Assembly (NCBI GenBank): GCA_050084985.1 | Contig: JBITNC010000001.1 | Span: forward strand, 202,554,001 to 202,618,000 | DNA length: 64,000 nt | From: Nageia nagi | Lineage: Eukaryota; Plantae; Pinophyta | Direction: 5' to 3' | Part shown: piece after piece, positions 1 through 64,000 of the stretch | Position numbering within the stretch: the stretch's first letter is position 1 | Layout of the letters: the number at the start of each line of letters is the position of its first letter | Made by a program: the position numbers and the translations under genes | The notes under the pieces: model-generated | What the model saw: the letters and a program-made list of their open reading frames with translations, nothing else | What the model was told of the DNA's origin: nothing | Database searches by the model: none

Positions 1-729
1 GATCTAGTCTACGCAAAGAGAGAAGCTATTCATGGTCTGGTGAATCATTGCTCATGAAGGAGGAGGAGAAGTTAGTCATGTTCATGGTCTGTAGCTCGTA
101 GAGGAGAAAACCATTTCAAGCTCATGCACTAAAGGATGTAGGAGGAGTCACATGATGTTCGCATGGTGAGTGGTGCATGGTACGTGGTGCATGGCATGTT
201 TCATAGCCTGGAAGCTACTCACATTTCATAGCTTGGAAGCTACTCGCATGGAGGAGGTCAGAGGCTAGCACGGAGGAGGATGGGGAGTCATTCATTCATG
301 TGGAGGATCTTGCATGCTAGAGTGACTATTGCCATTTAATCCACCTATGTTACTCGATTGGTGGCCTGCACTATGAGGAGATATGCACACTATGAAGGAG
401 GTGGCCTGCATGAAGCTTGCAGAGGTGCATTGCTACAAGGAGAGGTTTCCAAAGACCAGAAATTTGTTCATATTCCACCCATGTGTTTGGAGATGTGCAT
501 GGAGGAGATGTATGTTGCTGAAGGAGATGTATGTTGCTGAATCTATCCAAGCCAAAGCAAGCCTGTGCTCATTCCATGGATGTGCTGTGGAGGTCCATGT
601 TAAATTGTTGCTAAAGAGAGAGTTGGTGTTGAGAATTTAAAAAGAATGATTAGAGTGTTTTTATGCATGAAACTGATATCCCTATTAATGAAGATTTGAA
701 GCTGCTAAAGATTTATTAAATCTGCACAA

Positions 730-2799
730 ATGGAAATGGAAACCATGTATGAAGACTTGTTACTGCCCAAGTTTGATGGACAAAATTATGCTTGGTGGAG
801 CATATTAATGAAGAACTTGCTCAAGGCTAAGGACCTTTGGAGCATTATAGAAGATGGGTATGCTAAACCTCCATCTTGGAAGTCTCTTGAAGGAGAAGAG
901 AAAATAGAAAAGAAGGAAAAGCAATATCAAAATTGCTTAGCTCTCATGGACTTGAGAAAAGCCATGAAAGAGAATGTTTTTCCCATCATTGCTAATTGTA
1001 AATCAGCTACAATAGCTTGGAAAGCATTGAAAGATTCTTTTGATGAAGGCTCATGGGAAGAGCCATGTTTTAAAGATCCTTTTGAATGATTTTTTGAAGA
1101 CATGTCTTATGAAGAAGGCATGCATAATGATGAAGAGGAATTAGATTGGCCTTGTTATGAAGAATGTCTCATGAAGGAGGCATGTCATGAAGAGTGTTCA
1201 TTCAAGACACCATTTCAGCCATATGATGATGAATGCTTTATGGAAAAAGCATATTGTGAACCCATTCTTATGATGGAGAATGAGGAGGAGTCAACCCAAT
1301 GTTGGCAAGATTTCTTTTTTGATAAAGAACAAGATGAAGACACCCTTGAGGAGGAGTGTTCCATGGCTGAAAACTACTCACATGGAGTAGATGAAACTCA
1401 CTCACATGGAGTGAATGAAGACAAGGCTCAAATCATATGTGATGATGATTCCATTGCTCAAGTTGATGGTGAAGACACCCAATGTGAAGATTACCAAGAA
1501 GAAACTCTCAAGGAGGAGAGTATATGTGAGAATCTTCTTCTTGTTGAGAAGAGAGGAGAAGATGAGGAATGCTTCATGGAAAAGGCACATGATGATTGTC
1601 TTATGAAGACAATATGGGATGATGATCTTAGAGAGGTCATTGATGAAGAAGAAATGGAGGCTATAAACTCCATGTTCATGCAAGAAGATCACTCACCAAG
1701 AGTGAATGACAAAGTATATCTCAAGGAGGAGAAAAAGAATAGTGAGATAGTACTTTGTGAAGATTACTATCTCAAGGAGGAGATAGAAGATAATGAGATA
1801 GCCATTGATGGACTTCATGGTGAAATGGAGGCATCAAAAGATCTTGAGAGTTGTCTCATAAAGACAACAATATGCAAAGAGGAACCATGGGAATTCCTTA
1901 TCATGAATGAAGAAATGATTGCTTTAAAAGCAACATCAAAGGAAAGATTAATGTGGATATCTACTCACCAAAACATCATTAGAGGAAATGATTTCTTATT
2001 TTTTGGCTTATTTGCTAATGCTACTAATGAATGTTTGCTGATTATATGTGTGAAGGATAGCTTGAAGGCTATGGAGAATGGAGGAGAATGTCTTATCAAG
2101 GCATTGCTTGAGGATTGCATCATGGAGACAACATTGAAGAGTTTTCCTTGGGAGAAGACATTGATGAAAAACTTGGGTCATGTGGATCCAAATGATGATT
2201 GTAAAATCTTAGTAAGGTGTGATTTTTTGAGTGATAATTTGTGTGAGGAGCAACTCAAAGTTACATATGTAATTAGCCAATGTGTGGCTATGTATTGTCT
2301 CAAAGTGTGTGTAGACATTTGTGAGAGAGTAGTGTGGTATAATGATTATTGTGAAATGATGAGAACATACTCATGTGGAGTATGCTATGATGTAATGAAT
2401 GTAAGAGCAAATGACTACTTGCAAACATGGTTTAAACACCATATAAAAAATGAGAGAGAGATAAAAGAATGGTTCAAACACCATTGTGAGAGAGATTGGT
2501 TCTTGAAAACCAATACTTATAGAATTGATGGAATGCCACTACAAGCATGGTTTGAAGACCATCCAAGAGATGAAAGAGTGTGGTTGATTAAAATCACATA
2601 TGGAGAGACTTTTGTTGAAGGGGGAGCTACTCAACAAAAGGAGGCACTCAATGAAGGAGCAACATCAACAACAATGAAGAAAACTCCATACAACAAGTGG
2701 AAGGAGTGCCAACACTTATTTCTTGCAAATTTTGATTTTCTTTTGTATGATTGGAGGAAACGAAAAAGGTTATGTTTTTTCCAACTTTGTAATGCTTAA
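730..2799 (+). pseudogene. Gag N-terminus fused to a long acidic, Cys/Met-rich repetitive ORF; one in-frame TGA at 1087-1089
   Basis: ORFs 730-1089 and 1102-2799 are in the same frame (offset 372). Internal repeats include ECxMEKA, HSHGV x2 and WF(K/E)xH x3. Confidence 0.7.
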
Positions 2800-2837
2800 G
2801 AACTCTTGCATGAGTTACTTAGCATTAAAGGGGAGAA

Positions 2838-3194
2838 TGTTGGAATTATACCCTACATATCCCTAAGTCCTAAGTTAATAGATTAATTAATTAGTATTAA
2901 GAGTATTTCCTAAAGTATTAATATTAGCTTGTGAGGAATATTTGGTCTATGTTGACCATATTCCATGCTTAGCCTATTTGTTAGGATAGGCATCACTTAT
3001 TGTCTTGTAGTTCACGTAGGTGTGCTATTTGTGATATTTGTTATGGTGTGAGAATATTGCATCTCAACTATTTAGCTTGTCTTGTAATGGCTCACAAAGC
3101 CTATATATGTAACTCATTTTGATGAGTAATATAGAACATTATAGTTCTCTCATGCATGTGCTTTCCTTCCTTTACAATCTCCATAAATTAACCA
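2838..3194 (+). repeat. 3' LTR (~357 bp) of the Copia-derived element
   Basis: Starts TGTTGG right after the PPT and ends ...TAACCA. TATA-like CTATATAT at ~3101. Confidence 0.65.
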
Positions 3195-3610
3195 TTAGTA
3201 CCTTGACATCATCCATAGAACTTTTATGGTTAAAACCAATACCTTGATATTTTTCCTTACCATTTAATAAGAAAAACTTAGCTAGGTACCTATTGATGAC
3301 ATTTTCCTCATATCCAATTGATAGTTTTTTTATATATAATTAAGTAGCTTAGTGCAATCATTGGTCCATTCCATTAGTGAATTTTCCATAAACAACACAT
3401 AATTAATTATTTACCATATATTATCTTAATACTTAACAACTTGAAATAAAATAATAACTTAAAAATAAAGTAACATAGTCATCCATATCAAGTTTAAGCA
3501 TTGAATATATATTAATCAAAAAGGGGTGATACATTATCTTTACAACTAAATACATCCATCCATCTAAACCCAATATATCAATTGCTTATGCTCACACCAT
3601 TAGTGGTATC

Positions 3611-4425
3611 TTAGTGGCTCCTATCACTCCTAAAAATCTTATACCTAGAGGAAGTCCTACTCAAACTTGACTTCTTTATCCCAATTTGTTTCTCTAGTAC
3701 TACAATATGTGTTTGAAGGTAAGCTTTCTCATTGGTCAAGTCCTCTATCTTAATGTTGTGTTCCAACACATGATCCATCATGCCTAGGAATTCTCTATCA
3801 TTTGAAGCATCATGCATCTTCCATAAGGTCTCCATAGTCTACTCCAAGAATGTAAACCTAATCTTCAGTCTATCTATTTATCCATCCTTGGTAGCCACCT
3901 CCTCCTTTAGGATTGCCAGTTCCTCCTCAACTTGTTGTCTCACATCCTTCTTCAAGTCTAGGTCCACTTTTATTTGTTCTACAAAATTAAAATAGAAAAT
4001 ACATGTTAGTCATATTATTTTTTGTAAGTACTAACTTATAGGTACATAAGGAAGCACACTTAATTCATTCTCAAGCTATTGTTGGGTATCTATAATGGGA
4101 ATACTAATGGACATATCCCATCCACCTTGCTCCCCCTATTTAGGTGCATCCTCCTTCCATACATCTTATTCCTCCTCATCATCATCCTCACCTTCCTCTT
4201 CCTCTACTTCATTTGCTTCACCTTCAATTTTCTTTGCTAAACACACCAAACTATACAAACCAAGAGGATTTGGTATTTCTTTAGCCCACTATTTCAAGTG
4301 CTCATAATCAAATTAAGGCCCATATGATACCTCAAATCCCCCATCATCTATGTCACTCCCTAAATCCTAGTCTTGGAGAGGGTCCCATTACTATTCCCAC
4401 TTGATAGGAATCTCAAATAAATTAG
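3611..4425 (-). pseudogene. 3' half of the antisense PMD gene of a Tat/Ogre Gypsy element (acidic linker plus coiled-coil exon)
   Basis: The frame continues across the MULE insertion: RVYD (right flank) PNL (overlapping the TSD) FEIPIKW (left flank). Glu-rich stretch at 4170-4225, AG acceptor near 3980, coiled-coil ORF 3611-3835. Confidence 0.6.
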
Positions 4426-4990
4426 GTAAGAGCCTATCCTTTGATCAAATTCACACATACATCATGTGCATGTATCAAAAATAACACTAGTCATATATCA
4501 GTTCCACCACTGCCATCTCTTCTCAATTCCACCATTTCATTTTGATATATTATGGGCATATATTAAAATTGATATTATGGGTGTATATCAAAGTCCACCA
4601 CCTAGCCATCTTTTGACTTCATCGCTATGCTTAGATATATCATGGGCATATATAGAAGCTATATCATGGGTATATAGTGAGAGGAATTGAAAAAATCCAT
4701 CGCTCCAATGATATATATCATGGGCATATAGTGAGAACTTGAAAATTTTTGGAATTTTTGAAAAAGATATATTATGAGTGTATATTGGTTAGGATATCAT
4801 GGTTGTATATCAATAAATAAGAATAGAAAATTTTGAAATTTTTGGATGAGATATTATGGGTGTATAGCAGTTATATTATGGGCATATAGAGAGAACTACA
4901 AAAAATTTAACTACAATTTTAGTTATATTATGGATGTATAGAGAATATATCATGGGAATATAATGTATACATTATGGGCATATAGAAATA
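4426..4990 (+). repeat. Left TIR of the MULE, with many ATATTATGGGCATATA-type subrepeats
   Basis: More than 10 degenerate AT(T/C)ATGGG(C/T)(A/G)TATA motifs, inverted relative to 27010-27572. Confidence 0.85.
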
Positions 4991-5748
4991 ATTATAAAAT
5001 AAATTTAAAACTCACCAAACTATGCTATGTACCTACCAAGTTGTTTAACTTTTTCCATGCATATTGAATCACTCAATCCTCTATAGTTGCAGAACCCTGG
5101 ATCTCTAAGTGTGGGACTTTTTTTACAATGTATGTTATGCAAATGAAGTCTAGGTTTATGTTTTTCTTTTGATTTATACTTGCATGTTGATATATAGGCT
5201 TATTTATGTAATTCTTTTTGCATAAATAAATTTTTAGCTACTTATAATCTTACCCATTGTAATATTTATACCCATTGGAATTTTCATAACATTTTTGCAT
5301 GAACAATGAGAAAAATTTGCAAGCTAGGAAAACTCTTAGAATAATACAACATCAAGATGATATAGGGAAACAAAGTTATAGTTATGAATGAAGAGAAAAA
5401 TATAGCATGGCATACAAACAAGATTTTAATAAAAAAAATGTAATATTGTAAAGGTTTTAAATGGAGCATATCTAAAGCACAAACAATGTCACTTTAGATC
5501 AAGTGTTGGTCAATGTAGAACATGTGAGTATAGAACAATAATGGAAAAATAATATATATAATTACAAGCTTGTTAGTATAATTTTGAGGTAAAGTGATAG
5601 ATAAAATATATTAACTATAACCAAAATTACATCATTTAACATTAGCCTAGGGAAGGAGCAGACAAACACCCAAATGATTAAGTAAGGAAGTCAAGCTCTA
5701 AAACATAACCCACATTTTAGTCCAAAACAACATCCTATAGCTTTAGAA

Positions 5749-7330
5749 ATGGCTAGAGACTTGGTAAGAAGGGATCCAAGCTCAACAAAGGAGACTAGGA
5801 AGAATGCATAAGTATGACATCTTCTTTGTGAGGGAGGTTTAGATAGGTTTATGAATGCATGCAAGGGCAAGGATGAATAAATTTCACTAGAATATACACA
5901 ATCTTGGAATGAAGGCATTTTCAATGCTAATGGTTTTGGAGTTGGTATTCTCAATAGAGAAAATTGCCTAAGCAACCCACCTACCAAATATAGGAATAGA
6001 AGTAAGAAGGGAAGATAGGGTGAATAAGCTTGTAGCCAGACATAACTTCATTCAAACCTATATGTAAGGGCTCAATTTGGATAAGTTTTAGATAGGGTTA
6101 TTATGAAATTGCATTCCAAGTTTTTGGAAGGAGCTAACTAGTTCTGTGATAGAATATATAACTCTTGAAGAAAGGTACAATAAGTTTTATGCCCATATTT
6201 TTAATCTTATCAACCACTTTATGTTTCTTGAAATAGAAAAGGTTAATTTTGTCTTCTTTGTTTTCAATTCAATGAGAATTTCTATAAAGAAATTTAAGGC
6301 AAATTTATCACCATGGCTAATTCATGGTGGAGTGATAAAACTTGTGTATGAAAGAGCCTTGGAAAATATACCTAGGAGGATGCCAAGGGTAATAATCTTT
6401 ATTGGAGATCAGGTATTAGACACAAAGGAGAATAAGAACCTTGGGATTAAAACTTCTAAGCAAGAGAATAAACCCCTCTAGCCAATGTATTCAAATTGAA
6501 GGAGGGAAGAAATCTAATGAAGAGAAAGGAGAGCCAAGAAAGGATCCCACTATAAGGGAGACAAGGTCAAGGAAAGGGAAAGAAAAACTAATATTTGGGG
6601 TAGATAACATTAATGGGGAGGATAATGCATCATAGCATGGTAAATAAATGGGGGACATGTCAAAGATAACTAAATAAGAGACAATAGCACCCAACAATGT
6701 GGTCATAACAAAGGTAGACTCATTTTTCACAGAAATAGCAAAAATTGGTAGAGAAGTTAGAAAAAATATATATAAAAATGCAATAAAGCAAGAGGAGGGT
6801 AAAAAATAATAATGAAGTGATGTAGTGGAGTACAAAAATAATCCAATCTTAGGGATAATAAGGAGCAACACTAAATTAAGGAACAAAGAGGAATAAGGGG
6901 AGGATAAAGGAGCATTTAAAGGGGTGCAATTTATTAATTTGGAGGAACAAACACCTCTAAAGGAGTTAAAAATTAGATAAATTAGAAATATATTTATGAA
7001 AGCACCATAAATTCATCCTAAGGGAGATCTAAGGGGTAGAAATTCAAGCCTTCCAATTTAGAGACAATGGTACAGACCCAATAGGAGAGGGTAAAAGAGT
7101 TTTCAATAAGGAGATCTTTTAGTAATAAGATCCATAATGAGATGTTTGCAAAAGCATTACTAAGAAAAGGTACTCCCAACCCAATATATTATGAAGTTAA
7201 ATAGAATCTAGGATTTAAACAAATAATGTTAAGAAAAATGTACAATAAATACTACAAGCATAACTATGAGGAGCAACAATTCATGCCCCTTTCAAGAAGC
7301 CCACCATGATGGCAAGGGAGTGAAGCAGAA
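5749..7330 (+). pseudogene. Decayed intronless ORF of a gymnosperm-type repeated TE-associated family (function unknown)
   Basis: MARDLVRRDPSS..LCEGGLDRFMNACKGKDE*ISLEYTQSW and IEYITLEERY..IFNLINHF..VNFVFFVFNSM..LIHGGVIKLVYE, then a charged low-complexity tail. Many stops. Confidence 0.45.
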
Positions 7331-7859
7331 AAGTAGGAGTATTTTATGTTTATTTTTTGGGCACTACATAATGTATTGCTATTAGTTGTTTTGGCACTTA
7401 TTATTTTTGGGAACCTTATTATTTTGGACACTTACTCCATAAATGATGGTTGTCTTTAGAATACAGCAAGTATGCATGATGTGAAACTCCTATGTTTATA
7501 TTTATCTCAGCTATAAAGTTTTATGAAGAGCCTTACAAACTCAATATTTTTTAAAATTAATACAAAAAATGGACTTTGGGTGTATGTAAATAATGTATTT
7601 TTGTTATTATTTATTAATATTTTTATTTCATTGTATCAAATTGTGTTTGCCTCATGCATTTTATTAAAAAAACTCCCATACTTTAAGATTTTAATTCACA
7701 TTTTAAAGGCAATGGAAGTTTGAAACCAATGAATGCCTAATACTATGCTATAATGTAGCTTATATGTTTTATTTTATATAATTAATTGAAACACAATGAT
7801 ATTGAAATGGCATAGAATTTTTAATCTACCTATCCAAGATATCCAAGGAAAATAACTAT

Positions 7860-10440
7860 TTTTGTGAAAAGATTAACATGAAGAGGAATACCATGCACAA
7901 AAGGAAAGACATATTCAATTATTGCAATACCTTTATGCGGGTTGATTGCTTTCAAAAGGGGAGAAGAATCTAATATTGATGCATAAGGCATATTTTTGTG
8001 TGATAAAAATAATAAAAAGGGTCTGAAAGGCAATTACAAATCAAAGGCCATCATACGTGAAATGTAAGAAAATATTTTTTTTCCAATTTCAACATTGCAT
8101 TAACTTGTCTTCAAAAGTAATATGATTCTAAATTTTTTGTTTACTATATAGTTATTAGTGTACTTATTGTTATAAGTATCCACCTCCTCTAAAATGGAAG
8201 AGGAATTTTAGAAAGAAAAAGGTTTTCAATGTCATTTTATTGTTAAGGTATTCAAAATTTTATCTGAAATTGCATTTATTACATACACTAAATTTGAACA
8301 TGTTACACTTGATGGACAACCCTACCATGGAATGCATGATACAAGCAAAATAAAAAATGGAAGGACCAATTCTACTTCACATATGTTGAAAGATACTAGT
8401 TCTTTGATTGAACATTGCTAATAAATGGTGTTTCAGTTAATACAATATGTAATGTGCAATTTATGCATGAGTATTTTAAAAATGTACTTGCAATTTGAGA
8501 TCATTGCATTTTAATAAGGTATGTTAAAAATATATACAATAAATTGAAGAGGGGTAAGGTACATAAGGCTAAAAATGATGTCACTATTATGGAAGGATGG
8601 TACTAGGCCAACAAGGAATATATATATATATATATATATATAAGAACCCTAACCATAAAATTGAAAAAATTGTTATTGGTATTCAAAAAGAATGGATGTT
8701 GGATAAGATGGTGGAATTATCCCATAACAACATAATTTCAATGGATTCAACCTTCAATACTAATTTGTATGGTGTAAGTATTGCTAATTTTTTGCATAGT
8801 TGTTTATTTTTTCATTCTTGATGTTGTCCATAACTAAATTTTTGTACATTGTTGATTTTTCTGCATTGTTAAATTTTTGTGTATTGTAGTACCAATTTTA
8901 CACATTGCTTACATTTAATTCCCAACAAAGTGGTCTACCTATGGCTTGGGTTGTCACATACAAAAATGGTGTTGATGACATAGCTTAGTGACTTGGAATA
9001 TTAAAAAAGCATTTTCTAGAACACTAACCAAATTGGTATGTGAATGTTTTTCTTACTAATGATGTTGCTTCAAAAATCTAGGCCATTGGGTTTATGAATT
9101 TATTTTATTTTTAAAAAAATGCAAAACAAGTTCAAAATAAAATTATTTTGAATTTCAAGAGTGTTCTTTTCTCATGTTCATCTCATATATTTGTTTATGT
9201 TGTTGCATGTATACCTAGGAAAGTCTTTGGTTGCAAGCATTTGTTGTGTGTCTGACATGTGAAATGAGCTTGGTTAAATAAGACCTATAAGGTATCAAGT
9301 AAAGAGATTGGAAGAAAAATATTTGCAAGGTTAGATAAAATAATATCCAAATGCAAGGATGATGCATCTAGGAAAGTAGTTGTATCTAATTTTTATGCTA
9401 ATTTCCATAACAAGAAGGATTTTATAGATTACTTAATTGGTAATTAGTTCAATGCTGATAGAATTTGTAAGTACACTCATAACATGTTTATATTTTTTAC
9501 TTTTTTTTCTCTTATCAAGCATTTGTGATTTTGATTCTACATTTTCAATTGCAGGTATGTAGGCAAAATACTATAGAAATTTTTTCCATTCCAACCAAGA
9601 AATAAATTCAACCATAAAGTCACATCATTGTACTTTGAAAACTAGATTTCTATGTCAAAAGGTAAGAAAATATGGTATAATAATGTATTTATTACTTTAC
9701 ATGCTTTTTTAAATAGTTTTTTTATATTATATAAATTTGGTTAAATTGAAGACACTAGAATTTTGGAACAATTACAAGAAGGAAAAGAATCTAGAGAGTG
9801 TAATACAGAATTCTTGTATGATATGTGATTCTCATTGTGTCCCTCATGAAGATGTCATTAGTTCATACTGGATGAGGAGTTAAACAAATGTGTCAAAATA
9901 ATATCTTGTTACCCTTTAAGGTGAATACTCTTACACATGCACTTGTGAGTGGGCCCTTCAAGGTAACACATACAAGCATGTATTTAAAATCATAAACATG
10001 TCAATTGAAACTATTAATTTTCCTAATTATACAATGACACCTACACCTAATACCCCTTATTCTCCTTACAAGATATCCTCACCTCATGTTAATAGCTCCT
10101 AGGGTTAGGAATATTAGGTTGATCATTCATCTCCCAAGCATGGTTAAAATCATTGTTAGAGAAATATTATGATACTCCCAAAAGTAAGAGTTAGTTTATA
10201 GGTATGGTTATGGATATGCAACCTAGGTACCACCAATTTTCATTCCCATAAGACTCTAATGTAGCTAAAAGGTTCGAAAGAATAATGAAGAGTTGGATGA
10301 GTCCTTCAAGTAAAATCAAAAGTGGATCTCAAGAAATGAAATCATGTGGCTTAATTATTGATGCCCAAAAAACCTTACCTATGTCTTCCCAAGATCAAAA
10401 AATCTTGGTTGACCTAATACAACATAATTTCAAGGTAAAC
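7860..10440 (+). pseudogene. Spliced MULE (MuDRA-like) transposase with SWIM finger, At1g60560-like subfamily
   Basis: KKGFQCHFIVK (~8215), FEHVTLDGQPYHG, SMDSTFNTNLYG (~8736, first catalytic D), GLPMAWVV, FLTNDV, LLCV*HVK*AW (9241; CxxH) and SWIM CTCEWALQGNTYKH (9938-9979). GT-AG introns at ~8774-8889 and ~9467-9554. Confidence 0.85.
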
Positions 10441-11499
10441 ACTATGTGATTTAATTTTATTTTATTCATAGAAATCATTTTTCATAAATTCTAATTTTAA
10501 TTCTACTTTTACTCTTTCTTGCATATGATCATGCTGAATCAGAATCAACATGTAAGTCTTTATTATTGTCAACCATAGCTAATCAATATGATGTAGGGGA
10601 AAATTAGAATCATAATATTGGGCATAGAATTTAAGATCAATGTTAAACTTTATAATAAATACATTAATGTTCATTTTGATTTTCACAACTAGGATTGTAG
10701 TTAAGATTTTTGTACTCTTTTTACTATTTGCATATGTAGACAAATATGATATTATTAGTAAATTAATGGTGAAGGCATACCTTAGCAACCAAATGAGTTA
10801 TTTATATCCTCTATATGGATCTGAGATATTATTACATGTATTTTATTTCATCATAATAGTTGAGTTGTGTATGACCTGAGTTGTGTATGTCCTATGTATG
10901 GATTTGAGTTATTAGCATCATAATATCTAAGTTACTGGTATCATAATATCTATGAGAATTTCTTAAGAAAAATATACCTAAAGAATGAGAGTAGTAAAGA
11001 AAATATTATGAGAAAAATATGCATAAATAATTTTAGGGATGAAAATATTATTAACATAATGAGAAAAGAAAACAAGACATGAAAGAAATGAAATAAATGT
11101 GGAAAGGAGGCACAAAAGCTTGTAATAAACAAGACATAGTTACATGTCTAAATGTCCTACTCATGCATGGTTAAATTAAATACAATAAATGAGAAAAGAA
11201 AAGAAAATCCTTACAATTTCATGGTTAAAATTCCTACTATAAAAGGAAACAAGACATCACATAAATTAAAAAAGGTGCTATAGAAGTCTGTAATAAATCT
11301 TCAACATAAAGTAATTATAGGCAATCATTCATGCAAGTGGATAATCCCTATTAAAAAGAGTCGATAAAGGATATGCAACCCTTTATCTCCCCAACTTGAT
11401 TTATATTGAAAGAGCATAGGAACCAAGATCATTATTTTCTAATGGAAGTATGGGTAATCATGATTTTGACTCGTATACCTACTCAATGTTAGATTGAAA

Positions 11500-11830
11500 A
11501 TGGAGCTTACATTTATAATGAACCCTAATATATACCATTATTCATGAAACCTAATATATTTGAAGATCCATATAATTTACTGATCATAAACCACATTCAA
11601 TGATCATGAACCATATTATATACATCCATACATTATCCTTATATATGCCCACAATATAATGTATCATATATATGCCCATCATATATATTTATATATGCCC
11701 ATCATATATCTTTATATACATCCATCATATATCTTTAATGTAACATTATTGATGTTTGCCATACACACCCATCATATATTCTTATATATGGTCATAGTAT
11801 ATTTATATATATGCCCATGATATATCTATA
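11500..11830 (-). repeat. Internal cluster of TIR-type TATATGCCCATCATATA motifs
   Basis: Same motif and orientation as the right-TIR subrepeats (27020-27450), but without the terminal GGCTCTTCC. Confidence 0.75.
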
Positions 11831-11869
11831 TGCAATTGTAAGCTATTTATCTCATGAAAAGGTCATGCT

Positions 11870-12260
11870 TATGAAAGCAACAAAACCATTGAAGGGTTCA
11901 TAAAATAGCATGTATGATTTGTATTGCATTATTTCCTAGTTATGAATTCAAAAAAACCATTGAAAGGTTTAGCATGAATGAATTGTGATACATTATTCAT
12001 GGTTATGAATGCAGCATTACCATTGCAAATTCTATATTAAACAATATTGTAATTAAAACATAGAATTTGTACCCAGACTTTTATAGCTCTATTATTCATA
12101 AAATAACATGTATTATTTCTTATTATGAATTTGTTAGAACCATTAAAAGGTTCAACATGAATGACTTATAATGCATTATTGGTTGTTATGAATGACTCGT
12201 AAATAATATTACAATTAAAACATAAAATTTGGGCCCAGATTTCTATAGCTCTATTATTTA
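11870..12260. repeat. Degenerate local tandem duplications
   Basis: AACCATT(G/A)AA.GGTT recurs at ~11884, 11955 and 12138. AATTAAAACATA.AATTTG..CCCAGA.TT.TATAGCTCTATTATT occurs at ~12051 and ~12213. Confidence 0.6.
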
Positions 12261-12669
12261 TAATTGTATAAGAGTTGTAAAAATTAGTTCAATATGATGA
12301 CTATGTACAAAAAGGTGCTTTTACAAATACTCCATCAATATATGTAAATAATATTTGAAAAAATTAATGAAGCAACATTTACCTTATAGAGTCATAAACA
12401 CAATCAATTATATAGTCATACACATAATTATATATTCAATGTCAATTATACATAGTCAAATATACACATCAAATATAAATTATTGTTCTAAATTTTATCA
12501 TCATAAACATAATGATGGCAAAAATATAGAGATTCAAATATACAATGTATGTATTTTAATCATAATTACAATTACAAAGTCTTATCTAGGATTATACATG
12601 GAAAATGGGACGGGAATGAAGCATATTTTTTTGTTGTGTGTGAAGAAGCCACATATGAAATATGAATGA

Positions 12670-13500
12670 GTGGACCTTTTTCATCTCTAGTCTCATTAAC
12701 ATCAAAATAAAATTTATTGAGTTGTGCTTGTAAAACATTATTTATATTTTCCTCCATGATTTTCACTGCTCTCTATTATTCCCATGTAGTGGGATGGTTT
12801 CAAATATAGGCAAGTATTCTTCCTTATATTTTTTTGCCTCCATAAGCATTTTGTTATGTAGAGTCATGTATTAAGTCATTCTGATGGCTTTATATTTAAA
12901 TCTCTTCATTGTGACTAATTCCTTTATGTCTCCATTATCCACTCCAAGGGTTACATGCCATAAAATTTAAAAGTCATAAGTTGCCACATCAAAAGTAAAA
13001 TAAAGTGCATTATACATCAAATCAAAGTAAACAACAACATACAAATTTGCATATTAGAAATATTCAAAATAAACTAAACTAAGCTAAACTACATTAATCA
13101 ATTTTATAGTACAATTTTTATTTACATCAATAAATACTTATTAATTTATGTTGTAACCTATTACACATAGAAAATTTTGAGGTAGTAAAATATCCTATGA
13201 GTATTTTACACGTGATATTTTGAAATATCACCTCTTGAAATGACTTGTTCCCTTTTTTTCCTTATTTGCTAGTGAGGTAAAATTCATAGGTGGCTTTTTC
13301 CCTCTAAGAGAAAGATTGGAATTATACCAAGCATCTCTCTTGCCTTCATTCCTTTTGATAGCAAGAGGATTTATCCTCGTGGTTAGTCTAGATCTATATC
13401 TAAGATCTAGTGCCTTCCTGAATGCTCATTTGTTACCTTTTGGTATGTTTGATTCATTAATTTCTTACATGAGAGAAGGATTAAAACAATGTTGTTAGGT
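12670..13500 (-). pseudogene. Probable further decayed exons downstream of the protease-like domain (unknown domain)
   Basis: Coding-like composition on the minus strand in two blocks (13200-13500 and 12670-12990) separated by an intron-like A/T tract; ORF 12572-12766. Confidence 0.3.
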
Positions 13501-13574
13501 TGAGGTTACTAAATGCCTAAAACAAGATTTAAAAACACATAAAACATTAATGCAAATACCCACCTATTTTTTTC

Positions 13575-14370
13575 ATCCTTCACTTTTATGAGAGTGAAAT
13601 CGATCATCAAATTCCTAGTTAGGTTGATGTTACTTAATTCCCTAGCTTTGAATTCAATGACCCATTCATGCACATATTTTTCTATTAAGAACATAGTGAA
13701 GTAATCTTTGCAATACTCCTTACCCTATTTTAATATAGTGTAGTCTTCATCCTCCCATTTTTTCCTTTTTACCTTCTCCCACACTTTTGTCTATTCATCA
13801 AACTTCATAACATATCATTATCTACAATTCTCATCTAGTTTATGGCTAAGAGTATCAAAAATGTAACATGCATGTTCCTCAACCATCAAAATGAAAAACT
13901 GATTAGCCCATGCAACTATGTAAATTCTAGGAGTTTTTGAAATGGCATTCAACCTTTTGTCAATAGTTTTATCCTCTAGTATTTTGAACTTTGCCATTGC
14001 ACCCTTTGGATTAAGGTAGACCTATTTGGAATTCATAAAGTCAACAATCACAAAATTCAACTTATGCTTAAGAATAGATTCCAAATCAAAATGTCCATTT
14101 AAAAAGTTATCTTTGAAGGATAAAATCTCTTTCAACCTATTTCATTCTTCACATCCATGTATCAGTGCATTGAGTTATTTCTGGTTAAGCAAAATACTAA
14201 GGTATGCATGTAAACAACCCACAAGGAGTACACAACAAATTGAACAAACACCCACCCCTCCACCAACTTTTTAATCTATAAAAGTGAAATATATTTGAGA
14301 TTTTAGAACAAGTTTACCATTCAAGTTTGATAATCAAAAATCCTCCCATGTGGCCATAACAGTGCGACTA
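13575..14370 (-). pseudogene. Cysteine-protease-like domain homologous to the C-terminal domain of plant NT-C2/F26K24.5-like proteins
   Basis: Minus-strand translation: WEDF*LSNLNGKLVLKSQIYFTFID*KVGGGVGVCS..LNALIHGCEE*NRL..GHFDLESIL..IYIVAWANQFFILMVEEHACYIFDTLSHKLDENC..YVMKFD..GKEYCKDYFTMFL..RNLMIDF. Collinear with the remembered family consensus WE..S.DG..L..QVFFASIDQ..GESAC..HFDLETV..YIVSWNDHFF.LKVE..YYIIDTLGERL.EGC..YILKFD..GKE.CKEYIK.FL..RLQIEF. Confidence 0.75.
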
Positions 14371-15289
14371 CATTGACTATCATCTTCCTTTGCATGTAAT
14401 TCTTGATTGTCCTATTCTTATGCATGATAAAGAAAATTATGATTCCCTTAGACTCAAATAAATCTATTGAAAAAATATGTGCAATATTTTATTTATATAA
14501 CAATTCATGGCTACATAAAGCTACCCTTAAACATTATTAAGCATAGATGGACATAGTTTGTGGGGATCATTATAAGCGCCCTTTCTAAAAACTAACTTAG
14601 GAAATTTTAAGATAATTAGATTCATATTAGAGATGACTTTAAATAAAAATTTAAAAAATATGAAGGCAAATTTGAAGTTGGAGAAACAAAACTATAGATT
14701 TGTTTAGCAAATTTTAGAAGTCATTTTTTCATGGTAGCAGATTAAGGACTTATACTAAGTTGGCATAGTGATTGTAGAAGGCTACCACCTAATGGTATTA
14801 GGCCATCATCAGAAGATAGCAAGCAATTAGTAGCATGTTGTTACTTCATAGTAGAAAGATATCATTGCATGCTAGTAGGATGTCATCGCTTCCACCATGT
14901 GTTCACTATTACATCATGGTGTCATGTGTTAATTACCTATATATAAGCAATATATGACTCATTTTCTTCATTCTATCATTTTTTCCACCTATCTAGAGCT
15001 ATCATTTTTCTACAAAATCCTATCTCTAGCCTATAGTAGGATACCATGTGCTTTACTTTTTCATTAAATAAGATTTAGGTGGTAATTTTTTATTATTCTA
15101 ACCTGTCAAAGCTATCATTTTCTTTTTTTTTCCTACAATATTTTACTTTTAGCTACATTTTTTAATCTTTTTACTAGCATGTTTAACTCTCCTATAAAAT
15201 CTCATCTCTCATCATCCACCAACCGTCAATTTTCATATAGGAATTTATCATGTCCTAGTATTTTATCTTTTTTACCCCATATTGTTACT

Positions 15290-18070
15290 CAGAATGGGTG
15301 GACCAGATAAGGTTTAGAGGGCTTATTTTTATGCCTCAATTTGAAATATATTCTAATTTATTGTACTATATTATGTCAACTTATGATAGAAAATAAGCAA
15401 GGTTTTATGCGGTTACAGAATCAAGGAGCTTTTCCTTTGGTATTTCTCCTATAGACATAAGTCAATTGATTAGTTTATGCATCATGTGATGATGTATTCA
15501 AATCTAAAGCTCTCTTATCTCTAGAAGATAAAATATTTTTAGAGGAAACTTAACACATTCAAATTGACTTGATTGGTAAGTTATTTTTAAAATTTTATTT
15601 TAATCAACTTTATCTATTAATGTATAACTAAAAGTTACTTTATTAATTATTTTCATCTTTTTATGTAGAATATCAAAAAAAAGAGGAATAGTGTACAAAA
15701 ATTTCCCAAATGATTACTTCAAAGCAATCTATGAATTTTTTCAATCCAAAATTATTTTGATTTGCAAGGCAAAACATCATATATTCCATTATGGTCTATA
15801 GTTTACATCCTTCATTTGTTGAATGATCAAAAATTTGACTAGTGTTCATATATTTCAGATAGAATTAAACATGATCTTTTCTTTGCCATTAAAAATGATA
15901 TTATTTATATAGCATGTAAAAATTATATTTTGGCTTTTTATTATGAAGTTTTTTATAATATAATAAATATAGCTCTAATTCCAATAGTGTTAGATTCACA
16001 AATGAGTGCATTGACTTTACTAATAGAGGAAGTTTTGGTATTTATAAATAATAATTATTTTAGACTTTAAGTTAATATGTTTATTTAAAATTTTATGAAT
16101 ATTAACCAAATTATATTATTTCAATGTCAGGATAAACAAACATCAAAGAAAAGGGAAGTAGCATTTAGAGGAGTTCATCCTGAAGGCGATGGTGATAACA
16201 AGTCCATAGATACTTTTAGTCTATTAATATTTAGAAGATTCTCTACTAGGAGGATAAGGAATGTATAACCTTGTGTTGTTGGTGAATTTTCAATGAATAC
16301 AACTATTTTTTACTATAATTGACATTTTTTTATTCAATTATTAATATTATTTAAACTTTTGAATAAACTTTTATGGTTGTACAAGAAGGTAATGTTGGTA
16401 CTCCTAGGACAAGCTATCTTGAAAGGACTTCAAATTTTGATGTTGGAAAAGAAGTCCTATGCATTGAAGGTCCAACACAAGGAGGTAAAATTGTTATTTT
16501 TTTATGCCTATGTAATGTAATGGTGTTACTATATAGTAGCATTATGCTACCATGTAGTAGCATCATGCCACCATATGGTAGTATGTTGGCACCTCATGAC
16601 AACATGTAACCTTATAATAATACTATATAACCATGTGTGTTCTATTTAAGTATTTGTAATACTGACTTTAAGTCTATGAATATATGTTTTCAAATTTCCA
16701 TTCAATTCCTATTCCAATTATCATAGTTCCAGATCAAGATATGGTAGATTCACCTAATCAACCAATTCAAACTATATACTCTACACCTTCGTTAGGTAAC
16801 TATTTTTGGATTTATTTAATCTAAACATGTTGTCTCATATAAATGAATTCATATTTTATAATATACAATTTTTTGATACTGGTGGCAAGTCAAGTTCTCA
16901 AAAAAGGAGGTCACCCATGCCTCCACCACCTGTTCCACATCTAGTCTCCATAAGAAGAGTAGGAAAATGACTAAATTTACAATAAGATAATCCTTTCATG
17001 AGACACAAAATATTTAAATTATTAGGAATATCTTCTTTTCTTGATTTTTATTTAGAGGATGTACAAAGTGTTGATATTTCTAGTTTGCAAAATATACCAT
17101 TGGATGTGGATTATTTAGGGACTAATAATGGTTCAAATCCTTTATTAAGGACTCATGATATTATTTAGAGTCAAGTTAATGTTTTTCATCCTCAATAGAT
17201 AATTATTGCACCACCTCCACAAAATATGGAGGACATTGATTATAAAATGAATGATGAACTATCATACTTTCCATTGAATGCACTTGTTTCAAATGATACT
17301 TTGGTACAGGTAAATGACATTGTATTGGATAACATTAATACTTTAAAGAAATAGGAATTAAATGCCAAAGCATTGATAAAAAAATTAATACTCATTATCA
17401 CAATCATTCTCAACATGATTCTTTGTATAAATTGGTTAAGAATGAACATACCAAAATAGAAATTTTAAGGGCTCAAGCACAAGCAGGTTCAATCAATGTA
17501 CAAAGTGGATATGATAATAACATAATGGCTATTATGTGTAACCATTTGGAAAATTTAAATGCAAAGGCTCAAGCTTATTTTGACCTTTGATCAAGAAATA
17601 AGAATTTGGTAAAGATTGCAAAGGCCCAAAAGGAACAAGCTAAGGTAACAAAGTGCGTTCCTAATTCCAATCTTTACATATTTTTTATGTTTTAAAAATC
17701 TTTTCATATTTATGTTCATGAATTTTATAATGTTATTTAATTATATGCGAGGTATGATAAATTGGTAAAAGATGTTAAAATGTTTAAAATTCATTTGAAA
17801 ACTATAAAAAAAGTATTAGTATGACCATTCAAATAAATGATGAAATGGCCCAATTAAACAAAATGAATAATGCTTATATTATGAAAATCAACTTGATCTA
17901 GATATATTATGGAAAGAGAAAACCACTATAGATTTGATTTTGCTTTCATCAAATAATGCACCTACTTCAAAAAGAAATATATTATGCAATCTTGTCGAAG
18001 CAGTTGATCTTATTGGTATTTCATCATATGAGCCAAAGGATTTAAGAGGAAGAGAAGGGGGAGAGGAATA
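15290..18070 (+). pseudogene. Multi-exon accessory gene of the hAT element: PMD/DUF1985-like N-terminus, coiled-coil C-terminus
   Basis: EWVDQIRFRGLIFMPQFEIYSNLLYYIMSTYDRK*ARFY..SFGISPIDISQLISL from 15292. Short GT-AG introns (e.g. 15576-15668). Heptad-like Q/N/K-rich coding at 17320-17900. Confidence 0.5.
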
Positions 18071-18179
18071 TTAATTTGATTTGTTACTATTAAGACATTT
18101 CTACTACTTTTATGATTTTTGTATTTACTATTAATACTAATTTTATGGTTTTTATAGTTACTATTAAGACTACTTTGAT

Positions 18180-18570
18180 GGTTTCTATGATCTTTGAATG
18201 TTATGATTTAATGTTATGTTATGGTTGAAATTTATGTAATGGTTATGTTATGTTTGAAATTTATGTTATGGTTGAGTTTTATGTAATGTTAAGTTATGGT
18301 TGAAATTTATGTAATGGTTATGTTATATTTGAAATTTATGTTATGGTTGAATTTTATGTAATGTTAGTTTATGGTTGAAATTTATGTAATAGTTGAAAGT
18401 TATATTATGTTATGGTTGAATGTTATGTTATGTGTGAAATTGAAATATTATGTTTTATTAAATTTAAATAGATGATATATAAATGTTTGAATGTTATGTT
18501 ATAGTTGAATTTTATGTAATGGTTGAATGCTATGTTATAACTAAATTTTATGTAATGGTTGAAATATTAT
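18180..18570. repeat. Tandem TTATGTTATGGTTGAAATTTATGTAATGG repeats between the convergent hAT genes
   Basis: More than 10 imperfect copies directly visible. Confidence 0.9.
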
Positions 18571-18939
18571 GTTTGTTCAAATTTATATAGTTGATATAAA
18601 AATATTTAATTTAAAAAAATATTTTAATGTTTCATTAAAAAAAATACTTTATACAAAAATAACCTATAACAATTATTTTAGATAAAAAATACAAATATAC
18701 TAATTGAAATTATAATCCACTAATAAAAAGTAACAAATTTGATTAGCAAAGAAAACTCTAAGATCCATAACTATAAGTATTTGAAATTTGAACCCTTCAG
18801 TAATATGTTTTACTCAAGTATTTCAAATTCAAAGTTTTTGGTAACCTATTCTATTTTACCCTTTATTGTTGTTGGTGTGTACATTTCTATTGGAGCATTT
18901 TTTTAATAATTAACTACACCTCTCCTTTCTAAACCAAAA

Positions 18940-19794
18940 AACCAAAGATCCACTACCCTTTCTATAGGAAAAGAATCCAAACCATAAGAGGAAACATATA
19001 ATCTAATACATGTATCCAAGTTTTATCTAATTTATTTAGAAGCTTGAATTTAATAAAATATAAAGCATTGAATACCCTTTCATCTTCAATAGAATCCAAA
19101 ATCATTATTTAACACAATTCATATAATTTGAAATACTCACTAATATTATCTCAAAAAACATAACTTGGATAGAGTTTTAACCAAAGATGTTTAATGGCAC
19201 CATTTTTGTTGGTTTTGATAATAGAGAGTATTACTCAATCATAAAAAGTCCAAAATGGTTGGCTTATTTTGTCAAAAACTCTTTATTTAAAATACCATAA
19301 TTTTTTTTTCCATTTATTTATACAAGTTTACCAAAATATGTTCTAAGAATTACCATATATTTATGAAATAAGTCATGAATTAACTGTTCACCATTACTTA
19401 TATCCTAAAATTTAGGATTCACAATTGCCATTGATTCAAGTAAAGCATCTTGTTGAAATCATTCATGAATGTCATTAGTTAAGGTTGTACAAATATTTCT
19501 CAAGTCAACACATGTTTCATAAATACAATTATCAAAAATAATATGATTTACATGTTCATCTTCATATTCTGCTCTAACCAAATCCCTTTATATATTTTGA
19601 ACATACAATGATGTCAACTTTCCTTTCACCTCTATACAAACATGATCATTGATATTAAATTTTAAAAAAATGTTTGGATCTTTAAGATTTGTTAAAGTTT
19701 TCCATATTTGAAATAAAGGACCTTTAAAACTGTCTACACCTATATAAAGCATATCCAAAGATAAATATACTCATTTTCTCAAAGACATGAAATC

Positions 19795-19833
<39 letters not shown>

Positions 19834-21400
19834 AGCATTTTTCACTAAAGTATTGATTTCCTATAACATTGGAAGAATTCCATATAATGTTAGCAATATT
19901 TGAAAGTCTATCAAATGGAATAGTAAATATTTTGCTTTATCAATCACACTACAATGTTCATACATATAACTAGTTAAAGATGGATATTTAATCAAAACTC
20001 TTTTTGTTGGTTCATACAATGAAATCCATCTTGTATCATTATACTTTAAAATCTTATTTCCATTATTTATTCCAATAGAGAAATTTTTGAACCCTATATC
20101 TTTTTGGGTTTCTTGTGATATATGCATGCAAGTCATGAATAAGCTCTTCTATTTTTGATACACTTATAAAAGTGCTAACAATTCTATATGCAAGGTTCAT
20201 TCTATGCACCATGTAATGAATGGGAATCATATAAGGATCTATTGAAGTCTATAATCTAACACAAAGATCATTCCAATTGCCTTGCATTATTGATGCACTA
20301 TCTACTCCAACACATATCAATTTTGTAGTAATTTCATAATCATCCATTCCAACAAAATCTATTAAGTTAGAAATAACTAACTTGTAAAGATTTTTTGCAT
20401 TGCAATTTTTATCCATTTTATGAACATTTAATATATATGGTGTCCTACAATTATTCTAAAAAGTGTATACATGCATGCAAACCCATGAAGTATTATCCAG
20501 TGTTGTAACTTCATCAAGTGAAAGTGAAATAAATTATGATTCCTGTAATTTTGTCATTGAAATTCTTAACCTCAACCATCAAAAAATATTTTTCCATTTC
20601 CCAAGAACTTATATCTAACCAATATTTTTGTAATATATTATGTAATCCAACTTTTTGATATAAAATTTTAAAATTTATAATAGGTATACCATGTTTAAGA
20701 ATATGAAAGATAGTACAAAATTGAGTAAATTTTGCTAACCTTTTTGCATCACTATTTTTTTCAAACTGTATTTCTAGTGTTCCACATTTCTTTTATAGAT
20801 ATTATTTTTCTTTCATGTACCTCTCATATTCTACCTTATATTGTAAGTGTTGTACTCATCTCTAATTTTATCCCTCCAACACTTAATTGTTTTTCCATTT
20901 TCATATATTTTATTGTAATATCATTTATCACAATATTTTTGTATTGTATTTACTTTTAGTTGCATTCTATGTTCTCTTTTTGTTGCCTAAAAATATATCT
21001 TACATTTGCATTTTGTTGGATCATTTCCATTACTAGGATCAATTAGTTCAATGAATGGATATTTTGCTACCCAATCAACCTGGAAAACTCTTCCAATAGT
21101 CCATTTCACACTTCATTTTCTTTTAAACTTTCAAATATTTTATTATGTAGATCTATCTATAAATTTTTCTATACATTTTTTTGAACTTTTTTTTCATGGA
21201 TGGGTTAGGATTATCATCATATTAAGGTGGTCCATTTATAGGGTACTCAATTGTAAGTGGTTCTACATCAATCGGAACAAAAACATCATCAAGTGGTACA
21301 TGATTATTGGGGTTTTTTATTTTTCATTATTAGATGGTACATCATCATCATCACAAGGTATTTTCAATATATTGAAGATAATACATTTGAAATTTCAAGT
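18940..21400 (-). pseudogene. hAT transposase (ZNF862-like type)
   Basis: RVFQVDWVAKYPFIE (~21090), ISLSLDEVTT (~20520), VGVDSASIMQG..IPIHYMVHRMNLA (20190-20315), KILKYNDTRWISL (~20030) and dimerisation-like DSIEDERVFNAL.FIK (19050-19100). A (TA)n tract lies at 19797-19829. Confidence 0.9.
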
Positions 21401-22435
21401 TTTACATTAAAAATTACAAATAAAAAAAGTACCTATATCAATTGCATATGTTTATTGAGTTCCTTCATTTTTTGATTATCTATTAGCAAAATAATATAAT
21501 ATATCATTTTTTCTTCCCTTTTACTATTGTTCTTAGAGTCCATAGTATCTGTAATTAACATCTGAATAAAAAAATTTAATATTATACCAAATAGATGAAA
21601 ATTATAAAGCTATTGCATAGATACTACCATCATTTGCAAGTAGTCTATTTTTAGGTAGTAGTAGGATGCTAGTGGATGATAATAGGATGCTACTAGATGG
21701 TATTAGGTACTAGTACCTAGTACCACCTAGTAGTGTAGCTACCTCCAAGAAGTAGCAGAATACCATTGGATGGTAGAAGTCTATTATCATACGATAGTAT
21801 CCTGCTACCATTTAAAGGAAGAAAGCCACCATTTGAAGATAGCATGCTACCTTCCAAATGTAGAATAATACCATATTTAAAATATATTATCATATGGAGG
21901 AATATTCCACCATCAAAAGGTAGATACCATCATTCAGGGGTAGATGCAACCTTTCAAAGGCATATGAGACTATTTAAAGGCATCTACTACCATTTATAGG
22001 TAGATGTGAATTACAAATATTACAAAATATAATAAGATTTAGAATAAGATCTCCTTGATTATCACAACTCTTTTTATATCCTATAGGCTTTGTTGATATG
22101 CTTGTTCAAAGGAGATCTAGAAGAAAATAATAATGGATGTATCAAATTTATTATTTAGAGTAAGGTATTTATATGGGGTGATGTAATCAAAATATAAATA
22201 ATAATTTGTAATTTTAAGACAAACTTGACTATTTATTATTTCAAAATAATGGAAATTTAATAAAAATTTAATTTAAAATTTAAATTTGACTTGGTTACTC
22301 GGGCCAAAAAATAATAATAATAAAAAAGTTTGGCAACATGGATATTGTTCTAATCCAAAAAAATTATCAGTTTCCATTTTTTAGAATTTCTAAAATTAGC
22401 TTATTATTGAATATTTGTGGTTAAAATTATCCCTA

Positions 22436-23830
22436 ATAGTTTTATGGTGTGCAAAGATCATAGTATATGCACAACATGGGTTTTCAAAAAGGGCCCTACA
22501 AAAGTATAAGCATAGAGAAGGCATCCAGATTGATTGACAAGATAGATGATGCAAACATATTTTCATGGTGTGCAATGATTAAAGGATATGCACAAAAAGT
22601 ATTTTCATAAATGGGCCTACATACTTGTAGTTAGATGCAATTATTAGGTGTAAAACTTGACTCTACAACTTTTGCCAACATTCTTTAAGCATGTGCCAGC
22701 AAAGGGAGCTCTGGAAAAAGGTATGGGCATCCATAAAAGAGTAGTTTGAAAAAGTTTTGTAGACATAGTTTCTTATTGTGCAATGATCATAAGATATGCA
22801 CAACATGGGTTTTTATAAAATGCCCTAACTAATTGCAATTATTAGTTGTAAAACCTAACTTTGCAACCTTTTCCAACATTCAATAGGCATGTGCCACCAA
22901 AGGGAGCTCTAGAAGAAGGTATGGGCATCCATCAAAGAGTAGTTGTATAGAATACATGATGCAAACATAGTTTCATGGTGTGAAATGATCACAACATATG
23001 CACAACATGGGTTTTCATAAAAGGCCCTACATGTAAGCAAATGTAATGTCAGCTATAAAATCTAACTACAATCTTGCCAATGTTCTTTAGGCATGTGCCA
23101 CCAAAGCAAGCTATGGAAAAAGGTATGGGCATCCATAAAAGAGTACTTGGATAGAATGCATGATGCAAATATAGTTTTATAGTGTGAAATGATCACAAGA
23201 TATGGATAACATGGGTTTTTAGAAAAGGCCTTACAAATTTGCAATTATCAAGTGTAAAACCTAACTCTACAATCTTTGCTAGCATTTAATAGGCATGTTC
23301 TACCAAAGTGACCTCTAGAAGAAGGTATGGGCATCCATTAAAGAGTAGTTTGATAGAATGCATGATGTAGACATAGTTTTGTGGTGTGCAATGATCATAA
23401 GATATGCACAAACTATGTTTTCAAAAAAGGCCCTACATATTTGTTGGCAAATGAAATTGTTAGGTGTAAAAAACTGACTCTACAACCTTGCTATCATTCT
23501 TCAAGCATGTTCCACCAAAGGGACCTATGGAAAAAGGTATGAGAATATATAAAAGAGTACTTTGATATAGAATGCATGATGCAAACATAGTTTCATGGTG
23601 TGAAATGATCATAAGATATGCACAACATGGGTTTTTAAAAACAAGCCCTAAATGCTTGTAGGAAGATGTAATTATCAACTGTAAAACTTGAATTTGGAAC
23701 CTTGTTAGCATTCTTCAAGCATGTTCCACCAAAGGGAGTTATGAAAAAATATATGTGTATCCATCAAGAAGTACTTGTATCATAGGATATGCACACGAGT
23801 TTTTAGAAAGGGCCTATATTAGTGTACATG
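22436..23830 (+). pseudogene. Tandem array (~7 units, ~200-215 bp) of PLS-class PPR motif sequence
   Basis: Each unit translates to NIVSWCAMI.GYAQHGF..KAL..MQL.GVKPNS.TFA.IL.ACA.KGALEEGMGIH. Units start near 22436, 22555, 22765, 22966, 23170, 23372 and 23586. Stops and frameshifts throughout. Confidence 0.85.
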
Positions 23831-23879
23831 TATGCAAAAATTATGTACAAACATGGAAAATATTCCCTACAAATAGCAT

Positions 23880-25930
23880 CAAGAATACCTACACAATGTT
23901 ATTTTTGATATCTTGTGTTACTTGTGTAATGGGATAGGTACACTTTGTAGCATCTACAACATGTAGCATCCCATTAAGTATGGGTATCATGTCACCACTA
24001 AATTTACATGACATCACCTCTATGGAAATGTGCCCCTCTCTGATAGTGCTACTATGGCATGTGCTATTAGGATCATCATTATCCACATTGTCAAACCCCA
24101 TTATATTACCAAGAGGGTCAAGGAGATGTACCTTTTGACCCTTTTTAGTGGTAAATGATCCATCATTTACACATTCCTATACTTGTGGACTAACATTTTC
24201 CTACATAGAAAATGAAGTCAACGGTTAATTTAAAAATATAATTATTATGAAACATAAATATCATTAATTGTATAAACATTTGATATGTATTTAAGAATGA
24301 TTATACATGTTAGCCTATAATGGATTGGTTCCATTTAGGTTACAATAATTTAGTGTCCCATAACACAAATCCTTGAAGAGCTTCTCCCAATGTCATAGCA
24401 TCCCCATTGGATATGGGTAGCTTGTAACCATTGAAATTAATTGTTATCACCTCTATTGAAACATGTTCCTCACCAGTAGTGGTTCCATGGCATGTGTTAG
24501 GATTATCATTATGCACATTACCAAACCCCACTATATTACCTTTAGGGTCAAGGATATGCACCCTTTGACCTTTTTTAACATCAAATTGATCACTATTTTC
24601 ATACCCAACCTAGATGTTAAATAATGATGCTTTAGATACCCTCAACTGAATACAAAAATATAGATTTTAGTTCAAATTAAATTACAAAAAAATGGAGTTA
24701 CCTAATCATTCACCTCATCATCAACATTAACCTCATCATCAACATTCACCCCATCATCAACATTCACCTCATCATCAACATCTCTAGTATTTTCTATAGA
24801 TTGAAAAATCAACAATATTATATATTTGTACAAATATCTAATAATAATAATTTTTAATTTTTTTTTAAAAAAAATTCTTATTGCATTGTTGTTTTATTAC
24901 CATCCCTTGTATGATAAATATAACATGCCCCTTACTAAATTCATGTTTATAATGTTGCAATTTTCTCTTTTTACTCCTATCCTTAGAATTATATTCTTCC
25001 AATTTTGTTTGTATTTCAACAATGGTTGGCTTGAAATTTTTTTCTATATTTGACACCATACTAAAAACAAAGACCGCATGACACTTTATAATGCTTACTA
25101 TTAAATTATCTTTGCATCACCTTATTTACATCTACTATATATTTATTTTGGTTATAAGATGATGGATTTTTAATGCCATCTACTAGCCTCCTACCTCTTG
25201 GCAGAGAAGCAACTGGTGGTGCACCTTCATGATCTTGGCTCCTTTGCTAGTATAACCTCTTCCTATCACCCTTTCAAATAACACTAATCAAACCATAATT
25301 CTCAAGAAGGAAAAAATATTGAATTCCATCATCTTTCTTGGTATTCATCCATTCTCCCACAACATAATCTACAAAGACATCTCTATCATCAGCTATCCGA
25401 TGCAAGCTCCTAAAATCCTCCTCTAAAAGTTCTATAGTGTATTCTTGAAATAAAAAAAAATAGAAGATCAACATATACTTGTACTACCCACACAAAATAA
25501 TAAAAATAAAATGTGTATTATTTGGCACATACCATCATGGGCAGGGACATTTCTACAACACACTTCTAAATTATGAATGCAACTTCCTTACAATTAAAAA
25601 AAATGATACATATTCAAAGTATGAGTTTGAAATAGGGTTTATCAATACATAAAATACTAATTAAAAGTATTTTTTTGTGATATATTATGGTTTTTAATTA
25701 CCTATTAAACATGATTCAAACATGTTTCATGGAATGAAATGATTGGAGGATATGTAATACAAGGCTACATACATCAAGGATACCTTAAACTCTTTCATCT
25801 GATGAAGCACTTGAGTAAACTATCAAATTTATTACCAAGCTAAAATGTATGTTTGTCCTAGGTGCTTTTACATTATATAAGAATGTAGGAATCATGATAT
25901 TTTTGACAACACTCTTTAATTTGGTGGAGA
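23880..25930 (-). pseudogene. Spliced gene with two tandem Tnp1/En-Spm-like (TnpA C-terminal type) domains
   Basis: VHILDPKGNIVGFGNVHNDNPNTCHG..GEEHVSIEV..LPISNGDAMTLGEALQGFVLW (24340-24570), with a paralogous copy at 23889-24145. An acidic 18-bp repeat exon (VDDEVN)x4 at 24705-24785, and upstream exons at 25060-25445 and 25700-25930. Confidence 0.6.
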
Positions 25931-27009
25931 CTAAATATGCTCCATCTTATGTTCTTATTTTAATTTTATTATGCAAAAGTGGGAAATTAGGATGATGATG
26001 AATAAGGACATTGATGAAAGATGGAGGAATAAAAAAGACACATGTATGTAGTTGGATTGAAGTTTAATCAAGGATAAATGGAGTAAAATTGATGAATAAA
26101 AAAGACAGTTGGATGTGGTTGGATTTAAGTTCACAAGAGGGTAAATGGAGTAATAAAATTGATGAGATATTGAATAATAAAAAAGAAACCTATTTTTAGT
26201 CATATTGAAGTTAATTGTAGAAGAATTTGAACATTCTCAATTCCCCTTTCCCAAATTTTTTTAAAATATGCCCAAAATTGGAAATTTTGTAATAAGGTTT
26301 ATAAATACATCAAATACTAATTAAAAGAGTATTTCATTTACATGTATTTTTTATTCTCATAAGAAGGATGGTTTTAACTAAGAAAAAAGCCCTAACTTTG
26401 AATCTGTATAGTTATTACAAATAACAAATAAACTATCGAACAAGATATTATCAAATAATACATTATCAAATAATTTATACAATAAGAAATTAGTAAAATT
26501 ACCCTAAACCTTACACATTATCAAATAATGCCCCAAATTGGGAAATTTGAAATAAGTTTTGTTATTAAATTGAATAATCTTTAAAAGCATATTTCTATCA
26601 TAAGAAAAGCATAAGAAAAATCCTAACCAAAAAATCCTATGTAGAGAATTGATGAGGAAAAATTCTAACCAAATGAATTTAACAAGAATGCATACTAGTA
26701 TGATCATCATGCCCCTACTGGTAGAAAGCTCCATGTAGTAACACCATATAGAACACTCTCCAATTTCATAGGATCTAGTTATGGTCTTTTAGTTGATGAA
26801 TAAAAAACAAAACAAACAAATGATAAATGTATATGAAGAAGAAAAAATTAGACAAGGGATACGAGCATATGAGTACGAGGAATCATCTTGGTGACATCAA
26901 CTAGGATGGTATACAAATATTTCAAGATAGGATCATCTTCTTTTATTTTGAATGTCCAAGAAAATAGAAATGGTGGATACATGCCCCAAATTTTAAGTTT
27001 TTATTTATA

Positions 27010-27572
27010 ATTCTCACTATACGCCCATGATATTTTCTTTATACATCCATAATATAACTAAAATTATAGTTTAATTTTTTTTAGTTTTTACTATATGCCT
27101 ATAATATATCTCATCCAAAAATTTTAAAAATAATTATTCTTATTTCTCGATATATGCCCACAATATCATAACTAATATATGCCCATAATATATCCATTTT
27201 AAAATTTCAAATCTATACACCCATGATATATTTGATATAAACCTATGATATATCTAGGCTACAAATTCTAAAGTTTTCCTCCTTCTTGCTATATGCCCAT
27301 GATATAGGTTCGATATATGCCCATGATATATCTCGCTAGAATAGTAGAGTTTTCTAGTACCTCTTGCTATACAAACATGATATAACTTCTATATGGGTAG
27401 TAGACTTTGATATACACCCATATTATCATTTTTGATATACACCCATAATATATCAAAGCAAAGCAGTAGAATCGGGTTGAGGTTACGATGGTGGAATTGA
27501 TATACATATAATGTTATTTTTTATATACATCCATGATATATGTATGAATTTTTCTTAATGAGAGGCTCTTCC
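27010..27572 (-). repeat. Right TIR of the MULE
   Basis: Reverse complement of 4426-4990, e.g. GTGGAATTGATATA..TGTTATTTTT.ATA..CATGAT.TATGT.TGAATTT..AGGCTCTTCC. Confidence 0.85.
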
Positions 27573-28210
27573 ATAAATTAGGATCATAGACCCTATACCT
27601 TCCTATCTACACTACAAACTTGCATTTTGGAGGAATGCCTTGCTTCATCTAAATTGCCTCTTTACCATCTCTAGTTTATAGGGCTCAACAAACATCTTCC
27701 TTTTCTATAAGTAGCAAGGAGTTCATTACCAATATAACTCACCTAGCTTATTTGGATACTATGGTAAACCATCAACCTCATCCATCTAAACCTCTTCATC
27801 TTTTCTTTAAAGGCACAATGAAGGTAGGAATCCTTCTTTCCCTTATGGTACTCCTTGTACCTAGTTAATCACTTTGTATTACCTTTGCATTATGCATTAG
27901 TTATACCCTCCTCAAAGTAAATAGGATTCCCTTTTACAAGTACCCATAGAATCCTATGTATATCCTCTAGAATGATGGTGATATCACCAATAGGTAGGTG
28001 AAAGGTGTTGGTCCTTTTTGACCACCTCTCCATCATGGTTGTGAGGAACTCCTTATCAACCCATACATATGGAGAATGAAGTAGGTACCCCATACCAACA
28101 TGTTGCAATACACCAAGCTCATCATCTATAAGCTTCTCCCACCACACCATACACTTCTTCTAGCTCTAAGAAATACACTTGAGCTCCATCAATAATTGAT
28201 GATACTGTAA
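27573..28210 (-). pseudogene. 5' half of the antisense plant mobile domain (PMD) gene
   Basis: FLTTMMERWSKRTNTFHLPIGDITIILEDIHRIL is the PMD hallmark (ERW..T.TFHLP.GE.TITLED). Confidence 0.85.
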
Positions 28211-29419
28211 TCACAAACAAGCAAAGGTATGTCTTAGTCATTTTACAAATTCATTTAAATCATAATACAAACATTATATTTTATTATTGTAAGCACACAT
28301 TAACAACAACCATAATTCGAACCATATTTCCCTCACTCGAAAACCCTTCTACCATGCTAGCATTAACACTCATGCTAGCACCCATACTGGCCTTCTACGA
28401 TCACTTTTTTTGAAACTTGGGGGTAAAATACTTGTACCCCTATGAATTCATAAAAATATATTTTGACACTTAAAACATAATCCTAAATGCCAATTCATGG
28501 AATCCCTAAGCACAAACCCTAGGTCTAGGGTATTTAACCAATTTTACATATTCTCTACTTTAAATTGAAAATTAAATTAAAAATCATAATAAAAAGGTTC
28601 TATAAACCTACCACATGCATGGAAACTCAAATTCTCTCCAGTATAGCCACTCTTTTCCCTATGTACCAGAGCTCCAAATTTCAAACTAGTTAATATGAAA
28701 ATAACTCAATTTATCCTATTTAAAATCCAAATTAGGACACATTTAACAAGGTAAATGATAAATGATAGCCACCATGTACCACACAACTTTCAAAATATAT
28801 TTTTTCTCTTATCTTCCCAACCAAATTCATTACCTCAAAATTTGAATGCCTAATTCATTATGAATCCTAGAATCCACATTGATGTTATCACTTGCATTAG
28901 TCACCAACATTCATGCTGCCATTCCTTAATATCTACTTCCTCACCTTAGAAATCATGCACCTTCTACCTGAATGTGGTATAAAAACTAATATAAGACTAA
29001 AATATATTAGAGAATGAGGTTTCTATAGCAATGAATGAACATCCAATCGAAGAAAGATGCATTTTTTGCATGTTGGTTATTTGGTCTAACACATTCACAT
29101 GGGATTCAACACTTTATCAACATTTATTAGGTATGAAAATATCATTTTTAGATTCATAAATCATGTTACATAATACAATTGCAATAGCACTAGCATATAG
29201 TTAATTTTAGCTAAGAGCCAACATTGAAGGTATTGCAAACACTAGGATATAAAGGTATAAATCAAGCCAAATCAACATAAATTAGCATAGTGGGTAAGAT
29301 ACATGAAGTATTTATACCCTTATCTACACTTTGCATTTAATCATATGCATGATTGGGAAACAAACCAATCATCATGGAGTCACCTTTTTTGGTTGAATCT
29401 TAACTAACCATCACTTTTT

Positions 29420-29880
29420 AAATCACATCTAAGAATGGGGCATGTACCTCTTGATAATGATAACATATCATGTCTACATCTAAGAATGGGACATGTACCT
29501 CTTGATGATGATAACATATCATGTATACATCTAAGAATGGGGCATGTACCTCATGATGATTAATGGTATATCTCTCATAATCACCTTCATTGGTTGGATC
29601 TCAATTAAGCTCCATCTTTGAGTCATCTTTGTTGGTTGGGTCTAACTAACCTCCATCTTTGAGTTACTTTTGCTAGTTGGATATCAACTAACCTCCATTT
29701 TTTAGTCACCTTTGTTATTTGGGTCTAAAATAACTATCATCATGCTAGTTCTTTATGATTCATATGTTGCATCAAGGAATGGGGCATGTACCTCATGATA
29801 ATGTTAACATATATGGTTTTGATTATATGTGTTCTATTTAAGAATGGGGCATGTACCCCATGATGATATGAACACACCTT
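29420..29880 (+). repeat. Tandem repeats in the Tat 3' non-coding region
   Basis: 51-bp unit CATCTAAGAATGGGGCATGTACCTC.. at 29426, 29477 and 29528; ~39-bp GTCACCTTTGTTGGTTGG.. units at 29580-29740. Confidence 0.85.
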
Positions 29881-30486
29881 TATCATATTTTTATATGTAT
29901 GTATATAATAATGAAACATAAAGTATTTTGAATATAATATTCTAAAGATGATATATGCACACTAAATTAATTTATGATAAAATGTTATGATGTTTACTCT
30001 TATTACCATTCCCATATCTTTTATGAGTTAACCATCATATATATTCTTTGAATTTGATGTTTTATCTCTCTTATTTTTAGATTTTATTCCTTTCTCTTGG
30101 TTGATTATACTTCATTCAAGCCATTGCATCTCACAACCAAGGCAAAGAGGGGGAAATATACATCATCAGTCCTTAATGATTTAGGTAGTCTTATAGCTAA
30201 ACTAGGGAAGTATCAAATTTTTCTTCCCTTTACCTTTACTTCCTTTGAAATCATAATATCATTTCAAAATTCAATTTCATTATACTTTAAAAGGGGGAAA
30301 TTTTTTATACCTAAAAGTGTTCCCCTTAACATGATCCCACTTAGGTGCAACTTTACATACATGTCTAATCACACTTAATCATATTTCAATCATAGTTTAC
30401 CTTATTAACACATATTTCTCAAGCTGTATTCTTATTTTTATGTTAGCTACATAAAGATGGCTTCAACCTCCATACAAGGGGTCAAA

Positions 30487-31118
30487 TGATGATATCACAC
30501 TTGATATAGATGAAAGTATCTCTAACTTATGGAATGCATTTCAAGATTACATCTCAATAGTCGATAACCTATACTTAGGTATTTCTAAATGCTACCTATT
30601 GAGATTGGAATCTTGTTATCACTTAATCAAATATATTTCATCCATATTCATGATCATATTCTTTATTTAACTTACCATTGTGTATGTTATCATCAATATT
30701 TGTTATTGGACCTCATTCTATTAGAATGATAGCACCTATGTTGAAGTGCGCACTCACATTGAGTTCATATAGCCTATCACCCATGCTAGGATTCTTTCTA
30801 TAGTTGGCCATGAGGTTCTCATAGCAAGGTTACCTCTCTTCAACAAGTTCATTCTCCATATACTCAACTAAAATATAGGTAAGAACACAAAGGTATTTAT
30901 CCTACACTTGATTCATTTCTCTTTACTGTGTGCATTCATTTTACATCTTGATATCAATGTAATTCATAATTTTGTTACTGCACTATTATACTTATATTTA
31001 TCTATTATTAATATATGCTTATTTGAGTCATTTAACATAGATAATATATACCTAAATTTTTATGTGTATTTAGTTAATTTAGGCCAAAACCCTAGGTGTA
31101 CCAAAATACATATCAACA
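30487..31118 (+). repeat. 3' LTR of the PMD-carrying Tat element
   Basis: Preceded by PPT-like AAGGGGTCAAA. Termini TGATGATAT / ATATCAACA. Shares CCTATTGAGATTGG.ATCTTGTTATCAC with ~40675. Confidence 0.6.
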
Positions 31119-31139
31119 AAACTAATTAATATTTTTGTT

Positions 31140-32010
31140 AACTTATGTTTAACCCTAAACCTTAAAATCAAAATACTGTAAGATCCTAAACCCTTAAACC
31201 CTAAGCTCATAAATATTAAAACCCTTAATCCCTTAAACTATAAATTTTAAACCTTAAAAGCATAAACCCTAAAATCATAAAACCCTAAACCCTAAACCTT
31301 AAACTCTTAAAACCATAAACCCTAAAATTATTAAGCCCTTAAACTCTAAACCTTATAACCCTAAACTCTAAATCACTAAGCCCTAAAATTCTAAACCCAC
31401 AACCTTAAAATCATAAAAACCTTAAACCCTAAACTCATAAACCATGAATCCTAAAAACCCTAGGCAAAATCCTAAACCCTAAAAACCATATAACCTAAAC
31501 CCTAAAACCCTATACCCTAACCCCTAAAATTTAAAATCATAAATCCCTAAACCCTTAAAACTTAAACTCTTAAAACCCTAAATATTAAACCCTAAAACCT
31601 TAAACTCTTAAAACCCTAAATATTAAACCCTAAAACATTAAACTCTTAAAACCCTAAACCCTAAAACCTTAAACTCCTAAAATACTAAATCTTAAAACCC
31701 ATAATCTCTTAAACCATAAACTTTATAACCCTAAACTCTAAACCATTAAGCACTAAAATTCTAAACCCTCAACCTTAAAATCATAAAACTCTTAAACCCT
31801 AAACTCATAAACCATGAATCCTAAAAATCTTAGACAAAATCCTAAACCCTAAAAACCATATACTCCAAACCTTAAAACCCTATACCCTAACCCCTAAACC
31901 CTTAAAATCATATACCATAAAACCTAAAACTCTTAAGATATTAAACCTTAAACCTTAAATGTTAAAACCCTAAATCCTAAAATTGTAAAATACTAAATCG
32001 TAAAACCCTA
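31140..32010 (+). repeat. Degenerate interstitial telomere-like (CCCTAAA)n array with a higher-order duplication
   Basis: AAACCCT variants throughout; 31352-31530 is repeated at 31722-31900. Confidence 0.9.
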
Positions 32011-32899
32011 GACCATATATTACCACCCAAATTTTATTTTCACAAAATTTGTAGAAACTCCTTTATTTTCTCAATTAGGGATTAATTTTTATTTATTTTC
32101 ATCTATCACATATTTCATGTGAATGGTTTAACCAAAACCTATATATGTTTTCCCTTTATGAATTTAATCATACTCGATTTTTGTAGTGAAAACAAATGAT
32201 AATCATGTCTTGTTGAGTTGGTAAAATAAGAATTTTTTAGTGTTTTGACTCCATGTCATGGATTATATATGTTTAATACTTGATTTAGATTGATACCATT
32301 ATGCTTTAAGTATTTTACTATCCCCTAAAGTTTCTCAGATGAGCGTACCTAATAAGGTCAACCTTATTTATCACCTTTGGAAATATGTAAATCATGATTT
32401 CATAAAAATATGATTAAAATTTTATGATTTTAATTATGTAAAATTAAAGTAATTTACATCATTAACTTGATACTTTTCACAGTTCATCAAACAGACTTGT
32501 AGAACTTGAGATATTAAAGTTACAATTTTAATTGAATTTTATGAATTTGATTAAAAAATGCTAATTCCTATATCTTTAAGTGATATTTTTGGTAATCAAA
32601 TATGATAAAAAGATATTTTGCAACCACTCATTGGAAATATATTGATGTTAGGGAACTCACAAATCTAATGATTTGAAACAAGAATCTTGTATGTGAAAGT
32701 TATGCATCAAATTGTTGATCTATCACTATTTACCAATTTAATTAATTTTTAGTAAAATCATCTTGAGAATAGGCTCAAAATTTAAATGTATTTTTCTTGT
32801 TCAATCATAAAGAAAAAGGGTAATATGATCACTAATTTTTATAGACACAAAAATAAAGAACACTTCAAGATTTGTTTCATGAAATTTTAACTTTTTTTG

Positions 32900-34100
32900 A
32901 AGTCGTTTTGCCTTTAGTTGGATCAAATTAACCCTTAACAAAGTCATCAATCATTTTTATTCAACTAACTAATTTCATGAAGTCTACATTTCATTTGGAT
33001 AGATCTAATAAATCATTAACAAAAAAAAAATTCATCAGTCACTTTGATTTGAATAACTAATTTCATGAAGTTTGCTTTTCAGTTGGTTGGATCGAGGAGT
33101 TTGATAATAAAAAATTATCATCATTCATTTCAATCTAACTAACTAATTTAATGAATTTGAATATTTAGTTAGTTAGATCTAGTTAACTAATAACAATATT
33201 TTAGTTGGTCAGATTGAGTTGATTGATAACAAAAAAATTTCATAAGTAACTTAAATCTTATTAACTAATTTTATGAAGATAATTTTTTAGTTGGTCATAT
33301 TGAGTTAACTATTAGTTGGTCATATTGAGTTAACTATTAATAGAATTTTTAGTTGGTCGGATTGAGTTAATTGTTAATAGATTAATTTGACTAACTAATT
33401 TCATGAAGTGTTATTTTTGGTTGGTTGAATTGAATTCATTGATAATAACATTTTAGTTGATCAGATTGAATTGGATGTTAACAAAATTTCTACCATCATG
33501 TATTTCCAAATTTGTAATACATGTTCACTAGTACCCTAAAATGGTTATAAATAAGATATGACCCCTTAATAATTTGGAAGGAGATCAAATTGAATACAAT
33601 GATGATAAGAATTTGGAGTTAGAAAATTTTTAAGTGAAGTACTACCTATTTGTTTTCACTTGGTCAAATTGAGGATGATGATGATGATGATTATGTTGAT
33701 GATGAAAATAAATTTTTAGTTGGTCAGTTCAATTTTTTCATAAACAAATATTTCACTTGGTCATGTTGAGGATGATGATGATAATAAGAACCTTGATTAG
33801 TTTTAAATTGTTTAGGTCAAGAACAATGATGACAACAATGTTGATGATAAAAATAACTTTTCAGTTGGTCAGGTCAAGTTCATTATCAATAAAAATTTTA
33901 CTTGGTTAGGTTAAGGATGATGATTATAATAAAAAATATTGATTACTTTTTGATTTTTTGGGTCAAGAATGATGATGATGATGATGTTGATTATGATATA
34001 ACTTTTCATTTGGTTAGGTCAAAACCATTGTTAATAACTTTTTAGTTGGTTGGTTCAAGTTCATTGATAATAATGTTTTCATTTGGTTATATCAAAGATG
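32900..34100. repeat. Degenerate TTTTAGTTGGTCAGATTGAGTT repeats interspersed with (GAT)n
   Basis: More than 15 copies of (A/C)GTTGGT(C/T)(A/G); exact local duplication at 33287-33340. Confidence 0.75.
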
Positions 34101-35629
34101 ATGATGATAATGAAAAATAAAATCTATTAACAACCATATCAATCTGACCTCAAGCAAGCTTGATAGAGCCCTAAAAGGATGAGACTTCAAATGATGATAA
34201 ATTTTGTATTTGAACTTTATTTTCAAACCATTTGAATTGTTGGAAATTAAAAAAATAAGGGATATATAATAATATCTAATTTTTGAACTCATAATGCATG
34301 AGAAAAATAAATAAATAAATAAGATACCCTAAAAGAGACTTATCCAAGAAGGCTATCTTCGAACAACCATATGATGCAAACTAGGACTCCATTTCTTTCA
34401 TTGTTTGAACTATTGGAAAGGGTAAAAGAGATATTTGATTTTATGAAGTAAAATTTATAATTTGAATGGATGTTTTAACTTGAAATTTTTGTACATTAAA
34501 TATATAAAAGTATTTCATCTTGGGAAGGAAAGTATTATTTTAATTTCATTTTAGTTTCCTTTTAATTTAAAAGTATCCATATACTTTATAATACTTATTT
34601 TTTATGAGTAGAATGTAATTATATAAAAAAAAATATGAATATTAATATGCTTGCAATCTATGGAATAAAACCAATCAAGGAACAAAACTACATTCAATAT
34701 TTCAAGTAGAGATCAATGTCAAGGAATAATATAGCAATTTCATCCAATTCAAAGCATACAAGAACCTCAAATTGAATTTCAACCACAAAAAAAGGAATAA
34801 TATTAATCAAAGAGTAAATGTTACACATGGTGATGTTTTGGAAGTGTTTGAGTCATTTATAGGAAAACTAGTTATTTTTGTATAGGCTAGATGATTTCGA
34901 TTTGATTGTAGTTTCAATTTTCTTGTAATAGATTTTAGATTAATTTTGGAGTGACACTTGACATGAGAATTCCAAGGGTCATAAGTAGTTGAAAGGTTAG
35001 GAAATTGAAGAGTCAAGGTAAATAAATGATCATATTGTAACGTCCCAATAGTTCTATAAATTGGGAGAGACTCTTCATTTTAGACGATATCTCTCTCACT
35101 ATTGAGAAACTGTTGTAATTTTTTAAGATTGAATATTAATAAGAAAACTTGATTATTATTATATTTTCATTATATTGATGTTAATTTTATATGAATTCTT
35201 TATTTACCAATAAATCAATAAACTAGTATTGCATGTGATTGTAATATTGTTTTATGAAATTTGCAAGCTTTGCGAAAAAAATTGTAACTAATAGTATATA
35301 TCAATACCAGTGAATCAATATTGATTTTAGCTATTGGATTGATAGAATAAAGACTTTCACTCTTTTTTTAAGTTGTTGTCTAGGGAATTTCTTGATTGTA
35401 TTAATTTTAAGCAAATGTTTCAGCTAAAGTTATTATGATCAATTCCTCTCACTAATTGATCAGTAAAAGGAAGCATTTTCCAATCATGAACTACTGCAAG
35501 AATTTGTTAGTTTTGAGCTAGATAAAGAATAAGATCAAAGCCTAGTGAGTACTGCCTCATAAAAAAGGAGGATTGTATAATCCCTTATTGTCTCCTTTTT
35601 CTTCTACAAGAAAAATTGGTTGACACCAT

Positions 35630-36180
35630 ACACCCTAAACTATAAACCCCTAAACCCTAAAACCCTAAAACCTTAAACCTTTAAACTTAATAAATCTAAT
35701 ATAATTTAAATTTTTTCTAACCAAATAAGTTTGACCTAAGTTAAATTTTTAGTGACCAAATTATAACATAAGTCAAATTTTTATTGACCTAAGTCTAATC
35801 TAAGTCATATTTTTACTAATCTAATTAAGTAAAAACTTACTAACCTAAGTCAAAGTTTTCTAACCCAAGTGTAATATAAGTTAATTTTTTACCAACTAAA
35901 GCCTAACCTATGTCAAATATTTACTAACCTAAGTCATATCTTTAATAAACTAATTCATATTTTTATTAGGTTAATTCTAACCCTAAACCTTAAAATCTAA
36001 AAATCGTAAGACCTTAAACCCTTAAACCCTTAAGCTTTTAAACTCTAAACCTTAATCCTTAAAACCCTAAATCCTAAAGTCTTAAAACCCTAAACCCTTA
36101 AACTCCTAAAATCATAAACCTTAAAACCCTTAAGCCCTTAAAATATAAACCCTAAAATTTAAACCCTTCAATCCCAAAAA
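35630..36180 (+). repeat. Second telomere-like block: CCCTAAA, GACCTAAGTCAAATTTTT repeats, CCCTAAA
   Basis: Directly visible; 35946-36040 aligns with 31118-31210. Confidence 0.8.
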
Positions 36181-36182
36181 AA

Positions 36183-39100
36183 TATATTTTTAGGGTATCA
36201 AGTGATAATTTGTTGGGTTACATTGTCTCTAGAAGAGGAATTGAGATAGATCTTAAAAAGGTAAAATCCATTATAGATATGCCTCATCCTAAGAAAATTA
36301 ATAAAATTAGGAGTTAATAGGGTGAATTACAAGAAATCAATAGGTTTACATCTCAATTAAAAGGTACAATAACTCTTTTTTTGTATTTTCTCAAGAAGGG
36401 AAATAAGTACATTTGCATAGAGGATTGTCAAAAAGCATTTAAAGATATTAAGAGGTATTTACTCAATCCTCATATTTTGCAACATGTTGATAATGATATG
36501 CCTTATATTTATATGTTTTAGCTAAAAATCATGCTTTGGGAGTTATTTTAGTTCAAAAGGATGATACAAGTAAATAAAGGGTTGTGTTTTACTTGTCTAA
36601 AACTTTGCATGATGTTGAAATAAACTACACTCTAATTAAAAAATTATCTTATACCATTATTAATACTACTAATAAATTAAGACATTATATGATCATAAAC
36701 ACTACCTATGTGGTTTCTCAAGCTAATCCATTGAGCTATGTGATTTCTAAACCTCAATTGTAAGGAAATACAAAATGGATAATGTAGTTACAAGAATTTG
36801 GCCTCATTTTTTTTATCAAAAGGTAATATTTAAGGATAGGTTATTGTTGATATGTTGGTTGAGGTAGCTTTTGAGTATTCTAAATCATGTATAGGATAGT
36901 TTCACAATGAAATTATTGCATGGTCTAAAGAAGAGAATGAAGAAAAGTTGAATCTTTATTTTGATGGTTACAAGTTCATAAAGGGTGTTGGGGTAGGTAT
37001 TGCATTGATATATCCTCAAGGTGGTATTATCCATATGGCTTACAAACTAAATTTTTATTGAACCAAAAATATGAATGAGTATGATACTTTGATTTTGGGA
37101 GTGAAGGTTATTGTTAACTTGAATATCAAGTACCTATAGGTTTATGGTGACTCACAACTTACTATAAACCAATTTAATGAGGTTTATAATAAAAAGGATT
37201 AAATATTATAGCCTTATTATAATTTTGTGGCCAAAATGATGAAAAGATGCTTTTTAAGGGTCCAATTTGAGAATACTCCAAGGAATAGTAATAAATTTTT
37301 TGATGCTATAAAAATGCTACGTCTTTGACATCTATTCCTATTAAAGATGAAGAAGCTTTTATAAAGATCAACAACCTCAAAAATAACTCTTTGGTGGATG
37401 ATGGATTCTTTGTTAACTTATTTAAGAAATAACATATTGCATGAGTTATCCTTCCATATATTTAATGGTATGTTAATATATATAACTATTGGAAAGATGT
37501 TACAATTCCATATTCATGCAAATCTAGGTTCCTAAAGAGGAGGCTTAAGTATATGGTAGTAAGGTATGTAATCATTAGTGATATCCTTCACAAGATACCT
37601 TTTTATGGTGCATTGATTGGGTGTTTAGCTAAAACTAATAAGCCTATGAAGCAAGTGCATGATAACCTAAGTGGAGGTCACTTCAACGATAAGGATATTT
37701 TTCATAAAATTTTAAGATTAAGTAATTAGCAGCCATCTATGGAAAAAGATTGCATTCTTCATGTTAAGAAATATGATAAGTATTAAAAGCATGGTAATTT
37801 AATATTGGATACTTTACAAGAATTAGCTACAATGGTCTCACCTTGACCATTTTCTATTTGGGATTTGGATTTAGTGGGAGTGATTAATCCTAAGTCTAGT
37901 GAAAGACATAAATTCATTTTGGTTGTAACTAAATAATTCACTAAGTGGGAAGAATAAGTACCTTTGAGATCATCCAAAGGTCCTCAAATAGTGAAATTTT
38001 TAACTAGTTATATAATTGCAAGGTTTAGGGTCCCATCCCATTTTATCATGGATACTAGAAATAATTTTGTGAGAAAGCATGTAAGATAATTTTACAAGGC
38101 ACTCAAGTTCAAACAAAATTTTCATCTACATATTACTTACAAGGTAATGGGTAGGTTGAAGAAACTAATAATACTATCATTAATATTTTATGCAAGACTA
38201 TCAAGAAGCATCAAAGGGATTGGCATACATAGTCAATATATGCATTATGGGAATATAGAACTAGCATTAGATATGTAACAAATTGTACTCCATTTTCATT
38301 AGTATATAGAAATGAAGCGGTCCTTCCTTTAGAATTGAAAATTCCATGTTTATTGGTTTCTATGGAAGGTATCATTGATTGGGAAGAGAAAATACAAGCA
38401 ATATTAAGGCAATTAGAAAGCTTGAATGAAAAATAGATTCATGCTTTGGAGAATCTTAGGGAATATTAGAGAAGAACAAAGAAGATCAGAATAAGAGATT
38501 TCTAGGTTGGTGACTTAGTCCACAAGGAGAATCGTCATATAACTAATGCTAAAAAGGAAGATAAAAGTAAATTTGAGGCAAATTGGATTGCTCCATACAT
38601 TTTCAAAAATAAGTATACTAATGAAGAATATAAATTGATGAACATTTATGGAAGAGAAGACAAGTTTTCTAACAATGCCATGCATTTGAAACCCTTCTAC
38701 ATATGAGAGAAACTTATCATTTGTACTTTCTTATATTGTTATTATCCATTTTTGTTCATGATATATATTAGAGGTATCAAATGACTATCCTGGTTCCTTT
38801 TTATTTAGTGATACCAGTGTTAGCGCTAGCCTCTATTCATTTTTTATCTTGGTAAACCAGCTTATGCACTCATATACTTTATGTTCTACCATAGATTGGA
38901 AGCATTATCAGATCTTAATTCTAAGATACATCCTTTGGTTTATAAAATATTATGTGGATTAGTTCAAAAAGATTTCATCCTTATATTTCCAAGTTTAAGT
39001 CACTTGATTGTTTAGTTAATGCCTTGGGGTTTATGAACTACTTTACAATGCAAATTTGCAATTTTTCTATATGTAAATGATGATCTTTCATCCTCTCTAA

Positions 39101-41141
39101 AATTTTAAGTTGGGAAAATATTTTGAGGCTAGCATCAATGCTATCAGTGGCATTCATACTAGGGGTAGTGCACATGTTGCTTATGTGATCATTTCTTAGC
39201 CATGATAGGTAAGTTCAGGTATGGTTCTTTTACTCCTATTATTTTTTTGGACATAGTGGATATATATATCACTTATAAAATATATTTGATCATTTAAAAT
39301 GCATATATAGGTGATACATCATATATTTCTTTATCACAACTATTAGCAAAATATAAAATTCTATTTGACTTTTAGAATTTTACATGTCCTTGTTGGGTAA
39401 TAAATAACCATCATTTTTATATGATATCTTATTTGGATATGTGACAACTCTGTGGGGTTTGGGCACTTGTATTCTACTATGTTTGGTAATATAAAAATCC
39501 TTTAGGTTAGGCATTTAGCATATTTTATTTGGTAATATGATAACCATTTGGGTTGGGCATTTAGTATCTTTTATTTGTTAATATGATAACTCTTTGGGTT
39601 GGGCATTTAACATATTTTGTTTGGTAATATGAAAACCCTTTAGGTTGGGAATTTAGCATCTTTTGGTTGATAATATGAGAATCCTTTAGTTTGGTAATTA
39701 ATCAGTCCCTTATAATACATTCATGAATGGAGCATATTTTTTTACCATGACAATGTGCACCCATGAATGGGGCAACTTGTTACTAACATAATGATGTGAC
39801 CCTCATTTTATCTTAGTACCTTTGTTGATTCAGTTTAAAATAACCATCAATATGATAATTCTTTATGATTATATGTGTGCATTCATGAATGAGGAATTGG
39901 GTATTACTATGATGATTTTTATCTATTAATAGCATATTTGGTATTATCATGATGATGTGCATAGTATATTAATTTCAACCTTTCTCTTTATTGTTATATC
40001 TTTAAATATGAAATGTGTGTGTATAAATCCATGAATGGGATACTTTTTTTTTACTATGATGATGTATATATCCATGAATATGGAATTGAGTGTTATCATG
40101 ATAATATTATGCATTATTTCTCTCATTATCACTGTTATACCTTTAAGATTTTTTACAAAACATATGTTTGGAAGGTGGTGTTTTATGTATTTATTTTTTA
40201 GGTTATTATTTTCTTTTGGTTATTCTCATTCCATGAGGACCATTCCATTTCATAATCAAGGTAAAAAGGGGTAGCAAATATCATCAAACTTTGATAACCC
40301 AATGGATTCACAATAAAAATAAGGAAGTATCAATTTTTTCTTTCCTTATATTTCCATTGCAAAAATAATTACATTTCATTTAATTATATTTGAAAAGGGG
40401 GGAATTTATTGATACTTAATTTTGGTCCACCTTAGTTGACCTATTTAAGTATTTTATTATGTTAATATGGTATCATGTTATTAGTGCTTTCTTGATACTT
40501 TCTCATACAATCTTATCTTTACCCCAACATCGACACTCACCTTCCTAAGATGAAATTAGAGGATATATTTCATATATATATATATATATATAAGGGTAAG
40601 TATAATTGCAAGAAAAATTTATCAAAATTTCATCTTGATAAGCAGTACCTTAATTATTAGGAGTTTCTCAATGCCACCTATTGAGATTGGGATCTTGTTA
40701 TCACATGAGTGTATCTATTATTCCATATTTTATAATTATATGTTTGGCTTGACTTGTAAATATTTTTTATCATGTGCATTAGTGCTACTCATGTAAGTGT
40801 TTGCATTATCATTCCAATCTATTGTGTTCTATGGGGATTTACATATCAAGATTATCACCTTTTATAAGCTCCTATTTGCATATAATCTTTGTCATCCAAG
40901 TAAAGTTTTCAAGTATTTATTTTTTACTTGATCCTAGTCTCAATAGTGTATTGTTTTTTTATCTTGATCTAATTATCTAATATATATTTCATTGTCATAT
41001 TTAATTATATTTATATTATTTCCACTGCTATCTCTCATATTCTTTATTGTTTATAGTAACATAAAAAGTATATCATTTACATGTGAATATTAATAATTTT
41101 ATTACTTAACTTACACTAGGATTAACTAAAAACATTCAACA
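36183..41141 (+). mobile_element. 5'-truncated Tat/Ogre Gypsy remnant (end of RT, RH, aRH, INT, 3' repeats, LTR)
   Basis: LLGYIVSRRGIEIDLKKV, LYFDG, VYGDSQL, GGHF, PFSIWDLDLVG, QGNG*VE and KFEANWIAPY; pol ends ~38705. Tandem repeats at 39450-40090. The LTR-like segment ends TCAACA at 41141; its start is uncertain (~40400-40560). Confidence 0.85.
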
Positions 41142-41159
41142 AATTTTATCAATTTTACC

Positions 41160-41810
41160 AATCATTCACACAATTTCTTGGCTATATGCATTGTCTCTTA
41201 CCATTATCACATTTAATATCTTGATTTCATCCCATAGTTGATTATGTTCCTCATGCAATGCTCTCACTTCTTAAAATATCAATATTATATATCGTTTACT
41301 TTGCCTCTAATATTACCTTTTAGTGATAAATGTATCCTTTCCACCTTTAGCATATAAATTTGGTGTAAAATATCTTACCCTTCCAAGTTACATGGTGCCT
41401 TAAATATCTCTTCAACATTCACTTATGGCCTTGAATATATGATTTCACAATCATTTGGATGAATGTTGTTTTTGTTCCTCCTAGATGAAGAGATGTTAAG
41501 CATTTCCCTAATATTTCCAAAGAAACTTATCTTATTATTATTCTCCTCCATTAAATCCCAACACTTATAGATCTTATGCTTCACTCTTTTGAAACAATCC
41601 TTCATAACTTTATGATACTATCAAATTATACAAAAAAAAATGTGAAAATCATGGAGGAACATCCTGATTCAAATTATAATAATTCAAATTATAACCTTGG
41701 TTATGTAATTAAATAAAATATTATCATTATCTACTTGAGTATTGAAACAAAAAAAAATCCATCCAATAAAGATTATAACTCTTCGTGCATATCATTGTCG
41801 ACCCATTGGT
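41160..41810 (-). repeat. Dispersed repeat copy 1 (decayed coiled-coil ORF, probably TE-derived)
   Basis: Collinear with 53800-54335 (CATCCCATAGTTGAT..CATGCAA, CATGGTGCCTT.AATATCTC, CCCAACACTTA, CAAATTATACAAAAA). Confidence 0.7.
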
Positions 41811-42629
41811 AGGGAATTTGCTATTGGCTTGACAAAAAGGAATCTAGTTATTGGCATGTTTATTGGGAAGGCCTAACAACTAACTTAAATGATGATTTCA
41901 TTTATAAATTATTTTTTGAAATCTTAATGGATTTATTTTTATTTCCAAAACATTAGCTATCATATTGTAGTGAATTTGTTTTTTCTAGGTGGACTTGTTT
42001 TTTTGTTATTTTGATGTTGGTTTCCATGTCATTGGGTGTTTATTTTATTGGTTCATGTGTTGCATCTATCATTCCTCTTGGATGCTCCTTTGATATTTTT
42101 AAAAATTAAATTTGATTATTTTATATTTTTAATAATGATTGGATCTTTCTTATTTTATCATTTATAATGATTATTTTCATCATAATAGTAATTAAATAAT
42201 TTTGAATTATGATTAATAATTGAGAATACTTAATTTTATAGAAATAGATTATTGATATTAGTATATTTTTTTCTTTTAATTGTAAAGAAAACTATTCTAG
42301 GAATCCCTTCATGTCCACCAACTCCATCCACCTAGCAACTATGAATAGAAATATTAATAGTAGCCAAATTGTATCCCTGTTATGGCATATACAAGCAACT
42401 AAAGAGGTTCAAACTTGAGACCTTACATAGACCAATAAAAGCATTTGAATAATGTGTTGTCCCCCTGGGAACTTATTACTATTAGTATATTAATATTCTA
42501 TTTGGAATGTATTTAATGAATTCATTAATACCTTAAATGTATTTTAGATAGTGTTTATTTCAAAAGTTAAATGATTTCTTAAACATTTAATATTGAGGTT
42601 TATATAGTAAGAACTCACAATAATATTCT

Positions 42630-43271
42630 TGTAATCACCTAAATATGATTTCTATTTAAAATAAATAATATTTTAGGCAATAAGGTCCAATATTGTAAAA
42701 GGTATTGCAAATATCAATAAAGGCATCATAAACAATATAATTGGTATTAATATCAAGAAAAACATAAGCGATTATGTATCATTGAAGATATCAAGAAGAA
42801 TAAGTGTCTAAGATGTTTAACTACAAAATATGATCCAAAGGAAGTTATTCCCTATTAGATGATATCAAATCATATCCTTGTAATATTTGGATAGATCAAC
42901 TCATTATTGATTTATACTCCAAATAACAATGGTATCTCCTGATGTCATCTATTTGAGAATTTGTTATCTATTCTTCATCCTAACACCATATCATTTGATT
43001 TTATCTCTATTCTTATCATATCTCATGGCATATATGGTGTGCAAGAACTACATTCATGGCACAAATGCCATAGTTCCTACATCCATGAGGATTGACACTT
43101 GGAATGTAACTTTATATTGAGTAAGACATATTAGATCTAGTAAAGAAGGTTTTTTGATCTAGTATCAACAACTACTAATACTCCTACAAATACCCTAAAA
43201 TATATAAAGTGATTTTCCTATAGAATAAATAGTGATTTATTTGTATTACAAGTCAATATTTAGAAACTATA
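42630..43271 (+). repeat. 5' LTR
   Basis: TGTAATCACC...AAACTATA; aligns end to end with 50003-50638. Confidence 0.9.
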
Positions 43272-43274
43272 TTT

Positions 43275-43290
43275 TGGTGAACTTGACTGA
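43275..43290 (+). promoter_or_regulatory. Degenerate primer-binding site, probably tRNA-Trp
   Basis: TGGTGAACTTGACTGA versus expected TGGTGAACCCGACGTGA, 3 nt after the 5' LTR. Confidence 0.55.
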
Positions 43291-46200
43291 TAGAGTAATT
43301 TTGTATTCATGGGAGATATCTTGCATACATTTGTGAAAAATTCCATAGCATGAACAATGTTTCTTGTATGATGAAATAACACCAACATTATTCTAATTAT
43401 TAAACTAGATCATGATACTTTCATCAAGATCATATTTTTGGAGTTAGAAATATTTTTCTATGCTAAATTTCCAATTCTAAATAGTGTGTTGCAAGTGTCC
43501 ATAAGTGCAAACCAAGTCCCACCTTAAGACAAATTGGAAAAAAGAGTTTCCAATATTTAATCTCTCCAAAGAGCTTAGAAAAAGCAAGAGGACTATTATG
43601 GTGTCTTGATCACCTCCCCCTTTTAGCAAAAATCCTAAACTTTCCCCAACCACCCAATCTCAAGACCCCTAAGTTTGAGATGTTCAGTGGCCATTAAGAT
43701 CCCAAATAATATCTTATCAAACTTATAGAGTAATGCTAACTAAAACTAGTGTATGAAGAGAAGTTGATGATCAAGTTCTTCCCAAGGAGTCTTAAAGAAT
43801 ATGTCAACCAATGATTCTACAATCTACCTCTTGAATCCATAGATTCATTCAAGTATCTTATCAAAGCATTTAGGGATTAATACAAATACAATATCAAGAA
43901 GTAGTATAAATTCAAAAATCTATGTTCTTTATGCCAAATACCAAATGAGATCATATATAAACATATACTTGACTTCAAAAGGGTATGATGTTTTCATAAA
44001 TGAAGTTACCGAAACAAGAAATATGTGTATTTTTGTTAACTCTATTCTTCTTATTTTTAAATAACATGCTATAGACTATGTTAATATGGGTTTTTGGAGT
44101 ATAAATAAGATAATCTTAGCCAAATAAAAGGTTTTCTTGATCTTGAATCACTCAAGTATTAATCTTAGCCAAATAAAAAGTTTTCAACATAGCTAAGGCA
44201 CGTACTTTGATAATATCTTCCACACAAAGGGAGTCCAGATTCACATTCCATATTGATACATTAATTCTCCTACAATATCTATTCAACAAGGGATTGATAA
44301 ATCCATTGGATAGAAGGGACAATATAACAATATGAATTTTGATAATCAAGATCTCTATTATTCATACCATAAAAGGAGGGGTCATTCCACAAATCAATAT
44401 AAACCATTGGAGGCTATAATATTGAATCTAATTTTGCAAGATACATATAATATTAAACACACTAAAATAAGAGAGAATCCAAGCTACCAAGAAGCCAATA
44501 CTATTTTGGTTAATGAGGATATATGTGCAACTATTCGAAGGGGACATCTAAGAGCAATTTCAAATCATGTTCTAGCTAAACAAGTAAGTCTTCTACCTGA
44601 TCAAAAATTATATAATATGGTAAATCAATTGAAAAATACCTATTAATATTATATTATTTTAACTTATTCAAATTTTTGAGCCACCTAGAGAGATATTGTA
44701 TGATGTATTTAAAAGAAAAAGATCCTTTGTAGCATTTTTGCTACTACATTTTTTGAGAAAATTTGATCCCTTAAATCTTGTAATACCATTAGTTTTTTAT
44801 GATAAAGAGCTACCCATAAAGGATATTATTGATAAGTTCCTAGCTCTTTATATCACACCTAGCATTGAGATATGAAAAATTAAAATCTCTACAGTAGATC
44901 CTAGTTTGAGAATCAATATTTGTTCCTAAAAGTTTTTACAAGATCTAGAATTATCACAATCCCATTCATGGATGAATTCACCCTTCACATAAGAGTATTT
45001 TATAATTTATCCAAAAGATCCCTTGATATTGTTTCACATCCTATTCAACTATGTACAAAAATAGTTCAATCCTTGTTTCATTTCATGAGTGGAAAGCTTA
45101 CATACAATTTTCTTTTGGGAAGACCTTGGATCTATTAGATGATGGTAGTTCCTTCTACATTGCATAATTATCTCAAATTTGAATATAAGGGAGAAATTTA
45201 TATAGTGACAAAAAATATTGAGCCCTATGCATTGTGTAATTTAGTATATCTGGAGCTACAAGGTCTAGATATCTATCTCATCACTTTGTTGGATGCCCCT
45301 TCATAATAATTCTAACTTGCATTAGTAAAATAAGAGGTAAAAGCACAAATTACATAAATTAGGCTTGGTACATACTCCATTCAGAACCTATATCCCATTT
45401 CCTTGATCAAGGATATAGGATGGAAAAAAATTGTACACCATAAACAACATATGCATTATGTGGAAGGGTTCCTATATTTTGCAAATAATGATAAATCAAG
45501 GGCTTCTTATTTTGGATATTCTCTAACACCTAATCTTGATCTTGATGATGAAAAAGTTTAGATGAAAGAAGTAGGTAAGCTTTGTAAATACTCCTTTTAC
45601 TCTTTATTTTCTCAAAAATACATGAAATAAAAATGCAAGCATAACAGAGGGGGTTTAGGATTCAAATCAAGGAATTTTTACTTTTCTATTATATCTAGGT
45701 GCTTATAAAGATTTAAAAAAAGGTATGGGATGCACTCAATCCACTATAAATTATTTAGGTCTAATCAAATTTATTCCATAATGTAATCTAATTGAGCTTT
45801 CAAATAAAATTGATGAGGATTTATGGACTTATATTGATATTCCACTTGAGTTTGACTATTTTTCCACTAATGATGCATTTCTTGAATACATGGGGGTACA
45901 TTCTGAATTACCTATGTCAAACAACAAAAGGAATCCAAACTACATTCCCATCTGACATGGGTCTTTTATCCAAGAAATTAATTTCAAATAAGTAGTTCAA
46001 GTATAATAGATTGATGAGGATGATATTTTTGATGTTCTTATTTTATAAGAACTTTATTCTTTGTTGTAAAAGGAAGGAGAATCATAATTTTCTACAAGAA
46101 GCTTATTGACATTAACATTGGGATGCATGAATAGCCAAGAGAAATCAAAATTGGAGCATACCATTAAAAAAATCAATAAGAAAGGTATATTGAAATATTT

Positions 46201-49200
46201 CAAAGATGTAATATCATTTTTTTTGTCTTATTTTGATATGCCTATTCTATATCCTTCATTTATCATGCATAGTTTGCCTCTCAAGAAAGATGCTAAGCCT
46301 ATGAAATAAAAAATACAAAAATTCATCCTTCCAAAGATTTGTTAGTCAAGATAGAAATAGAAACATATCTAAATGTTGGTTTCATTAAGCCAATTGACTA
46401 CTTAGAATGGATTTCTAATATTGTTCTTGTCACAAAGGCAAATGGAGATGTACTAATTTGCGTTAATTTTAGAGATATTAATAATGCATGTCCTAGATAT
46501 GATTTTCCCTTACCAAATATTGATATGATTGTTGATAGTATTGGTGGTCATGATACATTGTCCTTCATGGATGGGTTTTTCAATTATAAGTAAATTTTGA
46601 TTAATCTTTTTGATCAACAAAAATAAACTTCACTACTCCATGAGGTAATTTTTGTTGAAAAGTAATATCTTTTACTCTCAAAAATATTAGAGCTACTTAC
46701 CAATGTGCCATGGTGTCCATGTTTTATAATTATATTCATAAATATATTGAAGTATATGGTAATGATATTTTGGCAAAATCTAAGTAAGAAAAAGATCATA
46801 TACAAAACTTATAGGAGGTATTTGATATTATTGAAAAGTACATTCCTATATTGAAGCCACAAAAATTTGTTTTTGGAATCACATCAAGAAAACTATTGGA
46901 ATTTGAGGTTTCAAAAAGAGGCATCGAAGTGGATCTAGAGAAAGTGAATGAAATCATTAAAATGACCCCACCTAAAAATCTTAAGCAACTAAGGAGTCTC
47001 CAGTATCAAATCAATTGTGTTAGAATATCTTTCTTAGCTTGATGAAAAATATATACCTTTTACTCACTTCATTAAGAAGCATGTCAAATTTGAATGGGTT
47101 GACAAGTGCCAAGAGGCCTTTGAAAATATTAAGCAATACTCGATGAATCATCCTATCTTAATACCAATGGATTGTTCAAAGGAAGCATATCTTTACATCT
47201 CAACCATATTATATGCCTGGGGGGCAATGTTATGTCAGTAAGATGATGATCACAAAGAAAAAGCCATTTATTATCTCAAAAATACCCTCTTAGAATATGA
47301 AACAAGTACACACATATGGAAAAACTTTTCCTTGGTATTATTTTTACTACTAAAAAATTGAGGCATTATCTTTTGTACTACACTACATATGTTATTTTTC
47401 TTATTAATCCTTTAAAGTACCTCATGGTAAAATAACACATCTCAAGAAGGGCGGTAAAATGGATGATGTTATTGCAAGAAGTTTACATAAATATTGTAAA
47501 GAAAAAAGTTTTTAAATGGTAAAAAATTATAGACTTGATAGTAGAGTTCCCTCATAATGATGAATTCATTATACATGAATAGTTCCTAGATGATTATGCC
47601 CAATAATATCCACCTCAATAGTGCTCACATCATTCTAAAGGGTTCCCACATTGTTTCTCTAATAAATAAGATACCCCTAGAGAATATGTCTATCATATTG
47701 AGGAACAATTAAATGAATGGAAACTATATTTTAATGAATCCAAATGCATGTACGAAGTAGGGGAAGATATTATTCTAGTGTCATCTTCAAATGATGTAAT
47801 TACTATGAAATATAAACTTGGTTTTAATTATATAAATTATACAGTATAATATGAGGCACTAATTTTAGGATTGAAGGTTTTTATGCTACTCAAGATAAAA
47901 AACATTAATTTCTATGGTGATTCTTAGCTTGTCATTAACCAAGTAAATCAGCTTTACAATACAAAAGATGAAAAGTTGCATCCATACAAAGCAATAATTG
48001 ATCAACTCATTACTCACTTTAATTCATACATAATTTAAAATATCCTAAGGGCTAACAGCAAATATGTAGATACCATGGCACGTGTAGCCTCACTGGTTCC
48101 AATAGAAATTGAAGATGAAGAAATAGTTCGAATAATAAAAAAACTAGGTATTTGCTCTTATGTAGATTGTTGTCCTATTGATTATTTTTATGAAAGTTGT
48201 TATTTAGCATCTCAAGTAGGTATTACTCCACCATGGTATGAATATATTTATTGCTATTTTCTAGATAAAATTATCCCATAATATTTTGATTGAAATGAGA
48301 AATTGATTAAAAAATAAAAGCCCTCAAATATGTAGTTGTCGGTAAAGTGTTGTATAGAATATCTTTTAATAGAGCTCTTTTGAGATGCCTCACACATCAT
48401 AAAGTTGAATCATCCCTTCAACAAGCACATGATGGGTTATGTAGAAGAATATTGTAAAATTTTTGCAATAACAACTTTTTGCAATGCTAAAAATAGCCTA
48501 ATTTTTGGTACTATTTTTCATCAATGGAAGAATATTGTAAAGAGCATGTTAAAAAATATTTGCAATGCCAAAAATAGTCTAATCTTGAGAAGATTTTATC
48601 ATAAAAGCTCAATCTAATTATTGCACCATGTTCTTTTATAGTATAGGGCATTGATCTAATTAGCATGATTAGTCCACATTCAAGAGAGGGGCATAAATTT
48701 ATCATTATATCCATTAAATTCAACACCAAATGGGCATAGGTTGTTCCAATGAAGTCTAAAACTCTAGATAAGATCATCAAGTTCCTAACAAAAAATATCA
48801 TCATAAGGTTTGGTGTGCCTCAACAATTGATCATGCATAATGGTACCAATGTTAAAGGTAAAGATATGAAAGCCTTTTGTAAAAAAATTCACAATCAACA
48901 AAATTTCTCTTTTGTTTATTATTCATAAGGAAATGGTTAGGTTGAAGCCTCTAACAAGACCATTAAAATCATTCTCTCCAAAACATGGAATAGATATAAA
49001 AGAGATTGGCATGAGCAATTTCCATATGCAATTTGGGAATACATGACCAATGTTAGAATATCTACAAGAGCAAAACCATTCTCTTTGGTATATGGTGATA
49101 AAGCTTTTGTGCCACTTGACCTAGAGACTACATGGAGATATCCAAGATGAAGAATAAAGAAAAGGCTACAACAATTGGAAGCCTTGAAAAATGAATTCAT

Positions 49201-50002
49201 GCAATAGAACAAAATAAGATACATCATGCAAAAATCAAAAGAGTATATGAGAACAAGGTGAAGCCAAAAATATTTCAAGTTGATGATTTCAAACTAAAAG
49301 AGAATATCAATAAGACAACAATTAATGTTGAGGTAAAAGGAAAATTTAAACCAAATTGGATGGGTCCATATGTTATTGTGGATACTATAGAATCAAGAGC
49401 CTATATAATTTCCATTTTGAATGAAAAAGAGGAGCCACAAACCTTCAATTCCAAACATCTCAAGTGCTTCTATGCCTAGACTTCTAGAAGATATCGCATG
49501 TTTCAAAAATTTCCTATTTGTGAAAATCAGCTTATTGCAAATACACAAGTAGCATTTGAAAACCATATTTCTTGAAGGTGCTACTTGAAAATAAATCACA
49601 AGTAAACTTATGAGATTTACATGGTCCAAGAACTACAACCAAAGAATGAGCACCCTTACCTCCTTCCTTAAAACTAAAGCCAACCCAACAATCACCAAAC
49701 TTCAACTTCAAAGATCTCCTAAAAGTGTCCAAAATCATCAAACTCCTTATGAACATATTAAGGAGTCACCATTATCCATTTTTTTCCAGCATATCATAAC
49801 AAAGATGTCAAATTCTCAAATCTATTTTTTGTCTTAATCATTCCATCCAATGGAGGAAACCAACACAAAAGGGGAAAGGAAGGTGCTTCACCAAAAGGTT
49901 CAAGCTTTAAAAAGTTTACTTTCTTATAAAATATATCTTCTCTACAATTCTTTGTATATGTAATTTCATTTCTTTCCATTATAGCTCCAAATAGGGGCAA
50001 AA

Positions 50003-50638
50003 TGTAGCCACCTAAATATGATTTCTATTTTAAATAAATCATATTTTAGGTAACAAGGATCAATATTGTAAAATTTATTATATATATCAATAAAGGTATC
50101 ATAAATAATGTAATTTATATTAATATCAAGAAAAGCACCACAATATATGTAATCATTGAAGATCTCAAGATGCACAAGTGTCTAATATGTTTAGCTATAA
50201 AAGAAGATCTAGAGAAAGGCATTCCAAAGCAGATGATATCAAATCAGATCCTCACAACATTTGGATAGGTTGACTCATGATTGATCCACTCTCCAAATAA
50301 CAACAATATCTCTTGATGCCATCTATATGAGGATTTGTTATTTATGTTTCATCCTAACATCATATCATTTGGCTTTATCTCTATTCTTATTAGATCTCAC
50401 AACATTGGTGGTATGTGAGGACTATGTTTAGGGCATGCACATCATAGTTCCTACATCAATGAGGCTTCAGACTTAAAAATAATTTTGTCATGAGCAAGAT
50501 ATATCAGATCTAGTGAAGTGTTTGATCCAATATCAATGAATGATAATACTCTTGCAAATACCCTATAATATTTGAAGTGATATTCCTATAGCATAAATAG
50601 TGATTTGTCTAATCGTAAGTTATTATTTAGCGGCTACA
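50003..50638 (+). repeat. 3' LTR
   Basis: TGTAGCC...GGCTACA inverted termini, immediately after the PPT. Confidence 0.9.
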
Positions 50639-52957
50639 CTAATAGAGTCATAGATTTTTATTAAATGTGAATTTATATAATTGTAAATAGGAAAATATAA
50701 TAATAACAAAGGGGAAATACAATTAATGTATTGTATAACATTATTATTATTATCATATCTGATTTTGGGATTTGAATTAATTCTTTTTTTATTTATTATT
50801 TTATTACTTTTTAAAGTAAACAAATGATATTAATTATTATTCTTGTTTATTGAAAGAAATAAATTATACTTAGAATGAAGCTTATGGATGTGTTAAATAA
50901 ATAAGTTGAGCTTCTATTTTTTTCCCTTAGATGTTTCAGATGGTAATAATTTTTAAGGGCAATTTTAAAGAAAAGGGATTTAATCATTGACTTAATAGTA
51001 TTGTTAATATTATTAATGTGTTGGTTTATATATGAACCTTTTGAATGATTATTAATAGTATATTTACCATATTGCTTAGTATGTTCTAAAATGGAAAGTG
51101 TATTTTGTCCCTTAAAAAGTTGTGTAAGCTAATTTATTGCATTATGGTTTGAATTTTATTAAAAAGAAACCATCACCTTTGAAAGGGTGGTTTGTTTGAA
51201 ATTGAGATTATTATTCCTTTAGGTTGTTATTCTATTTTGGTAGTTTAGAATAAAATTATTGATTAATAAATTTTAACTTTAAGAACTCTTTTATTCTTTT
51301 GAAATGCTATGTTAACTTTAAATGATTGCTTAGGTATGGTTGAACCCCTCTATTATTTATTATTGTTAGTAGCATGAACCAAACAAAGTAATCTTTTTAA
51401 GAGTAGATTAGGCTCTTACCCTAAGTATTGCATTTTCTTTTTGAAAAACTTATTGGTTTTATCTATCTTGAGATTATGGCAGATGATGATGTTTAGAAGT
51501 GATTTTTTTCTTATAGTTTTATTAAATTTAAAACCTTCAAAGATCTTCTTTTGACTTGTATATCAAGTCCTCATGAGAGTAGTATGGGACACTATCATTT
51601 TAACTCTTGTTCATCAAGAAGATGATGTGGAGATATTTAAAACAAGACATGGTAGAAAGTTTAAAGGTGAAATCATTTGAAAGAATATTATTAGTTGTAT
51701 TATTTATTTATTTTTATCAAGTTTTTGGTTTAGGTTGGAATAAAGGGATTATGCAAGTTCAATTCTTTGTTGAATGTGTTTCATTGGTTTTAGGTGTGAC
51801 TATATATTTTTACTTTGATTTTTAATTATGTTAGTTTCCAATTATATTTTGAATTTACCAATTTAGTTTTTTCTTCAAATTCTTGTAAGGATTTCTTTAA
51901 ATTTTCTTGATCGTCTTCCATATGTTTTAGTCTAATAGTAATGTCATCAATATTAAATATTTTTCTCAAACTTGTTGGATGATAAGAATAGGTTGCTTGT
52001 AGCAATCTCATTCTAATTCTCATTATCATAATTCGCTTTCTTGTCTTCATTATCAACCTTCAACCTACATTCTCTCTTAGAATATACATAACTCTTAAAA
52101 TGGTAGCATTGGACATTCATAATTAGCTCTCTTGCCTTCATTGGACATAAATGATTACTTTAGTTAATTTTTCTAATATTCAACTAGTTCACAAAAGTTT
52201 TCCTTATTGAATTCTTGAATTTCTTATTGATATCAAGATAAACCCTCTAATAAATTTCAAACAACTAATCTACCTCATCCATCCTAAGGGATCTAATAAA
52301 GCTTGCACACCAATCTCCATCACAACATATATCTTGATCTCTTGAAAATATTTTTTGGTATTTCATATATCTTATCTTCATTATTTAAAATTCTCATATT
52401 TAAATTAAAAAATATGATTATTTATTTTTAATTTAAACTGTTACAATAACAATAACGTTAAAATTATAACTACTCTAATTTGAATTACAAGGATTTATTT
52501 TCAATTATTTTTAAATTTGCTTTTCATTAAATTTTTCAAGTTGTAACAATTAGGTAAAATGATGTTAGCATTTGACATTCAATCCAATAAAGTTGTGAAG
52601 AACTCATTTGTATAAATTAATTATTTTATACTAATTTAGGTCCTTTATAATTGCCACCAAATTTTACCCCCTTTTGTAATTCATTCTTATTTAATAAGTT
52701 AGCCTTTATAAATGAATTTTAAATACACTATCAACAATCAATAAGTTAGCTAAACTTGCATAAACCATGAAATCAAAGATAAAATTGTACTTTAATTAAA
52801 GGATTATATAAAATTAATTTGGCTTGGTTTAAATTTAAAAGTTTGACCAAATTATCAAAAATTGTATGCTAATGATTGAAAACAAAGATACTTAAACAAA
52901 ATTCAATACATTTAATAATATTGCTTTAAGAGACTATTTAAGGTTGCATTATAGGGA

Positions 52958-53074
52958 TTTTATCAAAGGGTACACACCCTTTTTACATCAAATTCACACA
53001 CCTACATAAAGGTTTGAACTTTGGACTTCCTTTTGGAGAGCCAAGGCCCAAACCACTTGCGTGGTTTCCTAGGG
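52958..53074 (-). mobile_element. Probable tRNA-derived SINE
   Basis: Minus strand: A-box-like CGCAAGTGG, B-box-like AGTTCAAACC ~30 nt later, ending GATAAAA; more GC-rich than the flanks. Confidence 0.45.
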
Positions 53075-53799
53075 AAATTTAATAACAATTCTAAATATGT
53101 TTATCTTAATCTCCCTACAATTGATATGTTATTCTTCATAAATGAATGAAGTAAAAATTGTAATAAAATAAATATTAATTTAGATAGATAGATAGAAAAA
53201 TATTAACGTCCTTTTAAACCCATTGGTTTTTAGGACCTATCAAAGTTTGTCCAAAAGTAATATATCAATTAAGGATTTGAATAATTATTTCTCATATAAA
53301 GAAAAGCATTAAACAAAGCACAAATATTCCAAGAAAAATAATAATAGTCATAATGAAAATTGACCATAATCAATCACACCCATCCAATGAAAATAAATCA
53401 TTAAAACAAAATTATAGAACCAAATCAAACAAAATAGATAGATAAGTTTTTTAATGTCCTTTTAAGCCCATTGCTTTGTAGGATCTATCAAATTTTATCA
53501 ATAAATAAATAAATATCAAGTATTTGAATGAAATGAATCATACATTAATTAAATCATTTATAAATCTATTAACATAGGATAATAATCTAGACGTAAATAT
53601 AACTATATTTATACCATTAAAAAATTAGCTTAGTATATCAAGTAATAGAACCATTACTTTCCATAGACATGTGTCACATCTTGTCAAACATTACATAGAA
53701 GCGTGTTGACTCGTGTTGATAGTAATCTCTTTCTTGTCGATATAGTTAGAGATCATTGCATATTCCTATAGTTATATTGTGGAGTATCGATTTCACTTA

Positions 53800-54335
53800 T
53801 CATTCACTCGATATCTTGGCTCTATGCATTGGCTCTTGGTACTATTGCACTTAGTATCTCAACTTCATCCCATAGTTGATCTTGTTCTTCATGCAACACT
53901 CTAATTTCTTCAAACATCACTACTAAATACTCTCTATTTTGCCTCCAATATTTCCCCTCATCGACCAATCTATCCTTCTGTACATGAAAGTTGGTGTAGT
54001 AGTTCTTATCATTTTGAGTTCCATGGTGCCTTCAATATCTCTTATGCATTGGCTTATGACCTTGAGGATACAATTTCACAATCATTGAATAAACGTTGTA
54101 TGTGTTCCTTCCACATAAAAAGAGACTAAACCTTACCCTTACACTCTTGAAGAAACTTAACTTCTTGTTCTTATCCTTCATGAAACCCCAACACTTACAA
54201 TGTTTATTCTTTGCTCTTCTAAAAGAGGCCTCCTCAATAATGTGATATTGCCAAATTATACAAAAAGATATAGATGTTATAGAGGAAAATCTCATTTCAA
54301 ATAGAACTCTTCTTGTATATTGTTATTAACCTAGC
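53800..54335 (-). repeat. Dispersed repeat copy 2
   Basis: Homologous to 41160-41810, same orientation. Confidence 0.7.
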
Positions 54336-54810
54336 AACGAGTACATTTCCAAATGAAAGTGGAGTGAGTGGGAGGGTGCATGACCATAAAGAGAAGGAAT
54401 GGATCCCACAAACTTTGCCCCTTATATAATAATTAAGATTGATATGTATGCTACCCCTTCTCTATAAAAAATTCTCAAGTGAGGCAAGTACTAATGGATT
54501 AGCAAGAACCAATGAAACACTAGTAAAGATCAATATGAAGCTTATTCCATTCAAGGATAAAGTTAAGCCTTCTCTTCTTATAGTGTCGAGATACACTAAT
54601 TCGTAGACCAAAACTCGACTACATAAATGGAGATTGACGACTCAATAACATGCAAAGGAGATGTTGACATGGTAGCATAATCAAAGTGGTGTTGGCTCGA
54701 TGGTGTGGACTTTAAGTGTCAACCTAGTTGAAGTATCTAAATCTATATTCATATGTTGTTGCTCTCTATTTTTAAGTACCTTAGTTTTAAGACAAAAGAT
54801 AAACCATAGC

Positions 54811-54920
54811 ATAGGCACCAACCTTTGTAACTTGGATGTATAGGCACCAACTTTTGTAACTTGAATGTATAGGCACCAACTTTTGTAACTTGAACGTATA
54901 GGCACCAACCTTCATAACCT
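54811..54920. repeat. 29-bp minisatellite, ~3.7 copies
   Basis: ATAGGCACCAAC(C/T)TTTGTAACTTG.A.GT at 54811, 54840, 54869 and 54898. Confidence 0.95.
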
Positions 54921-54924
54921 TTTA

Positions 54925-56010
54925 TTGTTATTCTTTACATAGATGATATTGTCTTGTTAGCTAGACATATAATGATCTTACAAAACAATTAAATATCCTT
55001 CAAACATTTTGCAATGTATCCAACTTAGTAGTTAATGTAGATAAAACCAAAATTATGTTCATCAAATCTAAAATGGTGGCTTACCACCACAAAAAACAAA
55101 ATGGTAGCTCACCCCACAATCCTTGTTACTAATCAACCCTTAAAGATAGTCCACTCTTAAAAATACTCAGGTATTGACATAAATCATAAACTAAATTGGA
55201 ACTTAAGTGTTGAACAAAGAATCTTGATTAGGTGCAAAGTCTTCCATGGCCTGAAAAATAAGTGTAAAGATGTAAGACTTTGAAATTGGGATAAAAAGAA
55301 AACTCATTTCTCTTATCTTATAACTTCGATATTACTTTATGGCTATGAAGTTTGGGATGAAAGTATTTCCCCACAAACTTTGGAATAAAATTGAGCAAAT
55401 TCAAAAATAATTTATCCTTTATAACTTCAAAATTAAGAATAACATATCTTATACTTCTCATAGAATTTGGATTACTTCCTATTGAAAATGAAACCTTAAA
55501 ATAATATATATAATACAATTAAAAGATTTCAAAACTAAATCACCTTAGATTAGTTGTAGTCACCTAACAAACTTGCCCAACTCACCAACATCTTAAAAGA
55601 GGTTCGTTGAAAGACTAATAAATAGCTCAATTTTTGGGTTTGCACAACATAACCCCTTTTGAAAGTGACAAATTGGAAGTGCAAATTGCAAATAAAGTAA
55701 TTCAAAAATTTTGGAATGATGATCACATCAAAGATAAAAGAAAACTATGTTACTATAAAAATGTCATTAAATCAAAACTTGGCCATCTTTCATATCCACA
55801 TAAGATTATCAATTTCTGAACGAAACTTATAATTGCTAAATTAAAAACTAATTCACATGAATTTTATAATGAAACCGGTAGATGGACAATATCGAAAACA
55901 CATTGGGATAAAAGAATTTGTAAATTTTATAACCTAAATGCCATAGTTATTGAGACTTATTTTCTCTTTTTTCTTGTCCACTTTACAAAGGCATAACATA
56001 AACCTACAAA
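54925..56010 (+). mobile_element. 5'-truncated LINE remnant (RT C-half plus C-terminal Cys/His region; RTE/L2-like)
   Basis: ILYIDDIVLLA (YADD), LVVNVDKTKIM, KYSGI, LLYGYEVW and ETGRW..KRICKFYN..ETYFL..CPLY. Confidence 0.85.
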
Positions 56011-57945
56011 AGTATTTGTGATTACAACTTAAACCAGAAATTTTTAAATCAAGAAAATCAAAACAAGTTTGATGATTTTATTATACAACTTAATTGATAA
56101 ATTTTATTTTTTTCTTTTTCTTTTCTTATCTAGACAAATTTTTATAGATCTTACAAACTTTTGGATTTTAAAGGAAAATAAGTAGCTTATCTATCTATAA
56201 CCAAAACAAGTTCAAGTATTTTATTATATAATTATATGAGAAACAATCATTCAAATACTTAATTGTTGTATAAATTGACTACATACTAATGCCAAAATTA
56301 ATTATATGGTTGTATAAATAAATCTATTCTGTATATCTCCTAAACTTATACTTCTCGGCTGGTAAGAAGTTAAGAATTTTAACAAAAGAATACTGTTCAT
56401 GAAAATTTCTCAGTGTTGTTATCCAATTGACAAAAACAAGAACGTTCAGTTCGCATGTTATTCCCCTTCGTAGACTCGGAAAGTTATATTAACAGTAATT
56501 ATGTCAAAATTAAGATATATGAAAATCATTTTTAAAATTTTGAATGTCATCATCGGTTCAGTGGGTTGTATTCATCGTACCTAGTACGTTTTAAATGTTA
56601 TCTATCTATAATAATTTTAATATGAAAATGATTCTTGTAAATTGGAAGCTTGGGTGGGTTAAAATAGAAACGTATATTTTGCTCAATTTATACGCATCGA
56701 GGAGTGTGTTAGCTGATATCTTGAATCCAGTCTAAATGGAATTACACATACATTCATGCTCCGCGATGTATTTAGGTCAGGGACACCACTCGTGTATAAA
56801 GTTATAAGAGTCATAAGAAAGGCAGGGTATTAGGATTGAGAATGTGGTTCAAGGAATAGTGCAAGGTCAAAACGTCACTTGGTTGGGACAATTGTAATGC
56901 CATCTTTGATAAGGATTTAGACAATTCCGACGAGGGCAATGTAGTTTTAGTCATGGTGTCTTCATCCCCGCTGCAGTGACTATCTTTCATTCTCTGATGT
57001 TCTGTTTAATTCTTTGTCTTCTCAGTTTGATATCGATTAGTAGCGATATTACATGTGGATCGATCATATTTGCGCATAGTTATGGAAGGTTTATCTGTTT
57101 ATCTCGGACCCATTTTCCAACATCAGAAGTTTATGCTGTATATTGGTGAAATTTGGAGACTAGGATTTTGTCTCAAGAGTTCATTGGCTATAGATCCCTT
57201 AAAACAATTTGCCTGCATATAGCATGAAAAGTCACAGAATTCAATAAAGTCCTTGCTCAAATAACTACAAAATCTCACGAAAAGAGGGTTTTTGACTGCG
57301 TGGGCACATACTGGTGGCATACATGGTTAACCCTGTTTTGGGAAAGGAAACAACCAACATTATAGTACTGTTGTATCACCCTTTTTCTCATCCCTTCCAT
57401 TTTATAATACCACAACGCTGCATTTGCAACGGCTGTATTTCTGACAACATTCTCATTAAACCTAGTAATGGATAAATTGTGAAAAAATTACATTCAAGGA
57501 AAGCTTCGTATGCTGGAAATATTTTCTATATATATTTCAAAATAGTGTTTCATATAGAACTTCATCTAGCATCTGAATAAAATTTCATCTAGTATCTATT
57601 ATGATTAAAGCCAATATGCATCATCCTTCCATAATAAATGTTTTCTACACGACATGCTAACATGCTAACAATGACAAAAGCTAAATATCCTATTAAAATT
57701 ATCATGAGATCTAATCTGCAAGTTGTAGCTAAACTAATGAAAGATTGAACAGAAGAGTCGGTTCTTAATCAAAATAAATTGTTTATAGAAATTGCTTGCT
57801 TTAATGCATGATGTTACACATATATTTGGTTGTGTACAAAATTTAAATTAATATCAATGTTGTGTGAAAATATGTAATTTGATAAATACATGAATAAAGT
57901 TGATCTCACACTCTATAGAATTTACAACACAAGCATTAAAAATTG

Positions 57946-60900
57946 TGATAGGTCCTTTATTAAATCCAAATTCAAAAGTGATGTATTAGCTTAGAAATGA
58001 GACTAAATACATTATCAAACCACTCTACATATTCACCTTCCTTTATGATCCTTGAGATCCTCAAGAACTCTTCATATTCTTCAAGTTATGACTCCTAATA
58101 TTCGACTATTCTCATAGCTACAAATTTACTATAATTAGTAAATACTACTACTATGTTACAAATACAATAATCCCTAAAGATTAGATGTCTAACAATCCCC
58201 CTTAATCCGAAGGGATATTTGTAAATCCAAGCATCTTCCTGAACTTATCAAACTTTTCTCGTCTGAATGCCCTAGTGAAAATGTTTGCATGTTGCTCATC
58301 TGTGAAACAATATTTTACCTAAATTGTCTTGACCTCTACATGATGTCAAATCAAATGATACTTTGTGTTGATGTGCTTTGTTTGATCATGAAATTTAAGA
58401 TTTTTGACCGATTGAATTGTAGAAATATTATCAATTAGAAGTAGATAAACCCATTTTTTCTTCTAGTCTTCTTGTATCTTCTTGAGCACACAATCTCCTT
58501 TGTTGCCTCTACAACAACCACATACTCTTCTTCTATAGTGGAATTTGCTAGAACGGATTGCTTTCATGATCTCTAAGAGATAGTTGTTGATCCAAAACTT
58601 ATGACATCTTGAAGTTGATACTCCATCCTCTTCGACTCCATCAAAGTCTAAAATTGAATATCCAAGCAATTCGAAGTCTCCCACCTTAGAAAATTTGAGC
58701 CCTAATTCTTGTGTTTCTTTCAAATATCTGAGAACTCTTTTTGTTGCAATCCAATGCCAATTATATGGTTTTTGCATAAACTAAAAGAGAATTTCAACCA
58801 CAAATGAAATATATGGTCTAGTTGTGGTTAGATTAATGAGACTTCCTACAAGTTATCTATTTTTTTGTAGCATCTTCAAATGGATTCCCTTCAATAGATT
58901 CCAACTTCAAATTTTATTCCATTGGAGTAGAAAAAGGATTACAATCTACCATGCCAAATCTTTTCAACAACTCTCCAATGTACTTATTTGAGAAACGAAA
59001 ATGTACCTTGAATTGTGTCACTTCAACATCCAAGTAGTAATGAAGATGTCTCATATATGTCATTTCAAAACCTTTCTTCAAATCTTGTTTTACGAATGCA
59101 ATGTAACTCTCATTGTTCTCCACCATTAAAATATCTACATACACCATAAGATATACAACAATTTCGCTAACCCTCTTGAAAAATAAAGTTGCATTATCAA
59201 GATTAAAGTGTTCAAAATTAATCTTCAAGAGATGCTCAGTAAGCTTTTCATATCATGCGAGAGGAGCTTGTTTAAGGCCATACAAGGACTTGATGAGCTT
59301 GCATACCTTATGTTCTTGACCCTTCACTGCAAATCCTTCTAGTTGTTTCATATACACATTTTCTTTCAAATCACCATTCAAGAAAGCAAATTCACATCCA
59401 TCTGATGAACTTTCCACCCATACTGAATTAACATTACCAACAAAGAACGAATGGTAGCACACTTAGTTGTAGGAACAAAAGTCTCATCATAGTCAATACC
59501 TTTTTTCTATGCAAAACCCTTAGCCACAAGCCTCACTTTGTGTTTCTCATATGACTAGTGTGATTTGTACTTATTTTTGTAGACCCACTTGCAAACAATT
59601 GGTTTGGCTCCATGTGGAGGATTCACCAACTTCCAACTAATGAGAGCATCATACTCCTTCATGCCATCTTTCCAACCATCATGAGAAAAAGCTTCTTTAA
59701 ATGTTCACTCAACTAAGTAGAAAAATTCAATTCACAATCAAATGAACAATCCATACCATCATGAATATTACCTGAACATGACTCTTCTATTGCTCCATCT
59801 TCTAGTCTTTCTTCGTAGAAACTCCTAGTTCTTGTCTTTCCCTCTTCATCGGGATGAACACTTTCAAGTGTTTTGGAGAGCCACTTAAGAATTTTTTGTG
59901 ATGTTTATAGTTGTTCAATAGACCGAGGAGGTGTTACATTACTATCAAGGCCCAATATGCCAATCTCATCAATCACATCATCCAAAAGAACTTCTAAAAT
60001 TGACAAAAAGGAAGGAACTTGTTATGGAGGAGGTGTTTGTGCTATTGGAATAGGTTCTTCATGAACATGTAGAAGTGGTGTAGATTCCAAAGATTGATCC
60101 AATATAGGGATCCCCACCTCAAGATTTGGAATCTCATAATTTGATTCAAAGAAATGCTTTCCATGGGTAAACCTATCACGGTGATCAAATTGTCACTCTT
60201 GGAACATTCAAGAAAAATTACATCCTTTGCAAAGAGGAACTTCTTGTTTACCTTGTCATAAAGCTTATAGCCCTTGGTAGTATCTAAGTACCCCAAAAAA
60301 ATACATTTTTTCAACTCCTAGTAGCAAGTTTGTTTTTTGTTCCTTAGGGACTAAGGCATAACAAGCGGAACCAAAAATGTTAAGATGTCTAACCAAAAGA
60401 AAAAAATTAAACCACATTTCATATGGAGTCTTATTATCAAGAGCATGAGATAGGCATCTATTTATAACATATACTTGAACTGCATCACCCCAAAACATCA
60501 TTTTCACATTCTTGAAAAACAACATTGCTCAAATCATATTCAAAAGAGTTCTATTCATTCTCTTAGCTACATCATTCTGTTGTGGATTAAAAAGAACATT
60601 TGTTTGATGTTTGATTCCATGCTGACTATAATATTTTTTGAATTCATTTGATGTGTATTCATCCTCATTATAAGAACAAAGTGTGTTAATATGAGTGTGC
60701 TTCTTTCTCAATCATCACATGAAATTGCTTAAATTTTTCAAAACAATCAAATTTGTTCTTCAACAAATACACCCAACACACCCTAGTATAATCATCAATG
60801 AGACTCATGATATATTTGTTTCCAACACCAAAATCAATAAACAATGGTCCACACAAATCAGAGTGTATGAGTTATAATTTTCTACATGCTCTAAATGTAG

Positions 60901-62435
60901 AATCAATAGAAGGTTGTTTATTGTGTTTTCCTAAGACACATGCATCACAAGGTTCTACGTTCCTAGGAATACTGAGCAATCTCAGTTCACCTTTCTTTTT
61001 CAACAAATGAAAATCATCAAAATTAAGATGCTCAAATCTTGCATGGCACAAGAAACTAGATGAGAGAATACATTTTTCTTAATGAGTGGGATAGGCAAAA
61101 TTTCTTGATCTAGCAAAACTTCCATGCAACTTCAATAACTTTTCATCCTCTCCACCAGTCATCACCACTTTATTGTCAGAAAACATCCTTATCTCCACTT
61201 TGCCATTGAACATATGAATTGAATGATCTTGTTGATAAATGAGCGCAATAGATAATAGGTTCCTTCGCAATTCAAAAAGGTAGAGAACATCATAAAGAAG
61301 CATATTTGGAAGGCCTGATAATTTAAATCTCCCAGTACCAATACCAGGATACCCGAAGGTTTAATACTAAATCTGTCAGCAAAGTACATTGCACCATCAA
61401 TGTTTGTATTCATCTATTCAAAAAAATCTCTACGAAAGGACATGTGACATGTCGCACCAGTATCAATCAACCATGCATCTTCCCAAGATACAAATGAGGA
61501 ATTACACAATGTTTTAACTGTAGTGTTACATTGAACAATAACATAACAAGCGGAATAAGAGTTCTCTTTTCTTGCTCCCATTTTTCATTTTTCATTGATC
61601 TTCTCCCATGGAGTCTAACATGTAATAGCTTCATCCCCTTTTTTGTCACATTTTGTACAATGAAGGTTGTTCCTCTCTTCACGATCACCTTGATTATATC
61701 TTCCCCCATGCCTTCAAAATTCCTCTTGCCACGACCACAATTGTTACTTTTACCATGAGAAAAAATAAGCTACATTCTTCCCTTTTTGAGTAATACACAA
61801 TCTATTTGAAGTAGGATCGTTAGTCTTCTTTCCAAATGCCTTCTCATGTTTTGCAATTTTATCTACCAATGTATCAAATGTGAGAGATTTCAAATTACCA
61901 CAAGCTTGTAGGGATTCAAGATAGTTAGAATATGTGGGGTACGACGCCTTAATCAAGGCTACAAAAGCAATGTTAATCTTCACACCTCTGGAGTTTATGT
62001 CATACATGATTGCTCTAATTTCATAACTTAACGCCATGGGATCATTGTCTTTCAACTCTAGGTTGAAGAGCTTCAATTGTAATTGGATGAGTTCCAATTC
62101 AAAATAGGAGTCATACAAATCTTTCAATTTCTTCAATGCATTCCAAACACAATTAATAGAGCTAATGTGGTGGTTAACCTCTTCATTAACTGAAGTTGCA
62201 ATCAAAGCATAGGCCTTAATATTTTTCATATTTCAAACCGCAAGCTCTTTGGCATCAATCAATTTGGTAAGTTCGATGTCACCATAACAAATTCCAACCT
62301 AGAAATCATTGAAAATTAAGGTATGCTCTGATACCAATGACAAACCGTTCATTAACTCTAAGATCAAAAGTGTTGTATTAGCTTATAAATGAAACTAAAT
62401 ACATTATCAAATGACTTTACACATTCACTTTTCTA
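57946..62435 (-). mobile_element. Decayed Ty1/Copia retrotransposon with a truncated 5' LTR
   Basis: PBS TGGTATCAGAGC (62325-62336), gag, CTKCDKKGD..C knuckle, protease WLIDTGATCHM, CDACVLGK, INT (PQQNDVAKRMNRTL), RT ([14 protein letters not shown]) and RH (KHINTKYH). PPT at 58195-58205. 3' LTR 57946-58194 matches 62338-62435 only. Confidence 0.93.
62325..62336 (-). promoter_or_regulatory. tRNA-iMet primer-binding site
   Basis: GCTCTGATACCA on +, i.e. TGGTATCAGAGC on -. Confidence 0.9.
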
Positions 62436-63020
62436 GGTAACCTACAGCAAACCAATTTATAACCTGGCAACTGGTTTATCACATATGAAACAATGTGATT
62501 CAAGGAAACAATGAAATCAGTTATTCCACTAGAGAGAAATCTGGACTAGAAAAAATTGCTTGCAATCTTTTGAAACCACTATTTCTACAGAAAACATAAC
62601 AATATTTATATAACAATATTTTGAAGTTAATTAAAGTGGATTAAAGAGAACACTTAGATGAAGACACATTATATGATACATGCATGTGTTTATTTGTTGT
62701 GTAATAAACACCTTCAATGCTAACATGCTTGAAATGATCAAAATAAAAACTAACATGAGACATGGTTTTGATTCATTATACAACCACATCTGTAGCTAAT
62801 CTCGTCTTTCTTTCTGCACAGACCACCTCAATCTCAACCGTTCGAACCATCCCCAGAGGTTCAAACAAAGTATAGCATATAAAACCAAAAGAAACTGGAG
62901 ACTGGATTATAATAGGGTAAAATGGTCACAGAAAAGAAAGCTCTCTGAAACAGATAATTTTAGAAATAAATCTACTGAGAAAAAACACTTACAACTGCAA
63001 TATAATGACAAGTATTATCA

Positions 63021-64000
63021 CTAATGCATATTAACGGACTTCAATTGTTTGCAGTCCAAAAAATTAGAAGATCCATCCATAGTTCCAAAATCCAAAACAA
63101 TTACAGTTGTGTTATCCTGTGTCCGCAACATCTGTGCCTTACTCAAAATCAAGTTAGCTATTCTTTCTGCACGAGGGACCTTAGGCCCTTCACCTAAGAA
63201 TTTCCCCTCAATGACCTGCATATAAACACAAACTGTCTGGATAAGCGATAACGTAAAGACCACAAACGACATCTCTTATATTTGTGCCACTGATTTTTTT
63301 CGTAGGAGCATATAGCTTGACTGGGTGTGACCATGTATCCATTTTGTGCTTGAACCCCTCTCATTGACATTTGATTCATTCAACAAAGCAGCATTCCTTT
63401 CTTACAAGTTACGACTATTAAAGATTTTATACCACTTTTTAAGATAAGTAATCAAAACATACATAAAACAACAATTATCATATAGATTTATTCCTTCAAC
63501 AGTCAAAAATATATCATGCACAAGTCTTTTGTTTCATTGAACAAATTACCTCAATAGCCAGATGTAGTGCACTTCTAGGACTCAAGACATCCCAAAGGCC
63601 ATCACTACAGCACAAAAGCATGTAAAGAGAAACATGTTCTGTTAGAAATTAGAGGAAATGGTAAACAAATGAAAAAGTTTGTGTTTCAAAAAAAATAAGA
63701 GAGAATTCTTGACTAACCCACCTTGCTATCACCGCTAGGGCTTTACTTTTTTGTGTTATTCTCAAAACTTCACTAATATATGGTTCAGCAGAGAAACGAA
63801 CATCTTGCTCCTTGAGATATTTGTCACCAAGAACACGAGCTATGTTCATTCCTAACACACAAGAACAGCTACTTGGTATGTTATTAAAAACAAATCAAAT
63901 TTGCTCTATCCAATCAAAATTGATAATAAACAACAATTTTTTTTACCACATAGTCGTGTTTCCCCATCTCGCAACTGCTTGCCTATTTCCAGCATACGGG
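63021..64000 (-). CDS. KAPP: Kinase-associated protein phosphatase (PP2C), last four exons: 63947->64000, 63722-63851, 63550-63604, 63021-63215
   Basis: GT-AG junctions keep frame. Spliced peptide LRDGETRLCGMNIARVLGDKYLKEQDVRFSAEPYISE..IASDGLWDVLSP..AERIANLILSKAQMLRTQDNTTVIVLDF matches the KAPP C-terminus as I recall it, with PP2C motifs SDGLWD and DN intact. Confidence 0.9.

Follow-up and report, generated by a model that had tools for sequence, protein, structure and literature searches.

A decayed Mutator-like element with a DUC-type deubiquitinase domain in Nageia nagi, probably an enlarged two-gene element

Two inverted repeats lie 23 kb apart in the stretch of Nageia nagi DNA that we analysed (64,000 nucleotides, hereafter the window), and the question raised by this locus is what kind of mobile unit, if any, they enclose. 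The sequence-only reading had proposed a giant, formerly autonomous Mutator-like element (MULE) family, in which an orphan ORF, a protease-like domain, a PPR array and a double Tnp1 domain propagated together and in the same order.

We examined the boundaries of the proposed unit. The 9-bp sequence ATAAATTAG, read directly and without an assigned strand, is found at 4417-4425 and again at 27573-27581, directly outside both inverted termini. The two copies are identical (9/9), as a perfect target site duplication (TSD) at intact termini should be, and their length is that expected of a MULE (~9 bp, range 8-11). The left terminal inverted repeat (TIR; 4426-5000, plus strand) begins with ~120 bp of subrepeat-free terminal sequence and then has 12 copies of a 16-nt subrepeat, ATATYATGGGYRTATA, and the right TIR (~27000-27572, minus strand) has 13 copies. 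The subrepeat occurs 31 times in the window versus 1.1 times expected, with 12 copies on the plus strand at the left end, 13 on the minus strand at the right end and 6 internally. The TIRs had been estimated at ~560 bp, and we found them to be ~575-580 bp long. The alignment of 4426-5000 to the reverse complement of 27000-27572 is co-linear over ~580 bp and holds past the short subrepeats by both methods used: MAFFT placed identical nucleotides at 395/555 aligned positions (71%) with 78 gap columns, and blastn gave 68% identity over 584 columns (E 1e-58 to 2.5e-60). Matching termini of this length are characteristic of long-TIR MULEs (~100 bp to several hundred bp). Within the 64-kb window, a subrepeat scan and blastn detected no further TIR copies, and neither another element copy nor an empty site turned up when the element and its flanking sequences were compared against the remainder of the window. 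Scans of prokaryotic and viral contig collections for a pattern of two successive TIR subrepeats gave no match, as expected of collections that hold no plant genomes.

An explanation without any mobile unit is that two unrelated solo TIR remnants came to lie in inverted orientation by chance, next to a chance 9-bp repeat. The modest TIR identity (~71%) and the lack of anything intact inside would fit such remnants, but the 9/9 match falls exactly at both outer TIR edges, for which we computed a probability of 3e-5 at a fixed position. In addition, the TIR alignment is co-linear over its full length, and the outermost 13 nt of the two TIRs match at 11 of 13 positions. We consider this explanation extremely improbable. 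The evidence supports one insertion of a Mutator-type element that has long TIRs and a 9-bp TSD, contains transposase-like remnants and is now dead, with every reading frame in it broken.

The insertion had also been thought to interrupt a Plant Mobile Domain (PMD) frame that rejoins across the site. A decayed N-terminal PMD frame is indeed present outside the element, at 27893-28159 on the minus strand (PF10536, E 1.1e-12, profile positions 11-62), and was the sole significant match when Pfam was run one by one on 60-odd stop-free stretches. The rejoining itself was not confirmed: PMD signal was undetectable in the left flank, and after in-silico excision the site is spanned by a 29-codon open stretch alone, amid a stop-rich region.

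How large was the element before later insertions? The whole element measures 23,147 bp. Of this length, 7,875 bp belong to a nested hAT-type insertion (14553-22443 including both 8-bp target duplications, body 14561-22435, no strand assigned), leaving 15,264 bp, in agreement with the earlier estimate of ~15.3 kb. The target duplications of the nested insertion, ATAGTTTG and ATAGTTTT, match at 7/8 positions, and its termini, TGGGGATCATTATAA and TAGGGATAATTTTAA, match at 12/15 positions; an 8-bp TSD together with short TIRs is the hAT pattern. Its in-silico excision restores one unit of the PPR-like array described below. By eye, its open stretches contain motifs suggestive of a hAT transposase, and they gave no Pfam match. 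The element had been called giant by comparison with typical autonomous MULEs, said to be much smaller. In grapevine, complete MULE families published in 2008 measure 17.7, 16.2 (including a ULP1 region), 14.4 and 11.9 kb (PMC2528002, Table 4). At 15.3 kb without the hAT, the element falls inside the published range for complete dicot MULEs, 14-18 kb in grapevine, which speaks against a giant family (PMC2528002). A known design, enlarged by a later 7.9-kb hAT and a secondary PPR-like array, probably accounts for the length, and on this reading the locus does not represent a novel class of giant, cargo-bearing element.

The left half of the element contains a purine-rich region (composition skew; 5001-7800, plus strand) followed by what appears to be a decayed transposase. 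The purine-rich region has Lys/Glu-rich open stretches on the plus strand at 6107-6632 and a 173-codon antisense open stretch at 6494-7012, and it matches no Pfam family. A protein search found no homologue of the 173-aa product of 6494-7012 (minus strand), a result whose weight is limited by the length filter of that search. The proposed orphan ORF is thus left with neither a homologue nor a Pfam family to mark it as a coding module, another point against a family that propagated it.

The putative transposase remnants span 7806-10100 on the plus strand, where a three-frame reading is broken by many stops, frameshifts and probable introns. By eye we recognized the motifs DSTF (~8740), TNDVA (~9060) and SNQEINSTIK (~9590), as well as a SWIM-like C-x-C...(C->Y)-x-H motif at 9920-10000. 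The open stretches of 7806-10100, which are at most 80 aa long and were queried singly, drew no support from Pfam, homologue, PDB or ESM Atlas searches; ESM Atlas matches to the transposase piece were at chance level, and the protein homologue search with the N-terminal piece was blank under the same limiting length filter. The earlier claim of a transposase is consequently retained for its motifs, visible by eye in broken frames, and finds no backing in databases. From these motifs, the remnants are probably those of a MULE transposase, and to the eye they look closer to the plant At1g60560-like SWIM group than to MURA proper.

On the minus strand, the right half of the element reads inward from the right TIR. 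The first part of this putative accessory gene (24705-25535) contains an acidic stretch of 18-bp repeats (24707-24781) and open stretches at 24868-25116, 25109-25246 and 25277-25483. Two Tnp1-like exons follow on the same strand: exon A (24304-24645), with an 89-codon open stretch at 24343-24609, and exon B (23963-24167), which is truncated. Exon A is 64% identical to the database protein P0021, which bears the precomputed family PF26133. Homology of exon B to P0021 and to a metagenome sequence, L002, stops at 23963, ~33 codons short of the domain end. Pfam Tnp1 families (Transposase_23/24) gave no match at E<=1 to either ~90-aa domain, to P0021 or to P0022, with a local library that lacks PF26133; PDB sequence searches gave no matches, and ESM Atlas returned only chance-level matches for the Tnp1-like piece. 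Of the double Tnp1 domain proposed earlier, the two homologous ~90-aa domains are real, and the local Pfam library returned no Tnp1 family for them.

L002 provides a second, diverged copy of this region. Its positions 320-1940 align to 25535-23963 of the window with 77-82% identity; the upstream part is co-linear at 82% identity. Both Tnp1-like exons fall within this alignment, together with splice-like borders that the two copies share, which makes the double domain ancestral to them. Exon B is complete in L002, in which a Copia element breaks the sequence directly after it. L002 represents the 5' half of the accessory gene without termini; no TIR motif was found in it. Identity between the window and L002 is 80% in exons and 87% in introns, with a dN/dS of ~0.6. 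Exon and intron identities are thus alike, and the comparison shows no evidence of selection on the accessory gene.

Further along the same strand, at 13578-14390, is the protease-like domain, which we assign to the catalytic domain of DUC-type papain-fold deubiquitinases. Database proteins of the At2g25460/At3g11760/At5g04860 type matched it in tblastn against the window with E values down to 8e-26, and phmmer against representatives additionally recovered the homology. DUCs are a K63 deubiquitinase family described in 2025 (bioRxiv 10.64898/2025.12.04.692294). The catalytic domain in the element is 27-33% identical to those of AtDUC1-3 over ~265 codons and keeps the catalytic Cys (GVCSI) and Asp (YIFD) as well as the gatekeeper Phe after the His position. 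In contrast to AtDUC1-3, the element copy is transposon-borne, its single frame has 6-7 in-frame stops, and a Gln stands in place of the catalytic His (NQFF versus the host DHFF), which leaves the Cys-His-Asp triad incomplete. It also lacks the N-terminal C2 domain (NT-C2), which appeared only on host-type matches; here the PPR-like array and the Tnp1-like exons lie upstream instead. The closest relative, P0001, is 63-71% identical over 106 aa and has an intact His (EHFF). Judged on sequence, the domain is a DUC homologue, but this copy is predicted to be no functional member of the family. Pfam scans gave no match to Peptidase_C48, and the domain does not classify as ULP1.

The Tnp1-like exons and the DUC domain share a strand and run inward from the right TIR, facing the transposase remnants, and such an arrangement is the known two-gene layout of MULEs rather than the at least four unrelated modules counted earlier. 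The minus-strand protease domain is reversed relative to the plus-strand transposase remnants, as in KI-MULEs. The DUC domain and the two Tnp1-like exons thus probably belong to a single accessory gene rather than being independent cargoes. Searches for a database protein joining Tnp1-like and DUC domains found none, and no recovered copy connects the accessory gene with a TIR of this family, or the DUC exon with the Tnp1-like exons. A Cannabis protein, P0018 (1047 aa), was considered as such a fusion and rejected, being instead a gene-model fusion with ALG6/ALG8 that contains several C2-less DUC segments.

Between exon B and the DUC domain lies a PPR-like fragment (22436-23898), on the plus strand and thus antisense to the accessory gene. 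It comprises ~6 tandem 202-bp units at 22546-23776 and a non-repeated PPR-like tail to ~23898, with its first ~25 bp at ~14535-14560, left of the hAT. Tandem repeat finder reported a period of 202, 5.4-5.9 copies and 74-76% matches. The period is not divisible by 3 and the units are 74-93% identical to one another, which points to amplification at the DNA level. The PPR motif pattern is recognizable by eye, and PF01535 matched two of nine open stretches below threshold (E 0.028 and 0.097). The PPR-like sequence begins by ~23898, ~60 bp past the exon-B breakpoint at 23963, which is where exon B loses homology to L002, and we therefore consider the array secondary in this lineage.

These results bear on the giant-family proposal as a whole. 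All modules do lie within one TSD-flanked unit, the double Tnp1-like region has a second, diverged copy, and TE-type DUC paralogs occur elsewhere (P0001 and P0003), as joint propagation would predict. The PPR-like array, however, starts at a breakpoint that is missing from L002, and a single accessory gene is the better reading of the Tnp1-like exons and DUC domain. Together with the unsupported orphan ORF and the ordinary size, these points make it quite unlikely that the modules spread as a fixed set.

The centre of the element, between the two convergent genes, contains tandem repeats of ~160-180 bp (11869-12263, no strand assigned). We also observed a cluster of six TIR subrepeats with a 23-nt period at 11626-11831 on the minus strand, in the orientation of the right TIR, that the earlier reading had overlooked. 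It lacks the terminal ~100 bp of the TIR and so represents a partial "solo internal TIR"; a full nested TIR was ruled out, the blastn matches being confined to short motifs. A composite, or macro-transposon, could be envisaged from this cluster, in which a ~7.4-kb transposase-bearing MULE (4426 to ~11830), with the cluster as its right end, was joined to 15 kb ending in a second right TIR and the outer ends were used in one aberrant transposition, so that the half with the accessory gene would not be native to the half with the transposase. The cluster has the appropriate right-end orientation and lies just downstream of the transposase remnants, and MULEs with a solo internal TIR and an outer TSD are documented, with aberrant use of external and internal TIRs proposed (PMC3310237). 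Against this, its similarity to the TIR is limited to the short subrepeats, with no terminal ~100 bp and no co-linear TIR alignment; neither a TSD nor a partner left TIR accompanies it; and MULEs normally have a convergent accessory gene that begins at the opposite TIR. We regard a composite origin as unlikely.

Taken together, the locus is probably best explained as an old, inactive two-gene MULE that was enlarged by a PPR fragment, a hAT and an internal subrepeat array. Observed directly were the TSD and the TIRs with their subrepeats, the nested hAT, the DUC homology, the point at which exon B breaks off and a second, diverged sequence for the 5' half of the accessory gene; the transposase identity, the unity of the accessory gene and the order of acquisitions relative to the transposition that made this insertion are inferred. 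In this model, a long-TIR MULE would have inserted once into decayed PMD-bearing sequence, creating the 9-bp duplication. Its original body of ~13.7-15.3 kb would have had the classic layout of two convergent genes, with a transposase reading inward from the left TIR and a multi-exon accessory gene reading inward from the right TIR and encoding an acidic repeat and two Tnp1-like ~90-aa domains ahead of a DUC-type papain-fold deubiquitinase domain at its C-terminus. Apart from the kind of ubiquitin-family protease encoded, this would be the design of MULEs that contain a transduplicated gene for the ULP1 protease. A PPR-gene fragment would have come to lie between exon B and the DUC exon, with loss of the end of exon B, and a 202-bp piece of it would have been tandemly amplified at the DNA level. 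The 7.9-kb hAT-type element would have inserted into the resulting array, and a partial internal array of TIR subrepeats would have been added between the two genes.

Comparison with known systems places this element near several of them. MuDR of maize is an autonomous element in which mudrA and mudrB are convergent, each reading inward from a TIR. The element shares with MuDR the long TIRs, the 9-bp TSD and the two convergent genes, but MuDR is 4.9 kb long and its mudrB has no protease domain. Like Pack-MULEs, it has a host-gene fragment (PPR-like) between MULE TIRs. Pack-MULEs, however, are short and non-autonomous and lack a transposase, whereas here the fragment (~1.5 kb of 15.3 kb) sits in an element with transposase-like remnants and an accessory gene, disrupts that gene and is tandemly amplified; the element is thus not a Pack-MULE. 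The TSD at the outer TIRs and an inner TIR-like block without its own TSD recall types 4-6 of Ferguson and Jiang (2012), among which one MULE with a solo internal TIR also has a decayed transposase; the inner block here is ~200 bp of 16-nt subrepeat and falls below the extended TIR similarity of at least 100 bp used there (PMC3310237).

The closest likeness is to KI-MULEs (KAONASHI) and other ULP1-carrying MULEs, which are found in Arabidopsis, melon, rice and grapevine (for example Mutavine-18, 16.2 kb including the ULP1 region; PMC2528002; PMC13317346). In addition to a transposase, these elements carry an accessory gene whose transduplicated papain-fold protease domain is specific for a modifier of the ubiquitin family; the ULP domain of KI-MULEs is reversed relative to mudrA (PMC2528002), sizes are 10-18 kb, and most copies are dead (PMC2528002; PMC13317346). 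In contrast to KI-MULEs, the protease in the Nageia element is of the DUC type rather than ULP1/Peptidase_C48, it is placed after two Tnp1-like domains, and the element has ~575-bp TIRs, which KI-MULEs lack.

As a giant multi-cargo MULE, the element would have little significance, since its size and layout are within those of dicot MULEs described since 2008 and a third of its length is a later hAT insertion. It is, on the other hand, a cleanly bounded example of how a two-gene MULE can grow, by nested insertion, by acquisition and tandem amplification of a gene fragment and by internal TIR-like arrays. Its accessory gene, with a DUC-type domain, is also worth keeping in view. The only description of that enzyme family, a preprint of December 2025, makes no mention of copies on transposons (bioRxiv 10.64898/2025.12.04.692294). 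We tentatively suggest, at somewhat less than an even chance, that a TIR-bearing MULE lineage propagates a fusion of Tnp1-like domains with a K63-specific DUC-type catalytic domain lacking its C2 membrane anchor, as a second, independent protease recruitment parallel to that of ULP1 in KI-MULEs/VANC. If so, plant MULEs would have captured ubiquitin-family proteases at least twice, which would hint that removal of Ub/UBL marks helps these transposons to escape host control. The role of such proteases for a transposon would then become a more general question, and one testable with an enzyme of known specificity.

The Mutator-like element (MULE) described by the sequence-only reading has its TSD and inverted termini where that reading had placed them. 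The 9-bp sequence ATAAATTAG is present at 4417-4425 and again at 27573-27581, and both copies directly abut inverted termini that start G[T/G]AAGAGCCT. Under the base composition of the window, all nine bases would agree at a given position with a probability of 3e-5. When we aligned the two TIRs, they were co-linear over ~580 bp, extending beyond the short subrepeats, with 395 of 555 aligned positions identical and 78 gap columns in MAFFT, and with 68% identity over 584 columns in blastn (E 1e-58 to 2.5e-60). The whole element is 23,147 bp long, which becomes 15,264 bp once a nested hAT is subtracted and about 13.8 kb once a PPR fragment is subtracted as well. The TSD and the TIRs place it among the MULEs, and we conclude that an old MULE did insert here and that its boundaries are clear.

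The 64-kb window contains 31 copies of a 16-nt motif, ATATYATGGGYRTATA, where 1.1 would be expected. Of these, 12 are in the left arm (+) and 13 in the right (-); the other six form a third cluster at 11626-11831, in the right-end orientation, that was absent from the earlier description. By analogy with MuDR, the dense array of this motif in the TIRs would be a transposase-binding site. An extra solo internal TIR within a TSD-flanked unit has been documented for MULEs, and slippage, acquisition or aberrant use of ends have been proposed as its origin (PMC3310237). The internal cluster leaves room for a composite origin of the element, in which the outer ends mobilised a 7.4-kb transposase-bearing element that had become joined to a second half. 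However, the cluster resembles the TIRs through the short motif only and is missing the terminal ~100 bp, and we consider this origin unlikely. Most likely, the core would be a two-gene MULE in which a transposase gene and an accessory gene are convergent, each beginning at a TIR.

The left half of this putative two-gene core contains broken frames at 7806-10100 (+), in which we read by eye the DDE-like motifs DSTF, TNDVA and SNQEINSTIK and a SWIM-like C-x-C...x-H motif that has lost one of its Cys residues. These putative transposase remnants presumably resemble the plant At1g60560-like SWIM group. Used as separate open stretches of at most 80 codons each, they gave no match in Pfam, homolog or PDB searches, and an Atlas search with a transposase piece returned chance-level matches only. 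At 5.7-7.0 kb the sequence is rich in purines and contains Lys/Glu-rich frames as well as a long open stretch in antisense. This region had been proposed as an orphan ORF module, a proposal we do not uphold, as neither a Pfam family nor a homolog was found for it.

The right half holds a multi-exon accessory gene that reads inward from the right TIR on the minus strand. Its 5' half (25535-23963, -) comprises an acidic stretch of 18-bp repeats and two homologous ~90-aa domains, A (24645-24304, -) and B (24167-23963, -). A profile of the ~90-aa domain retrieved a metagenome contig, L002/L001, that is co-linear with 25535-23963 at 77-82% identity. The splice-like borders around both exons are common to the window and the L002 copy, so the double domain belongs to a repeat family rather than being private to this locus. 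The double domain proposed earlier was thus recovered, whereas its assignment to the Tnp1 family found no match in the local Pfam library for either domain. Because the nearest homolog, database protein P0021, also bears only the precomputed accession PF26133, we call the domains Tnp1-like. The accessory region diverges by ~18-20% between the window and L002; exons (80% identity) are not more alike than introns (87%), and dN/dS is ~0.6. The second copy is itself interrupted by a Copia element at L002:2089-3030 (-), to which a Copia reverse-transcriptase fragment at 59330-59502 (+) of the window is 73% identical.

Downstream of the Tnp1-like exons, the same strand carries at 14390-13578 (-) a homolog, in a single frame, of the catalytic domain of DUC, a plant deubiquitinase family (E down to 8e-26 when database proteins were searched against the window by tblastn). 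A phmmer search of 1.8 billion representatives gave 17 matches to this domain, and four of the longer matches scanned carry an N-terminal C2 domain above the Pfam cut-off. The Arabidopsis members At2g25460, At3g11760 and At5g04860 have been shown to be papain-fold deubiquitinases specific for K63, with a Cys-His-Asp triad and Phe as the gatekeeper; AtDUC1-3 were assayed with a Ub-PA probe and K63 di-ubiquitin (December 2025 preprint, bioRxiv 10.64898/2025.12.04.692294). The window copy keeps the Cys, Asp and Phe, has Gln in place of His, and contains 6-7 in-frame stops; P0001, a paralog of 106 aa found on a Logan contig, is 63-71% identical and retains the His. Separately, Cannabis sativa has stand-alone DUC-domain proteins of 254-284 aa without C2 (P0006, P0019 and P0020), and the gene model P0018 (1047 aa) fuses several DUC-like segments to an ALG6/ALG8 glycosyltransferase. 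The Cannabis proteins may represent tandem copies of DUC or copies carried by transposons.

Exon B and the DUC exon are separated by PPR-like sequence that is oriented opposite to the accessory gene. In it, a 202-bp unit is repeated in tandem about six times (22546-23776), and it further includes a non-repeated tail to ~23898 and a ~25-bp stub left of the hAT. Pfam PPR matches were below threshold (E 0.028 and 0.097). The period cannot be divided by three, and DNA identity between the units is 74-93%; this points to a captured fragment amplified as DNA rather than to a coding PPR array. Exon B is complete in L002 and terminates at a GT donor, whereas homology of the window to L002 and P0021 ends at 23963, about 33 codons before the exon end; the PPR-like sequence starts about 60 bp further on. 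From this breakpoint we infer that the arrival of the PPR fragment either accompanied or followed a rearrangement in which the accessory gene was damaged, which makes the fragment a secondary acquisition. Exactly where exon-B homology is lost, the 8-nt GATGCTAC occurs twice (23963-23970 and 23942-23949, -), 13 nt apart, a possible microhomology at the junction of the rearrangement.

The hAT-type element (14561-22435; 7,875 bp) is flanked by 8-bp duplications, ATAGTTTG and ATAGTTTT, its termini agree at 12 of 15 positions, and one unit of the repeat array around it becomes whole again when it is removed in silico. From these three features we conclude that it is an independent insertion and not cargo. 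A hAT transposase was not confirmed by Pfam within it. It also contains a dense AT-rich minisatellite at 18100-18590 (periods 18, 29, 47 and 75 bp) and, at 16800-17590 (+), open stretches on the strand opposite to the putative hAT transposase remnants, one with a below-threshold NAM-associated match (E 0.023).

The unit would have transposed once, into sequence bearing a Plant Mobile Domain (PMD). The claim that an interrupted PMD frame rejoins across the site was not confirmed: Pfam supported a PMD on the right flank but detected none on the left, and a 29-codon open stretch spans the site rejoined by in-silico excision. The TIRs are now ~71% identical to each other, and all parts of the element are decayed. 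Outside the element, a Copia-type gag-like N-terminal stretch (709-1086, +) precedes an intact, acidic, Cys-rich ORF of 565 aa (1102-2799, +), the longest in the window, for which no Pfam family was found. Tandem repeats of ~51 bp at 29400-29870 have open frames on both strands, for example a repeated 'HLRMGHVPLDDDNISC', and a related block lies at 39804-39897.

The supposition that autonomous MULEs are much smaller fails for dicots, since grapevine families of 11.9-17.7 kb bracket the 15,264 bp here: Mutavine-1 (17.7 kb, TIR 70 bp), Mutavine-18 (16.2 kb including the ULP1 region, TIR 230-263 bp), Jitvine-2 (14.4 kb) and Jitvine-1 (11.9 kb), all complete lengths, with no TIR length listed for the Jitvine families and TIRs up to 710 bp in other families of the same table (PMC2528002, Table 4). 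The description as a giant multi-cargo MULE is overstated: a bounded old MULE stands, but the hAT is independent, the PPR fragment appears secondary, and the Tnp1-like and DUC domains are probably parts of one accessory gene. We rejected a Pack-MULE identity, because transposase-like remnants and an accessory gene lie inside the element; nor is it a KI-MULE, as it has TIRs and no C48 domain. It would resemble MuDR in its convergent two-gene layout, with each gene starting at a TIR. In ULP1-carrying MULEs of Arabidopsis, melon, rice and grapevine, the protease domain is reversed relative to the transposase (PMC2528002, PMC13317346). The element would share this layout and reverse-oriented protease and, by analogy, work like them, but with a DUC-type domain rather than ULP1. 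Taken together, a DUC-type deubiquitinase domain would occupy the place of ULP1 in a MULE accessory gene, and we regard it as the most interesting content of the element.

Follow-up and report, generated by a model that had tools for sequence, protein, structure and literature searches.

It was only in late 2025 that deubiquitinases with C2 (DUCs) gained recognition as a class of their own, and they have been described purely as host enzymes of the plasma membrane. They include AtDUC1 (At2g25460), AtDUC2 (At3g11760, F26K24.5) and AtDUC3 (At5g04860), and they react with the ubiquitin probe Ub-PA and cleave chains with K63 specificity, this activity having been shown for AtDUC1-3 and PpDUC, all four of the DUCs tested (bioRxiv 10.64898/2025.12.04.692294, December 2025). 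A 2.0-Å crystal structure revealed a papain-like fold, and in AtDUC1 the triad is formed by Cys318, His441 and Asp456 with Phe442 as gatekeeper, triad mutants also being reported. The nearest structural kin of the DUCs are the viral-tegument-like deubiquitinases (VTDs), followed by YopT/AvrPphB, and DUCs and VTDs are treated as separate families despite their common fold. Some algal DUC members also have no C2 domain, so that NT-C2 is a typical and not an absolute feature of the family, and transposons are named in the same preprint only in connection with VTDs (10.64898/2025.12.04.692294).

VTDs are thought to have spread via transposons, and several proteases of ubiquitin and ubiquitin-like modifiers are known from mobile elements. 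Ulp1 (C48) is carried by MULE and CACTA elements, examples being Kaonashi/KIU in VANDAL-type MULEs and the MULEs of melon, rice and grapevine, where a host-derived cysteine protease of ubiquitin-like modifiers forms a second gene and is present in many copies. A review of plant gene capture gives Ulp1 as the sole such protease for MULEs, and reports that in KIU-type MULEs it is conserved, leaving its function for the element open (PMC13317346). VTD and OTU deubiquitinases are carried by Helitron/Helentron elements; the VTD paper reports no plant cases and uses the word "plant" 0 times (PMC9741609).

Here we describe a DUC-type catalytic domain inside a Mutator-like element, found in a 64-kb stretch of DNA (the window). 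Both the transposon-borne proteases (Ulp1 in MULE/CACTA; OTU and VTD in Helitrons) and the DUC family are already known, and what is new is their combination. Full-text literature searches found no published description of a transposon-borne DUC, in line with a preliminary description of this DNA, which had taken the association to be undescribed.

A dead copy of a DUC-type catalytic domain

A profile HMM was built from 15 plant NT-C2/DUC proteins, restricted to their C-terminal domain, and used to search the six-frame translation of the entire 64-kb window, with stops written as X. The sole match lies at 13575-14372 on the minus strand and covers positions 5-278 of the 295 in the profile, with a score of 131 bits and an E-value of 1e-41. 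It consists of 266 codons in one frame, with no frameshift, and its indels relative to the profile are only 1 and 2 residues long. Nine in-frame stops interrupt it (codons 13, 34, 66, 77, 117, 185, 186, 194 and 216), which is why the remnant is absent from the ORF list. All family motifs are nonetheless present and in order, beginning with WE..L.S..GK..L, FF..D(Q>stop), the Cys motif G..C....V and HFDLE, and continuing with IYIV.W..(H>Q)FF.L.VE...CYI.DTL, KFD, GKE.CK.Y and L.I.F. One of the nine stops, a TAA at 14271-14273 on the minus strand, stands in the profile alignment where the FDQ motif, upstream of the Cys, has its conserved Gln. Observed over expected CpG in the remnant is 0.10.

The catalytic residues were located from the profile alignment and by codon reading, all on the minus strand. 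The catalytic Cys codon is kept at 14244-14246 (TGT, codon 43), where it aligns with the family motif GESAC, and the catalytic Asp codon is kept at 13854-13856, within YIFDT. At 13896-13901 the gatekeeper Phe is also kept (13896-13898), while the position of the catalytic His reads Gln (CAG, 13899-13901), one base from CAT. The Cys-His-Asp triad of the window copy is thus incomplete, with Cys, gatekeeper Phe and Asp present and Gln in place of His. The spacing from the His position to the Asp is 15, equal to that in AtDUC1 (His441 to Asp456). The remnant accordingly shares with the DUC family both homology over the catalytic domain and the Cys...His-Phe...Asp layout, whereas the active site of VTDs is Cys-Asp-x-His and has no aromatic gatekeeper, and VTDs show no detectable sequence similarity to DUCs.

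A profile of NT-C2 plus linker found no NT-C2 domain in the window (best E-value 6). Pfam assigned no family to seven stop-free pieces of the remnant; it holds no model for the DUC catalytic domain, and full-length relatives show NT-C2 alone. Peptidase_C48 was not matched by any piece of the remnant or by the other pieces scanned. Sequence searches of the PDB with a 67-aa piece and with the host family member P0007 gave nothing relevant, the searched copy of the PDB being without the AtDUC1 structure. No second copy was found in the window by tblastn or blastn of the remnant, and a weak match at 60469-60621 (E 0.068) was discarded since the profile did not confirm it.

The remnant derives from a gene that encoded only the DUC-type catalytic domain, without C2; the window copy is dead and has decayed by point mutation, with nine stops, the change of His to Gln and the loss of several invariant residues. 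Compared with members of the DUC family it lacks both NT-C2 and linker, occurs in many transposon-borne copies instead of as a single host gene, and is a very diverged pseudogene. The preliminary description had placed a minus-strand remnant of ~260 codons at 13575-14370, collinear with the whole C-terminal domain of F26K24.5/NT-C2 proteins, and both its extent and its collinearity are borne out by the single-frame profile match; codon reading likewise agrees with its account of a kept Cys, a Gln for His and a kept FDT, and the profile of NT-C2 plus linker with its statement that no NT-C2 domain is present.

The enclosing Mutator-like element and its other copies

The remnant lies within a Mutator-like element of 23,147 bp, including a nested hAT, at 4426-27572. 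An inverted-repeat search delimited long TIRs of about 540 bp at 4426-4965 and 27015-27572, which are 68% identical to each other over 594 columns, with blocks at 75-87%, and the termini of the element, GTAAGAGCCTAT and GGAAGAGCCTCT, match at 10 of their 12 positions. Exactly outside these termini stand two perfect copies of a 9-bp TSD, ATAAATTAG, on the left at 4417-4425 and on the right at 27573-27581, 9 bp being the TSD length typical of Mutator elements. A repeat search around the remnant found no TIR, TSD or direct repeat bounding it on its own. The DUC remnant is transposon-borne, inside a TIR-bearing Mutator-like element.

Convergent to the remnant, at 7860-10446 on the plus strand, is a decayed transposase-like gene in which we recognised three patterns by eye: one resembling a FAR1 DNA-binding domain at 8212-8418, one resembling the MULE core, D.TF.TN.YG, at 8579-8818, and a SWIM-like motif, C.C...(C>Y).H, at 9920-10099. 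For 8579-8818 the Atlas feature search, a language-model lead, returned MULE PF10551/PF21056 and ZSWIM1-3 RNaseH-like clusters with scores of 0.91-0.92; Pfam gave no match on stop-free pieces of the gene. The assignment of 7860-10446 as a MULE transposase remnant is weakly supported by these motifs, and, at that strength, the position of such a gene between the TIRs disfavours Pack-MULE status. Host-derived sequence between TIRs, with PPR-like fragments, is a point of likeness to Pack-MULEs; the points of difference are the transposase-like gene and the DUC piece itself, which is a complete domain far from host genes. Pack-MULE cargo is typically recent, partial and very similar to its parent gene.

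A hAT-type insertion of 7.9 kb (14561-22435) begins 189 bp upstream of the DUC remnant, and reading of its flanks gave an 8-bp TSD, ATAGTTTG at 14553-14560 and ATAGTTTT at 22436-22443. It is followed at 22436-23830 by a tandem array of about 200-bp units (repeat families D5-D8) with PPR-like coding on the plus strand, reading VSWCAMIIRYAQHG. The array is antisense to the DUC remnant and, with the hAT taken out, adjoins it; it consists of host-like sequence captured by the Mutator-like element. Minus-strand pieces further upstream gave nothing above threshold in Pfam, and the PPR array, on the opposite strand, separates them from the DUC domain. For a "Tnp1-like" piece at 24343-24609 the Atlas search had no usable match, and there was no Ulp1-like piece among the scanned part of the element. 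Throughout the element, observed over expected CpG stays at 0.06-0.11, a depletion that fits transposon DNA methylated for a long time.

Logan contigs of two public DNA runs (X1 and X2), whose source organisms may differ from the window species, were aligned to 12000-15500 at a likeness of at least 80%. This gave 620 contigs for X1 and 3364 for X2, most of them less than 90% identical; the entire interval is covered, and in each run dozens of distinct diverged contigs cover the remnant. Depth is not copy number here, and the argument for many copies rests on the count of distinct diverged contigs. At 13899, where the window has C, A is found in all ten X1 contigs and in 76 X2 contigs, the latter making up ~96% of the summed depth at that place, and on the coding strand this C to A difference turns CAG (Gln) into CAT (His). 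Other near-fixed differences, judged as this one was from the 40 best-supported of 985, replace a Cys of the window copy with the conserved Trp of the ADW motif, a Leu with a conserved Pro, and the first stop (TGA) with TGT. Loose contig ends fall inside 12000-14560 at 12709, 13699, 13848, 13898 and 14158. Contigs that reach 14559 run on into sequence that the window has only from 22444 onward. The hAT is therefore confined to the window copy, and in the family the DUC segment directly adjoins the PPR array.

The DUC segment belongs integrally to a repeat family with many copies, nearly all of which, the window copy aside, keep the catalytic His; the Gln at this position is private to the window copy, and the triad was ancestrally complete. 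The view of the preliminary description that the domain is transposon-borne is upheld by the TIRs with their 9-bp TSD, and the many diverged contigs show it to be multi-copy. Two further scans of metagenomes, one with a protein pattern and one with a degenerate DNA pattern, were both blank, and a search of sequencing runs gave no RNA evidence for the DUC segment.

Among known carriers of related proteases, the KIU elements are non-TIR MULEs, whereas the present element has long TIRs, and C48 is a SUMO protease, whereas the remnant belongs to the DUC-type ubiquitin/K63 deubiquitinase family. The VTDs and OTUs of Helitron/Helentron elements (PMC9741609) are, like the remnant, deubiquitinases borne by DNA transposons; the VTD, however, lies inside the RepHel ORF of rolling-circle elements, and the remnant is a separate gene of a cut-and-paste MULE.

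Relatives, fold and constraint

Run exhaustively with the longest stretch of the remnant that is free of stops (67 aa, 13821-14021), phmmer matched 17 proteins. One of them, P0001 (106 aa), is a fragment that belongs to the lineage of the remnant; its identity is 71% over 59 aa, at an E-value of 1e-19, and by alignment it is 66% identical to the window copy over 91 columns. P0001 reads WAEHFF...IFDT, with the His present. P0003 (39 aa) is a second short fragment of this lineage, and P0002, a repetitive metagenome protein without DUC or NT-C2 match, was set aside as spurious. The remaining 14 are plant proteins, mostly annotated as "C2 NT-type domain-containing" or uncharacterised, with a few unnamed, in which the match is the C-terminal domain or a fragment of it, the canonical ones matching down to an E-value of 4.6e-5; apart from P0001, P0003 and the spurious P0002, the search thus found DUC-type proteins only. 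A word-index protein search with the alignment of the transposon lineage matched P0001 and P0003 alone. Both are themselves short truncated ORFs, and all copies recovered are pseudogenic, none being intact.

Among wider relatives, C2-less DUC paralogues occur in Cannabis (P0006 and P0033), and P0016 of Camellia is a C2-less or partial DUC duplicate. The top 120 of the 1503 DUC proteins from a broad search contained no transposon domains. Cannabis P0032 (1047 aa) was considered as a transposon fusion and rejected, the partner being an ALG6/ALG8 glycosyltransferase and no transposon protein.

Since the remnant carries stops, the fold was modelled for the host family member P0007 only, with AlphaFold2 (pLDDT 79.8). 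The best PDB matches of this model by Foldseek were the VTDs 8adc, 8add and 8adb, the cytomegalovirus M48 USP 2j7q and AvrPphB 1ukf, and VIA-align gave Z-scores of 19.0 (8add), 16.7 (2j7q), 15.0 (8adb) and 10.4 (1ukf). As judged from the P0007 model, the DUC domain is a papain-fold deubiquitinase with the VTDs as its nearest structural neighbours.

In maximum-likelihood trees of the catalytic domain, built from 16 and 27 rows, P0001 is paired with the window copy (support 100/99) on a stem of 2-4 substitutions per site, and this pair falls inside a DUC1-type clade (support 93/100 and 85/99), apart from the DUC2/3-type proteins. The clade is made up of eudicot proteins of 570-650 aa, including one annotated as "like AT2G25460". 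A tree from only the 103 columns covered by P0001 gives the pair no firm position, nor do the fuller trees place it firmly within the DUC1 clade, and the window row has a deviant amino-acid composition, so that long-branch effects are possible. The transposon lineage (window copy and P0001) apparently belongs in the DUC1-type (At2g25460-like) clade. This nesting suggests a direction from host to transposon, which argues against the DUCs as a whole descending from a transposon gene.

Over the P0001 region, with a lycophyte included, the median identity between host DUCs is 55%; identity to host DUCs is 35-48% for P0001 and 24-32% for the window copy. Of 24 columns with a conservation of at least 90% in hosts, P0001 nevertheless retains 21, and it matches the host majority at only 23 of 71 variable columns (Fisher p 3e-6). 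Its three departures are common to the window copy or fall at the same columns, and the window copy has six further private losses at host-conserved columns. Retention of this core amid such divergence indicates that the lineage evolved under constraint at the protein level and not by neutral decay from a canonical DUC. The lineage may have passed this constrained period inside the transposon, as the long-resident lineage of the preliminary description would have it, or as a host paralogue without C2 whose capture came afterwards, and both fit the alignment.

Several earlier statements can be revisited here. A papain-fold, possibly tegument-like deubiquitinase had been suggested, and both the DUC preprint and the fold search with P0007 (Z 19.0 to 8add) point the same way; the strong divergence described for the lineage recurs as the long stem in the trees, with the core nonetheless conserved (21 of 24 columns). 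The family can no longer be called "uncharacterised", At3g11760 being AtDUC2 (10.64898/2025.12.04.692294), and of the assignment to the F26K24.5 type the family stands, but the subtype does not, the lineage grouping with DUC1-type and not with DUC2/3-type proteins.

Origin and possible role of the domain

We favour, as a somewhat probable reading, that the domain was transduplicated from a DUC1-type host gene and was long functional, most likely as an accessory protein of the element. Acquisition would have been by transduplication of an At2g25460-like gene, after which the copy would have persisted for a long time as functional coding sequence, diverging far but losing neither triad nor gatekeeper Phe and hardly any of the positions invariant in the family. 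Because the membrane-anchoring C2 domain is absent, its product would be soluble and not tethered to the plasma membrane, and by analogy with the four tested DUCs it would strip ubiquitin, probably K63 chains, from nuclear or cytosolic targets. These might be the transposase of the element, or host factors that restrain or mark the element or its proteins, and the same argument on targets, transposase or host factors, has been made for VTD/OTU in Helitrons (PMC9741609). It seems to us possible but rather doubtful that the second gene of the TIR-MULE family still specifies, or did so until recently, an active DUC-type K63 deubiquitinase without C2. An accessory role for the transposon, which the preliminary description had proposed in place of Ulp1, is plausible by analogy with Ulp1 in other MULE/CACTA elements and VTD/OTU in Helitrons, and the balance between it and passive transduplication is about even.

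Passive transduplication, to which we give an appreciable chance short of an even one, would mean that a MULE captured the final exon of a DUC gene of its host, or of a diverged host paralogue without C2, and amplified a sequence that was never functional for the element; the His, Trp and Pro of the other copies would then merely reflect the state at amplification. The captured PPR-like sequence beside the remnant in the same element shows that this element family does acquire host fragments passively, pseudogenisation is the commonest fate of captured sequence (PMC13317346), and C2-less or partial DUC duplicates of the kind that could serve as donors exist in other plants (Cannabis P0006, Camellia P0016). 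The window copy itself decays like neutral DNA, with its nine stops, six private losses at conserved columns and CpG of 0.10; no start codon or N-terminal exon could be assigned to the remnant, neither an intact copy nor RNA evidence was recovered, and the core conservation on the stem could predate capture, in a host paralogue. The captured piece, however, corresponds exactly to the whole catalytic domain and lies in one frame, and the element appears to be of the transposase-bearing type and not a Pack-MULE. The lineage moreover diverges from the sampled host DUCs far beyond the host-host spread, and yet P0001 keeps 21 of 24 columns, which indicates long evolution under constraint at the protein level.

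That the remnant is not cargo of the MULE family at all, but a dispersed repeat or a piece of some other nested element, lying between the TIRs here by chance, we regard as improbable. A nested hAT, tandem arrays and captured sequence do make the interior of the element a patchwork, several contigs end within 12000-14560, and the contig comparison covered 12000-15500, with the TIRs and transposase outside; against this, contigs from other copies span the remnant with both flanks and pass from 14559 into the PPR array, which is the state before the hAT insertion, and no repeat boundary, TSD or TIR flanks the remnant. A single-copy host pseudogene or a chance similarity is scarcely credible, for the presence of stops is all that speaks for it, and it is contradicted by an E-value of 1e-41 over the domain, by dozens of diverged contigs per run and by the TIRs with their 9-bp TSD.

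If the family does encode such an active enzyme, no DUC-class enzyme would have been known from a mobile element before, and Mutator elements would gain their first ubiquitin protease besides Ulp1. A many-copy, C2-less DUC lineage in such elements would add a new enzyme class to the ubiquitin and ubiquitin-like proteases of transposons. VTDs and DUCs, which belong to the same YopT/VTD/DUC fold cluster, would then have been recruited independently, by Helitrons in animals and by MULEs in plants respectively, which would point to ubiquitin removal as a recurrent need of DNA transposons. The lineage would also be a natural experiment on DUC action freed from the membrane. In annotation, such copies can be expected to be called short "uncharacterised" proteins or to be missed entirely.

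A nested hAT-type element and the PPR-like array

The Mutator-like element (MULE) that encloses the DUC remnant, a decayed minus-strand catalytic domain of a DUC-type deubiquitinase, itself contains a nested hAT-type element at 14561-22435, with TGGGGATC...GATCCCTA-like termini and an 8-bp TSD (ATAGTTTG / ATAGTTTT). The further copies of the host MULE seen in public contigs all lack this hAT-type element. Also inside the MULE is a tandem array of ~200-bp units of PLS-type PPR-like coding sequence on the plus strand (22436-23830, reading VSWCAMIIRYAQHG), which directly adjoins the DUC remnant when the hAT-type element is taken out, and lies antisense to it. Upstream of the PPR array there are two paralogous minus-strand stretches of ~90 aa (23892-24176 and 24343-24609), sharing the pattern KKGQ.VH.LDP.GNI.GF.NV.ND.PN..CH..., which the preliminary description had labelled Tnp1/En-Spm-like from sequence alone. 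Searching Pfam with these stretches returned only a sub-threshold match to Nodulin_C (E 0.009), and an Atlas search gave no match.

DUC proteins lacking NT-C2 in other plants

Annotated short DUC-domain proteins without the NT-C2 domain were found in Cannabis sativa (P0006, P0033 and P0034; 254-284 aa) and in Camellia sinensis, where P0016 and P0067 are partial duplicates. DUC duplicates that lack C2 or are only partial are thus present in other large plant genomes.

Coding stretches and repeats outside the MULE

A plant mobile domain fragment (PMD, PF10536; minus strand, 27893-28159, E 1e-12) lies ~300 bp beyond the right TSD of the MULE. An intact ORF of 565 codons on the plus strand (1102-2799) encodes a very acidic, repetitive and Cys-rich product with no Pfam family, and another intact ORF, of 159 aa on the minus strand (61750-62229), carries a gag domain of the copia type (PF14223, E 1.6e-8). 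Two pairs of direct repeats, 41147-41641 / 53785-54271 and 42630-43077 / 50003-50451, look like the LTR pairs of nested retrotransposons. Finally, plant telomere repeats (CCCTAAA and variants) have given rise to degenerate arrays at two places, 31150-32000 and 35950-36190, ~4.3 kb apart and in identical orientation.
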